DNA of 64,000 nt, taken from the NCBI GenBank assembly GCA_965372795.1, contig CBDVDR010000007.1, positions 1 through 64,000 of the forward strand, given 5' to 3'. This DNA comes from an uncultured bacterium (GTDB lineage: Bacteria > Zixibacteria > MSB-5A5 > GN15 > FEB-12). The notes under the pieces are model-generated. The model saw only the letters and a list, made by a program, of their open reading frames with translations, made no database searches and was not told where the DNA came from. The translations under genes were made by a program, and so were the position numbers. How positions within the stretch are numbered: position 1 is the first letter of the stretch; every line of letters begins with the position of its first letter. Shown one piece after another: positions 1-64,000 of the stretch.

Positions 1-717
1 ACGGATCAACTATTACTAATTGTATAATTCGATATGCTGGTGCATATAATAATAATGAAAACTCTGGTATTAGCATAAGTGGATCACAACCCACTATTGA
101 AGGATGTACTTTCAGCCAGAATGATTACGACCTATGTATACTATATGAGAATGGTGGTGACAAAGTTCGAGGCAATTCATTTTCAGATTCATATCATTTC
201 CCAATGAATCTTCACCCTGGAGCAGTTGACAGTGTTTTGATAAATAATACTATCACTCCAAATGGATCTAATTTATATAAAGGTATTGTTATCATGGCTG
301 GTACAATCACAGAAACAACTACCTGGCCTGTTCCTCCGGCTGGTTTCTGTTATAGCATGGGTTATCAAAAAGATATAACTTTGAATGATCCAGGAGCTGT
401 CTGGACACTTCAACCTGGCACAATAATAAAGGGTTCTGGTTCAAGTTGCATTAAAATTACATCCGGTCGATTTATGGCCGATGGTGTTACGTTTACATCA
501 AGTGCTGATGACACTTTAAGTAATGTAACAGGGAATGAATCAAATACACCTGAACATGATCAATGGGAAGGCATCAGATTTAATTCAGGTGCTGATGACG
601 GATCAACTATTACTAATTGTATAATTCGATATGCTGGTGCATATAATAATAACGAACATTCTGGTATTAGCATAAGTGGGTCACACCCCACTATTGAAGG
701 ATGTACCTTTAACGACA
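1..717 (+). repeat. Intragenic tandem repeat, period 597 nt (199 aa)
   Basis: Bases 1-~110 (acggatcaactattactaattgtataattcgatatgctggtgcatataataataa...) recur nearly identically from 598. Confidence 0.85.
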
Positions 718-1205
718 ATGATCGATATGCTGTTTATTGTGAAAATCTTGCTTCTCCTACAATACACAACTGTAGTTTTTCTGGCCATACAGTTGCTGCT
801 GTAGAAAACACATCAACTTCTATTATTGTAAACGCCACTAATAATTGGTGGGGAGCTAACTCAGGTCCCTATGACCCAACTGATGCGATATCCGGTCCAC
901 CGGATTACAACCCATTTGGTGCTGGTGAATCTGTTAGCGATTATGTTGAATACAGACCTTGGTTGGAGAATCATCCTCCATGCTGTGTTCTTCCAGGTGA
1001 TGCAAATCATGATGGTTTCTCTGATATATCTGATTTAACATTCTTCGTGGACTTCATGTTTGTTCCTGGATCTCCTGTTCCTTTATGTATGGAAGAGTTT
1101 GATAATGATGGTTCATGTGGGTTAGATATATCTGATTTGACATATTTTATTGACTGGATGTTTAGATTTGGTCCTTCACCTGTCGAATGTCATATGTGTG
1201 AGTAA
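3..1205 (+). CDS. 5'-partial secreted right-handed beta-helix repeat protein with C-terminal dockerin-like module
   Basis: Frame is open from base 3 (GSTITNCIIRYAG...) into the 204..1205 ORF. It has PbH1-like repeats, a NATNNWWG motif and a C-terminal CCVLPGDANHDGFSDISDL...DNDGSCGLDISDL duplicated Ca-binding module. Confidence 0.8.
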   Translation, partial: GSTITNCIIRYAGAYNNNENSGISISGSQPTIEGCTFSQNDYDLCILYENGGDKVRGNSFSDSYHFPMNLHPGAVDSVLINNTITPNGSNLYKGIVIMAGTITETTTWPVPPAGFCYSMGYQKDITLNDPGAVWTLQPGTIIKGSGSSCIKITSGRFMADGVTFTSSADDTLSNVTGNESNTPEHDQWEGIRFNSGADDGSTITNCIIRYAGAYNNNEHSGISISGSHPTIEGCTFNDNDRYAVYCENLASPTIHNCSFSGHTVAAVENTSTSIIVNATNNWWGANSGPYDPTDAISGPPDYNPFGAGESVSDYVEYRPWLENHPPCCVLPGDANHDGFSDISDLTFFVDFMFVPGSPVPLCMEEFDNDGSCGLDISDLTYFIDWMFRFGPSPVECHMCE

Positions 1206-1210
1206 AGTAT

Positions 1211-1372
1211 TGTCGAAACTGCAGGAGTTTCGACCTACGAACTCAAGAATTATTTGAAAGTTTTCTGCTGAAAGGTCAGGTCTCGAAGCCAAGAGAGACC
1301 TGACCTACGGGACACACAAATTGTGTTTTATAAACTATGAACTGAGATTACGTCGCTTTGCTCGCAATGACA
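1211..1372 (-). repeat. Cluster of REP-like palindromes (GTAG-type)
   Basis: On the minus strand, GTAG-GTCGAAAC..GTTTCGACA (1211-1238) and GTAG-GTCAGGTCTC..GAGACCTGACCT (1273-1308), plus gagattacgtcgctttgctcgcaatgaca (1344-1372). The first has a near-copy at 54459-54486. Confidence 0.6.
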
Positions 1373-1584
1373 AATTCTGATAGCATAAAAAAAGGTTGAA
1401 GCTGCAACTAATCAACTTCAACCAAAACCTTTTATAAGGTTACTAAAAAGTATGAAGGTATAAAAAAACCTGACATACAATAATCGATATAAGGACATAA
1501 TTTGTCAAGTAATAAGTCAGACAAAAAGACCTTTACTGTACTTTATCATTAAATGATTATTATTTACCCCTGCACCACTTGTGT

Positions 1585-3129
1585 TTATACACCCAGAAAA
1601 ATAAATGCCTCACTCAGATAATCAACGATATCACCGGCTATTACCGATCTTTGAGTAAATTCATCCGCCGCCAGATCACCCGCCAAACCATGAACATAAA
1701 CACCAGCACAGGCTGAATCAAATGGCGAAAGCCCTTGCGCCAGCAAGGTTCCAATGATTCCCGAAAGAACATCACCCGACCCGCCAGTAGCCATGCCATT
1801 GTTACCTGTCGGATTCAACGCGCACTGACCATTTTTATCAGCAATAATTGTCGGGCTGCCTTTTAAAACCAAAGTCACCCCATGTTCGGTTGCGAATTTT
1901 TTTGCCTGTTCGATTCGTTTGAGATAATCGGTTTCCACCTCACAGCCGAGCAATCTTTTAAACTCACCCGGATGAGGCGTAAGGGTCAGGGTCGGGGACC
2001 CTTTTTTATTTTTCAAAATTTCTGTATGACCGACCAAAGCGTTCAAACCATCAGCATCAATTATCATCGGTTTATCAAGTTCGGTGACAAAACGCCTGAT
2101 GAGTTCTGTGGTTTGAAAGTGTTGTCCCAAACCGGGACCAATAATGACCGAATCATTTTCAGAGGCAATTTTTCTAATTTGTCCCAAACCGCGCAGGGCA
2201 AGTTTCCCCTGTTTTTTAATATCGGGCAATGGTTCTGTGACAGCCTCGATAATATTCGAGGCGATAGTCGGCAGGATAGTTTCGGGACAGCAGATTTTTA
2301 CCAGACCGCATCCGCTTCGAAGGGTTGCCTTTCCGGCAAGGATCGCCGCACCGGTCATGCCGGTTGAGCCCGCCAATACCATGACACGTCCGAAATCACC
2401 TTTGTGACCATCAGGTTTTCGTTCCGGCAGTAACGAGGTTACTTTTTTTGCCGTTAATATATCGCAGTCTAAGTTGAACGAATCGACAACATCATCAGGG
2501 ATTCCGATAGGAATAATTTCGACCTGACCGCTCATTTCCCGTCCGGGTGAGATGAACAGACCGTATTTGGGTTGTGCTAAAGTAAAAGTGTAGTCGGCTT
2601 CAATGACTGATCCGGAAAAGGTGCCATTGTCAGCATTCAAACCGGACGGCATATCGACCGCGACTGTAAGAACATTGCATCGGTTTATAAAGTCGATCAT
2701 ATCTTTTAAGAGTCCACGGGGAGAATCTGAGAATCCGGTTCCAAAAATTGCATCGATAATACAATCGGTTTCTAATCTTTCAGGAAGATCTTCAACAGAA
2801 TTCAAGGCAATTAATTTTATATCGAGTTGATTAGCTTTTTCAAAATTAGTTTGAGCATCGGCAGAAAGTTTTTCAACCGGAGAGGGGTAATAAATTGTTA
2901 CGGTATGTCTCGCTTCGTGAAGGTATCTTCCGATGACAAAGCCATCGCCGCCGTTATTGCCTTTGCCGCAGAAAATAGTAACATCAGATTTTTTAGAAGA
3001 TAAAATTAATTTAATTTCCCGGGCGATGCCGGATCCGGCATTTTCCATCAGATCCAATCCGGGGATACCGCGTTGATCGATAGTCTCCCGATCGATTTTT
3101 AGCATCTGTTCGGAAGTGACCAGTTTCAT
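1585..3129 (-). CDS. nnr: Bifunctional NAD(P)H-hydrate epimerase/dehydratase
   Basis: YjeF_N motifs LMENAG, CGKGNNGGDG, DAIFGTG and DMPSG; carbohydrate-kinase domain HKGDFG, IDADGLN, TPHPGEF, GGSGDVLSG. Confidence 0.95.
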   Translation of the reverse strand: MKLVTSEQMLKIDRETIDQRGIPGLDLMENAGSGIAREIKLILSSKKSDVTIFCGKGNNGGDGFVIGRYLHEARHTVTIYYPSPVEKLSADAQTNFEKANQLDIKLIALNSVEDLPERLETDCIIDAIFGTGFSDSPRGLLKDMIDFINRCNVLTVAVDMPSGLNADNGTFSGSVIEADYTFTLAQPKYGLFISPGREMSGQVEIIPIGIPDDVVDSFNLDCDILTAKKVTSLLPERKPDGHKGDFGRVMVLAGSTGMTGAAILAGKATLRSGCGLVKICCPETILPTIASNIIEAVTEPLPDIKKQGKLALRGLGQIRKIASENDSVIIGPGLGQHFQTTELIRRFVTELDKPMIIDADGLNALVGHTEILKNKKGSPTLTLTPHPGEFKRLLGCEVETDYLKRIEQAKKFATEHGVTLVLKGSPTIIADKNGQCALNPTGNNGMATGGSGDVLSGIIGTLLAQGLSPFDSACAGVYVHGLAGDLAADEFTQRSVIAGDIVDYLSEAFIFLGV

Positions 3130-3148
3130 TTTTGAGTTCCTATTTCAA

Positions 3149-5530
3149 TTATTTTTTGGTCTTGGTTCGGGTAGTTTTTTTAATACTGTTATCCAAGGCA
3201 AACTTAATTGCCGGAAGAACATCCGAAAAATATTTCAATTTGATATTCTTTTTAATTTCAGGTGGAAGCTCAATCGCATCTTTTCTATTTTCTTCAGGAA
3301 GAATCACTGTTTTAATTCCTGCCCGATAGGCCGCCAGCAATTTTTCTTTTAATCCGCCGATAGGGAGCAACTGTCCACGAAGAGTTATCTCGCCGGTCAT
3401 TGCCAAAAATGGTTTTACCGGTTTTCGGGTCAGAAGCGATGCAATCGCAACAGCCATGGTTATCCCTGCCGATGGACCATCCTTGGGCGTGGCACCTGCC
3501 GGAACATGAATATGGATTTCACAATTTTGGAATGCTTCAATCGGAATGTTGAATTCTTCCATATTTGAACGAATGAATGACATGCCGGCTTGAGTTGATT
3601 CTTTCATCACCGCCCCAAGCTGTCCGGTAAGGGTAAGCCCCGGTTTGCCGGGCATTGAAGTCGCTTCGATGAATAAAAGTTCGCCGCCTACGGAAGTATA
3701 AGCCAGTCCGGGAACGATTCCATGCCTTCCCTGTCGGGTCAAAATTTCACGGGTGTATTTTTGCGGTCCGAGAAGTTTTGGAATATCTTTTCCACTGATA
3801 GTATTTTTCTTTTTGTTACCCGAGGCGACCTTGCGGGCGATTTTTCTAATTACCGATGCAATTTCGCGTTCAAGATTTCTGAGTCCTGCCTCGCGGGTGT
3901 AATCTTCGATCAAAGATTTGACACCACTGTCGAGGATAATCATATTTTTATTTGAGAGACCATGATTCTCAAGCTGTTTGGGAATCAAATGTCTTTTTGC
4001 AATTGCAAGTTTTTCAATATCGGTATATCCGGGGATGCGAATTATTTCCATCCGGTCACGCAGGACCGCCGGAATCGGATCCATCCAGTTAGCAGTAGTT
4101 ATGAACATTACTTTTGAAAGATCGTAGGCAACCTCAAGATAATGATCTGAGAATGAATCATTTTGTTCAGGATCGAGAACCTCGAGCAAAGCCGAAGCGG
4201 GATCACCCCTGAAATCGGTTCCTAATTTATCGACTTCATCAAGCATAATGACGGGATTGTTTGATCCGCAGCGTTTGATACTTTGAATAATTCTACCCGG
4301 CATCGAACCGATATATGTCCGGCGATGACCTCTGATTTCAGCTTCATCGCGCATGCCGCCTAAAGATATGCGAGCAAATTTTCTACCCATAGATTTTGCA
4401 ATTGATTTCCCAAGCGAAGTTTTTCCAACTCCGGGAGGACCAACAAAGCAGAGGATGGGACCTTTGACATCCGCTTTGAGTTTCATGACGGCCAGATGTT
4501 CAAGGATTCTATCTTTAACTTTTTCAAGATCAAAGTGATCTTCATCCAGAACCTTTTTTGCTTTTTTTAGATCGAGATGATCTTTGGTAGATATTGACCA
4601 TGGTAGAGTCACCAACCAGTCAAGATAGGTTCGGGTAACGGTATATTCAGCGGACGATGGCGCCATATGTGACAGCCGATCTAGCTCTTTACGAGCCACT
4701 TCTTCAGCCATTGCCGGCATATTAGCATCATCTATTTTCTTAGCAAATTCATCAACATCGGTGCTTTCGTCACCCTGCCCTAATTCTTTTTTAATCGCTT
4801 TGAGTTGTTCACGCAGAATGTAATCTCTTTGAGATTTACCTAACTCGCTGGCAGCTTTTTCCTGGATATGCGCCGAAAGTTCAAGTACTTCAATTTCCTT
4901 ATTGAGCATCCGGTACAATAACTGTAATCTTTTTTCAACTTCAAGCTCACTCAGTACGGCTTGTTTTTGTTCAAAAGAGACGTTCAGATTAGATGCGACA
5001 AAATCGGCAAGTTTTGAAGGCGTGTCCTGATTAATAGCTGAGACATGGAATTCTTCAGTAAGATACGGTGCCTGTTCACTCAATTTTTTGACCGAGTTCA
5101 TAAGATTGCGCTGCAATGCTTCGATTTTAACTGACTCGGTAGAAATTTCTTCAAGCTCTTCAACTTCCGCCGCCATATACGGATTGTCAGTCATAAATTT
5201 TTTAATTTTGATTCTGGAAAGACCCTGAATTAAAAACCGAACCGACCCATCAGGGAAGCGAAGCATTTTTAAAATATTACCTGAAGTACCAACCTCGTAA
5301 AAATCTTCCGGACCGGGATTTTCCTGTTCAGGATCTTTTTGAAGAAACAGACCGATTCTTGATCCGCGCATTAAGGCATCATCAACCAGACGAGTCTGCT
5401 CCATATCCTGAATCATCAATGGTACGACCAGATAAGGAAAAACAATATTGTTTTTCATTGGCAGTATCGAGAGAACCTGTCTGGAACCCGAGGACTTATT
5501 ATTATTTTTTTCTTTAGTCTCTATGCTCAT
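3149..5530 (-). CDS. lon: ATP-dependent Lon protease
   Basis: LON N-domain, Walker [26 protein letters not shown], and catalytic PKDGPSAG. Confidence 0.97.
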
Positions 5531-5608
5531 ATTTCACTATTTCTAATTATTTGTTATCCATATATTTATCGGCGATTTTCTTAATTTGAAAACCCATAAA
5601 GCGATAAA

Positions 5609-6661
5609 TCAGACATTAAATCTAAACAGGACAATATCACCATCCTGCATAATATATTCTTTACCCTCAAGTCTGGTTTTGCCGGCTGATTTTAAAGCCG
5701 CCGGTGTTTTAAATTCAAGATAATCAGCATACGAAGTGACTTCGGCTCGAATAAATCCCCGCTCAATATCACTGTGAATAACGCCAGCTGATTTCTGGGC
5801 GTTTGTTCCTCTTCTGATAGTCCAGGCTCGAACTTCCGGTTCGGCGGCAGTGATATAAGAGATCAGACCCAGCAACTCATAAGATTTTTGAACAACATTT
5901 TCTACAGCCGGGATTGTTATGCCTAAATCTTCAAGGAACATTTTACGTTCATCATCTTCAAGAGTTACCAGTTCCATTTCAATTTTTCCGCACATCGCAG
6001 TGACATCTCTTTTACCGGCTGACACAAACGAGGACATTTTTTCAAGCATCGAATCAATGTTTTGAATATCAGATTCAGCAATATTTATTACGAACAATAA
6101 CGGTTTTTCAGTTATAAACATAAATCCGCGGATCAATTTCTTTTCTTCATCAGTAAGGTCTAAATCAATAAGCGGTTTTTCCAGTTCTAAAAAATCATAG
6201 CATTTCTTTAAGAGCTCAACCTCTTTTAGAACAGTTTTATCGCCGGTAATTTTTATCTTTTTAGATTTTTTTGCGATATTAGTTTCAAGCAAAGCCATAT
6301 CTATCAGGATCATTTCATCCTGTATCGCTTGAATATCCGCTTCCGGTGTTGCATCTGAAGAAAATCCATCAATGACCACCATCAAGGTTTCCATCTGTCT
6401 GATTTCCGGATTGATTTCAAATTTTTCCGAATCTTTCCCCTTCCCGCTGAATCCGGGGACATCGAGAAAAGAAATTTCTGCATAAGTGGTTTTTTTCGGA
6501 ATTATCATTTCGGTGAGAATATCAATTCTCACATCGGGTACTTTGATTACGCCCCTATGCATTGCCTGGCTAAAATCGCCAACGGCTTCCTGCATATTTG
6601 CTGCGGCATTAAATATGGTAGTTTTACCGCTCTGTGGTTTTCCAATTATTCCAAGTTTCAT
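5609..6661 (-). CDS. ychF: YchF/Obg-family ATPase (divergent G-domain)
   Basis: GKPQSGKTT P-loop; C-terminal EVRAWTI...AGVIHSDIERGFIRAEV...RLEGKEYIMQDGDIVLFRFNV. Confidence 0.88.
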   Translation of the reverse strand: MKLGIIGKPQSGKTTIFNAAANMQEAVGDFSQAMHRGVIKVPDVRIDILTEMIIPKKTTYAEISFLDVPGFSGKGKDSEKFEINPEIRQMETLMVVIDGFSSDATPEADIQAIQDEMILIDMALLETNIAKKSKKIKITGDKTVLKEVELLKKCYDFLELEKPLIDLDLTDEEKKLIRGFMFITEKPLLFVINIAESDIQNIDSMLEKMSSFVSAGKRDVTAMCGKIEMELVTLEDDERKMFLEDLGITIPAVENVVQKSYELLGLISYITAAEPEVRAWTIRRGTNAQKSAGVIHSDIERGFIRAEVTSYADYLEFKTPAALKSAGKTRLEGKEYIMQDGDIVLFRFNV

Positions 6662-6729
6662 AGGCGTCTAAGGTATAAGATAGTCAGGCATGATGCAAGT
6701 CTTTGTATTTCTATGATAAATACTGAGAA

Positions 6730-7581
6730 TTACTTTTTCTTAATCAAAGATCTTAGCACTTTCAAATTCTCAATATCATCAACAAGGGTTTCATCTTTAT
6801 GAGTTTCAAGAATCATAGGAATTTTCTTCAATCGATTATCATTTACAAAATTTCGAAAGGCTTCCAATCCGATAAAGCCCTTTCCGATATGCTCATGTCG
6901 GTCTTTTTTGGAGGCAAATTCTCTTTTACTGTCATTCATATGGATTATTTTCAATTTATCAAGCCCGATTAGGTCATCGAATTTTTTCATTGTTTTTTTG
7001 TAATCTTTAGGTTCTGAGATCGGATATCCAGCCGCAAAGATATGACAAGTGTCCAGACATATCCCTACTTTACTGTTATCTTCCACATTATCAATGAGAT
7101 AGGCGAGTTGCTCAAAGGTGTAGCCAAGATTTGTGCCTTGTCCGGCTGTTGCTTCAAATAGCAAAAATACATTATTATCTTCAAGCTGATCAAACAGTTT
7201 ATTGGCGTTTTCTACAATTCGGTTCAAACCTTCTTCCTCGCCGGATCCGACATGAGAGCCGGGATGCATTACTAATCCGGGGATTTTTAGTAGTTCGCAC
7301 CGCTCCATTTCTTCTTTAATAGCTAAAAATGATTTTTCATTCAGTTCTTCTTTGGGCGAGGCAAGATTAATCAGATAGCTGGAATGAGAACAGGAAACCG
7401 TCACGCCGGTTTCTTCCTGTCTTTGAAAATATTTATCTAACTCATCCTGTTTTAACAGTTTTGCCCGCCATTGACTGTTTGATTTATTAAACATCTGGAT
7501 AGTATCACAAGTGGCTTGTTTTCCACGGTCAATCGCGTTAAACACGCCCCCACTGATCGATTCATGTGCGCCAAAAATCAT
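6730..7581 (-). CDS. nfo: Endonuclease IV
   Basis: GAHESISGG, HSSYLINLAS, HPGSH, CLDTCHIFAAGY, HMNDSK, DRHEHIGKG, ILET. Confidence 0.95.
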   Translation of the reverse strand: MIFGAHESISGGVFNAIDRGKQATCDTIQMFNKSNSQWRAKLLKQDELDKYFQRQEETGVTVSCSHSSYLINLASPKEELNEKSFLAIKEEMERCELLKIPGLVMHPGSHVGSGEEEGLNRIVENANKLFDQLEDNNVFLLFEATAGQGTNLGYTFEQLAYLIDNVEDNSKVGICLDTCHIFAAGYPISEPKDYKKTMKKFDDLIGLDKLKIIHMNDSKREFASKKDRHEHIGKGFIGLEAFRNFVNDNRLKKIPMILETHKDETLVDDIENLKVLRSLIKKK

Positions 7582-7749
7582 ATTTTTCCTTACAATTTTT
7601 AAAAAACTTAATATCTATATTCAATCGTAATTTTAATCTCAAAGTTCCTTTAAATTTAATATCAAAAACTCAAAAATATAAGAAAAAAACTGACGCCCTT
7701 TGTCAGTTGGTCACCTTATAAAGGAGATATAAAACAGAAAGGGGGAATA

Positions 7750-8163
7750 ATGGGAGAGTCAATTTATATCCGGAATACTAATATAAAAATCACGGATGTT
7801 CTTGATTTAATAGCAAAAGGGTATTTGTACAATTCTATTCTGTATAAGTACCCAAATTTATCGATTAATGATATTATGGCAGTAGCCCAAACAGCCAAAA
7901 ATCTGGTTGAAATTCTGGTTTCTGATGATAAAATCGAAATTGATTATGAAATCTTGATCACCGCCCATAAAGGGAAAATTGTAAATTTGAATGAAATTCG
8001 CAAAGAATTTCCGCGAGCTTTTGAAAAATGGAGAACCGATGAAGATAATCTGCTGGTCAAGTTATATAAGGACAGAGTTAGTATCACAAAAATATCAATT
8101 CAAATGCAGCGACAGGTTGGGGCGATAATTGCAAGGTTGAAAAAGTTCGAGCTTATGAAATAG
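7750..8163 (+). CDS. DUF433-like / HTH protein
   Basis: IRNTNIKITDVLDLIAKG...KYPNLSINDI resembles DUF433; C-terminal PRAFEKWRTDED...RQVGAIIARL is Myb/HTH-like. GGGGG RBS upstream. Confidence 0.6.
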   Translation: MGESIYIRNTNIKITDVLDLIAKGYLYNSILYKYPNLSINDIMAVAQTAKNLVEILVSDDKIEIDYEILITAHKGKIVNLNEIRKEFPRAFEKWRTDEDNLLVKLYKDRVSITKISIQMQRQVGAIIARLKKFELMK

Positions 8164-8170
8164 CAATTTA

Positions 8171-8554
8171 TTATTCGACCATACACTCGGCTTCAATTTC
8201 AACATACCAATCATCGCGTACTAAACCTTTGACTACAACCATCGTTGCCGCCGGTTTAATTTTGCTGAAAAATTCACCGTGAGCTTTGCCAATTGCTTCA
8301 CTTTTGGAAACATCAGTGATATACATCCTGGTTCTGATAACATCAGATAATTTACCACCGGCGTCTTCAATCGCTTGCTGAATTATTTCAAGACATCGCT
8401 TTGCCTGACCGTAGGCATCACCAACACAAGCGGTTGTTCCATCGGGAGCAATCGGACCCGTTCCTGAAACAGCAATTGTATTTCCTATTCGAACGGCCCG
8501 GGAGAATCCGATGGTTTCTTCATAAGGTGAAGCAGATGATATTAATTTTTTCAT
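8171..8554 (-). CDS. RidA/YjgF family protein
   Basis: SPYEETIGFSRAVRIG, VSGT, RTRMY, PAATMV, VEIEA. Confidence 0.9.
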   Translation of the reverse strand: MKKLISSASPYEETIGFSRAVRIGNTIAVSGTGPIAPDGTTACVGDAYGQAKRCLEIIQQAIEDAGGKLSDVIRTRMYITDVSKSEAIGKAHGEFFSKIKPAATMVVVKGLVRDDWYVEIEAECMVE

Positions 8555-8792
8555 ATCTATTTATGACTTTCCGTTTTGGATTTTGAATTAGACATATCTA
8601 TTTTTTATATAATAGATTTTAAATGGATTGAGCAATAATTAAATTTAAGGGCTGCTCTTGATGCACTTCACCCCCAAACAAGTTTGAGGGTGCCACCCAG
8701 TGAATGTCATACAATCATATTAGACGCACTTTGTTGGTTTATGGGGCAGACGGGCACACTAGGTGTGGTTGACGTTTGTCGCCCACAAAATA

Positions 8793-8820
8793 AAAGGCAG
8801 GTCTCGTGAGACCTGCCCTT
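8793..8820 (-). terminator. Intrinsic terminator-like hairpin after the ALDH gene
   Basis: aaaa-ggcaggtctc-gt-gagacctgcc gives a hairpin plus a U-tract on the minus strand. Confidence 0.6.
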
Positions 8821-8861
8821 CGGAAAAATTTTACTAGTGTATTAAACACGCCATGCGTGTG

Positions 8862-10286
8862 TTATTTTAGGTTCATCGATAGAATCTTGATTTCGGTCAT
8901 ATCTTCAATCGAATATCGAACCCCTTCCCGACCCAGTCCGGAATTTTTGACTCCACCGTATGGTTGATGGTCAGCGCGATAGGTGGGGATATCATTAACC
9001 ACCACGCCGCCGCATTCGATATTTTTGAAAGCATAAAAAATATCTTTCATATTGTTAGTAAAAATTCCTGCCTGAAGTCCGTAATCAGAATTATTGATTT
9101 CATCAACGACTTTTTTGAAGTTACGGTATTTTTGAACGACTGCTACCGGGGCAAAAACCTCTTTCGAACAAATATCCATCGAGGTTTTTACATTTGTTAA
9201 TAGCGTTGGTTGCATCACTGATCCTCGTGCTTTACCGCCGGTTACAATTTTTGCACCGGCTTTTACAGCATCATTCACCATTGCCATAGCACCTTTAACT
9301 GCCTCTTTGCTGACCATAGCACCGATATCGGTTTTCGGATTCAACGGATTGCCGACTTTCAAATTGTTCACTTTGTTTTTGAAAATTTTCAAAAACTTAT
9401 CGTAAATTTTTTCATGAAGATAAATTCGCTGAACAGAAATACATGACTGGCCGGCCGATGCAAAGGCGCCATACAGCATCCTCGTGGCGGCGAAATCCAA
9501 ATCAGCATCTTCTCCAATAGCAACCCCGGCGTTTCCGCCCAGTTCAAGCACGACCTGTTTTTTTCCGGCGTTAGCTTTTATCCACCAGCCGACATCGGAT
9601 GAGCCGGTAAAAGTAATCAGTTTTACACGGGGATCATCAAGTAGAGGGGTTGACTCTTTTGAAGAACCGGGTAAGATCGAAACGGCTCCCTTGGGAAGAT
9701 CGGTTTGATCAATAACTTCCGCCAGCAATAAGGCCGAGAGCGGGGTTGAGGTTGCAGGTTTTAAAACAATTGTATTCCCCGAGGCTATTGCCGGTCCGAC
9801 TTTGTGAGACACCAAGTTAAGCGGGAAATTAAAAGGTGAAATACCGGCGATAACTCCCATTGGAAATCGTCTGATAAGACCCATTCGTTCTTCGGCACCA
9901 GGATTCCAATCAAGATCAATGATTTCGCCGCCGATTCGTTTGGCTTCCTCGGCTGCTGTTTTAAAAACGCCTATCGAACGGGTAACTTCACCACGGGAAT
10001 CTTTTAACGATTTTCCAAGTTCCATCGACATTGTTTTTGCAAATTTTTCATGATTTTTTTCCAAACCGGATGCTATTGCCAGACAGATCTGTTCCCGTTT
10101 ATATGAGGGTAGTTCTTTGGTGATTTTGAAAGTCTTATGGGCAATTTCAATTGCCTTGGTGTAGTCATCTTTTGATGCTGCGGCAACATTGGCAACGTGT
10201 GAATTATCATAAGGTGATTCGACTCGGATTATATTTTTACTATCTACCCATTTACCGCCCAAATACATTTTATATTTTTTTGCCAT
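8862..10286 (-). CDS. Aldehyde dehydrogenase (y4uC/ALDH21-like; candidate succinate-semialdehyde dehydrogenase)
   Basis: ISPFNFPLNL, FTGS, LELGGNA, AGQSCISVQR, EVFAP, PYGGVKNSGLGREG. Confidence 0.9.
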   Translation of the reverse strand: MAKKYKMYLGGKWVDSKNIIRVESPYDNSHVANVAAASKDDYTKAIEIAHKTFKITKELPSYKREQICLAIASGLEKNHEKFAKTMSMELGKSLKDSRGEVTRSIGVFKTAAEEAKRIGGEIIDLDWNPGAEERMGLIRRFPMGVIAGISPFNFPLNLVSHKVGPAIASGNTIVLKPATSTPLSALLLAEVIDQTDLPKGAVSILPGSSKESTPLLDDPRVKLITFTGSSDVGWWIKANAGKKQVVLELGGNAGVAIGEDADLDFAATRMLYGAFASAGQSCISVQRIYLHEKIYDKFLKIFKNKVNNLKVGNPLNPKTDIGAMVSKEAVKGAMAMVNDAVKAGAKIVTGGKARGSVMQPTLLTNVKTSMDICSKEVFAPVAVVQKYRNFKKVVDEINNSDYGLQAGIFTNNMKDIFYAFKNIECGGVVVNDIPTYRADHQPYGGVKNSGLGREGVRYSIEDMTEIKILSMNLK

Positions 10287-10305
10287 GATTAACTCCTGTA
10301 ATATT

Positions 10306-11952
10306 TTAAATAGGGCAAACTAATTGGCCTAATCGTTTAGTAAGTTTTATATTTTCGGTATAGTCAACCGGACAATCAATTACAACCGGTTTATTTTGCT
10401 TAAATGCTTTTTTTAATACGGCCTGCAAATCATCACCTTTGTTGACTTTAATGCCGACGGCTCCATACGAGCGGGCAAGTTTTACCCAGTCGGGATTGTT
10501 AAAACGAGTCCCAAAAGCATGACCGTATTTATTTTTCTGTTTCCATTCAATCAATCCAAAGGTTCCATCCGTCCAGACAATATTAACGGTTGGAGTCCCC
10601 AGTCTAACTGCTGTTTCAAGTTCCTGAATATTCATCAAAAACCCGCCGTCACCGGAGATAGTAACAACCCGTTTATCCGGATTAACCAGTTTAGCCGCTA
10701 TTCCGCCGGGTAATGCAATTCCCATTGAGGCAAATCCGTTAGAAATTAAACAGGTGTTCGGTTCATGAACGATATACATCCGCGCCACCCACATTTTGTG
10801 GGCTCCGACATCACTGATTAAAATATCTTCGTCATTGAGTACGGCTCGAATATCATGTAGAATTTTTTGCGGTTTATAGGGAAAGGCTTTGCTGTTGTCG
10901 TACTCATGGATATCTTTTAAAATCTGCCGGCGATGTTTCTGGGCATACTTCCCTCTGCCTTTGGGGAAGGAATCAACAATTTTTTCATTTATTTCCCAGA
11001 GAGTGGATGCGATATCGCCGATGACTTCGACTTCGGGATCATACCAATGGTCGACCTCGGCCGGTTCAAAATCAATATGGATAATTTTCTTATCTCCATT
11101 CGGGTTCCAAAACTCCGGTGAGTACTCGACAATATCATATCCGACACAAATTATCAGATCCGATTCTTCAAGGGCACAGGTAACATGATCGCGCGATTGG
11201 AGACCGATAGTAAAGAGATTGTTTTCATATTTATGCCCGGCAGCACCTTTTGACATAAAAGTATTACAAACGGCAATATCTGTTTTTTCAAGAAAAATCC
11301 GGAGCTGTTTGGTTGCCCGTTTTCTGATTGAACCGTTGCCGGCAAGTATTAATGGTTTTTTAGCTTTTAAAATTAATTCTACTGCTGCTTTGATAGCTTT
11401 ATAATCCGGAGCCGGACGACGGATTTTTCTTCTTTCAAAAAATTCCGGTCGTTGACAATCTTCATCGGCAACATTTTCCGGAAACTCCAAATGAGTGGCT
11501 CCCGGTTTTTCAGCTTCGGCAAGTTTAAAAGATTTGCGTACCGCCTCGGTAATCATATCGGGGCGACCAATCCGGGTATTCCATTTTGTGATCGGTTTGA
11601 ACATCGACACAATATCAATATATTGATGCGACTCTTTGTGCATCCGGAGCGTATCTGCCTGTCCGGTGATGGCAACCAACGGCGCGCGGTCAAGATTAGC
11701 ATCAGCAACCGGCGTTATAAGATTGGTTGCTCCGGGACCAAGCGTTGCCAGACAGACTCCCGCCCTACCGGTTAACCTTCCGTAGATATCAGCCATAAAC
11801 CCCGCCCCTTGTTCGTGGCGGGTTAAAATAAATTTTATATCTGATTTACGGAGAGCTTCAAGAAAATCAATATTTTCTTCACCGGGGATTCCAAAAATAT
11901 ATTCGACCCCTTCTTTTTCAAGGGCTTTAACAAATACCTGTGAAGCTTTCAT
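10306..11952 (-). CDS. ThDP enzyme of the acetolactate-synthase-like family (candidate 2-oxoglutarate decarboxylase)
   Basis: FGIPGEEN, RHEQGAGFMA, TLGPGATN, ESHQY, and the ThDP motif GDGGFLMN. No small regulatory subunit adjacent. Confidence 0.88.
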   Translation of the reverse strand: MKASQVFVKALEKEGVEYIFGIPGEENIDFLEALRKSDIKFILTRHEQGAGFMADIYGRLTGRAGVCLATLGPGATNLITPVADANLDRAPLVAITGQADTLRMHKESHQYIDIVSMFKPITKWNTRIGRPDMITEAVRKSFKLAEAEKPGATHLEFPENVADEDCQRPEFFERRKIRRPAPDYKAIKAAVELILKAKKPLILAGNGSIRKRATKQLRIFLEKTDIAVCNTFMSKGAAGHKYENNLFTIGLQSRDHVTCALEESDLIICVGYDIVEYSPEFWNPNGDKKIIHIDFEPAEVDHWYDPEVEVIGDIASTLWEINEKIVDSFPKGRGKYAQKHRRQILKDIHEYDNSKAFPYKPQKILHDIRAVLNDEDILISDVGAHKMWVARMYIVHEPNTCLISNGFASMGIALPGGIAAKLVNPDKRVVTISGDGGFLMNIQELETAVRLGTPTVNIVWTDGTFGLIEWKQKNKYGHAFGTRFNNPDWVKLARSYGAVGIKVNKGDDLQAVLKKAFKQNKPVVIDCPVDYTENIKLTKRLGQLVCPI

Positions 11953-12273
11953 ATTTTTCTTTCTGTTTAATAATAGACAATTTTATAAAGTCCCTCATTA
12001 ATTAGCAATAATAAATTAACCAATTTAAACCATAAAATGTTCATAATTAGATAGAATTTATTCACTATCATAGCTTAATAAGAAAATAAAATATACTATT
12101 TCAATATATTTTATTTGAGGGAAACCCCAAACAATAATGGGACAATTCCCATACTTTTTAGATATTGAAATTAAAGATCTTCATGGAAACTGCTCATTTA
12201 TTTTTTCGGTTTTTTAACTGGCTGTACTACAACCTCTTACTTCGACTATTAAATTTTCAATTTTTGTTAGATT

Positions 12274-12290
12274 TTGGCATAGTTTCTGTA
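12274..12290 (+). promoter_or_regulatory. Putative sigma54 -24/-12 promoter for the pilin operon
   Basis: TTGGCAT-agttt-CTGTA (GG-N10-GT); IHF-like tacaacctcttac at 12228-12240. Confidence 0.5.
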
Positions 12291-12323
12291 AACAAAAGCG
12301 GTAGAGAAAGAACTAATTAATAA

Positions 12324-12704
12324 ATGGTGATGATAATGAAGAAGATGAAAAAGAACGAAAATGGTTTTACATTATTAGAAGTCATGGTAGCGATGATAAT
12401 TATCACGGTATCATTATTACTTCTTTTAAATATGTCAATGGTTGCTCTTGACGGTAACGATTGGGCGAACAAAACCACAATCGCAACACAGGCTATTCAA
12501 CAGAAGATGGAAGAACTTCGCAGTACCCCAAACAATCTCACACCCGGCAATGATAGTTTATCAGGCGGTTTAATCAGACAGTGGGATGTTGTAAAAGAGG
12601 GAAAATTTCTCCAAAAAGTTGAAGTGGTTGTTGCCTGGGCAGATATCAAAAATAAAAGGCATGCCGATACTATGACAGCCTTTATAAGAACAGATTCATT
12701 ATAG
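12324..12704 (+). CDS. Type IV minor pilin (PilV-like)
   Basis: Prepilin cleavage motif G|FTLLEVMVAMII. Confidence 0.85.
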   Translation: MVMIMKKMKKNENGFTLLEVMVAMIIITVSLLLLLNMSMVALDGNDWANKTTIATQAIQQKMEELRSTPNNLTPGNDSLSGGLIRQWDVVKEGKFLQKVEVVVAWADIKNKRHADTMTAFIRTDSL

Positions 12705-12711
12705 GTGTAAT

Positions 12712-13527
12712 ATGAAAAAGTTATTTAGAAAATTAAAATGTAATCGGGGTTTCTCATTCCTTGAAGTTCTTATAGCCCTTGGAATGATGGGTATTGTCAC
12801 AACAGCAGTTTTTAAAATCTATATCAACCAGCACAAAAATTATCTCATCCAGGATGATGTCACCAATATCCAACAGAACGCCCGGGCTTCAATTGATGAA
12901 ATTGCCCGAAATGTCCGTATGGCAGGATATGATTTACCGGATGGGTTAGATGCAATTACTGCCTCAAATACAAATCCGGACACTATAACACTGAATTATC
13001 GAATTGATAACTGTGATACATACTTATCTTCTCCTATGCCACAGCCGTCGGCTGAGTTAAAATGCGCTACAGATGTATCCTGTTTTACAGAAGGTGATTA
13101 TGTTTATATTTATGAACCAGATTCGGGTGGTGGCGAATGGTTTGAAATTACTGCAGTTCAAGAAGCGGCCCTACATATTCAACATAATACAATGTCACTA
13201 TCGAAAACATATGGTGCCGATGCCCTTGTTCTTTCTATGCATCAGGCAAAATTCTATCTGGATATGACAACCGACCCCGATCATCCGACTTTGATGGTAA
13301 AGTTTCAAGGCGAAGATGCCCAAATCTATGCTGAAAATATTGACGATTTACAATTTCAATATGTAATGAAAAACGGGGCAACCCTTGATGTGCCAACGCT
13401 GGTAGATAATATACGAGAAATTTTGATAACGGTGCGCGGACGATCTGATATTCCAGATGTTGACAGCCAGGAATACCGTAATAGAACTTTTTCAACATCG
13501 GTTAATGTTAGAAATCTGGGAAGTTAA
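12712..13527 (+). CDS. Type IV minor pilin (PilW-like)
   Basis: G|FSFLEVLIALG, QQNARASIDEIARNVRMAGY, AENIDDLQFQY. Confidence 0.85.
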   Translation: MKKLFRKLKCNRGFSFLEVLIALGMMGIVTTAVFKIYINQHKNYLIQDDVTNIQQNARASIDEIARNVRMAGYDLPDGLDAITASNTNPDTITLNYRIDNCDTYLSSPMPQPSAELKCATDVSCFTEGDYVYIYEPDSGGGEWFEITAVQEAALHIQHNTMSLSKTYGADALVLSMHQAKFYLDMTTDPDHPTLMVKFQGEDAQIYAENIDDLQFQYVMKNGATLDVPTLVDNIREILITVRGRSDIPDVDSQEYRNRTFSTSVNVRNLGS

Positions 13528-13536
13528 GATAAAGGT

Positions 13537-15180
13537 ATGATTATGAATATGAGATTATTGAATTCAGAAAAGGGTATTGCTTCCATGATTGCCTTAATCA
13601 TGGTTGGAATGTTGACCCTTATCGGTTTGGCAGCGATGTCAACTTCCGATGATGAAATTACCATTGCAGGAAATGAATTACAGGAGATGCGTGCTTTCTA
13701 TGCTGCCGAAGGTGGTTTGGATAAAGCAGCTTCAGTAATTCAATTCGAATTTGACAGTACCGGCTTAGCTCCTGTTGCTATGCCTTCCGGGACAGAATCT
13801 CTCAATGGCTGTGATGTTGTTTATCAAGCCGTCGATATTGATAGTATGGGTGCCCGGCAAACGGCTCTTTCAACCGGAACCTTATCTGGACTTAACGCAA
13901 GCGTCAGAGCCTTTGCATTATCAGCTATCGCTGTTAACAGTATCGATAAAGCAAAAGTTGAGTTGTCAGTTAATTTTGAAGCCGCTTTGGTTCCGATATT
14001 TCAATTTGCAGTTTTCTATGATGAGGATTTGGAAATTGCTCCCGGTCCGTTTATGAATTTGTTAGGCAGAGTACATACCAACAAAAATTTGTATCTGCAA
14101 GCAGCCAATACTCTTGAAATGGAAAGTTATGTTACAGCGGCTGGAAATGTTTATCATGGCAGAAAAGGTCCTGGTGGAGTCAACACCGCTGATGTTTTGA
14201 TAAAAGATCCTACAGGAGCATATCAAAATATGAATAACGGGTCCGATTGGCTTGATGCCGACGATGGCTACTGGTATGATTCATCGGTTGCCCGCTGGGG
14301 TGGCAGAGTGCAGGATTCGACTCATGGACAGGAAGCTTTATCGGTTCCTTTAGAGGGTGCCAGTGATGACCCGCACCGTTTAATAGAAGATAATGCAACT
14401 GGTAACATTGATTCTTATGAAGATCGCGCTACTTTAAAATTTATCGATAGTAAAGCCTACCAATGGAATGGCAGTATGTGGGTTAATGTTACACTGGATA
14501 TGATTGGTAAAGGTATCATTACATATTCAAATAACCAGTTCTATGATGCCCGTGAAGATGAAGATGTTGATGTTATGGATCTTGATATAAAAGCAATGTA
14601 TGATTCCGGTTATGCTCCTTCAAACGGAGTTATATATTATTCTGAGAAAAAACTTCCAAGTAACTGGCCGGCTTTAAGAATAAATAATGCTGCTGAACTT
14701 GGTGATGCCTTGACAATTGCCAGTGAAAATCCAATTTATACAATGGGTGATTATAATTCAGTAAACAAAAAGCCCTCAGCTATTATGGGTGATGCCATTT
14801 CATTTTTATCTTCAAATTGGGATGATACCCTTGGAGCCAACCCCAAAGCAGACCGGCAGGCAGTCGAAACAACAGTTAATGCAGCAATAATGACCGGTAA
14901 TATCGAGACAACTGCCTCTGATTATAACGGGGGTTATGAAAACCTTCCAAGATTTCTTGAAGTTTGGTCTGGCAGAAATTTTAACTGGACTGGTTCTATG
15001 ATCTGTTTGTGGGAATCGGTTCAAGCTAATGCCAACTGGAATGGAACGTATTACTCGCCTCCAAATCGAATGTGGCAATATGACACAGATTTTGATAATC
15101 CGGCAAACATGCCGCCGGAGACACCAAACGTTCGAGTTTTCCAGCGAACCGGTTGGAAACAAAATTTCGTGGGTCAATAA
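13537..15180 (+). CDS. PilX-like pilin with large C-terminal domain
   Basis: KG|IASMIALIMV without E5; PilX_N-like IAGN...RAFYAAEGG; GGYENLPRFLE.W C-terminal domain. Confidence 0.8.
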   Translation: MIMNMRLLNSEKGIASMIALIMVGMLTLIGLAAMSTSDDEITIAGNELQEMRAFYAAEGGLDKAASVIQFEFDSTGLAPVAMPSGTESLNGCDVVYQAVDIDSMGARQTALSTGTLSGLNASVRAFALSAIAVNSIDKAKVELSVNFEAALVPIFQFAVFYDEDLEIAPGPFMNLLGRVHTNKNLYLQAANTLEMESYVTAAGNVYHGRKGPGGVNTADVLIKDPTGAYQNMNNGSDWLDADDGYWYDSSVARWGGRVQDSTHGQEALSVPLEGASDDPHRLIEDNATGNIDSYEDRATLKFIDSKAYQWNGSMWVNVTLDMIGKGIITYSNNQFYDAREDEDVDVMDLDIKAMYDSGYAPSNGVIYYSEKKLPSNWPALRINNAAELGDALTIASENPIYTMGDYNSVNKKPSAIMGDAISFLSSNWDDTLGANPKADRQAVETTVNAAIMTGNIETTASDYNGGYENLPRFLEVWSGRNFNWTGSMICLWESVQANANWNGTYYSPPNRMWQYDTDFDNPANMPPETPNVRVFQRTGWKQNFVGQ

Positions 15181-15186
15181 GATTTT

Positions 15187-15217
15187 AAAAAACCGCCTCA
15201 ATGAGGCGGTTTTTTTT
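15187..15217. terminator. Bidirectional intrinsic terminator
   Basis: aaaaaa-ccgcctca-a-tgaggcgg-tttttttt between convergent genes. Confidence 0.85.
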
Positions 15218-17636
15218 ATTCTATAAGTATATCAAATGGCATTCGGGTTAAAAATATTTCGTTTGACCCGGCTTGAGAATATCCCAACACCTGTCCAACT
15301 GATTGAGATTTGTCTGAACTGAATAAAGTAGCTGCCATATTTATAAATCTTTGTCCCGGAAAACTAAAAAGAGTTCGTCTTTTAGGATAGATTTCAATTC
15401 GATAATCATCTGCATCAATTAACTTAGCCGCATGTTCAATCGCCTGATTGATTCCACCGAGTTCATCAACTAAACCGTTTGATAAAGCTTCATTCCCTGT
15501 CCATACCTGCCCCTGTCCCAATTGGTCAATCGAATCAACCGGTAATTTACGGTTATCAGAAATAAGTTTTACGAAATGATCATAGAAAGCTTTCATATGG
15601 GAAAAATATTTGTCCCGTTCATCATCATTAAAAGGACGAACCGAACTTAGCATCCCGGCATATTTCCCCCGAGTATATAATTCTTTGTTTAATTCTATTT
15701 TCTCATATAACCCGCTTAGATCCAGCTTGCCTCCGAATATTCCTATCGAACCGGTAATTGTAGCTCGGTTTGAAAATATTTTCTGGCCAGTCATAGCAAT
15801 ATGATATCCGCCAGATGCGGCAACATTTCCCATTGAAATTATCAATGGTTTCTTTTTGGAAATTTTGTCTGCCACATGATAAATTTCCTCAGCGGCTGTG
15901 GCAAATCCTCCCGGAGAGTTAATCCGAAATACTATCGCATCAACATCGGGGTTTTTAAGCGCCTGTTTAAAAGCACTTTTCATACTGGATGGAGAAATCC
16001 CTGAGCTTCCGCCAAACGGCATACCTGACTGATGGTTATCTTTTATCTCACCAGTCGCAGCAATCACAGCGATTACAGGCACAGAATTCCAATTATCATT
16101 TATTAACGTATCCACAAGATATTTATTAAAAGATATTTCCGGCATCGGTTGAAGAAATCCGTCATTCAATTCATCTGCATAAACCGTATCTTCCACTAGC
16201 CCATATTTTAAGGCTTCATAAGATGTATACGGACCGTTATCAATTATGGTTCTAACAGAATCAGTTGATAAATTTCTTCCTTTTGCTATACCGACAACAA
16301 ACTGATCAAACAAATCATCAAGCAGTCGATTGATCTGATTTTTATTTTCCTCCGATGAACTTTCATTGGTAAATGATTCTGCGGCGGATTTATATTTGCC
16401 AATTCTCATCAAATCAGCTTTGATACCCAATTTCTCAAGGGTGCCGGCGTAGAAAGAGAGCTCAGCCCGAAGTCCAACCAAATTAAGCTGGCTTATTGGT
16501 GGGACAATAATTTTATCAGCAGCCGAGGCTGCATAGTAGGAAAGATTATCAGGATTTTCTAAATAACAAAAGAGTTTTTTTTTTCGACTTTTGAAATAAT
16601 CAAAAGCTTCTCTTAATTCCTGTGCCTGTCCAAATCCAAATCCTGGAGATTTAAATTTAATCATTAGTTCTTCGATTGAAGGATCATCAGCCGCGCTATA
16701 AATATTTGTTGTCAGTTCTGTAAATGAAATGGGCTTTTTAGAAAAATATGGATGGGGCGGGTTTTCTGATACTGTACCGGAGATTTTCAGGTTTAACCTT
16801 CGACCGGGTTCGGACACAACCGAGGGCTGCTTTAAACTTGTATTTCCTATATAAACAGTTGTCCCTCTTCCATCACCATTTTTATTAAAACTGGATTTAT
16901 TTCCGGTAAAGTATTTTAACAGGTTTACCCGCGCTCCGATTTCAAAATCATTATCGGAGTTTATATAACCATTGACATAGATTCCGGCTTTCGGATTAAA
17001 TTCAACATGATAGATATAATCGGCATTACTGAGTCGGGTTTTGGTTGATAAAAACATATCAACTGATAAAGTTATTTTTTCTTTTAAAGGTCGATAAGAG
17101 AGAGAATATCTTTGCTCCGTTTCAGTTCTTTCCCCATTGACTCTGCCTCGATTGAGATTTGAAAAAACAGCTCCCCAGTTAAATTTCCCTTTAGTATTAC
17201 CCATGAAACTTATTGTCCAAAAATGCCGGTTATTATAAATCCCCGGGCCCTCTTTGAAATATCGATACGATACCCCCGTATAAATTCTTTGGCCTAATTC
17301 AGAGCCGCCGCCAAAAATATATTCCTGATAGTTTTCTCCGTCGGGGTTATAAAGTTTCCGATAAGCAATTGCAAATCGTTCGCTGCCACTAACGGTACCC
17401 CAGCTTTTAGAAAATTGACCATCTAAGTAATCAAACATAACTTGATAGCTTTGGGCTCGATATTTCCCCAGCCCGGCAGGATTGACCCAGATTGCCTCAC
17501 TTCCAAAAACAGCTCCAGCAGGTTGATAATAGAATACTCCATCGGGAATTGCCAATCGAACAGCTTTTGCAGGAATAGATAAAATAATGATTGAAATGAG
17601 AAGAAAAGAAATAGACCGTAGAAATTTATAAATCAT
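15216..17636 (-). CDS. sppA: Signal peptide peptidase SppA (S49, two domains) with extra N-terminal beta-rich domain
   Basis: GKYKSAAE, RINSPGG, SMGNVAASGGY, TITGSIGI, QGQVWTG..A...GLVD; about 270-aa N-terminal extension. Confidence 0.9.
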   Translation of the reverse strand: MIYKFLRSISFLLISIIILSIPAKAVRLAIPDGVFYYQPAGAVFGSEAIWVNPAGLGKYRAQSYQVMFDYLDGQFSKSWGTVSGSERFAIAYRKLYNPDGENYQEYIFGGGSELGQRIYTGVSYRYFKEGPGIYNNRHFWTISFMGNTKGKFNWGAVFSNLNRGRVNGERTETEQRYSLSYRPLKEKITLSVDMFLSTKTRLSNADYIYHVEFNPKAGIYVNGYINSDNDFEIGARVNLLKYFTGNKSSFNKNGDGRGTTVYIGNTSLKQPSVVSEPGRRLNLKISGTVSENPPHPYFSKKPISFTELTTNIYSAADDPSIEELMIKFKSPGFGFGQAQELREAFDYFKSRKKKLFCYLENPDNLSYYAASAADKIIVPPISQLNLVGLRAELSFYAGTLEKLGIKADLMRIGKYKSAAESFTNESSSEENKNQINRLLDDLFDQFVVGIAKGRNLSTDSVRTIIDNGPYTSYEALKYGLVEDTVYADELNDGFLQPMPEISFNKYLVDTLINDNWNSVPVIAVIAATGEIKDNHQSGMPFGGSSGISPSSMKSAFKQALKNPDVDAIVFRINSPGGFATAAEEIYHVADKISKKKPLIISMGNVAASGGYHIAMTGQKIFSNRATITGSIGIFGGKLDLSGLYEKIELNKELYTRGKYAGMLSSVRPFNDDERDKYFSHMKAFYDHFVKLISDNRKLPVDSIDQLGQGQVWTGNEALSNGLVDELGGINQAIEHAAKLIDADDYRIEIYPKRRTLFSFPGQRFINMAATLFSSDKSQSVGQVLGYSQAGSNEIFLTRMPFDILIE

Positions 17637-18678
17637 CTTTATCCACTCCGGTTATAAAAATATTTCCCTCGCCCCGAATCGAGCTTTTTATTTTAGCTTT
17701 TCCTTCTCCCGAGGTAAAGCTTAAGCGATTGGTTTCAACCAGATTCGGTTTCATATTAAAATGAGCCGATTCTATTCTACCATTTTCTTCAACCGACAAC
17801 GAGAAATCGGCATCAATATTTTCAGGAACCATTATTTCAATATCCTCAAAACGATTAAGGATTACAAGTCGACCATCTTTCATTTCCGATATTGATATCA
17901 TAACCGGACCGGAGAAACTCCGGATATAATTTCTCCCGCCTGTGTCATAAAATTTTTCCACTTCAATTCTGCCATAGTTGTTTTTAATATTAAAGCTTCC
18001 GGTAATATTTTCGATAGTTATATCTCCCCCATCATTTTTGAATGTAGCCTGATCATCAAGACTTTTGATATCAATCGCATCCAATCTTGAGTTTCGGGTA
18101 CTAACCGAAATTTCTCCGGTTGCTTTCTCAAGGGTTATGCGCTGATTTGAAGTAGCTAATTCTGTTACACCGTTAACATCAAAAACATTGATTCTACCTA
18201 ATGAAGAAGGAATGACCATCCCGGTGAATGGACCCGTTGCGTCAATATCAAAATAAGGGGCTTCAACTTCGACAAATGTGCTTTCCGGCAGCGTAACATC
18301 AAGATTTACAATAATTGATTCATTAGATTGATTCCAGGGAGCCGGGTTCGGAGCTTTAATTATTATTATTATTCCTTCATGCGATTTGTCTAATACAACA
18401 GAAACCAGATCGAGATAGTCGTAGGCATTTGATCGTTTTTTTGTTTTAGCTTTTTTAACATAGCTGACTTCAATCATTGAATCAGTGGTCGAAACGATTT
18501 CAATTTTACCGACAATTCCGGAACTGGCATAAAATTTTAAATACTTTTTCCCGCTCATCGCAGTGGACATTTTTAAATCTTCGGTAGAATAAAGATTCTC
18601 GCCTTCTTTAAATATATCCTGAGTCATCCCGGAACTGGAAAGAAATAAGAAAATTAGAATTAATGATAAAATTCTCAT
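17626..18678 (-). CDS. Secreted DUF4097-like beta-strand repeat protein
   Basis: Signal peptide and repeated G.I.I....G...I beta-strand pattern. Confidence 0.6.
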   Translation of the reverse strand: MRILSLILIFLFLSSSGMTQDIFKEGENLYSTEDLKMSTAMSGKKYLKFYASSGIVGKIEIVSTTDSMIEVSYVKKAKTKKRSNAYDYLDLVSVVLDKSHEGIIIIIKAPNPAPWNQSNESIIVNLDVTLPESTFVEVEAPYFDIDATGPFTGMVIPSSLGRINVFDVNGVTELATSNQRITLEKATGEISVSTRNSRLDAIDIKSLDDQATFKNDGGDITIENITGSFNIKNNYGRIEVEKFYDTGGRNYIRSFSGPVMISISEMKDGRLVILNRFEDIEIMVPENIDADFSLSVEENGRIESAHFNMKPNLVETNRLSFTSGEGKAKIKSSIRGEGNIFITGVDKDDL

Positions 18679-18687
18679 AATATCCTC

Positions 18688-19464
18688 TTATCTACCAAAT
18701 AATTTGTTCATCAAAATTGACCCGGCAACTGCCGCATTTAAAGACTCAACTTTTCTACTATGATCAATTCTTGAATTTATAACAGCTTTTTTTAGAACTA
18801 TTTCTGATAATCCTTCACTTTCAGAACCGATTGCCAGCATGAATTTCCCTTTTTTAACATGGGTTGGCATTTTCCCTGGCTTTCCTCTAACATCTGCTGC
18901 AATTAATACTATTTTTTCATACGCAACAAATCCCAGGATTTCCTCAATCTCCGATTCAGCAACAGTTAATGAAAATACACCTCCGGCCGATGAACGCACT
19001 GTTTTGGGCGAATAAGCATCAGCACAATCACCAACGAGAACAACCAGATCAAACTCAAATGCCGCAGCTGACCGAATCAGAGTACCAAGGTTGCCGGGAT
19101 CGGAAATATTCTCACATAATAGTAATTTACGATGTTTGGGCCAGTAAAGTTCATTAAGAATTTTCTGGGGATGCTTATAAATCCCAAGAATTCCCTGTGG
19201 GGTTTTTGTGTCGGAAATAGATTGAAAATTAGCTGATGAGATAGAATTAAGGGTTGTTTTGGTCCTTTTGAATCCCTCAATTACTTTTTTTCCTCTTTCA
19301 GACAACAAACTTTCCGAATAAAAGATAGTTTCAGGATAAAATTTTTGTCTCAGCGACTCTTCAACCAGTCTGACTCCCTCAGCACTGAATTTTCGGGATA
19401 ATTTTCTCCCCTTTTTTGATTGAAGAGATTTTATAAATTTAATTTCCTTGTTTGCAATAGACAT
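18688..19464 (-). CDS. TrmH/SpoU family RNA methyltransferase
   Basis: DPGNLGTLIRSAAAF, GSESEGL, VESLNAAVAGSI. Confidence 0.93.
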   Translation of the reverse strand: MSIANKEIKFIKSLQSKKGRKLSRKFSAEGVRLVEESLRQKFYPETIFYSESLLSERGKKVIEGFKRTKTTLNSISSANFQSISDTKTPQGILGIYKHPQKILNELYWPKHRKLLLCENISDPGNLGTLIRSAAAFEFDLVVLVGDCADAYSPKTVRSSAGGVFSLTVAESEIEEILGFVAYEKIVLIAADVRGKPGKMPTHVKKGKFMLAIGSESEGLSEIVLKKAVINSRIDHSRKVESLNAAVAGSILMNKLFGR

Positions 19465-19524
19465 CTTTAATTACCTTGTATAAATCAATGTCTTAATGAA
19501 CTTATTATAGGAACCAATTGGCAA

Positions 19525-22128
19525 GTGAAAACTCTACTTATAAGCATTTTTATTTTATTGAAAGTATCTGTAAATATCTGCGCTGCCGAGGTAATTGTAA
19601 TTGGAGGATTTGATGGCCAAAATCCAAATACATCAGAATCCAATGGCGAAATAGCCCTTGCAATATCCGGCGGAGGCGCACGAGGCTTAACGACCATTGG
19701 AATTCTTAAAGCTTTTGAAGAAAAAGGCTTGTCAGTTAAAGCTATTGCCGGTGTTTCTATGGGAGGGGTCATAGGAGGATTATATGCTTCCGGTTATACG
19801 CCTGATGAACTGATGGAGTTTACCAATGAATTAAGTTTTGATAATATGTTCTATAATAATCCAAAACGTAGTTCAATGTTTTTTACTCAACGGGAGGAAC
19901 ACGGACGGCATCTGCTTTCGATCCGGTTTAATCGCTGGGTTCCGGTTATTCCAAAAGCCTTAACAAAAGGACAGGGCGTAACTTCAGTCTTAACCAAGCT
20001 GACAACCAAAGCAAATTATCATAGCCGGTCGGATTTCTTAAAACTTCCTATTCCTTTTAAAACATTTGCCACCGATATAATTTCAGGCAAAGGGATTATT
20101 ATTGAAAACGGATCCTTAGCAGATGCAATGAGAGCTACAATGGCGTTTCCCCTGGCTTTTACTCCGGTTGAAAAAAATGGAATGTTACTAATGGATGGCG
20201 GGATGCTTTGTCCCATTCCGGTTGATCTTGCCCGCACTATCTCAAATTCGATAAAATTTGTTGTCGCAATAAATACTTCAAGCCAGCTTCTTAACAAAGA
20301 AGGGATTAAAACTCCGCTTGATATTGCCAATCAGGTCACATCAATAATGACAAATGATAAATTATTATCACAATTATCAAAGGCCAGTTACGTTATAACT
20401 CCACCAATTCAACAATATGCATCTTCTGACTTTGCTAAAAAAGATTCGATAATTGCGATTGGCTATCGGGCAGGTATCTCGGCTGCTGACAGCATAATCA
20501 GCATGATTAAAAAGAACGAAGAGATCAAATATTCAATCAACAAAATTGAAATAGATTCGATAACTATTGCAAATAACAAAGATATAATTGAAAGCTTGAA
20601 CATTGAGGAATTTGAATCTCATCAATCTTTGACAAAGAAATTAAAGAATTATTATTTAAATAATAATATATTTCTCATCAAGGCAGAGCTGATACCCGAT
20701 TTAAGCAATATTAACAGAAATTATAATCTGAAAATAAGTACTGAACCTCAATTTGATCATTCACAGGTTAGTTTTATTTTTAATGGAAATAGTATCTATG
20801 ATGACACCACTTTATTAAGTGTTATGGCTTTAGGAAATTATGACTTATCTTCTGAAAAAATAAAGAAAAGCCTGCATCAAATCACAGGATTGTACCGGGT
20901 CAATGGTTATGATTTTGTAGATATTGAATCAATTGAATTTAATATTCAGGATAAATCATTTATAATTAATATTGATGAAGCCATTATTAAAAGTATCGAC
21001 ATTGAGAAAAACCATAGATCACGTGATTGGTTTATCAGATCTCACTTTCCATTAAAACCGAATCAGCCTTATTCCACCTCGGATGCATCAGTAGGAATTG
21101 CCAATATATACGGGACCGACCTGTTTAATCAAGTGTCACTGAACCTTATCAATGACACAGCCGGATCAATTGTAAAAATTAGCGTTGAAGAGAAACATTA
21201 TCAGCAGGTCCGGCTTGGGTGGCACTGGGACGATGAATATAAATCAGAAGAGTTTCTGGAATACCTTGATGATAATGTTCTTGGTATGGGTTTGAAATAT
21301 TTATTGCACGCTCGTTTTGCAATTGACCGACAGGAATATTTTGGATACTTTAAATCAAATCGAATCTGGTCAACCTACTTAACCGCCAAAGCAGAAATAT
21401 ACCACAATCGCATTAATCGATTTATATTCGATGATGAAAGTAATGAAATCGAAATTCGCAAAGAAATTAAAACAGGTTTTTCATTCAGCCTTGGACAGCA
21501 AATTAAACGATTTGGAACAGTTACCGCCAAGTTTGATGTCGTAAATTATGATGATCGATATTTAGTACAGAACATAAAAAATAAAAGAGATCTAAGAATT
21601 TTCTCAATTAAATCTTCAATTGAAAACTTTGACCGGTCTCCTTTAACTCTCAAAGGATCCAAACATTTCTTTGAAGTGCAAATGGCGGGTAAGTTTATGG
21701 GTGGTGACGAAGAATACAACCGCTTTGAAGCATCAACAGAAATTTATATCCCCATTAATCACAAATTAAATTATCATCCAAAATTTGCAATCGGACTATC
21801 TTCATCCGGCCTTCCACCCTCTGAAAGATTCTATCTGGGAGGGATTGAATCTTTTTCAGGTTTTAGAACTTATCAATTAAATGGCGATAAATTTATAATG
21901 TTAAGCAATGATTTAAGACTAAAACTCCCTTTTAGATTTTATTTCACATTTCGTCATGATATTGGTGAAGTCTACACCCATACTGATGAAATCAAATTAC
22001 GCAATCTTCGTAATGGCATCAGCTTAATACTATCCTTTGATTCCCCCATAGGTCCATTTGATTTTCGTTATGGCTTTGCTGACTCAGACAACGACCGATA
22101 TTATATAAATATTGGGCTTGACTTCTAA
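19525..22128 (+). CDS. Patatin-like phospholipase with POTRA/Omp85 barrel (PlpD-like)
   Basis: SGGGARG, GVSMGG (G-x-S-x-G), DGG; C-terminal barrel ending SPIGPF...YINIGLDF. Confidence 0.88.
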   Translation: MKTLLISIFILLKVSVNICAAEVIVIGGFDGQNPNTSESNGEIALAISGGGARGLTTIGILKAFEEKGLSVKAIAGVSMGGVIGGLYASGYTPDELMEFTNELSFDNMFYNNPKRSSMFFTQREEHGRHLLSIRFNRWVPVIPKALTKGQGVTSVLTKLTTKANYHSRSDFLKLPIPFKTFATDIISGKGIIIENGSLADAMRATMAFPLAFTPVEKNGMLLMDGGMLCPIPVDLARTISNSIKFVVAINTSSQLLNKEGIKTPLDIANQVTSIMTNDKLLSQLSKASYVITPPIQQYASSDFAKKDSIIAIGYRAGISAADSIISMIKKNEEIKYSINKIEIDSITIANNKDIIESLNIEEFESHQSLTKKLKNYYLNNNIFLIKAELIPDLSNINRNYNLKISTEPQFDHSQVSFIFNGNSIYDDTTLLSVMALGNYDLSSEKIKKSLHQITGLYRVNGYDFVDIESIEFNIQDKSFIINIDEAIIKSIDIEKNHRSRDWFIRSHFPLKPNQPYSTSDASVGIANIYGTDLFNQVSLNLINDTAGSIVKISVEEKHYQQVRLGWHWDDEYKSEEFLEYLDDNVLGMGLKYLLHARFAIDRQEYFGYFKSNRIWSTYLTAKAEIYHNRINRFIFDDESNEIEIRKEIKTGFSFSLGQQIKRFGTVTAKFDVVNYDDRYLVQNIKNKRDLRIFSIKSSIENFDRSPLTLKGSKHFFEVQMAGKFMGGDEEYNRFEASTEIYIPINHKLNYHPKFAIGLSSSGLPPSERFYLGGIESFSGFRTYQLNGDKFIMLSNDLRLKLPFRFYFTFRHDIGEVYTHTDEIKLRNLRNGISLILSFDSPIGPFDFRYGFADSDNDRYYINIGLDF

Positions 22129-22186
22129 AACAAATCTAACTTTCCTTGACTCAATATAGTTATATAAATATTTTTTTGAGGCAAAT

Positions 22187-22807
22187 ATGAAATACTTAAA
22201 TTTTTTATTAATCATTGGTTTGTTCATAGTTGGTTGCAGCCAACAAAATAATGATCTGGTTAAAACTGAATCAGATTTGTGCATGAAGGCTTCCAGGCTG
22301 ATAATTGGAAAACTTAGCAAAGACTTAAAATCGGAGCTTTCTTCAGCAATGAAAGAAGGCGGAGCAATCAGCGCAATTGAAGTTTGTCTTACAAAGGCTA
22401 ACAATATCACCGATAAACATTCAGCCGGAAAATTTGTTTCAATCAAAAGAGTAAGTGACAAAAATCGTAATCCTGAAAATTTGGCAGACTCGACCCAGCT
22501 TGAAATTTTACAAAAATTTTATGATGATAATAGTATGACTAATAATTTAAGTATGAATGAAACCAAGAATGGCAGAACTTTTACTTATTATAAAGTCATC
22601 AAAACTAATCCTCTCTGTTTGCAATGCCATGGCAAGCAGGATGAAATTGATAATGAAGTTATGAAATTGATTTTGGATTCTTATCCTGAAGATAAAGCAA
22701 TTGGCTATACTGCTAATCAGGTACGAGGAATGTTTGTTGTCGAAATCCAGATGCCACAGGCGAAGGAATTCCTTGAAAAACTGATGGCCGAATCAGACAA
22801 ACAATAA
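22187..22807 (+). CDS. DUF3365 (Tll0287-like) c-type haem lipoprotein
   Basis: Lipobox IVGC, RNPEN, CLQCHG haem motif, YPEDKAIGY...RG. Confidence 0.85.
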   Translation: MKYLNFLLIIGLFIVGCSQQNNDLVKTESDLCMKASRLIIGKLSKDLKSELSSAMKEGGAISAIEVCLTKANNITDKHSAGKFVSIKRVSDKNRNPENLADSTQLEILQKFYDDNSMTNNLSMNETKNGRTFTYYKVIKTNPLCLQCHGKQDEIDNEVMKLILDSYPEDKAIGYTANQVRGMFVVEIQMPQAKEFLEKLMAESDKQ

Positions 22808-22876
22808 TTAAGTAATAACAAAAGAAACACTCTTTTTTATCGTTTATATATTAGAACAAATATATAATATTGAACG

Positions 22877-23872
22877 ATGAATTACTTAAAGACAAAATAT
22901 TTATTACAATTACTCACTGTATTATCCTTGTTTTATTGGGGATGTGATAATACTGAGCAAATAATTGATTCAGGCACTCCTGAAACTTCCTACAGTTATG
23001 TAATATCTGTTCAAAATTCCGGTTTCAATCATGATTTTAAAGATGTTTACTTTGTAGACTCGCTAACCGGATGGATCGTAGGTGCCAATGGGATTATCAT
23101 AAACACGATTGATGGCGGGAAAAACTGGACAGCAAGAAACAGCGGTACTCTCCATGATCTTCACAGTGTCAATTTTTTTCTAACTTCCATAGGGTACGCA
23201 GTCGGTTCTTTCGGGGTTATCATTAAAACCATTGATAGTGGAATCACCTGGGATGATAATATTCTATTTAATAGAAATTCATTGCGATCAGTCTGTTTTC
23301 CAACTCAGGGAATCGGATGGATTGCCGGACAGGATATAATTGGAAAAACTGATAATTCCGGTGTTGAATGGGTCAAACAGGAGAACTGGGATTCAACCAT
23401 AATTTACAGTATGTCTTTTCCGGATAAGATCTATGGTTGGGGGTGCGGATTAAATGGTCGAATAATTCATACCGGCAACGGCGGCGAAAACTGGTCAAAC
23501 CAAACTACTCCGGTTCAAAATCCTCTGTTGGATATAAATTTTCCTGATTTGGAATTTGGTTGGAGTGTCGGCGTAGGCGGAACAATTATCCATACTAAAA
23601 ACGGAGGTGATAATTGGGTCGCACAGGATGGTGCTACCGCCGAAGTCCTTCGGGGAGTCGAATTTTCAAATCAAACTAATGGCTGGATTGCAGGAGATAA
23701 CGGCACCCTTCTAATGACAGAAAACGGGGGAAGCAAATGGAGTTCGGTTAACTCCAAAACAAATTCTTCGCTCTTTGCAGTTAGTATTGGTCATCCTGAC
23801 CATGTCTGGGTGTGTGGTGATAATGGGATTATATTAAAAATTACAAGAGTCAAAACAGTTTCAACAAACTGA
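22877..23872 (+). CDS. YCF48-like beta-propeller (BNR repeat) lipoprotein
   Basis: Repeated F.....GW.VG..G.I..T.DGG..W units; WGC lipobox-like. Confidence 0.85.
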   Translation: MNYLKTKYLLQLLTVLSLFYWGCDNTEQIIDSGTPETSYSYVISVQNSGFNHDFKDVYFVDSLTGWIVGANGIIINTIDGGKNWTARNSGTLHDLHSVNFFLTSIGYAVGSFGVIIKTIDSGITWDDNILFNRNSLRSVCFPTQGIGWIAGQDIIGKTDNSGVEWVKQENWDSTIIYSMSFPDKIYGWGCGLNGRIIHTGNGGENWSNQTTPVQNPLLDINFPDLEFGWSVGVGGTIIHTKNGGDNWVAQDGATAEVLRGVEFSNQTNGWIAGDNGTLLMTENGGSKWSSVNSKTNSSLFAVSIGHPDHVWVCGDNGIILKITRVKTVSTN

Positions 23873-23886
23873 ATTAAGATTGGTGG

Positions 23887-24861
23887 CTACCAATTATAGC
23901 CGGCTGATATTCGGAAAGTTTCATCAAGTTCACTATGATGAAGGTATGCAAAATCAATACTTATATTTTTAACTGAGACGCCCCCTCCGGCGGTAAACCG
24001 GCCAATATCAAAACCGGTACGACCGAAAAGAATTTCCTTGTATGCTAATTCCAAACCAAAATGTGAATCAAGCGATATGGCACCAATCCAGTATTGAGCA
24101 GCCGTTTCTATATTTTCAAATTTGATATCTGAACTCATCAAATAACTGGCAGAAAAATCATTAAATTTTCTGGAAATCATGATACCCGGTTTAAGGGTTG
24201 GATAGATAGATTCATAATTTGCATCATTATCAAAGGTTGCCCCCGAATATCTGATTACTCCCGAAGATATATCTGAAATCATTAATCCTAAACTTATGTT
24301 TTTTCGATATTGATAATGCAATCCGGCATCAAGAGCTAAACCCTTCCCCTTCTCAGTTCCCAGGTCCCGATATATCAGTTTTGCTGTCAGACCGAAATTT
24401 AATTTTTCGTTAAAACTTCCGGCTATTGATCCCGCCAGCAGATAATCACCATGGGTAACTTCATTTATCACATAGGGACGATTATTAAGATCAAGCGAGG
24501 TTAGTTTGATACCTCCTCCACCGAGATAATAAAGATAAACACCAAATGCTTTAATAAGATTATCCCCTTTGGGACGGGCGTCAACATACGATACAAAATC
24601 ATGATTCAACAATGATCCAAAGGTCTCGGCATGCATCGCCGTGATAGATCTTTTCTGCCATAAGGCTAACCCGGCAGGATTCCAATATCCCGAAGTTGCA
24701 TCAAACGGTCCTGCTACCACAGCACTGCCTAAAGCCAGAGCCCGAGCGCCGGCACCCAAAGAAAATACTTCACCTGCATATTTTGCCGCCTGAGTAGGAA
24801 GAGCAATGGTTAACGAAAGCAATAAATAACAAATATACTTTTTCATGTTGATTTTAGTCAC
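23887..24861 (-). CDS. PorV/PorQ (UPF0164)-like outer-membrane beta-barrel
   Basis: GAGARALALG, YWNPAGL, DFAY...RISAGYNW. Confidence 0.8.
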   Translation of the reverse strand: MTKINMKKYICYLLLSLTIALPTQAAKYAGEVFSLGAGARALALGSAVVAGPFDATSGYWNPAGLALWQKRSITAMHAETFGSLLNHDFVSYVDARPKGDNLIKAFGVYLYYLGGGGIKLTSLDLNNRPYVINEVTHGDYLLAGSIAGSFNEKLNFGLTAKLIYRDLGTEKGKGLALDAGLHYQYRKNISLGLMISDISSGVIRYSGATFDNDANYESIYPTLKPGIMISRKFNDFSASYLMSSDIKFENIETAAQYWIGAISLDSHFGLELAYKEILFGRTGFDIGRFTAGGGVSVKNISIDFAYLHHSELDETFRISAGYNW

Positions 24862-24907
24862 TCTTCAATAAACAAAATAATAATCTTAACACCATAAAAA
24901 AATCAAA

Positions 24908-24934
24908 AAAAGAGCGGGACCAATATCCCGCTCT
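24908..24934 (-). terminator. Intrinsic terminator
   Basis: A-tract followed by agagcggga-ccaata-tcccgctct. Confidence 0.7.
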
Positions 24935-24961
24935 AATATTTTCAACATAAATAATTTCTAA

Positions 24962-25531
24962 TTATTTTCCGCCACAAGCTTTCTTTTCGGCAGTTGTGCA
25001 AGAGGCACTACCTTTGGAACCACAAGCTTTACTGCAGCTATGAGCACTTGCATCTTTAGCATCAGTAGTGGTTGTCGTTGCAACAGCTGTAATAATCTCA
25101 GCTTTAAAACCTGTGTTTGAAACAGCAGTTGTTAAAGTGGTATTATCAACTTTGCCATTTTCGAAAGCAACTAAAGCCATGCCTTCTTTGTGGCTGACTT
25201 TTAATACTCTTTTTACTCCGGTAACAGCTTCCAAAGCTTTTGTAACTGAGGATTCACAACCACCGCAAGTCATACCTTGAACAGAAATGTGGGCAACGCT
25301 GATATCTTTACCAAGATCAGCACAAAGTTTTTCACATTCATCTTTTGACATACCAAATTTGCTGGCACAAGCAGCAGCTTCGGCTGGTGTACAGGAAGCT
25401 TTAGCACTGGCTGTTGTAGCTGTCGTTGAGGTTTTGTCTTTTGATCCGCAGGCAGGTCCGGCAGTAGCTACCACTGATACCATTGCAATAATAGCTAATA
25501 CAGCAAGGCTAAGGATGAGAAATTTTTTCAC
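24962..25531 (-). CDS. Exported heavy-metal-associated (HMA) domain protein with Cys-rich flanks
   Basis: Signal peptide; GMTCGGC metal-binding motif; extra Cys clusters. Confidence 0.85.
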   Translation of the reverse strand: MKKFLILSLAVLAIIAMVSVVATAGPACGSKDKTSTTATTASAKASCTPAEAAACASKFGMSKDECEKLCADLGKDISVAHISVQGMTCGGCESSVTKALEAVTGVKRVLKVSHKEGMALVAFENGKVDNTTLTTAVSNTGFKAEIITAVATTTTTDAKDASAHSCSKACGSKGSASCTTAEKKACGGK

Positions 25532-25762
25532 TTTGTTACTCCTTCTAAGATTGTTTTATTTTTAACATTATAATCAATTAATATTTTTCTGTCAAATATT
25601 TGCCGATAAATTGGAGCTTTATTATAGCTTCTTTTTTGTTATCGGTTAAATAGTTAAACAATTAGCAACTTAACAAGTTCCAAAATTACTCAGGATATAC
25701 GATAATATTTGTATACTTTCATATCGTCCTGCGTTATAAGCACTTACAATTACATGTATTAC

Positions 25763-25809
25763 TTGACAAGTTGTGGAAATTAGTATAATATATCCGGATA
25801 AACGGATAT
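25763..25809 (+). promoter_or_regulatory. ars promoter and ArsR operator
   Basis: TTGACA (25763) with TAATAT 17 nt downstream; inverted repeat ATATCCG-gataaa-CGGATAT (25790-25809) just before the start codon. Confidence 0.7.
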
Positions 25810-25812
25810 GTT

Positions 25813-26142
25813 ATGGAAAAAATATTCAAAGCCTTATCGGTGACCATCAGATTAAGAATAATTAATTTTCTCTCTTCGGGAGAATTATGTGTTTGTGATT
25901 TGGTCGAACTGCTGAATTTACCTCAATCGACAGTTTCCCGACACCTTTCAGTTTTAAAGGAAGTTAAAATAATTTCTGACCGGCGCACCGGTAAATGGAT
26001 TCACTATCAATTATCTTTTGACCTTATAAAAAAATATCCGGGTCTAAATGAAATAATTAATTTGATCGGAAATGATGAACTGTATCAACAGGATTTAGAT
26101 CGACTAAAGCTGTATCAAAAGAATAAAAAGCAAAACTGTTAA
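25813..26142 (+). CDS. arsR: ArsR/SmtB repressor
   Basis: ELCVCDL metal site, PQSTVSRHL, RRTGKWIHY. Confidence 0.92.
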   Translation: MEKIFKALSVTIRLRIINFLSSGELCVCDLVELLNLPQSTVSRHLSVLKEVKIISDRRTGKWIHYQLSFDLIKKYPGLNEIINLIGNDELYQQDLDRLKLYQKNKKQNC

Positions 26143-26159
26143 TTTAATGAAAGAATTTT

Positions 26160-27221
26160 ATGAATAATAAAGGACTGTCTACTTTTGAAAAATATCTTAC
26201 CGGCTGGGTAACACTGGCAATTGTGATAGGCACAATAATCGGTTATCTGTTTCCTCAACTGGCCGTATATCTTGATAGCTTATCATACGCCCAGATTTCT
26301 ATACCGATTGCTATCTGTTTATTTTTCATGATGTTTCCTATCATGGTAAAAATCGACTTCTCCCTTATTACAGCTGCGGTCAAAACCCCGAAGCCGGTGT
26401 TGTTAACTTTAGTAATCAATTGGGTAATTAAACCTTTTACAATGTACTTGATTGCCTATCTGTTTCTTGGAGTTCTGTTTAAAGATTTTATTCCCGGGAC
26501 AGAAATAATAAATGGGGTCGAGGTTCCTCTCTATCGTTCATATATCTCCGGAGCAATTCTGCTTGGCATCGCTCCCTGCACCGCAATGGTTTTAATGTGG
26601 GGTTATCTTGCTAAAGGAAATGATGCTTTTACACTGGTAATGGTTTCCGTTAACTCTTTGGCGATGTTATTTCTTTATGCACCCTTGGGAGGTTTACTAT
26701 TATCAGTAAATAAAATGCCGATTCCCTGGCAGACAATTTTGCTCTCGGTTTTAATTTATGTCGGGCTGCCTTTATTCAGTGGTTATTTTACCCGTAAATC
26801 TATTCTAAAAAATAAAGGGATTGAATACTTCAATACTGTTTTCCTCCACCGTCTGACACCGGTATCAATTATTGCTTTACTTACCACCCTGCTGATACTT
26901 TTTATTTTGAAAGGCGAGGTTCTTGTAGGACAGCCTTATGATATTTTCTGGATTGCAATCCCATTATTCATTCAAACAATTTTCATCTTTGCCATAGGTT
27001 ACATTGGAGCCAAATTTATCAAACTTAGTTATGAAGTGGCTGCTCCGGCGGCAATGATTGGAGCGTCAAATCATTTCGAGGTTGCCATTGCCACCGCCGT
27101 GATACTCTTTGGATTAAACTCCGGTGCCGCATTGGCAACAGTTGTGGGAGTACTTATAGAAGTTCCGGTGATGCTTATGTTGGTAAAATTCTGTATTAGA
27201 ACTAAACATTGGTTTAAATAA
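26160..27221 (+). CDS. acr3: ACR3-family arsenite efflux transporter
   Basis: [37 protein letters not shown]. Confidence 0.95.
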
Positions 27222-27223
27222 AT

Positions 27224-27637
27224 ATGAATATTTTAATTTTATGCACTGGAAATTCCTGTCGGTCTCAAATGGCTGAAGGGTGGCTCAGGCATCTATTAGG
27301 AAATAAATCAGAGCACAAAGTTGCGAGTGCGGGCTTAAAAGCCAAAGGGGTACACCCCCTGGCAATCAAAGTTATGCATGAAGCAGGCGTTGATATCTCA
27401 AACCATACTTCTGATGATATTAATAAATATATTAATGATAGCTTTGATTACATCATAACTGTGTGTGATAATGCGGCGGAAAAATGTCCCAACTTTCCAG
27501 GCCTGGGAGAAAAATTACATATCCCCTTTGACGATCCCGATTCTGCGACTGGAACAGAGGAGGAAATATTGAATCTGTTTCGAAGGGTGCGTGATGAAAT
27601 TTGTAATAAAATGAAAGATTGGTTAAAAACCGTTTAG
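27224..27637 (+). CDS. arsC: Thioredoxin-dependent arsenate reductase (LMW-PTP fold)
   Basis: CTGNSCRSQMAEG, TVCD.A...CP, FDDP, FRRVRDEI. Confidence 0.93.
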   Translation: MNILILCTGNSCRSQMAEGWLRHLLGNKSEHKVASAGLKAKGVHPLAIKVMHEAGVDISNHTSDDINKYINDSFDYIITVCDNAAEKCPNFPGLGEKLHIPFDDPDSATGTEEEILNLFRRVRDEICNKMKDWLKTV

Positions 27638-27639
27638 AA

Positions 27640-27840
27640 TTACTTTTCGAACAGACTGAATTGGTATCCCGCCCAGTTTTTTTTATCGATTGTATAGTGA
27701 AATTTATACCGGCAATCACCTTTTTTGCATGTCAGTGGTCTTTTGCCTGAGATGTAATCGAATAACTCTCCACAAACGACACAGGTTGTCTGTTTCCAGT
27801 TTAAATCCGGCAGGTCTATTGTTGATTTATCTTTTTTCAT
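27640..27840 (-). CDS. Small Cys-rich (putative Zn-binding) protein
   Basis: CVVC...TCKKGDC; fits the intergenic gap. Confidence 0.55.
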   Translation of the reverse strand: MKKDKSTIDLPDLNWKQTTCVVCGELFDYISGKRPLTCKKGDCRYKFHYTIDKKNWAGYQFSLFEK

Positions 27841-27910
27841 ATAATAAAACTAAATAATTCTTATAAGAAGCTAATAAAGATTAGAATCAGTAACAACTAT
27901 AAATTGATTA

Positions 27911-28153
27911 TTATGGTAACTCTTTGAAATATTTTTCACGCTCTGCTTTTGAAACTGATGAACGGGGAATCTCAAGCACCTCAATAGTTGTACTTTTGGT
28001 TCCTTTGATAACGATTATGTCGCGTTCATTTACTTGATAAGAAGGTTTTATTTTGCGTCCGCCAACTTCAATCATCGAATTATCGGCGAGTTTTTTGGCG
28101 ATAGTTCTTCGTTTTATCACCCCAACCGTAGAAAGATAATCATCTATTCGCAT
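27911..28153 (-). CDS. S4-domain RNA-binding protein (Hsp15/YabO-like)
   Basis: MRIDDYL...IKRRTIAK...KPS..V..D.I. Confidence 0.85.
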   Translation of the reverse strand: MRIDDYLSTVGVIKRRTIAKKLADNSMIEVGGRKIKPSYQVNERDIIVIKGTKSTTIEVLEIPRSSVSKAEREKYFKELP

Positions 28154-29451
28154 CAGTCTAATCTATAATCAATATATGTTTCGTCTTTAAGGTCAGCAAT
28201 CCACTGATCAACCATTTTAGCCGTTTTGTCCTGACGGGCAAGTTCTTTAATTCGGTCGTAATCTTCTTCAAGACTATAATGTTTCTCAGGAGTATATTCC
28301 AATAATTTTAAAATATGAATCCCGCTTGGGGTTGGAGCCGGTCCGCGAAACTCGTTTGGAGTTTTCCAATTGCTGATGTAATCAGTCAGTTCAGCAGGCA
28401 TCTGTTTGGCTGCTACCCAGCCAAGTTCCCCGCCCTGAACCCGACTTGTATTATCTTCAGAATATTCTTTTGCCATTTCAGCAAAATCTGCACCATCTCT
28501 GGCTTCTTTGATTAGTGAATCTGCAAGCTGCATAGTTCTTAGGGTATCATCTGCTGATGGTACCACGCCTAATAACACATGCCTTAGTTTGCTTCGATCA
28601 TCTTTTTTATTCTCACATTGAATAATATGGATACCGAATTGGGTGCGAATTACACCTGATACATCGCCCACATTCAAATTAAAGGCTGCTCGTGCAAATT
28701 CTTCGACCACATCCTGACGGGTAAGATAACCCAGATCGCCGCCATTAACTCCGGCGCCAAAACTTGAGTACTGTTCTGAAATAGAGGCAAAATCTTCTCC
28801 ACCCAGAATTCTTTTTCTTAAATCGGTAGCGAGAGCATTGACTGAGTCTTCAACTTCCTGTGCCGGTTTTACCGTTAGTAAAATATGAGCCAATCGCAAT
28901 GCCTCAGGCTGGGAAGGGATTGAATCTTTAAAATTTGAATAAAACTGTTCAACTTCATATCGAGAGACAGAGACAGAATAAAGTTTGCTTTGAATGAATC
29001 GCTGTTTCAGAAGTTGATTTTTAATATCAGCACGATATTTTTTTTGCAAATTCCTAATCGTAATTCCTTCAGCAGTAAGAGCATCCAAAAAATCATCATA
29101 AGATGGGAAATTTCCTGAGATATTTGCAATCTGCTCATCCAAGGCATTATCAATCTCTTCATTCCTGATAGAGATAGTGGTGTCCTGACGGGCTGCAATC
29201 AGAAACAACCGATCAGAAATCATCTGTTCCATAATTTCTTTTTGGAGTTTCAAAAGAGCAGCTTCTGTTTCAACCTTCTTTCCAGACTGAAGAACATATA
29301 ACTGAATCTGATTTGCAATTTCAGAAGCTAAGATAACTTCATCACCTACCACTACTGAAATTTTGTCAACAACTTCTCTTTGAGCAAACCCCGATTGTCC
29401 CAAACATAAAATAGCAATCAGGAACCCAAAAATAAATTTCCTTATTTTCAT
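28153..29451 (-). CDS. SurA-like parvulin PPIase/chaperone
   Basis: VDKISVVVGDEVIL SurA N-domain; two parvulin domains (HIL, GGDLG, GGELGW). Confidence 0.85.
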   Translation of the reverse strand: MKIRKFIFGFLIAILCLGQSGFAQREVVDKISVVVGDEVILASEIANQIQLYVLQSGKKVETEAALLKLQKEIMEQMISDRLFLIAARQDTTISIRNEEIDNALDEQIANISGNFPSYDDFLDALTAEGITIRNLQKKYRADIKNQLLKQRFIQSKLYSVSVSRYEVEQFYSNFKDSIPSQPEALRLAHILLTVKPAQEVEDSVNALATDLRKRILGGEDFASISEQYSSFGAGVNGGDLGYLTRQDVVEEFARAAFNLNVGDVSGVIRTQFGIHIIQCENKKDDRSKLRHVLLGVVPSADDTLRTMQLADSLIKEARDGADFAEMAKEYSEDNTSRVQGGELGWVAAKQMPAELTDYISNWKTPNEFRGPAPTPSGIHILKLLEYTPEKHYSLEEDYDRIKELARQDKTAKMVDQWIADLKDETYIDYRLD

Positions 29452-29456
29452 AACGC

Positions 29457-31208
29457 CTAATTATTTCCGTCTGATGATGTTTCGACAGCGGCATATTTTG
29501 ATTTATCAATAGTTGACCAGATCACATCATCGTAAACTTCAATATTTGTATTAGCCTTTCTATCTTCGATCCATTTGTGTAAAGTTTCAACTTCCTGTTT
29601 TTTTACAATCAGATCAGAAATTACATTTTTTACAGAAAGAAAGTCTTTCATTTCTTCTTCCAGTTTATCAACAACATAGAAGATTGAATATTTTCCCTGA
29701 GTAACAACCGGACCACCGACTGTTCTGTTTTTTGTTTTCTTAGCTAAATCAAAAATTTCCGGGAACCATCTTCTTTCGATATAATCAAGATTACCCTGTA
29801 CCGGTCGTTTTCCGGGACGTTCGGTTAAATCCATCGCAATACTTTTAAATTTTTCAAGGTTTTTAATCTCTTTAGCATATTTTTTAGCTTTAAGTTCATC
29901 ACTTAAAAGAATTTCATAAACATGAATTTTAGCAGGGTTGACAAATTCTTCAGAATTATCGTCATAGTACAATCTTATCATACCTTCATCAGGCGGCAGA
30001 GGTTTGGGAAGGGAGTCATTAAGCATGATATCAGCCATGGCGATCTCTTTGAATAGCTTTATTTTTCTTACAAATTCATCATCCTTGTCGATTCCTTTTC
30101 GAACTGCTTCATAGGTCAGAATATCGAGCCGTTTTAATTGAAATACGATAGTTGTCAGCGAATCATAGTTATCAAAATCAGGTTTCATTGCCGGAGGCAT
30201 TTGTTTAGCCTGTTCCAAATATTCAACAATTGACATTTGACCGCCATCCCAGGTTGCAAGAATCAGTTCTTTTTCATTACGATCAAGTTGTTCAGGGTCG
30301 AAATCATTTTTAGGCAGACTTGCAAGCATCTGTTCCGGATATAAAAATTCTCGTTTTTTGAGTAGATAATTACAGGTTGTTGTATCTATAGTGATTGGGT
30401 AACGTTCTTTAATATCATCGTAGTATTCATTCATTAGATCCGAACGTTTTTTATTACCGATTTGCAGTTTGAGTTCACTCTTCATAGTTTCAAAATCAAG
30501 TCGCAGATCGTTTGGTTGTTTGTCAACAAGCTTGATAATATGATAGCCGAATCTGGTTTTGACCGGAGGCGATACCTCGCCCGGTTCCATTGCGTAGGCA
30601 GCTTCCTGGAATTCGTTGACCATAGAACCCCAAAGAAAATATCCCAGGTCTCCTTTATTTCGTTGGGCAGATGGGTCTTTGGAATATTCAAAGGCAAGTT
30701 TTTCAAAATTTTCACCTTCGGAGATTCTTGCCAGCAAGGCCTTGGCAGTATCAAGGTTTTCTACCAGTATATGTGAAGCGCGTACTTTATTTTCAATCAT
30801 ATCATAATGGGCACGAATCTCAGCGTCTGAAACTTCAGATTTTTGAATAACCATTTTTTGGTAGAGCACATCTAAAAGGAATTTATCCCGATTGGCAACC
30901 ACGATACGATTGACTTCTTCGAGTTGATCAATATTATTTTCATAAGCAGCTAAAATTAGAAGCCGATTGACAATCATAGAATCAAGAATCTCTCGACGTT
31001 TTTCAAATTCATCATCAGCACTTGTAAATGGAAAGCGACCGCCTTGGAAAAAATCCTCTAATTCATTTACCGAAATGTCATAATTTCCAACTTGGGCAAC
31101 TGTTTTCGACCCGGATCCACCGCATCCAATGACCAGAGTACCAATAACTCCAAGAATAATTGCAGCTAATAAGAGTAAGCGATTCTTCATAATATAATAA
31201 ACCTCCAA
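29457..31208 (-). CDS. Parvulin-type PPIase lipoprotein (PrsA/SurA-like); start probably 31190
   Basis: Lipobox VIGC, RASHILV, KGDLGYF, PVKTRFGYHIIK. Confidence 0.85.
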   Translation of the reverse strand: MEVYYIMKNRLLLLAAIILGVIGTLVIGCGGSGSKTVAQVGNYDISVNELEDFFQGGRFPFTSADDEFEKRREILDSMIVNRLLILAAYENNIDQLEEVNRIVVANRDKFLLDVLYQKMVIQKSEVSDAEIRAHYDMIENKVRASHILVENLDTAKALLARISEGENFEKLAFEYSKDPSAQRNKGDLGYFLWGSMVNEFQEAAYAMEPGEVSPPVKTRFGYHIIKLVDKQPNDLRLDFETMKSELKLQIGNKKRSDLMNEYYDDIKERYPITIDTTTCNYLLKKREFLYPEQMLASLPKNDFDPEQLDRNEKELILATWDGGQMSIVEYLEQAKQMPPAMKPDFDNYDSLTTIVFQLKRLDILTYEAVRKGIDKDDEFVRKIKLFKEIAMADIMLNDSLPKPLPPDEGMIRLYYDDNSEEFVNPAKIHVYEILLSDELKAKKYAKEIKNLEKFKSIAMDLTERPGKRPVQGNLDYIERRWFPEIFDLAKKTKNRTVGGPVVTQGKYSIFYVVDKLEEEMKDFLSVKNVISDLIVKKQEVETLHKWIEDRKANTNIEVYDDVIWSTIDKSKYAAVETSSDGNN

Positions 31209-31327
31209 ATTTACTGTATTTTACTTTAGATTATATCTAAAGTTCCTAATATATCTATTTTCAAAGAGTTATATTATAAGGGAGTAAGTTCAATATTCCA
31301 AATTGATTTTTTTAGTAAGAATTGAGA

Positions 31328-32299
31328 TTATTCGTAGTCAGACTCCAAATAATCCATCGTTTGGCGCTGTCGGCCAAGCTTTTGGGACAACTTTTTGGTG
31401 AATTCCATTGCTGAATTCTCACCATATACTTTCAGCATATGGTTCATTGCTATAACCTCAGATATTACGGTTATATTCTTTCCGGGAGAAATTGGAATAC
31501 GGACAATTGGGATTTGAACTCCCAATAATGTCGTCAGATGCTCTTCAATTCCAAGTCGTTCATAGTCCTCACTATCTGACCAATGACTCAATGAGACCTC
31601 AACTTCGATTCTTTTCTGCATTCTGATAGCTCTGATGCCAAATAATTCCTCAATATCAATGATCCCAACGCCCCGAATCTCCATATGATGTCCTAATAGC
31701 TCTGAACCGCTGCCGATAATTACATCAGGAGCAGTGCGAGTAACCTTTACAACATCATCAGCTACTAAGCGATGACCTCTTTCGACCAGATCAAGAGCTA
31801 TTTCAGATTTTCCTATTCCGGATTTTCCGGTATATAGCAATCCAACCCCATAAACATCAACCAAAGTGCCATGTGAGTTAATTGAGGGAGCAAAAATATG
31901 ATCAAGATAGGCTGAAAGCCGATTTGAAAGTTCAGCAGTTGTAAGACGACTGCAAAAAATAGAAGTATTGTATTTATCCGAAATATTAATAAAATCAAGC
32001 GGTGGAGTTATTCCTTTAGTGATTATCACCATAGGAACATCCTGTTTAAAAAGCTGATCAGAAATCTCGATTAAACGGTCCTGACTCAATCGACTAATAA
32101 ACGCCATTTCTGTTTCACCGAGTACCTGAATCCGTCTATGCGGAAATCGCTCCATAAATCCGGTCAAGGCGAGACCCGGGCGATGTAACTCGGCATTGTT
32201 GATTGGTTTTTTTAATCCACCCTGATTGCTGTTTAGAAGGGTTAGTTCTAAATCCTGGTTTCGTGTCGTATATAGTTTATCAACTGTTAATTCTGCCAT
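31328..32299 (-). CDS. hprK: HPr kinase/phosphorylase
   Basis: RPGLALTG, HGTLVDVYGVG, GKSGIGKSE, LVADD, HHMEIRGVGII. Confidence 0.96.
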   Translation of the reverse strand: MAELTVDKLYTTRNQDLELTLLNSNQGGLKKPINNAELHRPGLALTGFMERFPHRRIQVLGETEMAFISRLSQDRLIEISDQLFKQDVPMVIITKGITPPLDFINISDKYNTSIFCSRLTTAELSNRLSAYLDHIFAPSINSHGTLVDVYGVGLLYTGKSGIGKSEIALDLVERGHRLVADDVVKVTRTAPDVIIGSGSELLGHHMEIRGVGIIDIEELFGIRAIRMQKRIEVEVSLSHWSDSEDYERLGIEEHLTTLLGVQIPIVRIPISPGKNITVISEVIAMNHMLKVYGENSAMEFTKKLSQKLGRQRQTMDYLESDYE

Positions 32300-32366
32300 A
32301 TCAAAATATAAGTTCTTTCTAATTCTTAATGCAAGTAAGAAAATTGGGTCAAATTATAACAAAATA

Positions 32367-32395
32367 AAAGCCCGGCAGACTAAAACCGGGCTTTT
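32367..32395. terminator. Intrinsic terminator
   Basis: aaaagcccgg-cagactaaaa-ccgggctttt. Confidence 0.7.
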
Positions 32396-32415
32396 ACTAT
32401 AAGAAAGGAAAATGC

Positions 32416-33567
32416 TTAATCATCTAATTTTTTATATAGTTCTTTCATCTCTTTTTGAAGAGTTTTTATTTCTTTTTTTAGATCATCCATTTCTTCATTT
32501 TGAAACTGTTTTATTTCATTCTGTAAATCATCTAAATCATCGGAATAATAATAATCTGACCTAACTCTTGGAGTTCTAATGTCACGCAAGCCCTTTAATC
32601 CTCTTAATCCTTGTAAACCTTGTAATCCTTGTAATCCTTTCAGACTTTCCTTAAGAGTATATAATTCAGGAGCATGGAAAGTCATATCATCATATTGCCA
32701 ATAAGAGTTATCAGAAAAATCATCCGAATCAGCAACTTCGATTGTAAATTCCTTTTCCTTGCGATCTCTAATAATTTTGATATTGACTTTATCCCCTTCA
32801 TCCAGGTCACTTATTATCTCAATTAAATCTTGAGAGTCATAAACTTTTTCATCATTGGCTTTTATTATAACATCACCGGCTTTCAGACCAGCTTTTTCAG
32901 CAGGAGAATCTTCTACAACTTCAGAGATCAGAACACCTCTGCCTTTTTTAACGCCGAAATATTCTCCGAGCTGTTTATTTAGTTCAGAAAGATGAACACC
33001 GATGTATCCATGATTTTTGTTGTATCTGTTATTATGCCCAAATTGATAATACTTACGGCCATGGTTATCATCAAAATCGAAGTCGAAATCGTGATCGAAA
33101 TCAAAGTTGAAATCAAAATCATGATCATCATCATCGTCACTATAAACAATTATACGAGGAGACTTATTGTAGGACCATCTTCTGCTTGAGTTACGACCAA
33201 GAGTGACGTCTAACTTTTTTTCATCATTATCTCTAATAATAGTTAGAGTAATTTCATCTCCGTTTATTTTGTCATCAATGAAATCAATCAGATCATCAGA
33301 ATCGGTAATTTTCTTACCGTCCATTTTAATTACAACGTCTCCGTCTTTCAAACCCGCCTCTTCAGCAGGTGAGTCGTCGATGACACGGGCAATAAAGGCG
33401 CCATAATTGACAGATAAATCGTAATCTTCGGATATATCATAATCGACAGATTCAAGATATACACCCAGCCAGGCTTTTGAGGAACGCTTAGTTTTAGCAG
33501 AGCCAATTCCGACCGCGAAAATCACTATTAGTAAGCCTGTTAGGATAAGCATTAAATTCCGTCTCAT
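32416..33567 (-). CDS. Exported tandem-PDZ protein (no protease domain)
   Basis: Start 33567 (MRRNLM) after GGAGGT RBS; two WLGV/YIGV...DSPAE.AGLK.GDV PDZ domains; coiled-coil tail. Confidence 0.85.
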   Translation of the reverse strand: MRRNLMLILTGLLIVIFAVGIGSAKTKRSSKAWLGVYLESVDYDISEDYDLSVNYGAFIARVIDDSPAEEAGLKDGDVVIKMDGKKITDSDDLIDFIDDKINGDEITLTIIRDNDEKKLDVTLGRNSSRRWSYNKSPRIIVYSDDDDDHDFDFNFDFDHDFDFDFDDNHGRKYYQFGHNNRYNKNHGYIGVHLSELNKQLGEYFGVKKGRGVLISEVVEDSPAEKAGLKAGDVIIKANDEKVYDSQDLIEIISDLDEGDKVNIKIIRDRKEKEFTIEVADSDDFSDNSYWQYDDMTFHAPELYTLKESLKGLQGLQGLQGLRGLKGLRDIRTPRVRSDYYYSDDLDDLQNEIKQFQNEEMDDLKKEIKTLQKEMKELYKKLDD

Positions 33568-33899
33568 AAAACCTCCGCAAAGTTTAATTTTGTATCTAAT
33601 TTTTATACGACATGGTTGGGAAAGAGGTTTCAAAAAACAAAATCTACCAGACATATCTAAGTATTAAATAGTCTTTGGGCAGATTATTAAGAGCGGTAAT
33701 AATCCCTTATGCCATTGGTTATTAAAGAGTTAAGGATTTCACACGGTAATTGGACAAAAATTACGATTATTAGGTTTTTAGGGTTTTAGATAATTGAATA
33801 ATGCCAATAATAATTCAAAGAATGGAGTAATTACCGATAAAATGTATTGACAAACTTCATATATTTTTTATATATGTAGGCTCAATATTGAAACTACAC

Positions 33900-33972
33900 T
33901 CCCCTGTAGCTCAGTTGGTAGAGCAGCTGACTGTTAATCAGCGGGTCGCAAGTTCGAGTCTTGCCGGGGGAG
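33900..33972 (+). tRNA. tRNA-Asn (GTT), CCA not encoded
   Basis: TCCCCTG acceptor pairing with CGGGGGA; D-arm TAGCTCAGTTGGTAGAGC; anticodon arm GCTGA-CTGTTAA-TCAGC; T-arm GCAAG-TTCGAGT-CTTGC; upstream TTGACA at 33847. Confidence 0.97.
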
Positions 33973-35478
33973 CTTTGTTATACGATTTTGCGAACTCCCA
34001 CTAAACTCAGGTAATTCAAAGATATCCAATATAATTTTATCTTGATAAATAATCACATCTTTAAGAATACATTGGATAGCTTCAGCTTGGTCTTTTGGTC
34101 CCAAAGCTTCAAATGCAATGCTGAAATCCTGTAGACTCTTTCTAACTAAATCTGCATCGTATTCTTCAAAAGCTTGTTCATTGATTTTTCTAGTAATTTC
34201 TTCTAATTCAAAATTTAGAATTTTTAAATTCTTTTCTCTAAATTCAATTTCTTTTTCTAAACGATCTATACTAATTTTCCCAACACCAATGGCTTGAACA
34301 TATTTATCAATTTGAGCTTCTAATTCAGAAATTCTCAGTTTGATCTTTTTAGCTTCATCTTCCAAGGGACCAATTTGATTTTTTAAATCACCATTTAGCT
34401 TTTCAATTGATTTATTTAGATAGGTTTCATTTTGGGATAAATCATAAAGATCATTAATTACGATTTTTTCAATTTTATTCGCATTAAAACTCTTAATTTT
34501 ACATACTCGATTACTAAAATTCATCGTTTTAGTACAGCGATAATAAGGTATTCGATTTATTGAGTTATCCTTATTTCTTTTTTGAGTATAATGGGGTGTC
34601 ATAACAGAACCACAATCACTACATCTAATTAAACCTTTTAATAGGTAAACTTTTTCAATCCTTGAAGTAGGATGACTTCTTGTTGGGTGCATTAATTGAA
34701 TTCTCTTAAATAGAGTTTCATCAATTATTGCTTCGTGTTGCCCTTTATAAATCTTTCCCTTTGATCGAGTTTTTCCTATATACACAGGATTTCTTAAAAT
34801 ATGAGCTATTGCACTTTTACTCCATCTACCATTTGATCGTGGTAAATAACCATACTTTTCCAATTCTAAGCGTAAACTACTTAATGAAGGATTTATACCA
34901 AAGTTATTAAACATAAATTTAATAATAGGTTCTTCTTCTGGATTCGGTAGAAGCTTTTTATTTTCCCTCAAATATCCATAAGGAGGTATGCCACCATTCC
35001 ATAAACCTTTTTGTGCTCTCTGTTGCATCTTATCACGTGTTCGATCTGAAATCATTTCTCTTTCAAATTGAGCAAAATCTAAAAGTATATTCCGTAGCAA
35101 GCGACCAGTAGGATGATTAGTATCAATATTTTGTGTAATAGAAACGAAGTTTACATTATATTTATCAAATTCTTCCATTAGAGTATGGAAATCTTTAACT
35201 GATCGAGTCAATCTATCAATCTTATAAACTAAAACACAATTGATTTTTCCTTTTTGGAAATCTCTGATCATTTCTTGTAATGCAGGACGTTTAACAGAAT
35301 CACCAGAAAAACCACCTTCTACATATACACGATAAATCTCATAATTATCCTGACTTTTACAATATGCTTCAAGCTTTTCTTTCTGTGAATCTAGAGAGCT
35401 ATAATCATTCACCATTTGACTACGACTTGATACACGAGTATAAAGAGCACAAATTATTTTATTTTTTTTCTTATCCAT
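33934..35478 (-). CDS. Large serine recombinase (resolvase + recombinase + Zn-ribbon)
   Basis: LYTRVSS catalytic Ser, KRPALQ, KIDRLTRS, FAQFEREMISDR, PPYGY, ILRNPVYIG, LLKGLIRCSDCG...YYRC. The last codons overlap the tRNA antisense. Confidence 0.95.
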   Translation of the reverse strand: MDKKKNKIICALYTRVSSRSQMVNDYSSLDSQKEKLEAYCKSQDNYEIYRVYVEGGFSGDSVKRPALQEMIRDFQKGKINCVLVYKIDRLTRSVKDFHTLMEEFDKYNVNFVSITQNIDTNHPTGRLLRNILLDFAQFEREMISDRTRDKMQQRAQKGLWNGGIPPYGYLRENKKLLPNPEEEPIIKFMFNNFGINPSLSSLRLELEKYGYLPRSNGRWSKSAIAHILRNPVYIGKTRSKGKIYKGQHEAIIDETLFKRIQLMHPTRSHPTSRIEKVYLLKGLIRCSDCGSVMTPHYTQKRNKDNSINRIPYYRCTKTMNFSNRVCKIKSFNANKIEKIVINDLYDLSQNETYLNKSIEKLNGDLKNQIGPLEDEAKKIKLRISELEAQIDKYVQAIGVGKISIDRLEKEIEFREKNLKILNFELEEITRKINEQAFEEYDADLVRKSLQDFSIAFEALGPKDQAEAIQCILKDVIIYQDKIILDIFELPEFSGSSQNRITKLPRQDSNLRPAD

Positions 35479-36001
35479 TTACATTTTGTAATGGTTTTGA
35501 TCTTGTGATCCACCATTCCTTCAATTTTGAACCTAATATCAATAGTAAGGAACCACCGCCTAAAATCAAAAGGCTAAGATGCATTCCTACAATAGAAGGA
35601 TTTTCTTTTATGTAATTCTCTGCTTCTTTAGATCCGTGGCATTTTAATAAAAGAGAATAACTCAATATCTCTGCTTGAAATTCAGCTTTGGAAGTCTCTA
35701 TTTTATCAATTGAATCAAGGTGTATCATACAGTGTACAATTTCATGAAAAATTGTGTAATCTCTATGAAATTTAGATTTATTTGAATTTATAAAAATTGT
35801 ATTTCGCCCTTCTACAGTAATCGCTTCACCACTAAAATTTTCTGGAAACTTTGAAGATCTATTAATTGGGATATTCAGATGTTTTGCAAGTTTATAGGGA
35901 GATTTAAATGCTTCATTTGGTAGATTATCAAAAGAATCATATAATTTACTATAAGGTTCAAGCAATAAGTTTCGCCAAAAATTTTTAACCTTTTCAGTCA
36001 T
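35471..36001 (-). CDS. ImmA/IrrE-family metallopeptidase with C-terminal hydrophobic helix
   Basis: IFINSN....RDYTIFHEIVH (HExxH), EFQAE; adjacent to the Xre repressor. Confidence 0.8.
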   Translation of the reverse strand: MTEKVKNFWRNLLLEPYSKLYDSFDNLPNEAFKSPYKLAKHLNIPINRSSKFPENFSGEAITVEGRNTIFINSNKSKFHRDYTIFHEIVHCMIHLDSIDKIETSKAEFQAEILSYSLLLKCHGSKEAENYIKENPSIVGMHLSLLILGGGSLLLILGSKLKEWWITRSKPLQNVNG

Positions 36002-36357
36002 CTATTTTTTGCCTTCTTTTTCGCAATATCATTAACAACCTTTAGTACATCTTTAAGTTCTTTTTCAGAAAGAGTACCTGCAGCTCTAAATAACCTAGCC
36101 ATATTTGGCTTGTTATCTGAGAATTTTCCTGCTTCGGCAATAAGTTCATTAGAGTCAATATTTAGTACTTCCGCTATATCTCTAATTTTCTCATTTGAAG
36201 GTGGTTTCTGAATTCCCCGAAGTATCCTAGATAAATAACTAGGATTTATATTTGTTTCTGATGCTAACTTTCTAAGGGACATTCCTTGCTTATCCATCTC
36301 AGATTTTATTTTATCGCTAAAAAACTTACTTTGCTGTTTTTCAATTTTTTCACCCAT
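35998..36357 (-). CDS. Xre-family HTH repressor (ImmR-like)
   Basis: MSLRKLASETNINPSYLSRILRG HTH; start 36357 (MGEK) after GGAGG RBS. Confidence 0.88.
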   Translation of the reverse strand: MGEKIEKQQSKFFSDKIKSEMDKQGMSLRKLASETNINPSYLSRILRGIQKPPSNEKIRDIAEVLNIDSNELIAEAGKFSDNKPNMARLFRAAGTLSEKELKDVLKVVNDIAKKKAKNR

Positions 36358-36398
36358 TAAGGCAAATCCTCCATCAATTTTAATCAATATCAATAATG

Positions 36399-36493
36399 TA
36401 TCCCACATAGTCAACACTTTTTTTACTTTTTCTAAGAAATTATTTAAAATAGACAAAATATATGTTGACTATTTAGGATACGGTTAGTAACCT
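36399..36493. promoter_or_regulatory. Divergent promoters with inverted operator pair
   Basis: tatcccacatagtcaaca (36399-36416) and tgttgactatttaggata (36463-36480) are 16/18 inverted repeats, each containing TTGACT; rightward -10 TAACCT at 36488. Confidence 0.65.
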
Positions 36494-36499
36494 CTAGGC

Positions 36500-36736
36500 A
36501 TGAAACAAAAAATATTAAAATGCAGAATGTTAGAAATTAGAAAAAATTGGAAAGGCAAAGGCTTGAGTTTAGCACAACTCGCTAACAAGGTCGGTTTAAG
36601 TAGATCATATATTTGCAAGATAGAGCAGAATCATCGAAAGCCAAGTGGTGAGGTCATGCTAAGAATTGCAAATTGTCTTAATTGCCAAGTAGAAGAAATC
36701 TTTTATCTAACAGAAGAAAAAGTTGAGAACTTGTAA
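36500..36736 (+). CDS. Cro-like Xre HTH protein
   Basis: LSLAQLANKVGLSRSYICKIEQN...PSGEVMLRIA..L...VEEIF. Confidence 0.88.
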   Translation: MKQKILKCRMLEIRKNWKGKGLSLAQLANKVGLSRSYICKIEQNHRKPSGEVMLRIANCLNCQVEEIFYLTEEKVENL

Positions 36737-36753
36737 TTTTTTTAAGAAAGTAT

Positions 36754-36939
36754 GTGCCCTATATAAGGCACATAAAGCGAATGAATCAATTAAAAGTTGA
36801 AAGGAGATTTGTACCCATAGAAAAGGTAAAAGCTGAAGAGTTGTCTAACGCTTTTTGGCGAATCTTAGTCGGAGGTGCAATATCTGCAACCTCCATTAAA
36901 CAAAAAATGTCCCTCAAAAAGGAGAATTACAATGGATAA
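36754..36939 (+). CDS. Small hypothetical protein (possible directionality factor)
   Basis: Co-oriented ORF in the operon, stop overlaps the next start; function inferred from position only. Confidence 0.4.
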   Translation: MPYIRHIKRMNQLKVERRFVPIEKVKAEELSNAFWRILVGGAISATSIKQKMSLKKENYNG

Positions 36940-37231
36940 CGAAATAATCGTTGAATTAAGACAAATTGAAGACAATAAATTTTCAAAAGCTAAAGCAGAA
37001 ATAACTCTGCAAACTCCTTTTGGTGAAATTACAATAACTAGAATGAGAGTAGTTCACCAAGATGGTAAAGATCCTTGGGTGGCATTTCCCGAAATACCAT
37101 ATCAACCTAAGGATTCTTCTGAAAAACGATACTTGAAAGTTATTTTGCCAAGTAAAAGATTAAGAGCTGCAATATCAGAAGCAGTACTTAATAAATATGG
37201 GAGTATGAAATTCAATGAGAAATCATTCTGA
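36932..37231 (+). CDS. SpoVG-like nucleic-acid-binding protein 1
   Basis: Start MDNEII after AGGAG; KAKAEITL...ITITRMRVV....PWVAFPE pattern. Confidence 0.65.
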   Translation: MDNEIIVELRQIEDNKFSKAKAEITLQTPFGEITITRMRVVHQDGKDPWVAFPEIPYQPKDSSEKRYLKVILPSKRLRAAISEAVLNKYGSMKFNEKSF

Positions 37232-37532
37232 TATCACAGCTACAATTCATCTATTTAAAGATGCTCAGAATCTTAAAGCTTATGCTGATGTAGCTATTAA
37301 AACTCGAATAGGCGAAATTACTATTCGTAGATTTAAAGTGATTTCAACTAATTCTGGTAAATTGTGGGTTGCACTTCCCCAATTTGAGTATCAAAAAATT
37401 CTTTCAACTTCTTATGTGGATGCAATTGTAACCACTAAAAGAGCATTTCGCAGAATTCAAAGATTAGTTTTGAATGAATACAAAAAGAAGATTCATCTGG
37501 AAAATTCCCATGTTCAGGTTGATCGCTCCTGA
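37215..37532 (+). CDS. SpoVG-like nucleic-acid-binding protein 2
   Basis: LKAYADVAI...ITIRRFKVI....LWVALPQ...VLNEY pattern. Confidence 0.7.
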   Translation: MRNHSDITATIHLFKDAQNLKAYADVAIKTRIGEITIRRFKVISTNSGKLWVALPQFEYQKILSTSYVDAIVTTKRAFRRIQRLVLNEYKKKIHLENSHVQVDRS

Positions 37533-37661
37533 CATGGGGGGCGTACGGTTTGCCCTAATGAGAGCAGCTTCAAGGCTGCTCTCTGACCGGTGCCCAAGCC
37601 GCCGGGGTCCTATTGGCGAATGCCAATGGGCGGCGGCAACAAAGCGATTGCCCGAAGGGCA
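37507..37661 (+). other. GC-rich multi-hairpin region (candidate single-strand origin or structured RNA)
   Basis: Stems at 37507-37538, 37539-37554, 37560-37583, 37598-37637 and 37649-37661 in an AT-rich element. Confidence 0.6.
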
Positions 37662-37738
37662 TACTGGCTTCTTGGTTGCTCTTGTTTCTGGCGTCATTTG
37701 TTGTCTATCTGTCAACTCGCAATTTTGGAGGAATTTAT

Positions 37739-38458
37739 ATGGCTTCTTCACTTGATATTAATAAGCATAATCGAAACAAGTTCTGCGGAAGATATTCACT
37801 AAAAGGATATTTAGAACAAAATGGAGAAAAGAAAATTAGATACGCAAGGCTCGGATGTAAAGGATGGAACTGTCAAATATGTGGACCTAGAAAAGCTTCT
37901 AAGTATCGTCATTCAATCAAAGAACAAGCTCTAAAGTTAAACTTAGATAGATTTCTTACATTAACTTTGGATCCCAAAAAATGCAAACCACATAATTCCT
38001 TGCCACATATAAAAAAGAGTTGGGCTAAATTCAGAATTTCTTTAAAAAGAAAATATGGTCATAGCATTTCATTTATCTGTATTGTGGAATTCCAAAAAAA
38101 TGGTTATGCACACTTACATATTCTTGTTGATCGTTTTATACCTCAAAAATGGATATCACACGCTTGGAATTCTGTAGGTGGAGGAAAGATCGCATTTATT
38201 GAGAGAGTTGAATTAAAGAGTATTGCTTATTATATAACTAAATATTTAACTAAAGATACAAACTTCAATAATTCGGGGAAGCGATACCGAAAATGCACAA
38301 CATCTAGAAATATTAAACTAAATTATCATAAGAAATCAGGGAAATGGGTAGTTATGACAGTTCCTATTGAAGAAATACATAATTCTTATAAGAAACAACA
38401 ATCGAAAGAACATAGAGATATGTCTGGGATGTTACATTGGTTTGAGATTTCAGTATGA
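37739..38458 (+). CDS. HUH rolling-circle replication initiator
   Basis: Motif I FLTLT, motif II EFQKNGYAHLHILV, motif III YYITKYLTK, N-terminal CKGWNCQIC; GGAGG RBS before ATG 37739. Confidence 0.88.
   Translation: MASSLDINKHNRNKFCGRYSLKGYLEQNGEKKIRYARLGCKGWNCQICGPRKASKYRHSIKEQALKLNLDRFLTLTLDPKKCKPHNSLPHIKKSWAKFRISLKRKYGHSISFICIVEFQKNGYAHLHILVDRFIPQKWISHAWNSVGGGKIAFIERVELKSIAYYITKYLTKDTNFNNSGKRYRKCTTSRNIKLNYHKKSGKWVVMTVPIEEIHNSYKKQQSKEHRDMSGMLHWFEISV
37750..37764 (+). other. Putative double-strand origin / nick site
   Basis: ACTTGATATTAATAA matches the phiX174 origin (CAACTTG^ATATTAATAAC) and contains the CTTGATA nick consensus. Confidence 0.7.
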
Positions 38459-38479
38459 ATTGGTATGTATTTAATTACC

Positions 38480-38508
38480 TTGACTTAAAAAGGATCAATA
38501 ATTACATT
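38480..38508 (+). promoter_or_regulatory. Sigma70-like promoter for cargo operon
   Basis: TTGACT-17 nt-TACATT upstream of the GAGGGG RBS. Confidence 0.55.
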
Positions 38509-38555
38509 TATACAAACAGGACTAATTCATCTAGAAAAAACTAGAGGGGAATCAC

Positions 38556-39101
38556 ATGGACCTAATCCCAGAATTTAAGAAATTTGCAAAAAAAAGAGCC
38601 AAAGAAATAAAGGCAATGACTGATGTTCAATTTACTCCTGAAACTGCTCAGGTTAACATTGCAGGTCAACAACTTCAATTCAAATTAAATGTAGAGCAAA
38701 CAGCTGCTTGGAAATTGTATGTTGAATTAAATACAAGGATCTCTACTCAACCCTTATCCAAAAAAGACGGGCTATTAAGGGAAGCATTATCTTCTCTTTA
38801 TATAATATTTGGAGTTACAAGAGATATTTTAAAAGAAGCTGGACCTGGCGTAGCAATCGGTCCAAATTCTTTTGGATATTATGCTATGGAAATTCTCAAT
38901 CAAGTTATAAGACCGTTGTTAGCAAAATGGAATCATAAATTACTTAATTGTTAAAAACATAATAAATTAAATTTATCTCAATTTGAACATTAAAAAAAAT
39001 GGAATAAACAAATAGCTTTACGAAAAGAGATTGAAAAAACAAGAAAAGTAATAATTGAATATAATAAATCTTTAGCCATAATCGCAGGGATTTCAAAATA
39101 A
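38556..39101 (+). pseudogene. Helical protein of unknown function interrupted by two in-frame TAA (38952, 38991)
   Basis: Frame continues C*KHNKLNLSQFEH*KKWNKQIALRKEIEKTRKVIIEYNKSLAIIAGISK* and ends 6 nt before the next gene. Confidence 0.7.
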
Positions 39102-39107
39102 TAAGTT

Positions 39108-39584
39108 ATGATTAAAAGACAAGTTTTTATAAGCTTCCATCATAAAAATGAGCAATCTGTAGTAGACGATTTTGTGAATGCATTCAGCACTTACTATGAC
39201 GTTTTTACTGACAGATCTCTTGATAGAGCTGCAGATAGCGATGATACTGAATACTTAAATCAAGTATGTAGAGATGCCATAGAAGGTACAAGTATAACAA
39301 TCGTAATAATAGGTACTGAAACTGGTAAAAGAAAATTTGTAGACTGGGAAATTAAACATACTTTATTAAAAAAACATGGACTTCTAGCTATATTTCGACC
39401 AAACCTAGAAGATCACCTTACAAATTTGCCGAATCGCTTAATTGACAACATAAATTCAGGATATTCAAATTGGTATAAATACCCATCTTCTCCAGAAGAT
39501 CTGCGATTAATGTTAGAAAAAGCATACAATATAAACAAAGCTTTGATAGACAATAGTAGAGAAAAAATGAAAAGAAACCTATAA
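39108..39584 (+). CDS. ThsB-like TIR domain protein (MTH538/DUF1863)
   Basis: RQVFISFHH, TSITIVIIGTET..RKFVDWEI, GLLAI, LPNRL.DN. Confidence 0.85.
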   Translation: MIKRQVFISFHHKNEQSVVDDFVNAFSTYYDVFTDRSLDRAADSDDTEYLNQVCRDAIEGTSITIVIIGTETGKRKFVDWEIKHTLLKKHGLLAIFRPNLEDHLTNLPNRLIDNINSGYSNWYKYPSSPEDLRLMLEKAYNINKALIDNSREKMKRNL

Positions 39585-39616
39585 TGTTCTTAACGATAAG
39601 CCATTTGAGTATCTAA

Positions 39617-40261
39617 ATGAATATAAATAATTCGTATAAGTGGGATATTTTTATTAGTTACCATAGATTACCTGCAATTGAAAAATGGTTAAAAGAAATA
39701 TTAATTCCTTTACTCGAACTTCATCTACCAAGTTCATTGGGAAGAGAAGCAGATATATTCTGTGATGATAATATAAAAACTGGTAATCATTGGCCAAATG
39801 AATTGAGCGATGCATTAGCATATTCTAAAGTATTGTTACCAATTTGGACTGTACTTTATTTTCATCGAGAATGGTGTTTAAAAGAGTGGTTAACTATGGT
39901 CAACAGAGAATCTAAATTAAATAGTCTTTCAAGGGAAGAGCAATTTACATTAATCAAGCCGATAAGACTACTTGATGGAAATAAATATCCTATATTTGCT
40001 CAAAATACACAAAGTTTAACCTGTACTAATTATTTTACAACTTCTGAATGTTATAAACAAACACTCGAGTATATAAACCTAGAGAAAAAGATAACAGATT
40101 GGTGTAATAATGACTTAGGACAATCGATAGTTACTGCACCACCTTGTCAAGAATTTTGGTTAAATGAAGAATTTTCTAGAAATTCAATAAGAGCTTTAGA
40201 ATCACAAAGTGAAATGCAACCTATTGATTTAAACACAACACCAAGATTAGGTAATGAATGA
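39617..40261 (+). CDS. TIR domain protein (TIR_2/FxsC-like)
   Basis: WDIFISY, IFCD..IKTG..WP..L..AL..SKVL, YF..EWC..EW. Confidence 0.85.
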   Translation: MNINNSYKWDIFISYHRLPAIEKWLKEILIPLLELHLPSSLGREADIFCDDNIKTGNHWPNELSDALAYSKVLLPIWTVLYFHREWCLKEWLTMVNRESKLNSLSREEQFTLIKPIRLLDGNKYPIFAQNTQSLTCTNYFTTSECYKQTLEYINLEKKITDWCNNDLGQSIVTAPPCQEFWLNEEFSRNSIRALESQSEMQPIDLNTTPRLGNE

Positions 40262-42747
40262 GTAAAATAATTACATTCTATTCTTACAAAGGTGGAGTTG
40301 GTCGTTCCATGGCATTAGCAAACGTTGCGGTAAAACTATCAGGATTGGGACATAAAACTCTTATAATAGATTGGGATCTTGAAGCTCCAGGATTGGAATT
40401 CTATTTTAAAGAATATTTGGATTTAAGTAAAATAAAAACTAAACCAGGCATTATTGATATTTTAAAAGGAGATCATTCTACAAATTTAAAATCAACTAAA
40501 TGGACAGATTGCATCTCAACAATTAGTATTGATAATGCAACTCCATCCATACATTTTATATCATCAGGTAGCAACAAAGATAATTATTATAAAAAAGTAC
40601 AAGAATTTGATTTAGATAGTTTCTTTAATAAGAATAAAGGACAATCCCTGTTATACGAATTAAGAAATGAATGGTTAAATACTTATGACTTTATCCTCAT
40701 CGATAGTCGTACTGGCATTACAGACTATGGAGGAATTTGTACTATTCTTTTACCAGATGTAAACATACTATTTGTGACAACTAACGATCAAAGTCTTACA
40801 GGTAGTGAATATGTATTTGAAAAAGCGCATCAAATTAGAAAACAACTCCCTTACGATTATGAAAACATTATTTTTGTTCCAATATTAAGTAGATATGATG
40901 CTACTGAAGAATATCAAATTTCACAAGATTGGATAAAAAAAATAGATAAATCATTGTCTAAACTTTATGAGAAATGGACACCAAGGAACATTATAACAGA
41001 AGAACTAATTCAACAAACAAGCATTCCTTATATCCCATATTTTAGTTACGGTGAAAGACTTGCAGTTTTAGAAGAAAGTTCATCAATGACTAGATCTTTA
41101 AGCAATGCATATGAGAACCTTTCAGCATTAATTGCAAATAATTTCCAATATCTTGATGATATGATAAATAATCGAAGAAGTTTTTTAGCAAGAGCTTCAA
41201 AAATAAAAAATAAAGATGACTTAAGATTGAGACACACTGTTCCGCTTGTAAATTCTCCAGATTTAATCCATTTAAATTATGATAATCATCAAAAATGGTT
41301 AAGTACAAATGGTTCTGCAGGAGATCAAATGGATATAAAAAACAAAGAATTTTTAAATTTAGAACTTTTTGATCTTAATTTAGGCAAGTCCGAATTCAAC
41401 ACTTCAACAATGAAGAACTCCAATTTCACTTTTATTGATTTTTCTCATTCATCTTATAGATATAGTAATTTTTCGGGATCCAAATTTACATCTTCAAACC
41501 TATCATCTATAGATGGTTTTAATGCAATCTATATTAATGTCATATTTGATGGTGTAAGCGCTACACTATCCGATTTGTCTACTAGCAATTTAACAGATGC
41601 TATAATTAAAAACTCTGATTTTTTTCAATCAAATTTAGATGATTGTAATATGCAAAATTCCAAACTTCAAAATTCAAACTTTGATCTTGCTAGTTTTAAA
41701 AATTCTGATTTGAACTCTTCGAATCTCGAGCATTCAAATTTTTATAGATCTAATTTTGCAAATGCAAACCTTAGATCATGCATTTGTTATGATGCAGATT
41801 TTAAAGGGGCTAACTTCAGTGATGCTAATCTAGCATATGCAAAGGGATTAAAAGAATCTCAACTAAAAATGACAATATTAGATTTTGCAAAATTACCTGA
41901 TCATATAAATTTTAGTGATTCACTAAATTCTTTTGGTAAAAATTTAAAAAGTGTACAGAGTTCATTTTGGATAACATCTATAATTGCACTTACTTATTTG
42001 TTTGCTCTTATAAATTACTTAACAATCGGTAACTCTAAAGAGTTTATTATTTTTTTACCAAATCTCCAAAATTTCGCCATTCCACAAATAATTGCAATTA
42101 TAATTTCCATGTACTAGTCACAAAGTTTATGGGATAAAATATCAAAATTACCATGTAGTTTTCCTGATGGTAAAACTCTTCATGAAAAAGGAGATTCTAT
42201 TTTTTTTGTAGGAAATATTTTTCCTACGCTCCAGAGAAATAACATAAGAGCTAATCCATTTAGGAGTATTCTATTCATAAGTTTGTATTGGGGATCTACA
42301 TCTATAATCTATGTTTCTGGTGCTTTTGTCATTTATACATATCCTAATTTTTATCCAGATACTAATTTCACTTTTTCCTTTATAGTTGCAATTTCATTAA
42401 GTTTAATAGGAATTTTATCATATTTTTATTCTAATATAAAGTTAGCTAAAAATAATAGACCAAGTTTTATTTGTTCTCACGAAGTAGCATTATTTAATTT
42501 GCCAAAAAAAATGTTTAAATATGAAATGTTAGATTTATTAGATAATTATGGAAGAATCTTAAGTTTAAGAAAAACAATTAGTATCAATGATGATATAGTG
42601 TGGAGTGTAAGGTTAGAGAGTAATTTTCAGGTACAAAAAGTGATAAAAAGTCTTGATCGTAGTAATTTTCATAATAAAGTGATAAGAGCTATTGGTATAC
42701 CGATTGGAGAGGAATTATCTAAAACTCTATATAATAGAGTCAAATAA
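40258..42747 (+). pseudogene. KGGVGR-variant ParA/MinD ATPase-pentapeptide repeat-TM-RRM-like protein with one in-frame TAG (42115-42117)
   Basis: FYSYKGGVGRS, DWDLEAPGL, YDFILIDSRTG, IPYIPYFSYGE; pentapeptide repeats. The frame stays open after the TAG and joins the 42283..42747 ORF. Confidence 0.8.
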
Positions 42748-42810
42748 TTTCATGATACACGATCTAAGGATTATATCTTAGCTTACCATAATTGATAGAA
42801 AAGTTGTCTA

Positions 42811-43566
42811 TTACTTCAACTTTATGACGTCAATTATTTCATCACCTTCATCTAAGTTAATTAACCTATCTCCATCTAATATTAAAACATCAGAAGAACC
42901 GATCCAGATACTAGTTGAATATGTATAATAGTCATCAACTTGATATAAACTTCCATCTAACATCTCTAATATTGAACCATCTCCTTTTACTTCATAAATA
43001 TATGCCTCTTCAACATCGCAAGAAGTTGCATAACTAGCTTCTTTTAATATATCACACCTATAAGATCTCTTACCTTCGATCCATATTTTCCATTGGTTGC
43101 TTACTCTGTAAAGTACTGCAGTCTTTCGATATCCTATATATCCTAAATATCCAGAAGTTATTTCAACAATAGCACCATTATCCAAAGTAACTACATCTTT
43201 AATATCAGAGTCTACTTTACTAATATAAGCAATATCTGAATTTGGAGATCCTTTTATATTGGTTGGATTACTTTTCTTCTGATTCACTATATTTTTTCGA
43301 AAGATTTCTGAGCATTCTTTATATCCCATCTCATAAATACCATTCATCAATTTATTTAATTTATTTTTCTCTAAGTCAGTTAATTTTCTTAATCCGATAG
43401 AATTACTCATAATCGTATCATTTTGAATTATTGATATAAAATTAAATTCAAATTGAGTAGTATTTTGAGCTAAACTAATTTGTACAATAAAGATAAGTAT
43501 AGTTAGTTGAATGTAGATATGCCTGATTAAGAAAAATAGTGATTTATTCTTTTTCATAAAATACAC
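42811..43566 (-). CDS. Secreted hypothetical protein
   Basis: Long ORF with signal-like N-terminus and beta-rich C-terminal half. Confidence 0.6.
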   Translation of the reverse strand: MYFMKKNKSLFFLIRHIYIQLTILIFIVQISLAQNTTQFEFNFISIIQNDTIMSNSIGLRKLTDLEKNKLNKLMNGIYEMGYKECSEIFRKNIVNQKKSNPTNIKGSPNSDIAYISKVDSDIKDVVTLDNGAIVEITSGYLGYIGYRKTAVLYRVSNQWKIWIEGKRSYRCDILKEASYATSCDVEEAYIYEVKGDGSILEMLDGSLYQVDDYYTYSTSIWIGSSDVLILDGDRLINLDEGDEIIDVIKLK

Positions 43567-43729
43567 CCTTATTTTTATAAGATTTAGCCTAATTTATTGA
43601 AAATATACTAAGAAGTCAATATAGTTACAATATAACAAATTACCTGAAGATAAGACCATTTTTGAATAACTTTATATCAAAAAAAAAAAATTAAATTTAA
43701 CTTATATAGATCGTTTTATAACGAATCTA

Positions 43730-43814
43730 ATAGTTCGCAATTCGTACAATACGGGGAGCTTAAGTTTTTCTACTCAACAACTTACTAAAATTCAATTTGT
43801 ACGGATTGCGAACT
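43730..43814. repeat. att-like junction 1 (arm-core-IHF-like box-inverted arm)
   Basis: agttcgcaattcgtacaa...ggggagctt...tcaacaacttac...ttgtacggattgcgaact (17/18 inverted repeat). Confidence 0.85.
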
Positions 43815-43915
43815 TATGTTATAATTGATGATCAAGTCTAATTATTGTATATTATATTTTTGAAATTGAATGATTGAAATGATAATTAGTTTTATGATTA
43901 ATTTATATCCATGAG

Positions 43916-44548
43916 GTGTGTATGGAAAACAGTGAATTGATTCTAGAATATTTAAAGATATTTCTTACTTGGCCGGTTATTGGAGGTGTATTACTATTAA
44001 TTTTTATTTTCAATTTCAAATCTTCCATTGTAGGAATATTTAACAGAATAAGGAGTGCTAAGGTTGGTAATGTAGAATTTGAAGCCCCACTTATTCAAAA
44101 AGAGCTGAGTGATATAAAATCAGATCATACATTACTTGATAGTAATGTTATAGTGAACGATTCAAATGATAACTCAATTGATGAACAGACTTATAAGGAA
44201 AAATATGAAACCTTATTGGGGTTATATAACGATATTCAATTAGAATTTTATTTTGAAATGTTACTTAATATTTTATTTGGCACACAATTAAGATTATTAC
44301 AATCTATAAATAATATCGGAGATGATGGTATTGACTTAGATCGTATTTATCCTTTCTATAATGAGAATCTCTCTAAGAGCAAATTAACCAATTGGGGAGT
44401 CAATGATTTTTTGAGAATCTTAATTAATTACAATATAATTAATAAGAATGAATCTACGAATAAATATCAAATTACTCCAAATGGAACTAATTTTTTGTCA
44501 TATGTTGAAAAAAATCATAACCATAAATTTCAATCATTACAGTTTTAA
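43916..44548 (+). CDS. Hypothetical membrane-anchored protein (sole gene of segment B)
   Basis: N-terminal TM (TWPVIGGVLLLIFIF); C-terminal wHTH-like LFGTQLRLL...YQITPNG..FL.Y. Confidence 0.7.
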   Translation: MCMENSELILEYLKIFLTWPVIGGVLLLIFIFNFKSSIVGIFNRIRSAKVGNVEFEAPLIQKELSDIKSDHTLLDSNVIVNDSNDNSIDEQTYKEKYETLLGLYNDIQLEFYFEMLLNILFGTQLRLLQSINNIGDDGIDLDRIYPFYNENLSKSKLTNWGVNDFLRILINYNIINKNESTNKYQITPNGTNFLSYVEKNHNHKFQSLQF

Positions 44549-44578
44549 TATTATTTATCTATTAACAGCTTGAACCTT

Positions 44579-44667
44579 ATAGTTCGCAATTCGTACAATA
44601 CGGGGAGCTTTATTAATTCTCTTTCATATCAACAACTTACAACATTACAGATTGTACCTTTTCGACT
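44579..44667. repeat. att-like junction 2
   Basis: 32 nt identical to 43730-43761, then tatcaacaacttac and a degenerate arm attgtaccttttcgact. Confidence 0.85.
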
Positions 44668-44754
44668 AATCAATTTCTAGAAAATCTGAAACTTATATAA
44701 TAATCTTATTTTGTAAGTAGGAACGAAAATTAATCTTCCATCTGTTAGAAATAA

Positions 44755-44982
44755 TTGTTTTTCCTGTAGTTTGTGAACTGGTTCATCTAGGAAGTAGTAT
44801 TCACCCTCGGTCGCTGCATCGAGCATCCCGATAATGTTAAGCTGGGCTGAATTTCCTGCACCCTAAGGTCCCATGACGGTGACGAAGTCACCATCGTAGA
44901 TTTCCAATTTAACATGCCTGAGAACGTATGTGTTCACGCCACCGTTCTTATAGCTCTAGGTTATGTTGTCAAGTCTGATCAT
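44755..44982 (-). pseudogene. Truncated ABC ATP-binding gene
   Basis: MIRLDNIT*SYKNGG...GDFVTVMGP*GAGNSAQLNIIGMLD...GEYYF: two TAG stops, degenerate Walker A, truncated near junction 2. Confidence 0.8.
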
Positions 44983-45094
44983 AATGTCAATATCCTTCGA
45001 AAGTAATTCTTTGTTCTATTCATGTCGTATCGCGTCAATCGGATTGGCGATTAACGCGACGTTATGGACAGTCGCCTAGTGTGCATAATTTTGT

Positions 45095-47470
45095 TTATTC
45101 AGAACGAAGAGCGTCCACAGGATTAGATCGCGCTGCCCGGAAAGCTTGCGAGCCGACCGTTACAGAAGCCACCATGAGCGCAATCAGAGTTGGTAGCAAA
45201 AACAGCCAGACGTTAAGTTCGATGCGGTAAGGGAATTGTTCCAACCAACCATTCAGCAGATACCACGCGATAGGCCAGGCAACCAAGCTGGATAAAGCCA
45301 CCAGAGTTATAAACTCCCGGGTCATCATCATGACCAACTGCTGGATAGAGGCACCAATCACTTTGCGAACGCCAATTTCCTTGGTTCGTCTCTCAGCCGC
45401 AAAAGCGGACAAACCCAAAAGACCCAGGCAGGCGATGAACACACCCAATGCGGAGAAGACGGAAAACAAATACATCAACTTGCGATAATCATCATAACGC
45501 TCGGAAATAAGGTTATCGAGATACTTCGCAACAGGTGCCTTTTCTGAGAATACTTCTTCGTACACCGAAGCAATTTGTGACTTCATTTGTGCTTGATTCT
45601 CGTCTGGCAATTCCAGGGCCAACACCCGCCCTATTGTATTTCGATGGAGAATCACTGTTGGCTGTATCTCGCTATTGAGAGGGTGCGCGTGAAAGTCCTT
45701 CACCACCCCAATCACAGTGAAGATTCTATCGGGTCTCATTAGCTGGAAACCAATCGGCTCCTTGATCCCCATTGTTTTAACCGCGGTTTCGTTGATCAAG
45801 ACCATGTTGGGGGTGTTTGAGTTTGCTTCGCTATCCCATGACTTGCCAGCAACGAGTTCTAATTTAAGCGTTTTGAAGTAATCGTTGTCTCCGGCAAGAA
45901 AATTAAACATTACTTTCTTGCCTTCGTCGTAGCTCTCAGGATGAAATGACAACAGGCTTGTCCTATTCTCGCCGGGGACCGCAGTGGCTATAGTAAGGTT
46001 TGACAGCCCAAGCCGGCTGAGGTCATTTTTGAACAGGACTTTTTTATCATTGGATGCTTTGTCGGGGAACTCATACAAAAGGATATTCTCGTGACTAAAC
46101 CCAAGGTCAGCCGCTCCGGCAAATTCAATCTGCTCGTTGATGCCAAAAGTGAGACACATGAGGATGATAGCACAGGTTGCCTGAAACGCAACCAATACAC
46201 GCCTTAGATTAAATCGACCGGTTGACGCGATAGCACTGTTTTTTAAAACCTCCTGTGGATGAAGTCGGGAAAGTACAATTGCCGGGTAACTTCCTGATAT
46301 CAGACCTACCAAAAGAATCAAACTCGGTCCGGCCAGCCAGACTATCGGACTTTCCATAAGACCGATTGAGAGAGGTTTGCCAGCATACTGTTCCATGGCT
46401 GGGATTGTTAATTCAAAAACCACCAATCCAGCCGCCATCGCTATAGTAACCATAATGACGGACTCAGCTAAAAATTGATGCGCCAACTGCCATCTTCCGG
46501 CACCAAACACTTTGCGAATCCCAACCTCTTTGGTTCGATGAGCCATACGAGCAGTAGTGAGATTGATATAGTTCATGCAGGCTATTACCAAAAGCAACAT
46601 GGCGATGCCTGAGAAAATATATATCGTCTCCATTGAACCCCTGGGATCAAGTTCGTTGCTTAGGTCTGGATTCAAGTAAATCGATAGCAAAGGTTGTAGT
46701 TCCAGTTTAAATTCATCAGCCTTGTCTCCCAGATGAACCGTAAGCAAATCCGGAATCTTAGCTTCAATAGATGCCAGATCGACGTCTTCAGACAAAAGCA
46801 AGTAGGTGTAAGCTTTACCCCACCAACCTTCCCAGGTGGTAAGATCCTCTCCCATAGTCTCAAGGGTTGCATAGGAAGCAAGGAAATTAGTTTTGAGCTG
46901 GGTGTTGTCCGGCATGTCACTCATTACGCCGGTAATAATCATTTCTATATCGTCATGAATTTTGACTGTTTGACCAATCGGATCACTGTTCGGGAAGAAG
47001 CTTTCACTGATACTCTGTGATATTATCAAGCTATTTGGGCTCAAGAGAGCGGTCGCTCGGTTTCCGTTTATGAGCGGAATAGAAAAGACCTCAAGCATTT
47101 CGGGATCGACCATCAGGAATTGAGTTTCTACAATAAACTTATCGTGTCCGAACTCTATTTTAACGTCCTTGTCCTGGTAAATTCTGGCCTGTTGTTCAAT
47201 TTCCGGCATAGTTTCTTTCAGGGCCGGTCCGGCTGGGTGCATGATATTGGCCGTTGAGATCATATCATCATCACGTTCCCAAAAGCAAACTACCCGGTAG
47301 ATATTATCGGCGTTCGGATAATGAGATTCGTAGCTATACTCGTATGAAACATACGCCAATATCAAAAGACAAGAACCCAAACCCAACGCGAGACCAAGGA
47401 TGTTGATACAAGTATAGAGCTTTTGTTTTCTTAGTGACCTCAAAGCGGTTCTCAGGTAGTTACGAATCAT
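45095..47470 (-). CDS. ABC transporter permease (duplicated MacB/FtsX type)
   Basis: NYLRTALRSL, IACMNYINL, KEVGIRKVFGA, RRTKEIGVRKVIGAS, NPVDALRSE. Confidence 0.93.
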   Translation of the reverse strand: MIRNYLRTALRSLRKQKLYTCINILGLALGLGSCLLILAYVSYEYSYESHYPNADNIYRVVCFWERDDDMISTANIMHPAGPALKETMPEIEQQARIYQDKDVKIEFGHDKFIVETQFLMVDPEMLEVFSIPLINGNRATALLSPNSLIISQSISESFFPNSDPIGQTVKIHDDIEMIITGVMSDMPDNTQLKTNFLASYATLETMGEDLTTWEGWWGKAYTYLLLSEDVDLASIEAKIPDLLTVHLGDKADEFKLELQPLLSIYLNPDLSNELDPRGSMETIYIFSGIAMLLLVIACMNYINLTTARMAHRTKEVGIRKVFGAGRWQLAHQFLAESVIMVTIAMAAGLVVFELTIPAMEQYAGKPLSIGLMESPIVWLAGPSLILLVGLISGSYPAIVLSRLHPQEVLKNSAIASTGRFNLRRVLVAFQATCAIILMCLTFGINEQIEFAGAADLGFSHENILLYEFPDKASNDKKVLFKNDLSRLGLSNLTIATAVPGENRTSLLSFHPESYDEGKKVMFNFLAGDNDYFKTLKLELVAGKSWDSEANSNTPNMVLINETAVKTMGIKEPIGFQLMRPDRIFTVIGVVKDFHAHPLNSEIQPTVILHRNTIGRVLALELPDENQAQMKSQIASVYEEVFSEKAPVAKYLDNLISERYDDYRKLMYLFSVFSALGVFIACLGLLGLSAFAAERRTKEIGVRKVIGASIQQLVMMMTREFITLVALSSLVAWPIAWYLLNGWLEQFPYRIELNVWLFLLPTLIALMVASVTVGSQAFRAARSNPVDALRSE

Positions 47471-47494
47471 GAATGTACACTCACTTTCTAAAAC

Positions 47495-47662
47495 CTATTC
47501 ATATTTTAGTGATTCAATCGGATTAGACGAAGCTGTCTTTATCGCTTGATAGCTATCAACAAAGCGAGCAATGCCGTTAGCCAGCCCGACTATATTGAGT
47601 AGAGTAATACCGTCCTGACGACGGGTCGATCTCAACGCGATCTTGAGAAAGTTCTTAAGCAT
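47495..47662 (-). pseudogene. 55-aa in-frame N/C-terminal fusion remnant of an ABC permease
   Basis: MLKNFLKIALRSTRRQDGITLLNIVGLANGIARFVDSYQAIKTASSNPIESLKYE*. Confidence 0.75.
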
Positions 47663-48341
47663 GACGAGTCTTTATGTCTTCTGTTACAACAGCGCCATCG
47701 AAAAGGTTGATGGTACGACTGCAGTAGTCAGCGAATGCCTGAGAATGAGTGACCATTACGATCGTAGTGCCTTCTTCATTGAGTTTCGTCAGGCAGGTCA
47801 TCACATCCTGTCCGTGGGCTGAGTCAAGATTGCCGGTTGGTTCATCGGCGAGAATCAGTCTTGGATTGGCAACAACTGCTCTTGCAACAGCCACACGTTG
47901 TTGTTGACCACCTGATAACTGTTGTGGGAAATGCTTTGAACGGGCAATGATCTCAAACTCTTTAAGTGCCTTGTTGACGCGTGTTCTTCTCTCAGATGCG
48001 GCTATCCCGAGATAGAGAAGAGGCAGTTCGACATTCTCAAAGATGTTCAGTTCATCAATCAGGTTAAAATTCTGAAAGACAAACCCGATGTTGTTCTTGC
48101 GAAGACTGGCTCTTTGACGTTCGGTATATTTGGAGACTTCAGTTCCGAGCAAATGATATTCTCCCCCGGTTGGGTTATCCAGAAGTCCAAGAACATTCAG
48201 CAGAGTTGATTTGCCACAACCAGATGGTCCCATAATTCCGACAAACTCACCTTCTGCGATGTGGATTCCAATATCGTTTAGTGCCGTTGTCTCGATGTCT
48301 TCGGTGCGGTAAGTTTTTTGCAGGTTGACGGTACGAATCAT
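47655..48341 (-). CDS. ABC transporter ATP-binding protein (MacB/LolD-like)
   Basis: GPSGCGKST, LSGGQQQRV, ILADEPTGNLD; start MIRTVNL after GGAG. Confidence 0.95.
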   Translation of the reverse strand: MIRTVNLQKTYRTEDIETTALNDIGIHIAEGEFVGIMGPSGCGKSTLLNVLGLLDNPTGGEYHLLGTEVSKYTERQRASLRKNNIGFVFQNFNLIDELNIFENVELPLLYLGIAASERRTRVNKALKEFEIIARSKHFPQQLSGGQQQRVAVARAVVANPRLILADEPTGNLDSAHGQDVMTCLTKLNEEGTTIVMVTHSQAFADYCSRTINLFDGAVVTEDIKTRHA

Positions 48342-48378
48342 GGTTATTACTCCTTTTAACATTGTCATTATATTTTTC

Positions 48379-49647
48379 CTATTTAAATACGAGTTGGTCA
48401 ATTTCGCCAAAAGTTTCATAGGAGGAAGTAACCACTTTTTCCCCCGGTTTAAGACCTTCAAGTACTTCGTAGTAGATTGAATTTGAACGCCCCAATCGGA
48501 TAACACGTTTTTTGGCCAGATTGTCTGTCTCATCTACAACATAAACCCATTGACCACCCGTGCTTTGCCAGAAAGCTCCACGCTTAATCAGAATTGCCTC
48601 GGAGGAGCCACCCAGATTAAGGCGGATACGAAGTGTTTGGCCACGTCGGATTCCTTTTGGAGCACTTCCGATAAATTGCAGGTCCACTTCAAAGCGACTG
48701 TTAACAACCTCAGGGTAAATTTTCTCAACCAGCAGTTCAATGTCTTCATCATCAAAAGTAGAGGTTGCTTTTTGTCCGACCTGTACTCTTGAGAGATAAT
48801 GCTGGTCCACCTGGACTCTCGCTTTGAAACCTACCGGGATATCTATTCTCCCCAACTGTTCACCACGATTCTTAGTTTGTCCAATTTCTGCATTCAACGA
48901 AGTCAACTGCCCGTCTATCGGGGCTCGTAACGTAAGATTATCGAGTTTTTGTTTTACCATATCAAAATTGTCTTCCATGCGTGTCAATCCCTCTTGAAGT
49001 TGACCAACCTGAGTCTCCCTGAAAACAGAATCTTGTCGAGCATTTTCAACTGTTAACTCAAACTTAGCGGCGTAGTACTCAAATGTCTCTTTGGCTTCAT
49101 CGAACATTCTCACCGAGATTAACTCCTTTGTCAGAAGCGCTCGAAATTCTTCGTAAGTACGCTTTTTCTGAGATAATTGGTACTTGAGATCAAGCAGTTG
49201 TTCGGCCATTCGAAGCCGATTCTGCTGCATAGCTAAACGAGTGTTTCGTAAGTTATTCGATTGCTGAAAAAGCTCTGCTTCACGAAACATGATATCCAAA
49301 AGAAGATTAGTATTAGCCAGTCGCAGAATAGGGTCGCCTTTGTTGACATAAGAACCTGCCTCAACAAATACCGAGTCCACCTGTCCACCTTCAGTTGCAT
49401 CCAGAAATATCGTCCGAAGAGGAATCACTGTGCCTGTTTCAGGAATGAACTCCTGAAATTCACCTACGGTTACATCTGAAATAGAAATACGTTCGATATC
49501 GACACTGAGTCTGGAACTGTGATCTCCAAAAATTAGATTGTATAGAATTAAAATAGTCGCCAGTCCACCCACTGATAAGTAAGCAATCATTTTGATTGTC
49601 CAGAATTTCCGTTCGATCAGTCTATCCATACGAGAGATGTCACTCAT
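48379..49647 (-). CDS. Efflux membrane-fusion (HlyD/RND adaptor) protein
   Basis: N-terminal TM, EGGQV lipoyl half, coiled coil, RAPIDGQL, EVLEGLKPGEKVV. Confidence 0.9.
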   Translation of the reverse strand: MSDISRMDRLIERKFWTIKMIAYLSVGGLATILILYNLIFGDHSSRLSVDIERISISDVTVGEFQEFIPETGTVIPLRTIFLDATEGGQVDSVFVEAGSYVNKGDPILRLANTNLLLDIMFREAELFQQSNNLRNTRLAMQQNRLRMAEQLLDLKYQLSQKKRTYEEFRALLTKELISVRMFDEAKETFEYYAAKFELTVENARQDSVFRETQVGQLQEGLTRMEDNFDMVKQKLDNLTLRAPIDGQLTSLNAEIGQTKNRGEQLGRIDIPVGFKARVQVDQHYLSRVQVGQKATSTFDDEDIELLVEKIYPEVVNSRFEVDLQFIGSAPKGIRRGQTLRIRLNLGGSSEAILIKRGAFWQSTGGQWVYVVDETDNLAKKRVIRLGRSNSIYYEVLEGLKPGEKVVTSSYETFGEIDQLVFK

Positions 49648-49724
49648 ACACTATTTCTCACAATCTATGTTGCAGTTCAATATTTTTAAGACGGCCAAAT
49701 AGCGTCTCGGTTGCTAAAAGACAT

Positions 49725-49833
49725 TACAATAATCGTGCCAGTTCAAGTAAGTCGTTGTTATACAACAAAACTAATGGTATTGCGGTGGGGTTTTACTGCC
49801 CGCTTATGGAGGTTTGCTGTACGAATGCGTACA
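49725..49833 (-). promoter_or_regulatory. Sigma54 promoter, IHF-like site and TGT-N10-ACA enhancer
   Basis: Minus-strand CTGGCAC-gatta-TTGTA (49725-49741); TAACAAcgacTTA (49748-49760); palindrome TGTACGaatgCGTACA (49818-49833). Confidence 0.75.
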
Positions 49834-50006
49834 CTAAATCCCTTGCCCCAAAGCAACTATCGGATTACTTTGTATGTAAGTCACTGTTAATCAACGATCT
49901 GAATTGTTTTCTCGTGATGGTATGTTTTCTGCTTTCATCTTTACATTGAAAGCAACAACGATTAGAAATGCACAAGAAGTGAAAGTGACAATGGAGTGTG
50001 TGACGA

Positions 50007-51392
50007 ATGAGCGAATTGAATTTTAGTTCAAGCCGAATCCTTGTAGTCGATGACGACCCTGATGTGCTTTTGGCGGCACGACTTCTGCTTAAGCAGCATG
50101 TCGCCGAGGTAGTCACCGAACCTGATCCCAATCGAATCCAAGAACATCTTGGCACGAGCGATTTTGATATCGTGATGTTGGATATGAATTTTACACGGGA
50201 TCAAACGAGCGGTGAAGAGGGGCTCCATTGGCTCAAGCAGATTTTGAAATGGGATCCCGAGATGGTCGTAGTAATGATCACTGCATACGGTGACGCCGAA
50301 ATTGCCGTTCACACGATCAAGAGCGGAGCGACTGATTTTGTTCTAAAGCCGTGGCAAAATGAAAAGCTGCTTGCCACGATGTTCTCCTCTCTGAAGCTTC
50401 ACCACTCACAAAAAGAGGTTGAGAATCTTAAGCAGTCTCGACGACAGTTAAGTGCCGACATGGATCAGCCGTTTGGGGATTTTATTGGTTCAAGTAAGGC
50501 AATGAAAGAGGTGATCGCCACTATCGCAAAGGTGGCGGTAACCGACGCGAACGTTTTGATAACAGGGGAGAACGGGACTGGTAAAGAATTGGCCGCAAGG
50601 GCAGTTTACCGACGATCGCTTCGTGCTGGTGAAGTATTTGTCAAAGTTGATATGGGATCAATAGCCGAGACGCTGTTTGAATCGGAGCTGTTTGGTCATG
50701 TAAAGGGAGCTTTCACCGATGCGAGAGAAGATCGCGCAGGCAGATTTGAGATTGCATCAGGGGGGACGCTTTTCCTCGACGAAATCGGAAATACTCCGAT
50801 CACACTACAGGCTAAACTATTGACCGTTTTGCAAAGTCGCCAGGTTACCAGAGTAGGTTCAAATAGTACAACACCAATTGATATTAGACTAATATCAGCC
50901 TCGAATATGCCGCTCGAGGAATTGGTCGAAAATAAGCTCTTTCGCCAGGATTTGCTCTATCGAATCAATACCATAGAGATTGTTTTACCGCCACTCAGAG
51001 AGAGGATTGATGATATTGATGATCTGGCAGAGTATTATCTCAAGATGTATGCGGGGAAATATAAGAAGAGCGTGAATGGTATCACGCCTGCTGGAATTAA
51101 TAAGCTCAAATGCCAACCCTGGCGCGGCAACATAAGAGAGCTTCAGCATACGCTCGAACGAGCGGTTATAATGAGCGAGTCGGATCAGTTGACACCGGAT
51201 GATTTCCCGTTTAGTCAAAGTGGTGATTTGGCTGACTCAAAACTTATGGCGAGTCATAATTTGGAAAAGATTGAGCGGACTATAATTGTTCGCGTACTCT
51301 CTTTGAATGACAACAATATCAGCCATGCTGCCGAAGTATTGGGACTCACACGCACATCACTTTATCGTCGTATGCAAAAACATGGTCTTTAA
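50007..51392 (+). CDS. NtrC-family sigma54 response regulator
   Basis: Receiver (VDDD, LDMNF), GENGTGKE, ELFGHVKGAFTDA, FRQDLLYR, Fis-type HTH. Confidence 0.95.
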   Translation: MSELNFSSSRILVVDDDPDVLLAARLLLKQHVAEVVTEPDPNRIQEHLGTSDFDIVMLDMNFTRDQTSGEEGLHWLKQILKWDPEMVVVMITAYGDAEIAVHTIKSGATDFVLKPWQNEKLLATMFSSLKLHHSQKEVENLKQSRRQLSADMDQPFGDFIGSSKAMKEVIATIAKVAVTDANVLITGENGTGKELAARAVYRRSLRAGEVFVKVDMGSIAETLFESELFGHVKGAFTDAREDRAGRFEIASGGTLFLDEIGNTPITLQAKLLTVLQSRQVTRVGSNSTTPIDIRLISASNMPLEELVENKLFRQDLLYRINTIEIVLPPLRERIDDIDDLAEYYLKMYAGKYKKSVNGITPAGINKLKCQPWRGNIRELQHTLERAVIMSESDQLTPDDFPFSQSGDLADSKLMASHNLEKIERTIIVRVLSLNDNNISHAAEVLGLTRTSLYRRMQKHGL

Positions 51393-52728
51393 GCATTTTA
51401 GAATACAAATAATCTCGCGCGTTCTCATTTTATGTGTGACTATTTTGGCTGCAGCCTGGCTCCTGAGTGCAACTGAAAAGTATGCCACGACCGGGATGGT
51501 TATCCTATTGTTCATTCTACAGGTGATCTTTCTCATTCGATTTGTTGAAAAAACAAATCACACGATGGCAGAGTTCCTGCAAGCGATTGAATACGACGAT
51601 TTTACTCAGTCTTTCGGGAATGTTGCAAGCGGCAAATCGTTCGACGAGTTGAATCAGGCCTTTGTTAAAGTTTCTGCGAATTTCCGAGAGGTTCGTCTGG
51701 GGAGGGAGGAAAATTACAGATACTTGCAGACGGTCGTTCAGCATGTTGGAGTCGGCATGGTAGCATTTCAGGAGAGCGGAGAGGTCGAACTTTTTAACTC
51801 TACCGCCAAGAAGATACTGCAATTGGCTTCATTGAAGAATATCAATGACCTTAAAATGAAAAGTCCGGAACTTTTAGAACGTATTAAATTTCTCAATCCG
51901 GGAGAGCGCGATCTGGTTCGAGTCACAATTGATAAAAACTTGGTACAACTGTCTCTTTTTATGACTATCCTTAGGATGCGCAATCGCAAAATAACTCTGG
52001 TGTCGTTTCAGAATATCTCCGCTGAGCTTAACGAAAAAGAGATGCAGGCATGGCAGAATCTTATCAGGGTGTTCACTCACGAAATAAAAAACTCTTTGAC
52101 GCCGATCAGTTCTTTGGCTGGAACTATAGAAACTCTCTTAGTTCCAATTACGTCGCAACTAAACGTGAAGAATCGGGAGAGCATTACTGATATCTCCGAG
52201 GCTCTTACGACAATCAAGAGTCGTTCAGAAGGCTTACATGAGTTTATTAATGCTTATCGTGATCTGACAAACCTTCCCCAACCTGTGTTTGAATCGTTCA
52301 AGGTGACCTCTATGTTTGAGCGGGTTGGACAGCTTGTGAAAGATCAAATTCAATCTGGGGGGATTAATTACTGTGTAGAACTATCGAATCAAACCCTCTC
52401 GGTTACAGCAGACAGCAAAATGATCGAACAGGTGTTGATCAATCTGATCCTTAACTCAATCCAGGCTTTGAATGGATGTGAAAAACCGAAATTAAAAGTG
52501 TGTGGGTTTGTTGATTATCAGAATCGAGTAACAATTACTGTCGAAGACAATGGCCCGGGGATTGCGAATACGGCGATTGACAAAATATTCGTACCGTTTT
52601 TTACTACTAAGAAAACCGGCTCAGGAATTGGCCTAAGTCTGTCAAGGCAAATCATGCGTCTTCACAAAGGTGAACTAACTGTTTCGTCTGAACCAGATAA
52701 ACGCACAATCTTAACCATGCGCTTCTAA
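51382..52728 (+). CDS. Sensor histidine kinase (NtrY-like)
   Basis: Start MVFKHF overlaps the regulator stop; two TMs, PAS-like, HEIKNSLTPI, DNGPGI, FFTTK..GSGIGL. Confidence 0.92.
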   Translation: MVFKHFRIQIISRVLILCVTILAAAWLLSATEKYATTGMVILLFILQVIFLIRFVEKTNHTMAEFLQAIEYDDFTQSFGNVASGKSFDELNQAFVKVSANFREVRLGREENYRYLQTVVQHVGVGMVAFQESGEVELFNSTAKKILQLASLKNINDLKMKSPELLERIKFLNPGERDLVRVTIDKNLVQLSLFMTILRMRNRKITLVSFQNISAELNEKEMQAWQNLIRVFTHEIKNSLTPISSLAGTIETLLVPITSQLNVKNRESITDISEALTTIKSRSEGLHEFINAYRDLTNLPQPVFESFKVTSMFERVGQLVKDQIQSGGINYCVELSNQTLSVTADSKMIEQVLINLILNSIQALNGCEKPKLKVCGFVDYQNRVTITVEDNGPGIANTAIDKIFVPFFTTKKTGSGIGLSLSRQIMRLHKGELTVSSEPDKRTILTMRF

Positions 52729-53109
52729 GATGACCATTTGAGCCACAATTGATTATCTGCTTAGGAATTCTCTGCCAGCATAATCACGACAAGATGCAAT
52801 AAAATCTACCATAAAGCCTGTGCTATTTAAATACCGTTTCAACATTCTTGAATTCAGTTTCCATCTGACATAAAGAAAAATGTGTCTTAGATTTCAACTA
52901 CACTTGTCCGGATTGTTTGAAGACATTCAATTCTTTATTCCTAAATTTCATTATATCAACTATGCTTATGCCGCAGTTCTAAATTAGTCCACGATGGCCC
53001 GCCATTATATTTATTATTTCCGAATAGTGGTTCAAATCCTTTTGCTTGCCATATGTGTCCCTAATTTAAAAGGATATTGAAGTAATAACATTGTTAGAAT
53101 ACATCAAAA

Positions 53110-53195
53110 AGTTGCGAAATTCGTCTAATTGGGGGAGCTTTATAATCATAAAAATTTGAACCACTTACACAATAGCTTTATCGCACATTCGAACT
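53110..53195. repeat. att-like junction 3
   Basis: agttgcgaaattcgtctaatt-gggggagcttt...tgaaccacttac...cacattcgaact. Confidence 0.75.
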
Positions 53196-53373
53196 TTAAG
53201 CCACTCTTTCTCGTTATTCCACTATCAGTTAAGGAAAGTTGTATAGCTTTTTAACAGCTTGTACTTTTACTCTTTAATCCTGTTCAATAAATAGACTTGA
53301 CAAGTCTACGCATTTTTTTAATTTAACTTTGTACTTATAAAATACTACTCAATTTTTTATAAATCGAAAACAG

Positions 53374-54159
53374 ATGAAAGGTTTTAATATGAAGTACTTA
53401 TTTATTCTTGTTGTTCTTTGCCTGCTGATAATTGGCTGTTCTGATAATCCCGTCAAAAGCAGTAACGGTTTTATTTCCGTAGAATCCTTTGATGCTCCTG
53501 CTCCGGAAGGCATTGAGCATTTATATTTACATGTTCTTGAAGTATCAACTCATCATTCAGATGACGGTTGGATAGTTTTATCGGAACCTGATACGGTCAT
53601 CGATTATATGGAATTGATAAACGGTATAACTGTTTTGTTAGCCGATAGCGTTTCTCTCCCTGTTGGTGACTACGAGCAAATGAGACTGTTGTTGTCTGAC
53701 TCCAATGAAATTGTTATTGAAGGCACAACTTATGACTTAACTACGCCAAGTGCGCAACAATCCGGGATTAAACTCAATCTGAATTTTTCTGTTGAAGAGA
53801 ACCAACTGATAGAAATCTATGTTGATTTTGATATTTCAAAATCAGTTATCAGTGCCTCATCAAAGTATATACTCACTCCGACATTCCGTGCTTTCAAACA
53901 AATTTTATCTGGCACTATTGCCGGAACAGTCGTTGATGCTCTTGGCGACCCGCTTGAAAATATAACGATTGACGTTGCTGGAGTAGAATATGCAACATCA
54001 ACAATTACTGATGCTGAAGGCAATTATCTTTTGATACTTCCTGAAGATACCTATGATATTACTGCAACAGCTGAAAATCTGACAGCTAATAAGACTTATA
54101 CCGGCGTAGAGTTAAATCCTCTTGATGAATTGACAGGATTTGATTTTATAATGGAATAA
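53374..54159 (+). CDS. DUF4382 lipoprotein with carboxypeptidase-regulatory-like domain (sole gene of segment D)
   Basis: IIGC lipobox, DAP, LP.G.Y.Q.RL, TPSAQQSGIKL, DFD..KSV, GTIAGTV. Confidence 0.85.
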   Translation: MKGFNMKYLFILVVLCLLIIGCSDNPVKSSNGFISVESFDAPAPEGIEHLYLHVLEVSTHHSDDGWIVLSEPDTVIDYMELINGITVLLADSVSLPVGDYEQMRLLLSDSNEIVIEGTTYDLTTPSAQQSGIKLNLNFSVEENQLIEIYVDFDISKSVISASSKYILTPTFRAFKQILSGTIAGTVVDALGDPLENITIDVAGVEYATSTITDAEGNYLLILPEDTYDITATAENLTANKTYTGVELNPLDELTGFDFIME

Positions 54160-54177
54160 TGATAAAAATAATAGATC

Positions 54178-54206
54178 AAACCGCCTGATTTTCAGGCGGT
54201 TTTTTT
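54178..54206 (+). terminator. Intrinsic terminator
   Basis: aaaccgcctga-tttt-caggcggttttttt. Confidence 0.85.
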
Positions 54207-54325
54207 GTCAATTAATATAAAAGCTAAACTCTTTGATTGTTGATCAGGTTACCTATAAGAGAAGAGCAAACTTCATCCACAATTTCTTAGATTTTCTCAA
54301 AAAAACTGCTGATCGTTGCTCAACC

Positions 54326-54357
54326 AGTTACAAAACTCGTCCAATTGGGGGAGCTTT
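54326..54357. repeat. att-like junction 4 (probable outer attR)
   Basis: agttacaaaactcgtccaatt-gggggagcttt, followed by a small hairpin and T-tract and no IHF-like box. Confidence 0.75.
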
Positions 54358-54458
54358 TGACCGCACACACAATGTGTTTTTTTATTGCAAATTCAGACAA
54401 AACATTATTGATTTTAAAATCAATATTAAATGACAAACCAGTATAATATTCTGTATTT

Positions 54459-54486
54459 TGTCGAAACCACATCGGTTTCGACCTAC
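54459..54486 (-). repeat. GTAG-type REP-like palindrome
   Basis: GTAG-GTCGAAACC-gatgt-GGTTTCGACA; same family as 1211-1238. Confidence 0.65.
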
Positions 54487-54515
54487 CAAAACTTCTAAAA
54501 CTGTGAGTTTGTATT

Positions 54516-56339
54516 ATGAATACAATGATTAGGTTTCCGTCAATCAGTCTTTTATTCAACGGCATAGCTACAACGTTCATGCGTTTTCCTTTCGTTCTCT
54601 TAAGCGCCATAGTGGGGACGATTGCCGCTATTAACCTTGTAGATTTCACCAAAGCACCCGATGAGTTTGTTCTGCAAAAGGTGCTGATGGCTGCTGTACT
54701 GGGTCTGTCGCTGTTTATAGCTCTGGCCGTATTTTCAGAAAAACAACAGTTAAGTAGAGGAATCTCCTTAACACTTAAGCTGGGCGGAGTGCTTCTGCTG
54801 GTGGCCTATTATTTTTCGCTGCCCGATCTCGTAAATAACCCGGAGATTCATCTCATACGCTTTATGCTTCTGAATGTCGGTTTACATTTTCTGGTGGCAT
54901 CCCTACCCTTCATCGGAGGAAATCAGATCTGCGGTTTCTGGCAATTCAACCTGTCACTGTTCCTGCGGTTCCTGATCGCAGCCCTCTACTCATCCGTGAT
55001 GTACATCGGTTTGATGATTGCCCTGGCCTCGGCTGACCATCTCTTCGGTTTTGATGTTAAGGAGGAACGTTATTTACAACTATGGATAATCGTTGCAGGG
55101 ATTTTTAATACCTGGATATTCTTAGCCGGAGTACCTCGTAACCTTGAGGAATTGAACAGTTCTGACAAATACCCCAAAGGATTGATGGTTTTTACTCGAT
55201 ATATCCTGCTTCCACTGGTGGCTTTGTATTTTATCATCCTGTTCAGTTACGAGATGAAAATAATCTTCACTTGGAACTGGCCCAAAGGCTGGGTGTCACA
55301 GCTTGTCCTTTGGTATTCGGTTGTTGGCATTCTTTCCCTGTTGCTTTTGTATCCGCTTAGAGAGCGAGTTGGAAACCTGTGGATCAAAATGTTTTCCAAG
55401 TGGTTTTTCCGCGCCTTAATTCCGCTGGTCGTGATGCTCTTTCTAGCCATAATCAGGCGAATTTCAGACTATGGTATCACCGAGAGTCGTTACTTTGTGT
55501 TGGCTATGGCGATTGGGCTCTTCGTAGTTGTTATCTATTTCATATTTAGCAAAGTCAAAGATATCAGGATTATTCCACTTGTTATTTGTGTCTGTGCGCT
55601 TCTTTCTGCATATGGTCCGTGGTCGGCTTTTTCGGTTTCAAAGAAAAGTCAGCAAGAACGACTGGAGGATATTCTGATTGAGAACAAAATTGTGGTTGAT
55701 GGATCAACACATGAAGCTCTCAGTGACTTGCCTCTTGAGGATAGAAAAGAGATGAGCAGTATTATCAAATACCTAACTGATGTACATGGTGTCGAGTCGT
55801 TCAATAAATGGTTTTCTGGCACGGACATAGACTCATTAAAACCCACACCTGATTATACTATAGAGCATCAAATTGCAGGCATGATGGGTTTTGAGTATAT
55901 TTCCCGCTTTGGTCAATCAGGTTCTAAAGAATTTTTCAGGTTTAACACAACGGGCAGGTCTGCTGTGAATATCGAAGGTTATGATTATCTTGTAAGGTTT
56001 GACTGGGTTCCCAAGCATGATTCTATAGAAGTAATAATGTTAGGCGATGATTCATGCTTCATGCGATTTTATCAGGATCAATCCGTTTTCACATTGTCAC
56101 TTGATAATGATTCCACAAGTTTTGAAAATATTACTAAACTTTCACTTAATGAACAGTTTTCAGAATTGTTGACTACTACTAGCAACGAAAATTTGGAGCA
56201 GGATCAATTAACATTTAAGTTTTCAGGTGGCAATATTGATGCTGTGGCAGTAATCTACTTTATCAGTGGATTCAAATGGAACGATTCACTGGAAATCAAC
56301 AACATGAGCATGCAAGTAGTATTGCGTAAACAAAATTAA
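54516..56339 (+). CDS. DUF4153 multi-pass membrane protein
   Basis: RFPF, YILLPLV.LY, W.WPKG.VS, RISDYGITESRY, GPWSAFSVS..SQ..RL. Confidence 0.85.
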   Translation: MNTMIRFPSISLLFNGIATTFMRFPFVLLSAIVGTIAAINLVDFTKAPDEFVLQKVLMAAVLGLSLFIALAVFSEKQQLSRGISLTLKLGGVLLLVAYYFSLPDLVNNPEIHLIRFMLLNVGLHFLVASLPFIGGNQICGFWQFNLSLFLRFLIAALYSSVMYIGLMIALASADHLFGFDVKEERYLQLWIIVAGIFNTWIFLAGVPRNLEELNSSDKYPKGLMVFTRYILLPLVALYFIILFSYEMKIIFTWNWPKGWVSQLVLWYSVVGILSLLLLYPLRERVGNLWIKMFSKWFFRALIPLVVMLFLAIIRRISDYGITESRYFVLAMAIGLFVVVIYFIFSKVKDIRIIPLVICVCALLSAYGPWSAFSVSKKSQQERLEDILIENKIVVDGSTHEALSDLPLEDRKEMSSIIKYLTDVHGVESFNKWFSGTDIDSLKPTPDYTIEHQIAGMMGFEYISRFGQSGSKEFFRFNTTGRSAVNIEGYDYLVRFDWVPKHDSIEVIMLGDDSCFMRFYQDQSVFTLSLDNDSTSFENITKLSLNEQFSELLTTTSNENLEQDQLTFKFSGGNIDAVAVIYFISGFKWNDSLEINNMSMQVVLRKQN

Positions 56340-56375
56340 TTGTTCTTTGCTCGTTTTATTTTAATAGCTGCTAAC

Positions 56376-58727
56376 CTACGGAATATACGGGATAGCACCC
56401 ATGTCATTTCGCGAATTATCAGGGTCGTTATACATCGGATCAGGGTCACCTGTATTTATGCAGGGTGATAAAGGTTGCAGTCCATAATCAAACAGCATAG
56501 GATCGTCAAACAGTGGATCTGAAATGATATTCCCCACTCCGGCAGTTGCTCCACCATACGGACTCGGGCTGTCCCAGATGCAGTTGTACCTGAGTCTATC
56601 CGGATTGTAGACACCTTTTATTGCAGCGATTGTACCACCCACAATAATATTATTGAATACCTGAGGGGTGCCATTAACTGTTGAAATGCCTATTCGACCG
56701 GGACTTATAATAGTGTTGTTGTGGATGCTCGCAGTATAACCCAAGTCAACTCTGATTTCCCCGTAAGCATAATTGTTATATATCAAATTATAGCTGATCG
56801 TCACACCGTGACCAAAATCAAGAAGCACAGCACCGCCATAACCAACCGGTAAACTTTGATTATCATAGATTATATTGCGTGTTACGATAGAGTAATTACA
56901 ATTGGATATAGTAACACCACCTCCGTAGTGATGATCCGAACTGGAATTATTATGCATGATATTCCCTTCAATTCGTACCGTTGTCGCACGACAATAAATC
57001 CCTGAAAGACCGCCTCCGGAGATGTCAAATCCTTCAATCACCGAACCGACCGGTTCAAGACTATTCAAACTTATGACCGGCAGGGTGTTGTCAGAGGCTA
57101 CCAAAAATGTCTCATACGGACCGTTCTCACTAAGAAGAATAAGTTGTTTGCGAATGAAATTTATTGTCTCTACATACGTTCCCGGCGCTACAAGAATAGT
57201 ATCCCCGTCAAAGGCGTCGTTAATAGCCGACTGGATGGTCGAATACTGGGATGGCACTCTCCTTGGCGCTGGTCGGTATGAAGGACATACCGGAAGATCG
57301 GCACCGTTTAAGAACAAATAACTCACCAAATAAGTAACATCACTAATATTTACTTTGTCATCGGAACTGCCATTGACATTGGCTTCTTCCAAACAGCATA
57401 TGTCATCACCATTCAAATACAACCATTCAATAAGCCTGGTCAGATCAGAAATAGTAACATCTTCCTGATCATCACAGTTAACATTACCGGTGAAGTCTTC
57501 GCAACAACTTGCACAAACATCTCCAGTACCGTCTCCTTCAGAGTCAAGCTGGTCGGGATTGAAATCCTCAGGACAGTTATCAATCGGGCAGGTTGAAGCC
57601 AAAAAGCCCGGGTCACCAAATCCATCACCGTCCGTATCGGTACACTCGTCACATTCATCACCGATTCCGTCGTTATCAGCGTCACTTTGAGAGTTATTAG
57701 CTATCTCCGGACAGTTATCACAAATATCACCTCTACCGTCATTGTCAATATCCTCCTGCAGAGGGTTAGTCTGGTCGGGACAATTATCGCAGGCATCACC
57801 AAAATCATCTGAATCTGAATTTGTCTGGTTGCTGTTAAATGAATCGGGACAGTTATCACACAGATCGCCATTGCCATCATTGTCAATATCGTTCTGAGAC
57901 GGGTTTGAATCGGCGGGGCAGTTATCACAAACATCTCCATACTCATCACCGTCACTGTCGCTCTGTGATGGATTAGCATCTTCGGGACAGTTGTCGCATA
58001 GATCGCCATACCCATCTATATCACCATCAGTTTGTGCATTATTTGAATTTTCCGGACAGTTATCGCACAGATCGCCAATATTATCAAAATCGATATCAGC
58101 TTGGTCGGGGTTATAGTCGTTCTGGCAGTTGTCACACATTCCGGCAAACCCATCTCCATCCGGGTCGCTTTGTCCGGCACACTTGTCAATCAAAAAACAG
58201 TGCGGTCCGTCCCAATCAGGGTTAACATCTCCAGTATTAGTTGACCAGGTCCAGTTTCCCGCCGGAGGATAATGGCTCGAATCAAGACATATCTGCTTAT
58301 CGTGAAAGATAGTATCAATAGGGCCAACCGAAATCGTGTAAACAATTTCGTTGAATCCATCAGGAATGCCCGTTTCGAATATTAGAAATCCGCCAAACCC
58401 AATCGTATCCGCTCCAATTCCATCATTACTGAATTCATTTATGAAAGTCTGAGTATACATTTCGGATGTTATGACACCCGTCTCAGTCGCCGTCGTAGCA
58501 CTCCATTGAGCATCGTCCGGGGAGTAAACTCTGAAGCCAATTGTATGACCCTTGATGTTCTCACCAGAATTATTGATCATTCGGATGTGGAAAGCGATTG
58601 TTTCATTAGTGCCAACATGATCTCCCGCGTATGAACCATCGACATGATCAAGTGACATCCAGTTTTGAGCGGCAAGGCTCACAGAGAGACTAAGCATAAG
58701 CATGGTAGATAAAATTAAGCGAATCAT
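56376..58727 (-). CDS. Secreted modular protein: TSP type-3 repeats, dockerin-like module, beta-helix domain
   Basis: Repeated D.DGD..GD.CDNCP...N..Q; CCEDFTGNVNCD...ISDL; VPSQYSTIQSAI...VAPGTY.E; SPCINTGDP...DMGA. Start MIRLIL after GGAGG. Confidence 0.85.
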   Translation of the reverse strand: MIRLILSTMLMLSLSVSLAAQNWMSLDHVDGSYAGDHVGTNETIAFHIRMINNSGENIKGHTIGFRVYSPDDAQWSATTATETGVITSEMYTQTFINEFSNDGIGADTIGFGGFLIFETGIPDGFNEIVYTISVGPIDTIFHDKQICLDSSHYPPAGNWTWSTNTGDVNPDWDGPHCFLIDKCAGQSDPDGDGFAGMCDNCQNDYNPDQADIDFDNIGDLCDNCPENSNNAQTDGDIDGYGDLCDNCPEDANPSQSDSDGDEYGDVCDNCPADSNPSQNDIDNDGNGDLCDNCPDSFNSNQTNSDSDDFGDACDNCPDQTNPLQEDIDNDGRGDICDNCPEIANNSQSDADNDGIGDECDECTDTDGDGFGDPGFLASTCPIDNCPEDFNPDQLDSEGDGTGDVCASCCEDFTGNVNCDDQEDVTISDLTRLIEWLYLNGDDICCLEEANVNGSSDDKVNISDVTYLVSYLFLNGADLPVCPSYRPAPRRVPSQYSTIQSAINDAFDGDTILVAPGTYVETINFIRKQLILLSENGPYETFLVASDNTLPVISLNSLEPVGSVIEGFDISGGGLSGIYCRATTVRIEGNIMHNNSSSDHHYGGGVTISNCNYSIVTRNIIYDNQSLPVGYGGAVLLDFGHGVTISYNLIYNNYAYGEIRVDLGYTASIHNNTIISPGRIGISTVNGTPQVFNNIIVGGTIAAIKGVYNPDRLRYNCIWDSPSPYGGATAGVGNIISDPLFDDPMLFDYGLQPLSPCINTGDPDPMYNDPDNSRNDMGAIPYIP

Positions 58728-59010
58728 AAAGCATCCTCCACGAAACATAACTGATTTCATTATAATCGTACAGCTATCCCGGGTTTTACATATACAAGTT
58801 TTAAAAATTCAGTTTATCCCTTACTATAATTTTAAATATATATAAATATCTACGAATGAGCAATAATTTTATCGTTCCCAAAATAGCAAATCTATTTTTT
58901 TTCAAACAACAATAAAAATTTTCAACGACCCATATAAATCCAATTTAATTCACTTCTTTCAAAATTGTTCAGTTGTTAAAAGTCAGAGCTTATCGAGATA
59001 GAAGCGACCT

Positions 59011-59127
59011 TCACCGAAGTTGTAATTTGGTTTCCAACATGAACGATGTGCATGCCGATGCGTTCAGGGTCAAAATAATTGACAACAGTAGTGCTAATCC
59101 TAACCAGTAATTTATTCTTTTGCTCAC
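59011..59127 (-). pseudogene. Remnant N-terminus of a secreted Ntn-hydrolase-like gene
   Basis: GTG start, MSKRINYWLGLALLLSIILTLNASA|CTSFMLETKLQLR*: signal peptide plus N-terminal CTSF. Confidence 0.4.
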
Positions 59128-59494
59128 AAATACAACCTTTCGAATTATATAAATACACTTAGATATATTTATTCACTCCTTTATATGGACCTGCAAGACT
59201 CTTATAAGTTGCCAGCTGCAATTTCAATATTCCAAGGAAGTTTAAATTGCTCATTAATCTTTGACTGCATCGGCTGTTTATGATCTCTCTAACCCCCTAC
59301 GTACAACAAACTTAAAGATTTCGATTGACAAAATTTAAAAAATCCCTATAATAGTCGGGCTTTTAGTATTTTCCGGGCAGTTAAAATTCTGTTCGGATTT
59401 TTTTCTGCCAGATAATTCCTGAAAGTTTAATTGGTAGATTTTTTTGAAATTTATTTTAAGCAGGTTTTCTGCTCTTTGAAAGGTGTATTTTTTA

Positions 59495-61408
59495 ATGACT
59501 GATATCGCTAATATCCGAAACCTCGCAATTGTTGCTCATATTGATCACGGTAAAACTACTCTCATTGATTCTGTCTTCAAAGCTACCCAGACTTTCCGCG
59601 ATAATCAGGAAGTTGCCGAACGTCTCATGGACAACAACGTAATAGAACGTGAACGCGGTATTACTATTCGTTCAAAACATTGCACCGTATCATGGAAAAA
59701 TAACCTGATCAATATTATTGATACTCCCGGTCATGCCGATTTCTCAGGTGAAGTGGAACGGGTCCTTTCGATGGTTGACTCGGTTTTATTGTTAGTCGAT
59801 GCTAATGAAGGTCCGATGCCACAGACTCGTTATGTACTTATGCGCGCCTTGAAACTTGGACTTCGCCCGATTGTCATTGTCAATAAAGTTGACCGCCCGA
59901 ACGCCCGCCCTGATTATGCCTTGAATAAAACATTTGATCTCTTTATCGAATTAGGTGCCACTGACGAACAGGCGCATTTCCCGGTACTATACGGCTCCGG
60001 TTTAGATGGCTGGTTTGTAAATGATTTGGACAAAAAAGAACCTAAAGGGATGGATGCCCTCTTTCAGACAATCATTGATGAAGTTCCTCCGCCACAGGTC
60101 AATAAGGATGGTGAATTTTTAATGCAGGTCAGTTCGCTCGATTGGAATGACTATATCGGACAAATCGGATGCGGACGAGTATTAAGCGGGTCGTTGAAAA
60201 AAGGTGAAGAGTTCACCCGCATGGTTACCAGATTGAAAGATCCGACCTCTAAGGATAAAGATTGGGAATTTGTTTCATCTTCAAAAGCTAAGGGTATCCA
60301 CATGTGGATCACTCGCGGATTGACACGGGTTGAAACTGATAAAGTTTCTGCCGGAGATATTGTCTGGTTAGCCGGACCTTCTGAAATCGGAATCGGTGAT
60401 ACATTCTCAAAAAATGAAGACCCAAAAGAAGCATTAAAACCGCTTGAAATTGAAGAACCAACTCTTTCAATGTTTTTCTTAGTCAACAATGGTCCATTCT
60501 CAGGACAGGACGGCACAGCGATTATGCTTCGTCAGTTAAAAGATCGTCTCGAAAGAGAACTTCGCGTCAATGTTGCGCTTCGGATGGAAGATATCGGTCG
60601 CCCCGATGGTGTCAAAGTTTCAGGTCGCGGTGAACTTCATCTGGCTATCTTAATTGAAGAGATGCGTCGTGAAGGTCTTGAGTTCTGTATCTCCCGCCCG
60701 GAAGTTATCACTCAGATAGATGAAAACGACAATGTTTTAGAACCGATGGAACAGCTTATTATTGATGTTCCGGAAATACATCAGGGCATCATCATTGAAA
60801 AACTTGCCAAACGTAAAGGCGAGTTGACTACGGTTGAAAATCATGGCACCAAAACAATCCGCATCGAATTTGAAATCCCAACCCGTGGTTTAATCGGATA
60901 TCGCTCCGAGTTTTTGACTGACACTCGTGGTCTGGGTATTATGGCTTCCCGTTTTGTAGGCTATGGTTCCTGGCGCGGTGATATTATTTCCAGAAACAAA
61001 GGTTCCGTTGTTAGTATTGAAAAAGGTATTGCCACCGCTTATGCTATTGAAGGGCTTCAGGAACGGTCAGCTATTTTTATTGAACCAACAGAAAAAATAT
61101 ATAACGGTCAGATCATTGGCGAAAATTCCAGAAATATGGATATGACCTGCAACCCGACCAAAAAGAAAAGTCTGACCAACCACCGGTCTTCGACAAAAGA
61201 TATCGGCGTCAAACTTGATGTTCCGCGCAAGATGACTTTGGAACAGGCGATGGAATGGATCCGCGATGATGAACTGGTTGAGGTCACCCCAAAAACTATT
61301 CGGATGCGTAAAACAATTTTGGATTTTGATGATCGCCGTCGTGCCGAGAAAAAACAGATGGCTCTGGATGAAAGCACCAACAGTTTACATTCCCGCCCGG
61401 CTGTGTAG
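59495..61408 (+). CDS. typA: Translational GTPase TypA/BipA
   Basis: [59 protein letters not shown]. Confidence 0.96.
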
Positions 61409-61752
61409 CACCCTTCGGGTGTTTTTCTCTGGCGACACACATATAGAGTTTATTTTTCCATAAAAAAGGATTCGTTTCTTCACTTCTGCAGAGCCTCATA
61501 AAGATGCCGCTCTTTTTGCATTAAAAGAACTTGGAAATTATTATTTGGTGACCGCACAAAATCAGAGATCTAAGCAAATATAAAACGAGGGATTGATCTT
61601 GGCATGGATCAACGTTTTGTTGATTCGTTAAGGCAAAACTCTCCATTGTTGGGATTATAAATCCTGAATTGTCAATTCTCTGGGAGTCATGCTCTACTTA
61701 GCTGCTTCTTAATTTAGAAAAAGTGCCAAACTTAAGTAAAACCCAAATACAG

Positions 61753-62235
61753 TTAGCTCATTAAAATTTCCTCTTCACAGCATTCATCAGAACCAGACCG
61801 AAATTTTACCAACTGATAACTAAGATTCGGATTGAGTTGCTTGACCATCGCATCCATAAATTTTAGCGAACCTTTCCGGCATAGTGTCTCTTTGGTTTCG
61901 TTATCAATACCCACTGATTGAGCTGCGTCGTAAACAGGGCACCGGGAACAACGGACCACCATCCTTTTTGGGCTTTTCTCGATAACCTCCGAAGTAATCC
62001 CAAAAGCATCCTTAATCGAATGGAGTGCCACCATAGTCGCGGTACTGATATCAATATCCTTATCGCCAAATTGTTCCTTTATCCTTCTTCCGTTCGCATC
62101 GCCCATCATCTCATTGACCTTGACACTCAGATCAATGGCATGCTCCATACCGATCTCCTGACTAACCAAGTTCAAATAGGCATAGAAGAAGGTTAATCCG
62201 TTCCGGGCTCCTTCCAATATTTCTTCAGTTGCCAT
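61753..62235 (-). CDS. ATC-hydrolase/4VR-like small ligand-binding protein
   Basis: RCSRCPVY...LC...G..CC.E.I pattern; AAGGA RBS. Confidence 0.55.
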   Translation of the reverse strand: MATEEILEGARNGLTFFYAYLNLVSQEIGMEHAIDLSVKVNEMMGDANGRRIKEQFGDKDIDISTATMVALHSIKDAFGITSEVIEKSPKRMVVRCSRCPVYDAAQSVGIDNETKETLCRKGSLKFMDAMVKQLNPNLSYQLVKFRSGSDECCEEEILMS

Positions 62236-63091
62236 TTTGTTGATTCCTTTCTTTTAAGATTAGGGTTGCCGATCAATCAAGATTTCCCGGTTATTAATAT
62301 TTGAATGAGCAAAGCTCATTGAATTGACAATAATTCTCTGGTTTTTCTGAGTGATTACTCGAATGAAGACATAATTAACGACGTGTTGCTATTGCCAGTT
62401 GTTCTTAAATTGAATCTGGACAGACTCTCGTTATCTATCCTCATAGAAGGCTGTATCTATTAGAAACTTGGATTGAGTGGGCTCACATCCATTCTCGATA
62501 AATATACCGATAATGGCATTATTGTCAAGGGATTAGCTGAAATTGTCATGAGCACAGGACTTCTGACCAACTCAAGAATTCTACTCCCAAATTCCACACT
62601 AAAACTTTGGTGATTAAGAAATGAAAAATATCTATAGAGAAAGGAGCCAACATGTCTAAAATCGTACACCATACACTCAAAAAGACAGAAAATGTAAAAC
62701 ATGAATTTCTACAAACATTAAAAATAACAAAACGAACCCATTTCGTTGTAAGAACTTATTACCATATGAGGTTACAGCAAATTTTATAGTAAAGTAAATG
62801 TTTGATTTTGATAAATTTTAAAATAAATAAACCCGAACATACTACGCCAGAGAAAAACACACGAAGTGTGCGAACCCAATTCGTTGTATTCATAAACGTC
62901 AGAAAGAGTTACGCCGAATTTTTAAGGTTTTATAAAACCTTGCAATAAAAGTAGTTATACCTCAAAAAAGACAGGTTCACAGGGATCCTGCCCTACTTAA
63001 CTTTAGGTTGCATGGTGGGTATCATATACCTTTATTTAAAGTGTAAAACATTGCTCTTTCTGAGTTTTGTTATCTTTTCAAAGGAGATATC

Positions 63092-64000
63092 ATGAAAAGA
63101 ACGATTATTGTTAGTTTAGCGATTTGCTTCATGGCAGTAATAGCTTGGAGTGAAGATCAACCATTAAACCTTAAAGAATCCGAAGGCTTCATTGATGTTA
63201 CCGGTGGAAAGGTCTGGTGTCGGATTGTCGGAGATGGAGCGCGAACACCGCTGTTAGTCTTACATGGCGGTCCGGGTGTATCAAGTAACTATCTGAAACC
63301 GCTGGAGGCTCTGGGAACAGACCGTATAGTAATTTTCTATGATCAACTCGGCGGCGGCAAATCACCTGGTCCTTCTGACACTACCTTATGGACTATAGAA
63401 CATTTTGTCGAGGAAATTTCTCAGGTACGCGAGGCTTTGGGTTTGAAAGAAGTCCATCTGTACGGACACTCCTGGGGTACAATGTTAGCGGTGGATTATC
63501 TTCTCACTCGCCCTACCGGTGTAAAAAGTCTTGTTCTGGCGAGTCCCTTTCTTAGTGCTCCTCGCGGGATTCACGATGCCGACAGCCTGCTGGGTACACT
63601 GCCGGATTCATTGCAAACGGTAATCAGACATCACGAACAAGAAAGAACAACAGCATCCCCTGAATATCAGTCGGCCTTAATGGTCTACTATGGTACTTAC
63701 TTTGCACGTCGACAACCCTGGTCCGATGAATTAAACAATGCCTTTGCTGAATTGAACCAAGCCTTATATGGATATATGTGGGGACCCAGCGAGTTCACTG
63801 TTACAGGGATACTCAGCGATTATGATCAAACTAACCGCCTCGGCGAAATCACCACACCAACCCTGTTGACAGCAGGACAATTCGATTATTGCGTCCCTGC
63901 AACAATCAAATATTATCAAAGTTTGATTCCCAACTCAGAGGTTGTCATACTTGAGAATTGCGCCCATTTGACAATGCAAGATGATCCGGTCGCCGATATA
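63092..64000 (+). CDS. 3'-partial proline iminopeptidase-family alpha/beta hydrolase with signal peptide
   Basis: AGGAG RBS; LHGGPG, FYDQLGGG.S, GHSWG nucleophile, MWGPSEF; runs off the window end and is absent from the ORF track. Confidence 0.88.
   Translation, partial: MKRTIIVSLAICFMAVIAWSEDQPLNLKESEGFIDVTGGKVWCRIVGDGARTPLLVLHGGPGVSSNYLKPLEALGTDRIVIFYDQLGGGKSPGPSDTTLWTIEHFVEEISQVREALGLKEVHLYGHSWGTMLAVDYLLTRPTGVKSLVLASPFLSAPRGIHDADSLLGTLPDSLQTVIRHHEQERTTASPEYQSALMVYYGTYFARRQPWSDELNNAFAELNQALYGYMWGPSEFTVTGILSDYDQTNRLGEITTPTLLTAGQFDYCVPATIKYYQSLIPNSEVVILENCAHLTMQDDPVADI

Follow-up and report, generated by a model that had tools for sequence, protein, structure and literature searches.

A tRNA-Asn gene followed by an intact serine-recombinase element and three recombinase-less units: a probable accretion stack

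Results and Discussion

The window (the whole stretch of 64,000 nucleotides analysed here) carries four units, A to D, in tandem behind a tRNA-Asn gene, each closed by a copy of the end of that gene. We consider it probable that this is an accretion stack built by large serine recombinases (LSRs), in which units enter on the tRNA side and those lacking an LSR either travel together with an intact element or depend on an LSR acting in trans. The features are collected in Table 1.

Table 1. Features of the tRNA-Asn locus (positions in the window)
Feature	Position	Strand	Basis or remarks
tRNA-Asn (GTT)	33900-33973	+	ARAGORN; Rfam tRNA 70.3 bits
Large serine recombinase (LSR), 514 aa	33934-35478	-	Resolvase PF00239 9e-42, Recombinase PF07508 5e-16, Zn_ribbon_recom PF13408 2e-14
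attL of A	33951-33996	+	tRNA B arm (AGTTCG at 33951), core 33967-33975, P' arm 33976-33996
Element A, integrative element	33976-43752		LSR, ImmA/repressor/Cro switch, rolling-circle Rep, TIR-type defence cargo
ImmA/IrrE-type metalloprotease, regulatory switch of A	35471-36001	-	Pfam; PHROGs
HTH repressor, regulatory switch of A	35998-36456	-	Pfam; PHROGs
Divergent Cro-like HTH, regulatory switch of A	36500-36736	+	Pfam; PHROGs
SpoVG-like protein 1	36875-37231	+	below Pfam cut-off
SpoVG-like protein 2	37215-37532	+	just above Pfam cut-off
Rolling-circle Rep	37613-38458	+	Pfam REP_ORF2-G2P 2e-15; phrog_3419, rolling-circle replication initiation, 4e-16
Cargo region of A	38556-43566		starts with a 132-aa protein of no assigned family
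ThsB-like TIR, cargo of A	39108-39584		Pfam; PADLOC
Second TIR, cargo of A	39617-40261		Pfam
AAA_31 ATPase with pentapeptide repeats, cargo of A	40258-42117		Pfam
Protein of no assigned family, cargo of A	42283-42747	+	
Protein of no assigned family, cargo of A	42811-43566	-	
Junction R1 = attR of A	43732-43761	+	P arm 43732-43752, core 43753-43761
Unit B	43762-44610		849 bp; X1 43762-43814, one gene, then R2
Unit B gene	43916-44548		210 aa, no family match
Junction R2 (end of B)	44581-44610	+	P arm 44581-44601, core 44602-44610; arm identical to R1
Unit C	44611-53140		8530 bp; X2 44611-44667; ends in R3
Broken ABC ATPase fragment, unit C	~44780-44960	-	pseudogene read from sequence
MacB permease + ABC ATPase + HlyD-type adaptor, unit C	45095-49647	-	Pfam
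Sigma-54 response regulator + histidine kinase, unit C	50007-52728	+	Pfam
Insertion-sequence end fragment, unit C	52883-52924		repeat comparison
Repeat, unit C	52930-53009		repeat comparison
Junction R3 (end of C)	53110-53140	+	P arm 53110-53131, core 53132-53140
Unit D	53141-54356		1216 bp; X3 53141-53195; ends in R4
DUF4382 lipoprotein, unit D	53374-54159		lipobox-like signal at N-terminal start
Terminator, unit D	54178-54202		11-bp stem, 3' of lipoprotein gene
Junction R4 (end of D)	54326-54356	+	P arm 54326-54347, core 54348-54356
Presumed original B'-side chromosomal flank of the tRNA	54357-54390	+	short hairpin, then T run; presumed native
DUF4153 gene	from 54516		beyond the 54357-54390 flank

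Anatomy of the junctions

The core, GGGGAGCTT, has five matches (starts 33967, 43753, 44602, 53132 and 54348), all on the plus strand, where 0.32 are expected; none of 100 shuffles reached five. The first copy ends tRNA-Asn and the other four close A, B, C and D. A first-pass annotation of this DNA had listed these repeats and had given segment sizes of about 9.8, 0.85, 8.5 and 1.2 kb, and the measured core-to-core sizes (9786, 849, 8530 and 1216 bp for A to D) agree with it. An arm of 21-22 nt stands directly 5' of each of the four downstream cores. The arms of R1 and R2 are identical, with agreement at 31 of 31 positions when the core and one preceding base are included, and, as had been claimed, they are inverted copies of the arm that follows the tRNA: 33977-33996 is a minus-strand match of the arm pattern with one mismatch (read directly, the two are a 1-nt indel apart). 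The arms of R3 and R4, previously described as more divergent, constitute a second arm type; over 38 nt they are 84% alike. Searches with the inner arm plus core pattern gave four matches against 0.21 expected and the second-type arm pattern two against 0.06. Furthermore, AGTTCGC and GCGAACT occur within 33001-56000 at these sites only, and neither the core nor the arm-pattern search found a further arm or core to the right of R4. The left ends of B, C and D carry a conserved module (X1, X2 and X3) in place of a clean P' or B' half-site.

The spacing of the outer motif is informative. In the tRNA, 16 nt separate the start of AGTTCG from that of the core; at 43732 and 44581 this distance is 21 nt, which bears out the 5-nt difference noted in the first-pass annotation; the second-type arms begin 22 nt before the core, so that the outer motif is shifted by 5-6 nt with respect to the tRNA. 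The attB and attP sites of A118-type integrase differ by a 5-bp shift of the zinc-ribbon motif (PMC3783163), and the 16 nt of the tRNA against the 21-22 nt of the four P arms match this published signature. The T arm and acceptor end of tRNA-Asn are the B half-site of attB, and the attB of A consists of these plus whatever sequence came after the tRNA. Element A shows the textbook LSR relation, with inverted P and P' halves and the outer motif of attB nearer the core. These data support the earlier view that the array is anchored at tRNA-Asn and that its junctions are serine-recombinase sites, in the form of attR-type joints of P arm and core.

Repeats of this kind could also be displaced tRNA 3' ends left by the phage-type integrases of ordinary tyrosine-integrase islands, for which tRNA genes are classic targets (PMC4383910), and a direct repeat of the tRNA end, 24 nt long, brackets one unit of a metagenome locus with the C/D arm type (L164). 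We find this hardly credible here, since beyond the 9-nt core the arms are no tRNA copies and show a 5-6 nt displacement of the outer motif, the inverted pair of P and P' flanks the core next to an LSR gene, and tyrosine recombinases are absent from the 24 window proteins scanned; for this window, arm geometry, recombinase gene and protein content all contradict a tyrosine-integrase origin.

Element A and its recombinase

Element A is, by its anatomy, an intact integrative element with its own LSR. The LSR is the sole protein with Resolvase, Recombinase and Zn_ribbon_recom domains among the 24 scanned (31328-58760), it falls in the integrase family phrog_95 of PHROGs (7e-126), and its relatives in the PDB are the TP901-1, SPbeta and A118 integrases. 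The last ~20 codons of its gene cross the P' arm and the core and reach 34 nt into the tRNA, and the tail was modelled as giving 514 aa in the integrated state versus 520 aa in the circle. Joining the ends of A rebuilds an inverted attP of ~51 bp (P arm 43732-43752, core, P' arm 33976-33996), and because the reading frame crosses P' arm and core, the 3' end of the LSR gene contains this attP. In the cargo region, PADLOC matched ThsB (2e-14) as well as PDC-M50B and PDC-M28B (1e-26). The exact A-type arm had no match elsewhere in the genome collection or the metagenomes searched, so that the case for the mobility of A itself is an anatomical one.

Units B, C and D

The first-pass annotation had placed a recombinase in the first segment only, and our scans agree: one of the 24 proteins qualified, 20 stop-to-stop frames of B to D (at least 40 aa, outside called genes) contained no recombinase at E<=1, nor did the unit B gene and the three family-less proteins of A in the same profile scan (E<=1), and the left ends of B to D gave no LSR match by tblastn at E<=1. 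The higher G+C content attributed to unit C was also recovered (0.41-0.48, compared with 0.24-0.33 in A and B, except for a peak of 0.37-0.40 at 37200-38199, and about 0.35 in D), as were the one lipoprotein gene of unit D and its own terminator. Unit C has signs of decay, namely an ABC ATPase gene that is broken and a fragment of an insertion-sequence end. It is foreign: it shares 89% DNA identity over 7.8 kb with a genome of another family (G035:C37) and is absent from a same-genus genome in which the neighbouring HPr kinase gene is only 73% identical.

Related loci in other genomes and metagenomes

The arm type of C and D, together with the core, was found at nine loci of the genome collection and 13 metagenome loci in several phyla, almost letter for letter, with differing cargo. 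At least two sites were present in 11 of 25 tallied sources, and these loci are often arrays of units of 1-4.4 kb with one to four genes, including toxin-antitoxin pairs and metal, fluoride and efflux genes. The layout of the stack recurs in distant bacteria. These loci gave no LSR match by tblastn, and no recombinase family was found among their open reading frames (sets of 72, 15, and 27 scanned of 52). A comparison of relatives at the tRNA-Asn locus, as the first-pass annotation had suggested, revealed variable and not fixed content, with units differing exactly at the core. Two near-identical metagenome backbones (99.9%) are distinguished by whole units, the breakpoints falling at the core. 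For example, L160 and L164 share one unit that is 99.97% identical over 3092 nt; it adjoins the tRNA in L160 and lies behind an extra 1.6-kb unit in L164, and its next neighbour is a CrcB unit in L160 and L161 and a Fer4/DsrE/STAS unit in L164 and L055. In line with an accretion stack, the genome that contains the window has a second LSR array, at a tRNA-Asp on contig C16.

These comparisons bear on a simpler view, according to which B, C and D decayed in place from full LSR elements, never moved without an LSR and are now fixed, so that relatives would differ through ordinary deletion plus homologous exchange. Because the P arm originated as the final codons of an LSR gene, every unit should descend from an LSR-bearing element, and the pseudogene and insertion-sequence debris in unit C are what decay would leave. 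LSR tail remnants were detected at two of 39 unit left ends elsewhere and directly after tRNA-Asn in G001, a genome of the same genus; some arms in other arrays carry mutated cores; and G016 holds two units of this kind with no LSR found (genome 82% complete). In addition, units of the tRNA-Asp array include housekeeping-looking genes, e.g. PEP carboxylase, which also suits this view. We nevertheless judge it unlikely. Arm and core stay nearly identical across phyla while cargo differs, the almost identical backbones differ by whole units at the core, and 37 of the 39 left ends, those of B to D included, are without a remnant; the first-pass annotation had named remnants in B to D as a sign against its own reading, and none is visible. 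Random deletion would each time have had to drop the LSR yet spare the core and the conserved left-end module. The signs of decay in C and the LSR tail remnants elsewhere do mean that some or all units may be fixed relics.

As for the recombinase that serves the C/D arm type, an obviously cognate LSR appears to be missing from this genome, whose other three LSRs are 25-28% identical to that of A. In G284 the same arm type stands, inverted as a P' arm, next to an LSR at tRNA-Asn, with agreement at 6/6 positions of the inner AATTGG and 9/9 of the outer TTTCGCAAC; this LSR is 33% identical to that of A.

Loading and unloading of the stack

In the accretion stack that we favour, crossover would occur inside the core, with a geometric centre probably near G-A-G, and each newcomer would enter beside the tRNA and push older units outward. 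Entry next to the tRNA would imply D, C, B, A as the order of arrival, and the outward displacement would make the inner junctions attR-type joints, in which the P arm of the left unit and the core are followed by the next unit's left end; at the arrival of the newer unit, this left end would have acted as the B' half-site. B, C and D would be either the cargo ends of former elements minus the LSR side (CIME-like) or cargo-only units. LSR directionality rules exclude recombination between two attR-type sites (PMC3783163), and by canonical rules only the tRNA-side attL could pair with an attR, so the stack would be unloaded from the tRNA end only. Element A could exit alone or, as the arms of R1 and R2 are identical, together with B as one circle via R2. 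Once A is gone, B could be excised by an LSR in trans, and C and D would need an LSR of another arm specificity. Excision products, circles and empty sites were not seen, nor was an RDF. Since B ends in an arm identical to that of A, cis mobilisation with A seems to fit the anatomy at least as well as mobilisation in trans.

Integrons combine the tyrosine recombinase IntI with attI, a common promoter and attC sites that fold as single strands, and each of their cassettes is excisable. The first-pass annotation had called the array integron-like, and what holds is the layout: small, promoter-poor accessory units, a conserved end site and proximal insertion. The integron features themselves (IntI-type tyrosine recombinase, attI, cassette promoter, hairpin attC) are absent from the scanned proteins, frames and junction folds. 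The consensus fold of 10 junctions (-3.1 kcal/mol) had six pairs, all within arm and core, and 0 compensatory changes. By LSR rules, recombination between two attR-type joints is not expected, so a single inner unit cannot be excised like an integron cassette. We also consider it very improbable that the array is a true integron analogue, with a resident LSR that acts in trans to insert or excise any single cassette as IntI does on attC. Small units of one to four genes with accessory cargo and the swapping of units between near-identical backbones would agree with such a system, and so would arrays in which both flanks of the junction are conserved (the window and G015 are 82% alike over arm, core and X module but carry different cargo). 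A fixed integrase platform is however absent, the only LSR here belonging to a mobile element, the junctions have no conserved hairpin, the directionality rules exclude attR x attR (PMC3783163), and none of the 13 metagenome contigs showed terminal overlap, nor was a free cassette circle seen among them.

More tentatively, the recombinase-less units could form a living, phylum-spanning cassette pool that LSRs of separate elements load and unload at tRNA-Asn and, in this genome, tRNA-Asp. If so, a conserved ~30-nt LSR arm plus core would be part of each unit, often along with a conserved left-end module that restores a usable attB, and the pool would be a serine-recombinase counterpart of the integron, working last-in first-out.

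Comparison with known island stacks

The stack resembles island stacks that have already been described, namely the Dehalococcoides ssrA islands and SCCmec/ACME. The ssrA islands (DsiB; McMurdie et al. 2011, PMC3146451) are likewise tandem islands downstream of a stable-RNA gene, bounded by the 3' end of the gene or its short direct repeat. Immediately 5' of each repeat is a conserved motif that cannot be aligned to the target gene, and the islands have a serine recombinase of ~540 aa on the reverse strand beside attL, like the LSR of A. Moreover, 15 of the 31 islands are without an integration module and were proposed to be cis-mobilizable by accretion (PMC3146451). In contrast to tRNA-Asn here, their target is the tmRNA gene (ssrA), in another phylum, and the islands are mostly larger (vcr ~12 kb) with a six-gene DsiB/DsiA integration module (PMC3146451), which is not matched by the LSR, ImmA, HTH, Cro and Rep of A. 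A cross-phylum conserved site and single-gene units are not reported in the sections of PMC3146451 covered here.

In SCCmec, ACME, COMER and the Enterococcus cassette chromosome, Ccr LSRs target the 3' end of a conserved gene for the insertion of units (PMC7029739, PMC6222049), and staphylococcal composite islands consist, as here, of tandem modules parted by short direct repeats (PMC7029739). A module that lacks ccr, ACME for instance, is mobilised by the ccrAB of a neighbour, and excision has been measured both for one module and for an entire composite (PMC7029739, PMC6222049). SCC elements use orfX/rlmH and paired CcrA/CcrB or CcrC, in contrast to tRNA-Asn and a single LSR gene here, and their excision has been shown experimentally, whereas the stack described here is read from sequence. 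Being bounded by cores and recombinase-less, B, C and D also correspond to CIMEs, att-flanked units without integration and transfer genes. CIMEs were defined on streptococcal tyrosine-integrase ICEs, with derivation by decay as part of the definition (PMC5704250); B to D have no LSR remnant, and their P arm is by origin an LSR tail. Lastly, the tycheposons of Prochlorococcus are also tRNA-anchored and arise by successive integrations in which newcomers push older ones inward, with partial tRNAs as separators, and they include cargo and PICI-like types (10.1101/2020.12.28.424599). They differ from the present stack in that 910 of 937 use tyrosine recombinases, the remainder LSRs, and in that their separators are partial tRNAs and not P arms (10.1101/2020.12.28.424599).

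Organization of the tRNA-Asn locus

The only tRNA gene in the window is a tRNA-Asn, whose last bases plus two more form the core GGGGAGCTT; four further copies follow downstream (see the feature table). All five copies lie on the + strand, against 0.32 expected, and none of 100 shuffles reached five. Every downstream copy has an arm of 21-22 nt in front of it and closes one of four stacked units, A, B, C and D (9786, 849, 8530 and 1216 bp), whose right-end junctions are called R1 to R4. The arms at R1 and R2 are identical and constitute a first type, and those at R3 and R4, 84% alike over 38 nt, a second one. An inner-arm-plus-core pattern gave four matches against 0.21 expected and the second-type arm pattern two against 0.06, and arm pattern searches found no additional arm to the right of 54356. 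In addition, the 21 nt that follow the tRNA core (P' arm) mirror the first arm type in inverted orientation, a 1-nt indel apart by direct reading. No known RNA family was found at the junctions. The gene content and G+C that the first-pass annotation had given for the units, as well as the lipoprotein gene with its own terminator in unit D, were all borne out.

Features of the tRNA-Asn array and of the tRNA-Asp array in the same genome (C16, contig outside the window)
Feature	Position	Content
tRNA-Asn(GTT)	33900-33973 (+)	
P' arm	33976-33996	21 nt
Core copies downstream	43753, 44602, 53132, 54348	
First-type arms (R1, R2)	43732, 44581	
Second-type arms (R3, R4)	53110, 54326	
Unit A	33976-43752	LSR, 514 aa (Resolvase, Recombinase, zinc-ribbon domains); ImmA-type protease and HTH repressor; divergent Cro-like HTH; two SpoVG-like proteins; rolling-circle Rep
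Unit A, cargo	39108-42117	ThsB-like TIR; second TIR protein; AAA_31 ATPase with pentapeptide repeats (PADLOC candidate PDC-M28B)
Unit A, cargo		Three proteins without family (132, 154, 251 aa)
Unit B		One 210-aa protein without family
Unit C		MacB/ABC/HlyD efflux set; sigma-54 two-component pair
Unit C, 7.8-kb operon	44959-52737	
Unit C, ABC ATPase fragment	44780-44960 (-)	
Insertion-sequence terminal repeat	52883-52924	
80-nt repeat	52930-53009	
Unit D		DUF4382 lipoprotein
X modules (X1, X2, X3)	43762-43814, 44611-44667, 53141-53195	
tRNA-Asp	C16 38734-38808	Overlapped by LSR gene 3' end
LSR gene, tRNA-Asp array	C16 38799-40271 (-)	
Arm-like sites, tRNA-Asp array	C16 ~54390, 61367, 63990	

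A large serine recombinase (LSR) is encoded by unit A. The called genes of B-D include no recombinase, and no recombinase family was detected at E up to 1 in 20 stop-to-stop frames (40 aa or longer) located outside called genes, in the unit B gene or in the three A proteins without family. Furthermore, when the first 600 nt behind each core were searched by tblastn with nine LSRs, B, C and D gave nothing at E up to 1. The TIR and AAA_31 proteins of unit A look like defence cargo; we found no ThsA-type partner for the ThsB-like TIR protein, nor an att-like site inside A able to shed its cargo.

Recombination sites and their enzymes

The right arm of A, the core and the left arm of A, when joined, give an imperfect inverted repeat of ~51 bp; this rebuilt, putative site is of the size and form expected of an LSR attP. 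In the tRNA, the outer motif AGTTCG begins 16 nt ahead of the core; the distance is 21 nt in the first-type arms and 22 nt in the second-type arms. For the A118-type integrase, Rutherford et al. (PMC3783163) showed a zinc-ribbon motif at attP positions 16-24 that lies 5 bp nearer the centre in attB, and the 5-nt attB/attP motif shift noted in the first-pass annotation was right in the light of that published structure work. The LSR reading frame crosses the P' arm and the core and enters the tRNA, so that the rebuilt attP lies inside the 3' end of the LSR gene. The modelled product has 514 aa when integrated and 520 aa when read from the circle, where the final codons come from the P arm, and each P arm of the array therefore originated as the tail end of an LSR gene.

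Unit A's own arm is found at R1 and R2. The second type, present at R3 and R4, has a counterpart in G284, an Ignavibacteria genome of the same class, in which an inverted second-type arm directly follows the tRNA-Asn core and is followed in turn by an LSR gene whose product is 33% identical to the LSR of A. By direct reading, this arm agrees with the second type at the inner AATTGG (6/6) and at the outer TTTCGCAAC (9/9). No att site was found for a second LSR copy in G284. Relatives of the G284 enzyme at 42-46% identity are mostly alphaproteobacterial, with tRNA-Ser in most of those loci. Within the class (285 genomes), the closest relatives of A's LSR share ~35% identity with it, and many lie at tRNA-Asp/Val, not Asn; the exact A-type arm plus core had no match in genome-collection contigs or in viral contigs. 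The window's genome has four LSR genes, and no LSR of this genome could be linked to R3/R4, since the other three are 25-28% identical to that of A and belong to another clade, grouping with the LSR at tRNA-Asn in the relative G024.

A search of the genome's own assembly found no alternative junction contigs, and revealed a second LSR array at tRNA-Asp (G000 contig C16, 38734-64010; L198, L199). Its arms are nearly the R3 arm of the window plus an identical 13 nt upstream of it, and its cores resemble the tRNA-Asp end, the second and third being degenerate. Nitroreductase, PEP carboxylase, Ser/Thr kinase and APH-aminotransferase genes make up its cargo.

A conserved module at unit left ends

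B, C and D share at their left ends a ~55-nt module (X) with units in G015 and in four other loci; it is likewise common to Zixibacteria, FCB-group and metagenome loci. It consists of CAA..ACTTAC, ~22 nt and TTCGAACT, and was present in 8 of 10 aligned junctions. Its distal motif repeats the arm's outer motif in inverted form but in a displaced position, ~32 nt too far from the core for a P' half-site. A hairpin (attC-like) reading of arm plus X was rejected, as X is not the hairpin partner of the arm in the consensus fold, and X matched no known RNA family. Other arrays have, instead of X, a hairpin and T run directly after the core, which is what a unit ending the tRNA transcript would need. 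A loose X pattern hit 55 loci in genome-collection contigs; the arm precedes only two of them, one on the contig of L062, and the remainder, having no arm upstream, were dismissed as chance matches.

Variation among relatives and turnover of units

Many of 40 relatives keep the HPr kinase / PDZ protease / tRNA-Asn neighbourhood, and the stretch 3' of the tRNA varies. Two recombinase-less units closed by the second arm type, of 1.2 and 4.4 kb, are present in G015, and two others (1.4 and 2.7 kb) with related arms in G016; their nine ORFs contain no Pfam family. A length difference between G015 and contig L171 was ruled out as a unit difference, being due to a tandem repeat inside a gene. LSR genes lie at or near the tRNA end in G024, G035, G021 and G033. 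Contigs of four relatives (G004:C264, G039:C13, G036:C49, G021:C19) stop within ~2 kb after tRNA-Asn, which fits assembly breaks at a variable, repeat-bounded locus.

The end of an LSR gene of the G024 clade stands alone (last 20-40 codons) in three loci: in L056 after the site at 6094, in L165 after that at 625, and in L030, from the same-genus genome G001, where only the last 30 codons directly follow tRNA-Asn. These tails without the rest of the gene are direct evidence that LSR genes have been deleted from such units.

Sequence comparison marks unit C as foreign. Its operon is 89% identical to one in G035 of another family (G035:C37; L050 290-8081), where it is not flanked by the sites, and its G+C matches that of the G035 genome (0.46); a same-genus genome whose HPr kinase gene is 73% identical lacks the operon. 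An insertion-sequence terminal repeat adjoins the kinase gene in both the window and the G035 copy, in opposite orientations; what unit C retains is an end fragment resembling the insertion sequence next to the G035 copy. Unit C also contains a broken ABC ATPase gene fragment with in-frame stops, read by eye from the sequence; Pfam searches with pieces of it gave no match. The 80-nt repeat matches G000:C10:46458-46536 at 88% identity, a weaker second copy lies close to that match, and the repeat is probably mobile-element debris.

In another lineage, the metagenome contigs L160/L161 and L164/L055 have in common a 3.09-kb stretch that is 99.9-99.97% identical, and identity ends at the cores. 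This stretch adjoins the tRNA in L160, and a 1.6-kb HEPN/nucleotidyltransferase unit intervenes in L164; on its 3' side lies a CrcB/DUF190 unit in L160/L161 and a Fer4/DsrE/STAS unit in L164/L055, and the contigs converge again farther on. The first-pass annotation had called for such a comparison of related loci; whole units differ here with breakpoints at the core. The pattern favours gain, loss or replacement, through recombination at the core, of units that lack a recombinase. The extra unit of L164 is closed by a 24-nt copy of the tRNA end instead of a P arm, which means that more than one kind of unit exists.

Proposed mechanism and comparison with known systems

With the site anatomy, the LSR, the absence of a recombinase from B-D and the variability among relatives observed directly, we propose that integration would occur beside the tRNA and that the proximal unit would be the youngest, which fits the intact state of A, the identical arms at R1 and R2 and the decay in C. 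Each inner junction would be an attR whose right half acted as B' for a newer unit. Since LSRs pair attL only with attR, unloading of the stack would start at the tRNA end and release A by itself or A together with units behind it, and it is possible that a unit is served in trans once it has become proximal.

This accretion and cis-mobilisation scheme is the one known for cis-mobilizable elements (CIMEs; PMC5704250). The same architecture has been published for ssrA of Dehalococcoides, where 15 of 31 islands have no integration module and accretion/cis-mobilisation was proposed for these (PMC3146451), and for rlmH of staphylococci and enterococci; in SCCmec with ACME or COMER-like elements, excision has been measured both for single modules and for composites (PMC7029739). 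Tycheposons, as presented in bioRxiv 10.1101/2020.12.28.424599, show the same stacking with mostly tyrosine enzymes. Our literature search found no published description of serine-recombinase cassette arrays at tRNA-Asn; new here are the tRNA-Asn target, the host bacteria, the small size of the units and the conservation of an arm across phyla.

Should the LSR-less units be exchanged as such, tRNA-Asn of Ignavibacteria, Zixibacteria and other FCB-group bacteria would be a general platform for gene capture by serine recombinases, with cargo that includes defence, toxin-antitoxin, efflux, and metal- and fluoride-resistance genes. The principle documented in Dehalococcoides and staphylococci would then extend to many uncultured phyla, frequent metagenome contig breaks at tRNA-Asn would be explained, and natural matched attB/attP/attR sets for serine integrases would be at hand. 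If the units are only scars, the locus would be a plain integration hotspot in which a single element, carrying defence genes, is intact.

Distribution of the second arm type

A degenerate pattern of 29 nt, spanning the second arm and the core, matched nine genome-collection loci, in MAGs labelled Zixibacteria, Ignavibacteriales and FCB group plus one Planctomycetia and one Actinomycetes, and 13 metagenome contigs; viral contigs gave no match. At least two sites were present in 11 of 25 tallied sources, a tally that contains the near-duplicates L051/L171 and L055/L164. Outside the window, unit lengths ranged from 953 to 4373 bp. By tblastn, no LSR was found at the genome and metagenome loci with the second arm, and no recombinase family turned up in 72 ORFs, nor in the 27 ORFs scanned out of 52 at five metagenome loci. 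Cargo at these loci includes Fic, AbiEi/AbiEii, MerR with MerC-HMA, an SBF transporter, MatE, CrcB with DUF190, HEPN with nucleotidyltransferase, and RRM proteins.

Arms with a mutated core (GGCGAGC, GGGCGAGC) occur in L164 (3713 and 8783, oriented) and L055 (756), splitting a 3.07-kb unit in two, and exact-core counts therefore understate the number of junctions. Additionally, two cores in L168 (1314-1393, oriented) are separated by just 73 nt, which hold a hairpin and T run followed by an arm, forming a gene-free unit.

Follow-up and report, generated by a model that had tools for sequence, protein, structure and literature searches.

An integrase gene that crosses its own attachment site at a tRNA-Asn gene of a Zixibacteria genome, with C-terminal tails that would differ between integrated and excised forms

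The 64,000-nt stretch of an uncultured Zixibacteria genome analysed here (the window) raises the question of what it means when a large serine recombinase (LSR) takes its last codons from whatever DNA its own attachment (att) site is joined to. An earlier note on this sequence had described an LSR gene read antisense through a tRNA, together with alternative in-frame tails further downstream, and had seen in them a possible switch of direction or stability. The reading that we favor, with a probability of roughly 0.75, is that an LSR element of ~10 kb sits at the 3′ end of tRNA-Asn with attP in the last codons of its integrase, that the downstream P arms were left by stacking, and that the conserved tails are mainly an att footprint. 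Protein-level constraint may act on top of that footprint, and a regulatory role for the tail swap is possible.

The left junction of the element (attL) can be followed base by base. The tRNA-Asn(GTT) gene (33900-33973, plus strand; ARAGORN, and Rfam RF00005 at 70.3 bits) is intact, and its 3′ half serves as the B arm of attL. The LSR ORF (33934-35478, minus strand, 514 aa) contains no stop inside the element; it crosses the att core and terminates within the tRNA gene, and the integrase gene thus spans attP. Its C-terminus translates as ...ITKLPRQDSNLRPAD* with a 40-nt overlap with tRNA-Asn, so that the tRNA call and the ORF translation bear out the antisense ending described earlier. The shared core GGGGAGCTT (33967-33975) codes for K-L-P on the minus strand, and the P′ arm TGTTATACGATTTTGCGAACT (33976-33996) doubles as coding sequence for the conserved LSR residues ...SSQNRIT.... 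Beyond the core, the integrated-form tail RQDSNLRPAD plus TAA (33934-33966, minus strand) comes from the antisense strand of the T arm, variable region, and 3′ strand of the anticodon arm; the stop itself (33934-33936) is the complement of anticodon-loop U35-U36-A37. From the symmetry of P and P′ and from the quasi-palindromic empty site of genome G001, we infer that the symmetry center of the core is the GA at 33970-33971.

The protein has the domain order of a serine integrase, a resolvase catalytic domain (PF00239 Resolvase, 9.3e-42, residues 11-159) followed by a recombinase domain (PF07508, 5.1e-16, residues 180-262) and a zinc ribbon (PF13408 Zn_ribbon_recom, 2.2e-14, residues 279-344). 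Its AlphaFold2 (AF2) model includes the long antiparallel helices of a coiled-coil insertion (351-399 and 404-436), and the same helices are predicted for homologue P0018. The best full-length solved relative is the SPbeta integrase (9dxh, 1.7e-15, residues 32-478).

Upstream of the LSR, and overlapping its ORF and each other end to end, lie genes for an ImmA/IrrE-like M78 protease and an XRE-type HTH regulator (35471-36456, minus strand; Pfam, PHROGs), an arrangement that makes the three an apparent operon. On the plus strand follow a rolling-circle replication initiator (37613-38458; PF23343, 2.3e-15; phrog_3419, 4.3e-16) and a cargo region (39108-42117; Pfam, PADLOC) encoding a ThsB-like TIR protein, a second TIR protein, and a ParA-like P-loop protein with pentapeptide repeats, in which PADLOC calls ThsB, PDC-M50B, and PDC-M28B. 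The low-GC island as a whole covers 33976-44610. The core sequence bounds three further segments (43762-54356), none with an integrase: one of 849 bp (GC 0.26, one ORF), one of 8.5 kb (GC 0.43) with MacB/FtsX-HlyD ABC export genes and an NtrC-type two-component pair, and one of 1.2 kb (GC 0.35) with DUF4382. The permease of the 8.5-kb segment turned up in only 4 of 25 relatives and not in a same-genus genome. Five cores in the same orientation at one tRNA, enclosing segments that differ in GC and in part lack an integrase, form the pattern of island accretion, and we infer that each downstream segment arrived separately.

The core occurs exactly five times in the window, always on the plus strand and never on the minus strand (starts 33967, 43753, 44602, 53132, and 54348), against a chance expectation of ~0.5 copies for a 9-mer over the two strands. 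Read on the minus strand in the K-L-P frame, all four downstream copies prolong the LSR ORF up to a stop, and the tails are exactly those listed earlier: KLPVLYELRTIRFVIKRSI* at site 1 (43702-43761, minus strand), where the resident element may end on the right (9.8 kb); KLPVLYELRTIRFKLLIDK* at site 2 (44551-44610, minus strand), a near copy of site 1 at which the low-GC island ends (10.6 kb); KLPQLDEFRNFLMYSNNVITSISF* at site 3 (53066-53140, minus strand), with the P arm of a second lineage; and KLPQLDEFCNWLSNDQQFF* at site 4 (54297-54356, minus strand), of the same lineage as site 3. Their ends read ...KRSI, ...LIDK, ...SISF, and ...QQFF. Compared with the resident P′ arm, the P arms at 43761 and 44610 form inverted repeats (z of 4.7 and 4.3, scores reached by 3 and 5 of 2000 shuffles), and they alone among the downstream sites match it; the arm at 53140 is unlike it (z of -0.7), and tails similar to that of site 3 occur in homologues P0035 and P0011. 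The idea that the array stores two tail classes is not supported, and the sites look instead like scars of two element lineages. By eye, the distance to the core is 5 nt greater for GCGAAC in P than for TCGAAC in the tRNA arm. In LSR sites, according to the accessible text of a recent study, the distal motif of attP is displaced outward by 5 bp relative to that of attB (10.1101/2025.05.02.651858). To the right of the last site, positions 54357-54390 (plus strand) probably represent the original B′ flank of the tRNA; by eye they contain a short hairpin with a T run and resemble the B′ of the G001 empty site, and a terminator scan did not call this plus-strand hairpin. A terminator-like hairpin is also present within site 4, on the minus strand (54327-54309).

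At the three internal joints the core is followed, after ~36 nt, by a P′-like arm, giving long inverted repeats capable of forming hairpins. Simple stacking does not predict this layout, and the right sides of these joints show no significant similarity to the 3′ end of the resident LSR (z about 0). One could take this hairpin-capable arm, found at three of the four sites, as a sign that they are some other short repeat, regulatory or structural, that shares the core by chance; such hairpins could matter for the rolling-circle Rep of the element. We regard this as highly improbable, since the genome has these sites nowhere but downstream of this tRNA, all pointing the same way, since the inverted-repeat match to the resident P′ arm is significant for two of them, and since related elements in other genomes carry equivalent sites at their far ends. 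Across the 3.35-Mb genome an extended att pattern matches all four sites (three exactly, 54336-54356 with one mismatch) and just two other places, each with two mismatches, and Rfam finds no RNA family at the downstream sites.

How an unoccupied locus would look is indicated by a same-genus genome that has the same PDZ gene and tRNA-Asn and lacks the element, and whose inner B′ motif TGTTAGACG resembles the P′ motif TGTTATACG of the window. For the right flank of the present genome, a search through the DUF4153 gene yielded no empty site (homologues 37-60% identical, tRNA-Asn adjoining in 0 of 14 loci). Public reads, covered through low-share marine-metagenome contigs (shares 0.11 and 0.05), contained fragments and one 62-nt contig spanning attL, and neither an excised circle nor an empty-site junction. 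No other genome among the 284 searched from the same phylum carries the LSR at E<=1e-80, viral contigs yielded only relatives at most 42% identical and outside its clade, and a single-protein search of genome contigs returned one irrelevant locus.

The layout recurs throughout the family. About 102 of the 120 closest homologues end in antisense-tRNA (DSN) tails of the form ...WLPGQDSN... (100 by regular expression, minus P0004, which is really P-type, plus three missed rows that are DSN by eye); a further 7 carry P-arm tails like those of the window, 8 stop no more than one codon from the core, and 3 are either truncated or of unclear type. Among 80 metagenome loci the LSR end is readable in 35, of which 17 lie in an ARAGORN-called tRNA-Asn, one in tRNA-Gln, and 9 more are DSN-tailed at contig ends or beside tRNA fragments. 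In L057, L059, L060, and L062, attR-type sites with P arms stand upstream of the LSR end at a distance of 7-9 kb. The arm on the attR side continues the LSR ORF in frame to a stop in L057, L060, L062, L058, and L072; in L059 it stays open over all of the 30 codons examined. A looser search in 18 further loci gave no attR, and a region search with the P0018 tail gave 10 matches and no new P tails. Among more distant cluster representatives, 12 of 149 were flagged for the trait as well. These sequences support an integrase gene lying across attP as a conserved trait of the whole clade.

In the reading that we favor, a low-GC integrative element of ~10 kb, loaded with the XRE regulator, the ImmA-like protease, the LSR, the rolling-circle Rep, and TIR-type cargo, would have been inserted by the LSR at the extreme 3′ end of tRNA-Asn. 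Its attP would lie within the last LSR codons, the P′ half-site coding for ...SSQNRIT and the core for KLP, and the residues after KLP would be supplied by whichever arm is joined to the core: 10 residues and a TAA from the Asn anticodon loop when the antisense tRNA arm is present, and at least 16 residues from the P arm on the excised circle. With a crossover inside the last codons, integrated and excised forms must differ in their C-terminal tails, so the position of the crossover and the clade-wide occurrence of the trait support the tail difference proposed earlier. The four downstream tails would be the far halves of attP, orphaned as one segment after another was stacked, each at the right end of its segment, in the manner of island accretion at tRNA and tmRNA genes, with the sites as joints of accessory segments; those at 43761 and 44610 would be cognate to the resident LSR, and those at 53140 and 54356 remnants of a related lineage with no surviving integrase. 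Conservation of the tails over ~10 codons would then mainly be the footprint of an att half-site that repeats P′ in inverted orientation and mimics the tRNA T arm.

Whether codons or the DNA site constrain the tails is where the evidence divides. Conservation extends over ~10 codons and largely coincides with the att half-site. Within the window, codons 1-10 show two changes between 43761 and 44610, both synonymous (S 7, N 23), and 3 synonymous plus 5 nonsynonymous ones between 53140 and 54356 (S 4, N 26); these synonymous differences are too few for a test. In the P arm of four related elements, 8 of 9 wobble positions vary as against 4 of 18 other positions (Fisher p=0.0016), pS is 0.62-1.0 and pN 0.14-0.26 in the LSR frame (pN/pS 0.16-0.38), and the other two frames give pN above pS in 11 of 12 pair-by-frame comparisons. 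An ORF on the opposite strand was ruled out by eye as a cause of this period-3 pattern, the frame that shares the wobble positions having stops in L059 and L060. The pattern is clear and codon-like, and unexpected under a pure DNA-site model. The protein-level constraint claimed earlier is upheld to this extent; it weakens in that 9 of the 14 invariant P-arm positions are palindromic with P′, and removing palindromic positions leaves p=0.066. The window belongs to another subgroup, in which TTG TAC GAn TTG CGA is kept down to its wobble bases, a DNA-level signature; neither this subgroup (p=0.26) nor the second tail class (p=0.82) shows a period-3 signal. Over its last 15 codons the LSR gene has a synonymous divergence of 0.00-0.19, compared with mostly 0.3-1.0 (two windows lower, 0.15-0.24) in a stretch from ~45 codons upstream of its 3′ end. 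Counting against a footprint alone, conservation (I/L-x-F, then x-L-P in four tails) reaches past a 26-bp half-site; tail length after LP ranges from 12 to at least 29 residues in relatives. That three of the four window tails stop at the same codon is correct as a count and says little about constraint, since with a local stop frequency of 0.088 per codon two independent tails share a stop codon at p about 0.046. Modelling, suggested earlier as a check, gave no confident structure for either tail: AF2 places both in a C-terminal extension with predicted pLDDT <50 (residues 490-498 and 507-514 in the window's LSR, 504-525 in a natural protein with a P tail).

A different view, essentially that of the earlier note, would make the tail swap a working state sensor, in which a selected free-form tail (L-Y/D-x-x-R-T-I/L-x-F) is needed for integration or tunes it and the antisense-tRNA tail alters activity, partner binding, or stability, so that the state of the DNA feeds back on the recombinase. 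Integration must, by logic, be done by the free form, and beside the codon-position signal in the four relatives, amino acids are kept across subgroups despite differing codons (Leu as TTG/CTG/CTT; Arg as CGA/CGT/CGG/CGC, and AGA in L029). ssrA-like degradation tags end in -AA, an ending found in 0 of the 4 window tails; these P tails thus lack the free-form tag of the stability switch known from mycobacteriophage BPs. There, as far as the accessible text of PMC4557955 goes, attP also lies inside a gene and integration changes the C-terminus of the protein and thereby its stability, but the gene is that of the repressor rather than the integrase. In phage Mx8, whose integrase (IntP/IntX) gene likewise spans attP, integration gives int a new 3′ end, and the changed integrase stays active with altered properties, including specificity (Tojo 1996; Magrini 1999, as relayed in the accessible parts of PMC6070905 and PMC4383910). 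The Mx8 enzyme is, however, a tyrosine recombinase, unrelated in chemistry and site architecture to the window LSR. For serine integrases, the extreme C-terminus of phiC31 (D590-592) is reported to contact its directionality factor (10.1101/2025.05.02.651858, accessible text). Against these precedents stand a signal drawn from four related sequences, its fall once palindromic positions are removed, its absence from the window's subgroup and the second tail class, the unconserved tail length and distal sequence, and the lack of a confident AF2 structure, and we rate the state sensor as unlikely. Quite doubtful, too, is the proposal that, across this large environmental clade of tRNA-targeting enzymes, the crossover rewrites the integrase so that the tail state tunes direction, partner binding, or stability, a serine counterpart of Mx8 IntP/IntX that partly replaces a directionality factor.

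The phage integrases SPbeta SprA/YokA, A118/LI, TP901-1, and phiC31 share the domain order of the window LSR and have att arms that are short quasi-palindromes. We know of no canonical phage-type large serine integrase gene described as spanning attP. The closest counterpart by description, rather than by sequence, is DsiB of the Dehalococcoides ssrA islands (McMurdie et al. 2011, PMC3146451, accessible text), a large serine recombinase beside attL whose gene overlaps attL and reads toward a tRNA-like gene, and whose authors proposed that it may be fully functional only on the circle. Like the array in the window, those islands are tandem, bounded by direct repeats of a gene 3′ end, and present with and without an integrase. 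They differ in that their target is the tmRNA gene (ssrA) instead of tRNA-Asn and that DsiB acts beside a second, small recombinase, DsiA, with no equivalent in the window element; the window LSR, unlike DsiB, takes its stop from the anticodon loop, only 10 codons past the core. Beyond DsiB, literature searches on serine integrases at tRNA genes or spanning attP returned a single phage case, at tRNA-Met (PMC6536676).

The layout is thus real and widespread but not new, having been in print for DsiB (2011) and for phage Mx8. For annotation, it means that the database proteins of this clade mostly bear junk antisense-tRNA tails and not the tail of the form that performs integration. The clade adds many serine integrases that target tRNA genes, a habit for which, to our knowledge, tyrosine integrases have long received almost all the credit. 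Serine integrases are prized in genome engineering because they act in one direction, and what sets that direction is under active study. Here the reaction itself would rewrite the tail of the enzyme, and the clade lends itself to testing, in a natural setting, for feedback of the C-terminus on direction or stability.

The tRNA-Asn(GTT) gene at 33900-33973 (+ strand; Rfam, 70.3 bits) is convergent with a 514-aa ORF on the minus strand (33934-35478), whose Pfam matches (Resolvase 9.3e-42, Recombinase 5.1e-16, Zn_ribbon_recom 2.2e-14) are those of a large serine recombinase (LSR); among full-length solved structures, its closest relative is the SPbeta integrase (9dxh, 1.7e-15). The final 40 nt of the LSR ORF are antisense tRNA-Asn: the protein ends in ...ITKLPRQDSNLRPAD*, and anticodon-loop nucleotides U35, U36 and A37, read in complement, supply its TAA stop (33934-33936). 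The LSR gene is preceded by those for an ImmA/IrrE-like protease and an XRE regulator, and all three (33934-36456) have overlapping ORF ends and are directed toward the tRNA. ICEBs1 has an immR-immA-int arrangement, of which this gene order is reminiscent, although the integrase is of the serine type here and of the tyrosine type in ICEBs1. Deeper in the element are two SpoVG-like ORFs, a rolling-circle Rep, two TIR proteins and a ParA-like pentapeptide protein; GC content is 0.30 over 33976-43761 and 0.26 over 43761-44610, with flanks at 0.38 and 0.41. The cargo at 39108-42117 resembles anti-phage defence, comprising a ThsB-like TIR protein (PADLOC ThsB 1.9e-14, PDC-M50B 2.5e-16), a second TIR protein (TIR_2) and the ParA-like P-loop protein with pentapeptide repeats (PDC-M28B 9.9e-27); we saw no ThsA that could partner the first of these. 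Within the otherwise AT-rich element, a locally GC-richer patch (37464-37755) has, on both strands, long overlapping ORFs that lie between the SpoVG-like ORFs and Rep; it has no Rfam match at the gathering threshold.

The 9-nt att core, GGGGAGCTT, is present in five copies in the window, always on the + strand. Read in the KLP frame, the four downstream copies (43761, 44610, 53140 and 54356) give exactly the alternative protein tails that the earlier note had reported. When the 3.35-Mb genome was searched with an extended core pattern, these four sites matched, and elsewhere only two places did, each with 2 mismatches. The sites form two pairs, 43761 with 44610 (88% identity across 49 nt) and 53140 with 54356 (84% across 38 nt). 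Comparing the 30 nt left of each downstream core with the 30 nt right of the attL core, we found significant inverted repeats at 43761 (z 4.7; score reached by 3/2000 shuffles) and 44610 (z 4.3; 5/2000), and none at 53140 or 54356 (z -0.7 and -0.3). Since the arms at the first two sites are inverted repeats of the attL-side arm, P (from 43761 or 44610), the core and P' (33976-33996, inside the LSR gene) together are predicted to be a quasi-palindromic attP of ~52 bp, whose centre we infer to be the GA of GGGG[GA]GC (33970-33971). A candidate for the corresponding target is seen in a genome of the same genus (G001), which shares the PDZ gene and tRNA-Asn with the window and lacks the element. 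Next to the tRNA end in that genome comes TTTGTTAGACG..., similar to the P' of the window (TTTGTTATACG...), with a hairpin and hydrogenase genes beyond it, and the locus looks as an unoccupied attB for this LSR should look.

The same arrangement recurs across the family. More than 4000 LSR homologues were found at E<=1e-20, and among the 120 best (52-60% identity) about 102 carry the antisense-tRNA-encoded DSN tail, a count made up of 100 flagged by regular expression, less one that is really P-type (P0004), plus three missed rows assigned by eye; WLPGLDSN* by itself accounts for 49 occurrences. Seven have a P-type tail, encoded by the P arm and resembling the downstream sites of the window (for example P0018, WLPVLYELRTLNF..., and P0035, WLPQVDDFRTFL...), eight reach a stop no more than one codon from the core, and three have truncated or unclear ends. 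The LSR end was readable in 35 of 80 related metagenome loci: 17 end in a tRNA-Asn called by ARAGORN and one in a tRNA-Gln, nine further loci have a DSN tail at a contig end or beside a tRNA fragment, and eight have P-type, short or other ends. In L053 (4069-4455) and L054, the LSR adjoins a ~30-nt tRNA 3' fragment with a complete tRNA-Asn 312 bp beyond it, another mode of stacking at the same target.

In four of these loci (L057, L059, L060 and L062), a core copy adjoined by a P arm is found upstream of the LSR end, at a distance of 7-9 kb. These P arms encode LYPLRTIQF, LYPSRTLQF and LYPCRTLEF, and further core and P-arm sites occur in L058 and L072 (two in the latter, 2.1 kb apart). Directly outside attR in L057, L059 and L050 is a second LSR, only 24% identical to the first; in L057 its ORF (P0121; 2771-4429) crosses the shared core into its neighbour's P arm. 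The positions of these second LSRs, together with this read-through, suggest tandem elements, in L057 probably two different ones that both target tRNA-Asn, and the crossing of the core by this ORF indicates a layout common to distant LSR clades. A profile search supplied 149 cluster representatives, of which 12 were flagged for WLP...DSN-type ends; in others, different antisense-tRNA-like ends were seen by eye.

In the window, the cores divide 20.4 kb into four segments: the element (9.8 kb), an 849-bp segment with one ORF, an 8.5-kb segment encoding a MacB/FtsX-HlyD export system and an NtrC-type two-component pair (GC 0.43), and a 1.2-kb segment with a DUF4382 gene. The permease of the 8.5-kb segment is present in only 4/25 relatives, at <=43% identity, and was not found in the same-genus genome; to the right of 54356 the sequence looks, by eye, similar to B' of the empty site in that genome. 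The array thus resembles the accretion picture that passages on the ssrA islands of Dehalococcoides describe. Nothing we saw supports the idea of the array as a store of tails to be used, and its layout fits accretion. The three internal joints (43762-43816, 44611-44668 and 53141-53196) go beyond a simple stacking model, which does not explain them: after each core come ~36 nt that include CAACAACTTAC or GAACCACTTAC as a shared motif, and beyond them a P'-like arm (for example TGTACGGATTGCGAACT, 43800-43816) that forms with the P arm a long inverted repeat with a ~50-nt spacer.

The earlier note had taken the synonymous differences within each pair of tails as a sign of protein-level constraint. 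Several observations point to a constraint on the DNA. Among the LSR genes of L057, L059, L060 and L062, synonymous divergence stays at 0.00-0.19 over the final 15 codons and at 0.00-0.42 over the 15 before them, and at ~45 codons or more from the 3' end it is mostly 0.3-1.0 (two windows are lower, 0.15-0.24), so that the P' arm is held constant in its DNA sequence. In the subgroup of the window, L058 and L072, conservation of the P arm extends to the wobble bases of TTG TAC GAn TTG CGA, with no period-3 signal (permutation test, p=0.26), and the conserved L-Y and R-T codons overlie the motifs CTnTAy and CGnAC, which are also present, in another frame, in P' and the tRNA T arm. The second tail class likewise has no periodicity (p=0.82). 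The low-divergence stretch of the LSR genes covers ~90 nt, more than an att half-site takes up, and some additional constraint may act there, for example from a terminator or from antisense pairing to the tRNA.

A protein-level signal does appear in the P arms of L057, L059, L060 and L062, where wobble positions are variable in 8/9 cases and others in 4/18 (Fisher p=0.0016), pS is 0.62-1.0 and pN 0.14-0.26 in the LSR frame, and pN exceeds pS in 11/12 pair-by-frame comparisons in the other two frames; the next 400 nt into these elements have no detectable similarity. An opposite-strand ORF was rejected as the source of the wobble pattern, as the frame sharing its wobble positions has, by eye, stops in L059 and L060. 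However, without the nine invariant P'-palindromic positions the contrast falls to 8/9 against 4/9 (p=0.066), and the pairs in the window, from which the claim was drawn, are too small for a test (43761/44610, 2 synonymous and 0 nonsynonymous differences; 53140/54356, 3 and 5). In our reading the att half-site explains most of the tail conservation, with an added protein-level constraint possible.

AF2 models of the window LSR and of P0018, a natural P-tail protein, have mean pLDDT of 79.8 and 81.9, and in both the confident fold stops at a beta hairpin at ~470-486. With pLDDT <50 at residues 490-498 and 507-514 of the window LSR and 504-525 of P0018, both tails and the P'-encoded stretch have no confident predicted monomer fold. 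Since few aligned sequences cover the P-tail columns, this is weak evidence.

Related devices are known. According to passages in McMurdie et al. (PMC3146451), DsiB of the Dehalococcoides ssrA islands, whose gene overlaps attL, is possibly fully functional on the circle only; portions of PMC6070905 and PMC4383910 describe attP within int of Mx8, where integration creates a new 3' end with altered properties; and parts of PMC4557955 describe the same device on the repressor of phage BPs, as a stability switch. PMC6536676 refers to one case at tRNA-Met, the main text of the Durrant preprint says nothing of tRNA, and a literature search, supplements aside, found no account of the present tRNA-Asn clade. 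An LSR gene spanning attP at tRNA-Asn is real and neatly explained, in a layout of an already known type, and it is unlikely that the swap of tails acts as a functional switch. Within the tail at 54356, in the LSR reading direction, there is a terminator-like hairpin with a T run (54309-54327, minus strand), which in a circle would come after the integrase gene.

Follow-up and report, generated by a model that had tools for sequence, protein, structure and literature searches.

Do four co-oriented genes, two of them encoding TIR domain proteins, represent a single new defence operon, or have separate systems come to lie side by side? The question is raised by a locus in the 64,000-nucleotide stretch of DNA analysed here (the window), in which an initial annotation had proposed a candidate new operon for an unknown helical protein (g1), a ThsB-like TIR (TIR1), a second TIR (TIR2) and a KGGVGR ATPase fusion. 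Open reading frame calling placed the four co-oriented genes at 38556-38954, 39108-39584, 39617-40261 and 40258-42117; a fifth fragment was called at 42283-42747. The features considered below are as follows.

33900-33973, plus strand: tRNA-Asn (GTT), at which the island integrated; the end of the recombinase gene overlaps the 3' part of the tRNA (ARAGORN; Rfam RF00005, 70.3 bits)
33934-35478, minus strand: large serine recombinase of the island (PF00239, 9.3e-42; PF07508; PF13408)
37613-38458, plus strand: Rep-like replication initiator, immediately 5' of the operon (PF23343, 2.3e-15)
38556-39101, plus strand: g1, an interrupted gene; reading through its stops gives a helical protein of about 181 residues, from a TIR-associated family that has no name (homologue alignment)
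39108-39584, plus strand: TIR1, an intact ThsB-like single-domain TIR with catalytic Glu82 in 'VDWEI' (PF08937 ThsB_TIR, 3.8e-18)
39617-40261, plus strand: TIR2, an intact FxsC-type ('TIR-FC') TIR with catalytic Glu90 in 'WCLKEW' (PF13676 TIR_2, 2.6e-7)
40258-42747, plus strand: interrupted gene encoding a ParA-like NTPase with the KGGVGR motif (NF047398 AAA_KGGVGR, 2.1e-45; PF00805, 9.2e-18)
43723-43771, plus strand: degenerate copy of the 3' end of tRNA-Asn, the first of two candidate att sites (direct repeat family D1; comparison with the tRNA by eye)
44572-44620, plus strand: second att-like copy, where the low-GC island probably ends on the right (direct repeat family D1; GC profile)

The proposal that a mobile element carries the operon as cargo was well founded. 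A block spanning 34-45 kb has a GC content of 27-30%, against about 40-47% in its flanks, and carries the serine recombinase at tRNA-Asn, the Rep gene, an M78 peptidase with an HTH (Pfam) and the copies of the tRNA 3' end. This DNA was not found in the 40 relatives searched, one of the same genus among them. The single promoter that had been placed ahead of the operon was not confirmed: a site there, TTGACT-17-TACATT at 38480-38508, fits just 9 of 12 positions, and the 34 promoter-like sites in the region fall below the number in shuffled sequence (47.4 +/- 6.3). Co-orientation of the four genes is evident, and their tight spacing depends in part on how the first is read, the gap between g1 and TIR1 being 6 nt if the stops are read through and 153 nt otherwise. 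By coordinates, 32 nt separate TIR1 from TIR2, and TIR2 overlaps the start of the ATPase gene by 4 nt, as had been described.

Interruptions implied by the annotation are real in the sequence: two TAA codons in g1 (38952-38954 and 38991-38993) and one in-frame TAG in the ATPase gene (42115-42117), each with an open in-frame continuation. A genome search likewise reported the stops in g1. Intact homologues of both proteins read uninterrupted through all three positions. Those of g1, about 186 residues in length, cover 99% of the read-through product and have a conserved Glu at each TAA, and 14 homologues of the ATPase are uninterrupted at the TAG, downstream of which lies an invariant LPxxFPDG motif. 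An alternative genetic code was ruled out because two different stop codons are involved and both TAA codons align with conserved Glu. To judge from these alignments, both of the modules discerned below are inactivated by nonsense mutations in the assembled sequence. The g1 copy of the window is a decayed example that would not function as it stands, so that it is the family, not this locus, that gives g1 its value.

The two distal genes (module B) are best read, from their domains and order, as a TIR-ParA system. Li, Burroughs and Aravind reported this dyad from in silico work (bioRxiv 10.64898/2026.10.19.760177, Oct 2026), and the portion of the preprint available to us defines it as a conventional TIR gene upstream of a gene for a ParA-like NTPase with variable C-terminal sensors. 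According to the same portion, the likeness extends to an upstream TIR of TIR-FC or FxsC type with a catalytic Glu, followed directly by a ParA-clade NTPase with C-terminal domains. TIR2 matches NF040588 (FxsC_Nterm) at 1.1e-11, under the cut-off of that model, and retains its catalytic Glu as initially proposed: 'WCLKEW' aligns with the Glu of plant TIR 'WCLDEL', which is invariant in 63/63 TIR-FC-type sequences. With Glu90, the 4-nt overlap and the AAA_KGGVGR match (2.1e-45), the pair appears to combine a ParA-clade NTPase with an upstream TIR of NAD+-degrading type, and pentapeptide repeats (9.2e-18) and hydrophobic segments provide the extra, variable C-terminal domains. The NTPase occupies residues 1 to about 300 and the repeats about 430-560, after which the C-terminal region has 3-4 hydrophobic segments (570-590, 597-615 and 704-722 by hydropathy), and the architecture of pentapeptide repeats plus membrane region is common to the 14 homologues.

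Surveys of ParA relatives agree with this assignment. Of 80 metagenome loci anchored on ParA relatives, and matched through the ParA domain only, not the pentapeptide-TM tail, 76 have a TIR open reading frame, mostly of about 200 residues and abutting or overlapping the ParA start. The match is likewise confined to the ParA domain in 37/301 genomes of one acidobacterial class. The closest relatives carry TIR domains or adjoin them, as might be expected of a putative member of the ConB2 conflict branch defined by those authors, and fusions to TIR, FtsZ, PNP, SAVED, NACHT and FGE-sulfatase domains occur among ParA relatives. What sets the window apart is the tail, in which pentapeptide repeats lead into a multi-pass membrane region, an arrangement that looks unusual by its predicted domains: the combination of repeats, 3-4 membrane segments and LPxxFPDG loop was not found among the named subtypes in the available text of the preprint. 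The locus also differs in lacking a TIR-FT or FxsC-C domain and in having its ParA gene cut by TAG.

Two other classifications were considered for the ATPase. In the available text of the same preprint, PCTM proteins (ParA with C-terminal TM domain) are similar in that a cytoplasmic ParA is fused to C-terminal membrane helices, with pentapeptide repeats among the accessory domains. They differ in that the repeats are described as periplasmic and following the TM, whereas in the window the repeats come after ParA and before the first TM segment. PCTM membership was rejected on the upstream gene, which is SLATT, 2TM, caspase or CPPC-4h in PCTM systems as described there and a TIR here. In PADLOC-DB 2.0.0, the ATPase matches candidate PDC-M28B (9.9e-27) and TIR1 matches PDC-M50B; however, no protein of the locus matches the 'A' component of either PDC-M28 or PDC-M50, and g1 matches nothing in that database. 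A literature search found no paper on PDC-M28.

Half of the operon thus matches an already described system, which the initial annotation had named among the outcomes that would count against its candidate. Its claim to novelty survives in g1, which, judging by profile searches, is the new element of the locus: a widespread TIR-associated family with no match in Pfam, NCBIfam or PADLOC. The partner of g1 is more familiar. TIR1 matches PDC-M50B (2.5e-16) and ThsB (1.9e-14) in PADLOC, was aligned to ThsB structures 6LHY and 9B7D, and retains the expected catalytic Glu, the Glu of 'VDWEI' aligning with that of 'VRYEI' in B. cereus ThsB and being invariant in 7/7 relatives. TIR1 is therefore a ThsB-type TIR as found in Thoeris systems, and g1 was not recognised by Pfam, PADLOC or NCBIfam as an adjoining effector of any described type (SIR2-SLOG, Macro-TM, caspase-like, DUF2270, DUF6650 or others). 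The same three resources detected no SIR2, SLOG, Macro or STALD domain at the locus, in agreement with the earlier view of a TIR-based conflict locus devoid of a canonical Thoeris effector. That view had also singled out the 38556 protein or the ATPase fusion as a non-canonical effector or sensor, and both prove to be the informative proteins.

The pairing of g1 with a ThsB-like TIR (module A) recurs elsewhere. A gammaproteobacterial MAG (L001) encodes g1 and then ThsB at 57% (g1) and 68% (TIR1) identity, separated by a 3-nt gap and with no ParA; structure prediction of the complex of these two proteins gave a score of 0.00, which speaks neither way. ThsB-like partners of g1 are also found in L014, L018, L019, L045 and L078. 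The order is g1 then TIR in the window, L001, L018 and L019, and TIR then g1 in L014, L045 and L078.

Relatives of g1 occur at 473 places in species-representative genomes and are nearly missing from viral contigs (1 locus). The sequence of g1 is well conserved, at 40-60% identity across phyla. In flanks of up to 7 kb, a custom profile detected a TIR at 54 of the best 80 of these 473 loci, within 1 kb of g1 at 48; Pfam added L036 and L067, for a TIR near g1 in at least 56 of the best 80, and bore out 13 of 14 profile calls that were checked. The TIR proteins beside g1 have many different architectures, including TIR-NB-ARC-TPR, TIR-WD40 and TIR-STAND, and g1 is occasionally part of the same polypeptide, as TIR::g1 (L049), TIR-AAA-g1 (L056) or ParA::g1 (L048). 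In L048, g1 forms the C-terminus of a KGGVGR ParA, and a standalone g1 and a TIR-FC lie upstream. Conserved aromatic and charged residues of the family include W52, Y55, E57, R61, R75, R89, R119 and H126. An HEPN-like reading of the Rx6H spacing (R119...H126) was dropped, as 0/58 family members match any HEPN family at E<=1 and the sole HEPN row in a Foldseek search stood at E of about 1. The available parts of the ParA preprint, of the Thoeris preprint (bioRxiv 10.64898/2025.12.03.692087) and of Kaur et al. 2020 (PMC7159879) yielded no account of g1; the supplements of both preprints may list it.

The described protein that g1 most invites comparison with is ThsG (DUF6650, PF20355), which together with ThsB constitutes type VI Thoeris with 2'cADPR as signal, according to the available text of Yirmiya et al. 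(bioRxiv 10.64898/2025.12.03.692087). The two proteins are of similar size, with a similar helix pattern and a similar gene context, and in predicted models their helix order appears identical and their helix lengths nearly equal. Sequence comparison did not establish homology: hhalign aligned 134 colinear columns with a probability of 2.7% and E of 0.017, hmmsearch in both directions gave a best E of 0.08-0.095, and none of the 58 g1 family members matches the DUF6650 model (cut-off 27 bits) at E<=1. The invariant residues of the two families are out of register in the hhalign alignment, the 18/50 VIA rows that they have in common are all generic four-helix bundles, and g1, unlike ThsG, pairs with large TIR-STAND proteins too. 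A profile search for DUF6650 found no match in the genome of the window; the domain is present in 1/285 genomes of its phylum and in 4/401 of a Streptomyces-type family, and at those 5 loci Pfam detected no TIR within two genes on either side.

Might modules A and B nonetheless work together? In a composite four-gene system, g1 would be the shared partner (sensor, adaptor or receptor) of both TIRs and the ParA switch, with the ThsB-like TIR, TIR-FC and ParA forming a single cascade. Such coupling is suggested by the tight, co-oriented packing (gaps of 6 nt and 32 nt, overlap of 4 nt) and by three loci where g1 adjoins TIR-ParA dyads: L048, with its ParA::g1 fusion, and L063 and L137, where g1 is divergently oriented. 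The order of the window, in which a small protein, ThsB-like TIR, TIR-FC and ParA follow one another, is also repeated in L140; the small protein there has no detectable relatedness to g1. Larger samples argue the other way. The full set of four was absent from all 160 related loci examined (the best 80 of 473 g1-anchored loci and the 80 ParA-anchored metagenome loci). Among ParA-anchored loci, g1 is found in 2/80 and a ThsB-like TIR in 1/80; ParA is found at 2 of the best 80 g1-anchored loci, and the closest g1-ThsB pair, that of L001, lacks it. Islands, moreover, gather defence genes that have no functional coupling among them. We regard the composite system as unlikely. The evidence, which is comparative, favours two juxtaposed modules over a single new four-gene operon.

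With slightly better than even confidence, we interpret the locus as an element at tRNA-Asn with two adjacent TIR-based abortive-infection modules, both inactivated, of which B is TIR-ParA and A is a Thoeris-like pair with g1 as a signal-binding executor or relay. By analogy with the published model, the pentapeptide and membrane C-terminal region of the ParA-like NTPase in module B would sense an infection cue, and the NTPase would act as a switch that frees the NAD+-cleaving activity of the upstream TIR, so that the cell is killed or arrested. In module A, TIR1 would sense infection and make an ADP-ribose-derived signal, and g1, as a four-helix bundle, may bind that signal and execute or relay the response, much as ThsG does in type VI Thoeris.

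The position and partners of g1 also bear on this role. Many partners are TIR-NB-ARC-TPR or TIR-WD40 proteins, in which the TIR is usually taken as the NAD+-depleting effector itself; such partners would need no signal receptor, an observation that speaks against that function for g1. In its fusions g1 occupies the C-terminal 'sensor' position, which speaks against a receptor or effector role.

If TIR1 were instead the NADase toxin of a two-gene module resembling toxin-antitoxin pairs, g1 could be its direct negative regulator, serving as antitoxin, safety catch or signal sponge. The family accompanies TIRs of almost any architecture, including TIR-STAND proteins, which come with a sensor, a switch and an effector of their own, so a generic TIR-directed regulator fits better in this respect than a dedicated effector. 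Antitoxin genes usually come first in toxin-antitoxin modules, as g1 does in the window, L001, L018 and L019, and Pfam and structure searches recognised no killing domain in g1. The order is reversed, however, in L014, L045 and L078, and covalent fusions to TIR and ParA are unusual for antitoxins. Moreover, g1 is broken here and TIR1, catalytic Glu included, looks intact; loss of an antidote should be counter-selected. We consider negative regulation distinctly improbable.

Alternatively, g1 might act upstream as a sensor or bait: on binding a component of the phage or a ligand that infection induces, it would activate the TIR protein next to it. It is C-terminal in TIR-AAA-g1 (L056) and ParA::g1 (L048), where STAND and ParA proteins hold TPR, WD40 or other sensors, and C-terminal fusions to ParA are read as sensors in the available text of bioRxiv 10.64898/2026.10.19.760177. 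The conserved residues from W52 to H126 suggest a putative binding pocket, by their pattern of conservation. Yet many partners already have TPR or WD40 sensors, and in the Thoeris systems studied it is ThsB itself that senses infection, as described in the part of that literature available to us. Identity of 40-60% across phyla also lacks the fast divergence often seen in sensors that bind invaders, and this role seems to us very unlikely.

Returning to g1 as a binder of TIR-made signals, we suggest tentatively, and with more doubt than conviction, that this large unnamed family, found across many phyla, is a general receptor or receptor-effector for small molecules made by TIRs, serving ThsB-type TIRs, TIR-NB-ARC-TPR, TIR-WD40 and TIR-ParA proteins alike. 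If so, many bacterial TIR-STAND proteins would signal via a separate small receptor and not simply burn NAD+, in parallel with plant TNLs, which act through EDS1 complexes. TIR domains are central to the immunity of bacteria, plants and animals, and only for a few bacterial effectors is it known how TIR output is received. As a conserved small protein encoded next to TIR genes of almost every architecture, and now and then fused to them, g1 offers an inexpensive, testable handle on TIR signalling or control; DefenseFinder, PADLOC and similar annotation tools could also gain a component that they lack. The TIR-ParA half of the locus, for its part, adds one C-terminal architecture, pentapeptide repeats with a multi-pass membrane region, to a system described only in silico so far.

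The genes of the locus are co-oriented on the plus strand of the window and are listed here; g1 denotes the helical protein obtained by reading ORF 1 through its stops, and ParA denotes ORF 4 joined to the 154-aa ORF.

Genes of the locus (window coordinates, strand, description)
38556-38954, +, ORF 1, first piece of g1; 132 aa; no PADLOC match
39108-39584, +, ORF 2 (TIR1); 158 aa; ThsB-type TIR, PF08937 3.8e-18; PADLOC PDC-M50B, ThsB
39617-40261, +, ORF 3 (TIR2); 214 aa; TIR_2 2.6e-7
40258-42117, +, ORF 4 (ATPase); 619 aa; KGGVGR-motif ParA/MinD-like NTPase, NF047398 2.1e-45, then pentapeptide repeats, PF00805 9.2e-18
42283-42747, +, fifth ORF; 154 aa

TIR2 also matches NCBIfam FxsC_Nterm (1.1e-11, under that model's cut-off), and the PADLOC match of ORF 4 is PDC-M28B. 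Judged by alignment, the catalytic residues are retained in both TIRs. The TIR1 motif VDWEI pairs with VRYEI of the B. cereus ThsB structures, the Glu of which we take to be catalytic in both, and is unchanged in 7/7 TIR1-like proteins. WCLKEW of TIR2 aligns with the plant TIR motif WCLDEL, and its Glu is invariant in 63/63 sequences (window TIR2 plus 62 TIR ORFs, 150-240 aa long, in loci anchored on ParA). The observations in the initial annotation were largely right: its catalytic Glu positions are borne out by these alignments, and the stops it implied are confirmed below. Its single promoter is unsupported, the candidate at 38480 matching 9/12 positions and promoter-like sites not being enriched (34 observed versus 47.4 +/- 6.3 after shuffling). 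The g1 start codon is preceded, 6 nt away, by a clear Shine-Dalgarno-like GAGGGG (window 38530-38555).

The g1 frame runs past TAA 38952 and TAA 38991 to a double stop at 39099, and 99% of the 181-residue read-through is covered by homologues of ~186 aa, in which a conserved Glu aligns with both TAA stops. ORF 4 and the 154-aa ORF share one frame, separated solely by TAG 42115; 14 ParA homologues (706-1007 aa) are uninterrupted there, and their invariant motif LPxxFPDG falls 3′ of it. Because homologues read continuously across these in-frame stops, we infer three nonsense mutations in two of the four genes. This copy is decaying and probably non-functional.

TIR2 and ParA (module B) are the 'TIR-ParA apoptosis system' presented by Li, Burroughs and Aravind (bioRxiv 10.64898/2026.10.19.760177), a purely computational description of October 2026. 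In their description the TIR encoded upstream is active ('TIR-FC', the FxsC type), ParA is regarded as the switch, and domains fused to the ParA C-terminus are interpreted as sensors. KGGVGR ATPases form a very large family (3532 matches among 7999 candidates scored), with TIR, FtsZ/tubulin, PNP, SAVED, NACHT, FGE-sulfatase, TPR and others as fusion partners. ParA relatives anchored a set of 80 metagenome loci, 76 of which contain a TIR ORF; mostly ~200 aa long, it abuts or overlaps the start of ParA, which is also the window arrangement. The ParA protein itself also bears a TIR in 17 loci. Hydropathy places 3-4 hydrophobic segments after the pentapeptide repeats of the window ParA, a tail common to 14 orthologues. 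It resembles the PCTM receptors of Li et al., although those have non-TIR effectors upstream whereas the window has a TIR.

The initial annotation had proposed one four-gene operon, yet the full set is present in 0/160 related loci (the best 80 anchored on g1 and 80 anchored on ParA). Of the 80 loci anchored on ParA, two carry g1 (L128, a fragment, and L137) and one carries a ThsB-like TIR (L140); of the 80 anchored on g1, two carry ParA (L048 and L063). Since these genes so rarely co-occur, we favour two modules that happen to adjoin on one island, module A comprising g1 and TIR1. That the modules are functionally coupled is still a live alternative: the gene order is g1, TIR-FC, ParA::g1 in L048, and RES, a 132-aa protein, ThsB-like TIR, TIR-FC, ParA::FtsZ in L140 (2983-8007 of a metagenome contig). 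The last four of the five L140 genes follow the window order, with ParA there fused to FtsZ/tubulin, but by hhalign the 132-aa protein has no detectable relation to g1. The interpretation in the initial annotation is partly right. The TIR2-ParA half is a member of the system described in silico, and the g1 family is described nowhere in the published text found, although the supplements of Li et al. and Yirmiya et al. may list it.

The interest of the locus is the g1 family. On sequence grounds, module A is a Thoeris-like pair whose g1 partner comes from a widespread TIR-associated family. Pfam gave no match to window g1 or to 58 family members at E<=1, NCBIfam and PADLOC gave none to g1, and no relative was found among PDB sequences. 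A pattern scan limited to a single genome for each species located relatives at 473 places, in hosts including Streptomyces, cyanobacteria, Bacillota, Chloroflexota, Acidobacteriota, Bacteroidota and Myxococcota. A profile iterated from TIR2 detected a TIR ORF in 54 of the best 80 of these 473 loci (flanks up to 7 kb), within 1 kb of g1 in 48 of the 54. Pfam searches of 115 same-strand neighbours found TIR in 22 loci, including two absent from the profile matches (L036, L067), and the two methods together give at least 56/80. Pfam confirmed TIR in 13/14 large profile-flagged proteins; for the fourteenth (L008), Pfam TIR is not among the top 25 of 56 families listed. The partner architectures are strikingly varied.

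TIR partners of g1 (architecture, g1-anchored loci)
ThsB-like single-domain TIR: L001, L014, L018, L019, L045, L078
Pentapeptide-TIR, four genes: L002
TIR-CHAT-STAND-TPR: L010
LRR-Roc-COR-TIR: L011, L025
TIR-FGE-sulfatase: L012
TIR-GUN4: five loci
TIR-NB-ARC-TPR and TIR-WD40: actinomycetes, usually divergent from g1

The pair closest to the window's is in a gammaproteobacterial MAG (L001), where 3 nt separate g1 (57% identity) from the ThsB-like TIR downstream of it (68% identical), and ParA is absent. In a Planctomycetota MAG (L002, 5645-11292), four tandem genes, each with pentapeptide repeats and a C-terminal TIR, surround a close relative of g1 (51% identity); their repeats echo those of the window ParA. 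An ESM Atlas cluster of 201 members, 617-aa TIR proteins, has a model matching g1 at TM 0.75. g1 was nearly absent from viral contigs (1 locus), and we therefore rejected it as a phage counter-defence protein.

The AF2 model of g1 (mean pLDDT 83.8) has an N-terminal helix, a hairpin and a four-helix bundle, and Foldseek and VIA-align returned only generic helical bundles for it. An ESM Atlas match, DUF6650 at 0.84, served as a lead only. The DUF6650 protein ThsG serves as effector in type VI Thoeris, a system that signals with 2'cADPR and is modelled as a hexameric tube with an unknown killing mechanism (Yirmiya et al., bioRxiv 10.64898/2025.12.03.692087). Against a DUF6650 alignment of 69 sequences built here, hhalign was colinear over 134 columns but reached just 2.7% probability (E 0.017), and hmmsearch in both directions gave best E-values of 0.08-0.095. 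The AF2 helices follow the same order with nearly equal lengths (15/15, 19/22, 28/28 and 26/26 residues, DUF6650/g1); the models share a top PDB representative, 5w93_A, and 18/50 listed rows, all common four-helix bundles. g1 and ThsG are genuinely analogous in size, in fold class and in lying next to a ThsB-like TIR, but given the hhalign probability and the generic nature of the shared structures, homology is no more than possible. g1 could instead be a regulator or antitoxin for the TIR, or a sensor. Many of its partners are TIR-STAND proteins, seemingly complete alone, which speaks against a pure signal-activated effector. As a C-terminal domain, g1 holds the sensor position in fusions to a TIR protein (L049), a TIR-AAA protein (L056) and a KGGVGR ParA (L048). 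We keep both as rivals on these grounds, although a broken g1 beside an apparently intact TIR1 argues weakly against an antidote.

The operon genes occupy a low-GC block (27-30% versus ~40-47% in the flanks) starting at tRNA-Asn (33900-33973), the 3′ part of which is overlapped by a large serine recombinase gene. Next to follow, by domain search, are genes for an M78 peptidase with an HTH, a pair of SpoVG-like proteins and a Rep protein. The tRNA-Asn 3′ end recurs in degenerate copies at 43723-43771 and 44572-44620, and a search of 40 relatives, one same-genus genome included, did not find the operon DNA. Two further ORFs (251 aa, 42811-43566, -; 210 aa, 43916-44548, +) were without a match in Pfam, NCBIfam or PADLOC at 0.001, one giving a faint winged-helix hint only. 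Both are situated between the operon and the att-like copies, which bracket the second of them; the island may therefore be composite. The SpoVG-like genes, in tandem upstream of Rep (36875-37532), match PF04026 at 6.8e-5 (below cut-off) and 5.1e-7, and such a pair is unusual for an integrative element. Elsewhere in the genome, a stretch of contig 10 (locus L179, 52036-52166) has 70% DNA identity over 128 nt to the ParA N-terminus, which suggests a further KGGVGR-type ATPase gene.

Follow-up and report, generated by a model that had tools for sequence, protein, structure and literature searches.

Integrase-less islets stacked behind a tRNA-Asn gene share a conserved end of core, box and displaced inverted arm

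In a 64-kb window (the whole stretch of DNA analysed, 64,000 nucleotides), a tRNA-Asn gene is followed by a stack of one 9.8-kb island bearing a large serine recombinase (LSR) and three integrase-less islets. As the first-pass annotation had proposed, the islets have a distinct and conserved end, in which the core is followed by a box and by a displaced inverted arm. The account that we prefer, and that we judge to have an even chance of being correct, is that LSR islands accrete at the 3' end of tRNA-Asn, with the box and arm being parts of recombinase half-sites, which explains them better than an IHF site would. LSRs are valued as tools because their sites are short, they need no host factors and they recombine one way, and their attB is expected to be destroyed upon integration. 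Island stacks nonetheless accumulate, both at this locus and in 16 of 160 related genomes. The present locus is a natural case of a site whose two halves both appear to obey the attB/attP register rule, and it offers a concrete, testable idea for how a spent site might be reused, namely a 6-bp change of spacer.

The integration target, tRNA-Asn(GTT), occupies 33900-33973 on the plus strand (ARAGORN; Rfam tRNA, 70 bits), and its T-loop motif AGTTCGAG (33951-33958) starts 20 nt 5' of the central AG (33971-33972). Each island or islet terminates in a pseudo-tRNA 3' end and the core ggggagctt, which is present in five copies: 33967-33975, within tRNA-Asn, 43753-43761, 44602-44610, 53132-53140 and 54348-54356. 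A repeat finder recovered the repeats as D2 (four 38-nt copies), D5 (49 nt, 88%) and D8 (36 nt, 75%). With its four islands, five cores and tandem repeats of the target 3' end, some of the members lacking a recombinase, the locus is an accretion array.

Island 1 (33976-43761), delimited from ORFs, GC bins and Pfam, is the autonomous member. Its LSR gene, identified by ORF, translation and Pfam, encodes 514 aa on the minus strand (33934-35478), and all three expected Pfam domains are present (Resolvase, 9e-42; Recombinase, 5e-16; Zn_ribbon_recom, 2e-14). The final codons are the complement of tRNA-Asn, so the C-terminal tail is changed by integration. The island has a GC content of 26-32%, except for a single 1-kb bin at 37.5%, and also carries an IrrE/XRE module, two SpoVG-like genes, a Rep gene, two TIR proteins and a ParA-like ATPase with pentapeptide repeats. 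Islet 2 (43762-44610, 849 bp; repeats, ORF, Pfam) has island-1-type half-sites at both ends and a single 210-aa ORF (43916-44548) with no significant Pfam family. Islet 3 (44611-53140, 8.5 kb, GC 40-47%; ORFs, Pfam, genome comparison) encodes a MacB/FtsX permease, an ABC ATPase, an HlyD-type protein, a sigma-54 response regulator and a histidine kinase. Islet 4 (53141-54356, 1.2 kb; ORF, Pfam) holds one lipoprotein gene (53374-54159; DUF4382 and CarboxypepD_reg domains). By Pfam, island 1 alone carries a recombinase within this array.

At the tRNA, the right (P') half-site of island 1 (33976-33996, plus strand) contains an inverted gcgaact that ends at +24, the canonical position. Together with 43732-43761 it rebuilds a symmetric site of about 51 bp, imperfect inverted half-sites around the core, in which the motif starts at -25 and ends at +24; the core is common to all five junctions. 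Recombinase domains, an attP of about 50 bp and a distal motif about 5 bp nearer the centre in attB mark island 1 as an LSR element, and its compact site without an extension sets it apart from the islets, as the first reading of the DNA had held.

The same reading had placed a box and a displaced arm after each of the three internal cores, and reading the sequence and the repeat finder both confirmed this, all on the plus strand. Junction 1/2 (43732-43814) comprises a left (P) half-site (43732-43752), the core, a box (43774-43785) in the native tRNA-flank register, with its start at +16, and an arm (43793-43814). At junction 2/3 (44581-44667), the left half-site (44581-44601) and core are followed by a box (44627-44640) whose 12-mer starts at +22 and by an arm (about 44646-44667) whose heptamer, ttcgact, is one base short. 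Junction 3/4 (53110-53195) has a generic left half-site from 53110, a box (53157-53168) starting at +20, a second AGCT (53174-53177) and the arm heptamer tcgaact (53189-53195), the end of which lies exactly 20 nt past the second AG. The outermost junction (54326-54356, plus strand) consists of a generic left half-site and core, then 21 nt and a T-run/ATTGCA flank resembling the tRNA-Asn flank of other genomes; it has no arm and, by the strict pattern, no box, the latter as first described.

The last bases of the arms are 33996, 43814, 44667 and 53195. Beside the tRNA this lies 21 nt past the core, and at the three internal junctions 53, 57 and 55 nt past it; the distances given earlier (22 and 54-58 nt) are consistent with these if the core ended one base earlier. 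Measured from the canonical arm (+24), the three internal arms of the window are displaced by 32, 36 and 34 bp, and most of those elsewhere by 36-37 bp. The proposed shift of about three helical turns thus holds as a displacement and amounts to 3.0-3.5 turns, not exactly three. The junction 1/2 arm repeats the left half-site in inverted orientation, with 17 of 18 bases agreeing when read by eye, and it aligns locally to its own left half with a score of 32, against 12-22 for the left halves of the other junctions.

We then looked beyond the window, in 160 genomes of the same order (G and L labels denote genomes and metagenome loci). The pattern of left arm plus core gave 22 matches in 16 of them, and the reversed control gave none. 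The box and arm recur as a module at 10 further junctions, in seven other genomes (G004, G015, G099, G101, G103, G132 and G136, the last with a degenerate arm) and two metagenome contigs (L161 and L162) of the same order, where they come after such cores or after tRNA-Asn. The box-plus-arm layout is beyond chance, and it is conserved at homologous junctions, so that the first-pass annotation withstands the refutation that it had set itself on this point. When the box lies at +20 to +24, an arm accompanies it in 11 of 12 modules, one degenerate arm included; at +15/+16 it does so in one of 11 cases, namely junction 1/2. The box-to-arm spacing is kept at 27-30 bp. In five of the 12 modules an AGCY core of the arm's own lies 20-21 nt inward of the arm end, and in five, convergent AGCY cores 37-39 bp apart flank the box. 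These counts come from module copies that are kin of one another, not independent trials, and the effective sample is therefore small.

The box occurs in two main registers. Among 101 junctions surveyed, 18 were boxed. The box lay at +15/+16 in all eight boxed flanks of genuine tRNA-type ends, where there is no islet; after element arms it lay at +16 in three cases, +20 in one, +22-24 in five and +8 in one. Since a homologous box is present in tRNA-Asn flanks without islets, it is part of the target flank, which serves autonomous elements too. At islet ends (+20 to +24) it sits about 6 bp outward of the tRNA-flank box. On the other side, the left AGTTCG motif starts at -20 in three of three tRNA-type ends and at -25/-26 in eight of eight element arms listed, one of them with two mismatches. 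The outward shift of the box parallels that of the left motif and is the known attB/attP rule of LSRs, in which the zinc-ribbon-domain motif lies at 16-24 in attP and at 11-19 in attB (Rutherford et al. 2013, PMC3783163). Island 1 fits the architecture given there for Listeria A118/LI-type integrases, an attP of about 50 bp and a shorter attB with the distal motif 5 bp inward, having a site of 51 bp and the left motif at -25 versus -20; against the 5 bp of PMC3783163, the left motif is shifted by 5-6 bp at these sites and the box on the right by about 6 bp. Unlike the A118/LI-type sites described in that source, islet termini here appear to add a third inverted half-site 27-30 bp past the box. 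By eye, the box matches the inverted left motif at about 6-7 of 9-10 positions at islet ends and at fewer in the native flank, and PWM tests of its similarity to the element arm gave weak results (p 0.017 to 0.7). The two box registers may be no more than two sequence lineages one indel apart.

Taken as a history of LSR-driven accretion, the array would have island 1 as its newest and sole autonomous member, adjoining the tRNA, with the three integrase-less islets behind it. At every joint the upstream island contributes its element-side left half-site, a pseudo-tRNA 3' end, and the islet that follows contributes its left terminus, with the shared core between them. Within the right half of the site, the box would be the distal motif, lying at +15/+16 in the native flank (the attB side) and about 6 bp outward at islet termini (attP-type), so that the two registers on both sides would be the geometry by which LSRs distinguish attB from attP. 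The arm would be an additional inverted half-site, tRNA-end-like or element-arm-like, that forms a conserved part of the islet terminus. Judging from these sequences, an LSR may bind both box and arm, the latter perhaps as an accessory site or a 'spare inverted' site from LSR-bearing ancestors. At junction 1/2, the 6-nt shorter spacer could have remade an attB-type site, at which island 1 inserted beside islet 2.

Another history, which we consider doubtful though the strongest of the alternatives, is that box and arm are a collapsed old junction, the attR or spare inverted att of a vanished LSR element, and serve no present function; seeming conservation would then arise because all copies had one common ancestor and only former-attB flanks are ever found beside a core. 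The islets are mosaic, with a truncated ABC ATPase fragment at about 44700-44900 and a 7.7-kb block, shared with another family, that ends inside islet 3 and not at the att modules; the tRNA-Asn flanks of relatives are strewn with degenerate cores and pseudo-tRNA ends; L165 lacks the arm, and that of G136 is degenerate; and in two congeneric species, G101 and G103, the module stands directly beside the tRNA, as if vertically inherited. What a fossil does not readily explain is selective retention: the box and arm heptamer are kept and spacer lengths stay within 3-4 bp where the sequence between is unalignable across subfamilies. In G015, G099, L161 and L162, moreover, shared homology ends exactly at the outer arm end, like the boundary of a functional site. 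The arm also matches the type of its left partner at junction 1/2 and in G099, G103 and G101, a co-variation that is absent at junction 3/4 (J34) and in G015 and G132.

The first-pass annotation had instead read the box as an IHF site special to non-autonomous cassettes. In that reading IHF, or an HU/IHF-like protein, binds the box, the bend returns the arm to the core and the islets use a host-factor-dependent att site. The exact match of 44627-44639 to the consensus WATCAANNNNTTR was confirmed, and exact matches also occur in G004 and G136 and, by eye, in five of 11 native-flank boxes. Among islet boxes only three of 13 match exactly, and the window contains 10 copies of the consensus against 9.14 expected, which is no enrichment. 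Conservation of the box reaches into the N positions of the consensus and past them (ACTTAC), while WATCAA is often broken. Native tRNA flanks are boxed though they have no arm to return, and the two registers, about 6 bp apart, track a recombinase motif. The genome encodes two HU/IHF-family proteins (PF00216), one scoring higher on IHF than on HU models; their best IHF scores, 93 and 87 bits, fall below cut-offs of 111-115, and neither gene reaches any NCBIfam cut-off. The constant box position and box-to-arm spacing, and the convergent AGCY cores around the box in five modules, would suit a bent site. So would the closest precedent, Sin resH/resF, in which a spacer with a central HU or IHF site separates the crossover site from a regulatory site II, a further recombinase site (PMC2764113). 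Sin, as that source presents it, is a small resolvase that recombines a pair of res sites carried by a single supercoiled circle and binds site II as a dimer (PMC2764113), unlike the large integrase-type recombinase and single extra half-site here. A U-turn would also, judging from the LSR-DNA model in PMC3783163, place the arm beside the core and not as a collinear half-site. The claim of an IHF site peculiar to the islets is thus not supported and we regard it as unlikely; the computation still leaves room for a bending protein at the box.

A more elaborate form of the recombinase reading, which we think slightly less probable still, makes the islet terminus a regulated three-part LSR site composed of a crossover site, the box midway between convergent AGCY cores and a spare half-site in inverted orientation. 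Synapsis or direction would be controlled in cis by one more recombinase subunit, bound to the arm and perhaps assisted by bending of the box. Islets that have neither an integrase nor a directionality factor could then be moved by an LSR in trans, and spacer changes such as the 6 nt at junction 1/2 could switch the site between attP-like and attB-like, reopening the tRNA site. To our knowledge, no LSR uses a third half-site, and an inverted half-site that proved functional would be the first accessory site described for LSRs within the limited literature that we searched. A regulated res site of the Sin type was rejected as a description, as it has an accessory site of two half-sites where the modules have one inverted half-site and, in the junction alignments, nothing conserved beyond the arm. 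A host role, in which a hairpin of RNA or DNA, made by the inverted tRNA 3' end copy, serves tRNA 3' processing or transcription termination and the islets merely copy the flank, is highly improbable: the arm is complementary to the adjoining tRNA-type end in G101, G103 and G099 and is followed by eight Ts in G101, but the other 11 modules have no T-run after the arm, the loop would be about 40 nt, the junction 1/2 arm resembles the element arm and not the tRNA, an Rfam search found no family there, and most genuine tRNA-Asn flanks have no arm.

Returning to accretion by an LSR, comparable arrays are known. The Ccr large serine recombinases build SCCmec composites and pseudo-SCC arrays in which, as here, recombinase-free cassettes lie between repeated integration-site sequences, with orfX/rlmH as the target in place of a tRNA. 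ICESt1 and ICESt3 of Streptococcus thermophilus, a system reportedly described by Pavlovic and colleagues in 2004, are said to include integrase-less, att-flanked elements in tandem with an autonomous one, as here, with a tyrosine integrase in place of an LSR. A further precedent is provided by the ssrA islands of Dehalococcoides, tandem LSR islands with and without an integrase (McMurdie et al. 2011, PMC3146451), a source that itself names SCCmec composite islands as a comparison. Those islands likewise lie in tandem 3' of a tRNA-like gene between direct repeats of its 3' end, with a serine recombinase of about 540 aa on the reverse strand adjoining attL and a conserved motif upstream of each repeat that cannot be aligned to the target gene (PMC3146451). 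Fifteen of them have no integration module and were interpreted as cis-mobilizable and joined by accretion (PMC3146451). They differ from ours in that the target here is tRNA-Asn and the second, small recombinase is absent, and the main-text account in PMC3146451 does not describe a right-hand extension of box and inverted half-site.

The lack of recombinases extends to other arrays of this kind. Across ten of them, 89 ORFs were found, and a recombinase domain was present in none of the 74 scanned that were at least 200 aa long (15 were left out), nor in 5 further ORFs; we found no LSR-bearing element with the generic left arm, and hence no candidate enzyme for islets 3 and 4. Islet cargo is shared horizontally. 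A functional half-site, if the arm is one, would account for recombinase-free cargo spreading between bacterial families. Over 7.7 kb, positions 45016-52737 of islet 3 are 89.7% identical to a contig of G047, a member of another family, in which some 600 bp separate the homologue from a degenerate pseudo-tRNA end.

The only tRNA that ARAGORN predicts in the window is tRNA-Asn(GTT), at 33900-33973, and Rfam agrees. Four further copies of ggggagctt, the nine bases that close its 3' region, lie at 43753-61, 44602-10, 53132-40 and 54348-56, and the roughly 25 nt before each repeat are similar, not identical, to the T-arm and acceptor end of the tRNA. Thus, the tRNA core and its four repeats split the region into four units. 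The first, island 1 (33976-43761), has a GC content of 26-32% in all 1-kb bins except one at 37.5%. Directly at the tRNA, on the reverse strand, it encodes a large serine recombinase (LSR) of 514 aa containing Resolvase, Recombinase and zinc-ribbon domains; the island's other cargo comprises an IrrE/XRE pair, a Rep gene, two TIR proteins and a ParA-like ATPase with pentapeptide repeats. Behind it lie islet 2 (849 bp, one ORF), islet 3 (8.5 kb, genes for ABC-type export and for two-component signalling) and islet 4 (1.2 kb, one lipoprotein gene). By domain scan of the window's ORFs, none of the three islets contains a recombinase gene.

Close relatives of the island 1 LSR were absent from the genome and viral contig collections searched. 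As the best match among 61 relatives is only 35% identical, a sister element is unavailable for comparison. Nor does synteny define an empty site: in relatives, the DUF4153 gene that lies downstream of the array has neighbours other than tRNA-Asn. The LSR reading frame crosses the attachment site (33934-33975), where the complementary strand of the tRNA supplies the frame's final codons (...PRQDSNLRPAD); once the element is circular, this tail would come from the element's other end instead. At 39108-42117, the cargo resembles an anti-phage defence set, with a ThsB-like TIR protein of 158 aa, another TIR protein of 214 aa and a 619-aa protein in which a ParA/MinD-like ATPase is fused to pentapeptide repeats.

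The attachment-site anatomy proposed by the first-pass annotation is confirmed, with all of its coordinates. On a scale where the base following the core's central AG is +1, the inverted gcgaact motif stops at +24 beside the tRNA and at +56, +60 and +58 at the three internal junctions. Joining the ends of island 1 at the core yields a symmetric site that, at about 51 bp, is as long as a canonical LSR attP. On the left side, the tRNA and two other tRNA-type ends have AGTTCG starting 20 nt ahead of the central AG, versus 25 or 26 nt in 8/8 element arms examined (one with 2 mismatches). For LI integrase, the motif bound by the zinc-ribbon domain was shown to span positions 16-24 of an attP half-site and 11-19 of an attB half-site (Rutherford et al., 2013; PMC3783163). 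The two AGTTCG registers match this rule, which makes the left arms element-side (P) half-sites and the tRNA T-loop the bacterial (B) half-site.

Across 160 genomes of the same order, the pattern of left arm and core gave 22 matches in 16 genomes and none in a reversed control. A stricter pattern matched 11 loci in metagenomes, of which 8 were new. In several genomes, two to three such repeats are arrayed downstream of tRNA-Asn. Of 89 ORFs with a length of 200 aa or more in ten related arrays, we scanned 74, leaving out 14 that overlap a longer ORF on the opposite strand and one that spans the joint of two loci. At this length, which small recombinases or directionality factors could escape, none of the 74 has a recombinase domain, and one is a Mutator transposase. 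A recombinase domain was likewise absent from all five further ORFs beside modules. Integrase-less islets are therefore the rule in these arrays; in the metagenome contigs, we found no LSR beside islet-type modules.

At the three internal junctions, the core is followed by an IHF-like 12-mer (the box) and, beyond it, by a displaced inverted half-site (the arm). This module of box and arm also follows cores in five genomes (G004, G015, G099, G132 and G136, the last with a degenerate arm) and at two further loci (L161 and L162), and it follows a genuine tRNA-Asn in two more genomes (G101 and G103). With the three in the window, 12 modules have an arm; one additional locus (L165) has the box only. 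The 12-mer starts at +16 to +24 and the arm ends at +56 to +64 (+60 or +61 in 7/12), with 27-30 bp from box end to arm end. Judged by eye from alignments of the modules, conservation is higher in box and arm than in the spacer, and in G015, G099, L161 and L162 the shared homology ends exactly at the outer end of the arm. The pattern of core, box and arm gave 6 forward matches across the order, all previously known, versus 12 in the reversed control. Alone it is not specific; only its position at cores is.

The first-pass annotation had read the box as a mark of non-autonomous cassettes. A strict box-like 12-mer occurs at 18 of 101 distinct tRNA-type or element-arm junctions. After genuine tRNA-type ends, that is, in native tRNA-Asn flanks, it starts at +15 or +16 in 8/8, with no arm in register, and the cassette-specific reading does not hold. 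Among the junctions with an element arm, three place it at +16 (the second repeat of G099, G035 and junction 1/2 between island 1 and islet 2), five at +22-24, one at +20 and one at +8, the last probably by chance. By these counts, the box is part of the ancestral tRNA-Asn flank, the target side that autonomous elements use too, and it has two registers about 6 bp apart, an inner one in attB/attR-type contexts and an outer one at islet termini. As the register shift mirrors the motif shift on the left side, the box is best read as the distal recognition motif of the right half-site. The two registers may also equal a single indel, the copies being kin; moreover, the box resembles the inverted left motif only moderately, and PWM tests were weak. 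One tRNA-type end (G125) has an arm-like heptamer with one mismatch 41 nt after the box, by eye. Five native-type flanks (L123, L142, L048, L076 and L144) share a conserved stretch ending in the core-like ggagagct about 45 nt after the box, which may be a still older junction.

The idea that the box is a decayed copy of an element arm was dropped as a main reading, with 0 nhmmer matches and weak PWM tests. The first-pass annotation had also proposed that the box is an IHF site, bending the att site. Sin resH/resF provides a serine-recombinase precedent for a bending protein between crossover and regulatory sites; Sin is a small resolvase whose site II binds a dimer (PMC2764113). The genome has two HU/IHF-family genes, at C29:4532-4801 and C11:88309-88575, both below NCBIfam cut-offs, one of which leans to IHF. 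The IHF consensus is found 10 times in the window versus 9.14 expected, and it is exact in 3/13 islet boxes and, by eye, in 5/11 inner-register boxes. The best-kept box positions (ACTTAC) fall partly in its free positions. The evidence does not support the IHF mechanism, though a bending protein could conceivably bind the box. We rejected a crossover located beyond the box rather than within the core, since island 1 directly abuts the tRNA core and the outermost junction, at the end of islet 4, misfits; we also rejected a tyrosine integrase with lambda-like arm sites, with no such gene in the window's array or among the scanned ORFs of related arrays.

Turning from the box to the arm, we find that the arm at 43793-43814 is an inverted copy of the left half-site at 43732-49, with 17/18 bases matching by eye and an alignment score of 32 versus 12-22 for the left halves of other junctions. 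More generally, the 22-26 nt ending at the arm resemble, on the other strand, a tRNA-type or element-type half-site. In 5/12 modules (junction 3/4, G015, G099, L161 and L162), there is an AGCY exactly 20-21 nt inward of where the arm ends, which is attB-type spacing. The type of the arm matches its left partner at junction 1/2 (island-1 type) and in G099, G101 and G103 (tRNA type on both sides), a match not seen at junction 3/4 or in G015 and G132. In 11/12 modules, one of them degenerate, the arm accompanies the outer box register; it accompanies the inner register at junction 1/2 only. Junction 1/2 is homologous to junction 2/3, with a core-to-box gap shorter by 6-7 nt. These observations are consistent with a model in which an islet terminus consists of a P'-type half-site plus a spare inverted half-site. 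Losing 6 nt would then have given the islet 2 terminus the role of an attB-type partner of the tRNA and would account for the integration of island 1 beside islet 2. Inside island 1, the 25 longest of 320 inverted pairs include no spare inverted site.

SCCmec composites are LSR-built tandem islands with and without an integrase. The Dehalococcoides ssrA islands are built likewise (PMC3146451). The array as such belongs to this known kind, the LSR tandem islands. In the literature consulted, we found no description of an islet terminus with a spare inverted half-site and a two-register box.

Over 7.7 kb (45016-52737), islet 3 shares 89.7% identity with a stretch in another family of the order (G047:C37:347-8081); the next-best protein match is 43%. 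A degenerate pseudo-tRNA end, itself followed by a terminator-type flank, is found at a distance of about 600 bp from that copy. The homology stops within islet 3 at both sides, and a truncated ABC ATPase gene fragment with no start or end lies beside junction 2/3 (about 44700-44900, reverse strand), which suggests that islet 3 combines an older and a newer export operon. Thus, the islets are mosaics. To the right of this 7.7-kb block, the sequences diverge (8082-8700 of the G047 contig, locus L159, versus 52738-53140 of the window), but a stretch of about 45 nt seems, by eye, to occur in both in opposite orientations.

Relatives also have other tRNA-Asn flanks. A second type, found in many of them (L062 in G024, L063 in G021, L050 in G023, L118, L122 and L132), combines a hairpin with a 'ttgtatgtggg' stretch and, about 85-95 nt downstream, a direct AGTTCGA; the G024 version is the 3' end of a different LSR family, which shares 25% identity with the island 1 LSR. 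A third type, seen in several genomes (caaaat..., then a hairpin; L038, L039, L117, L131 and L137), probably belongs to another tRNA-Asn gene copy, one that does not serve as a target. Partial or degenerate second tRNA-Asn copies lie within a few hundred bases downstream in three genomes (L097 in G070, L125 in G130 and L049 in G091). Elsewhere in the window, at 57706-58154, 69-nt tandem repeats lie within the gene for a 794-aa secreted protein with thrombospondin type 3 repeats.
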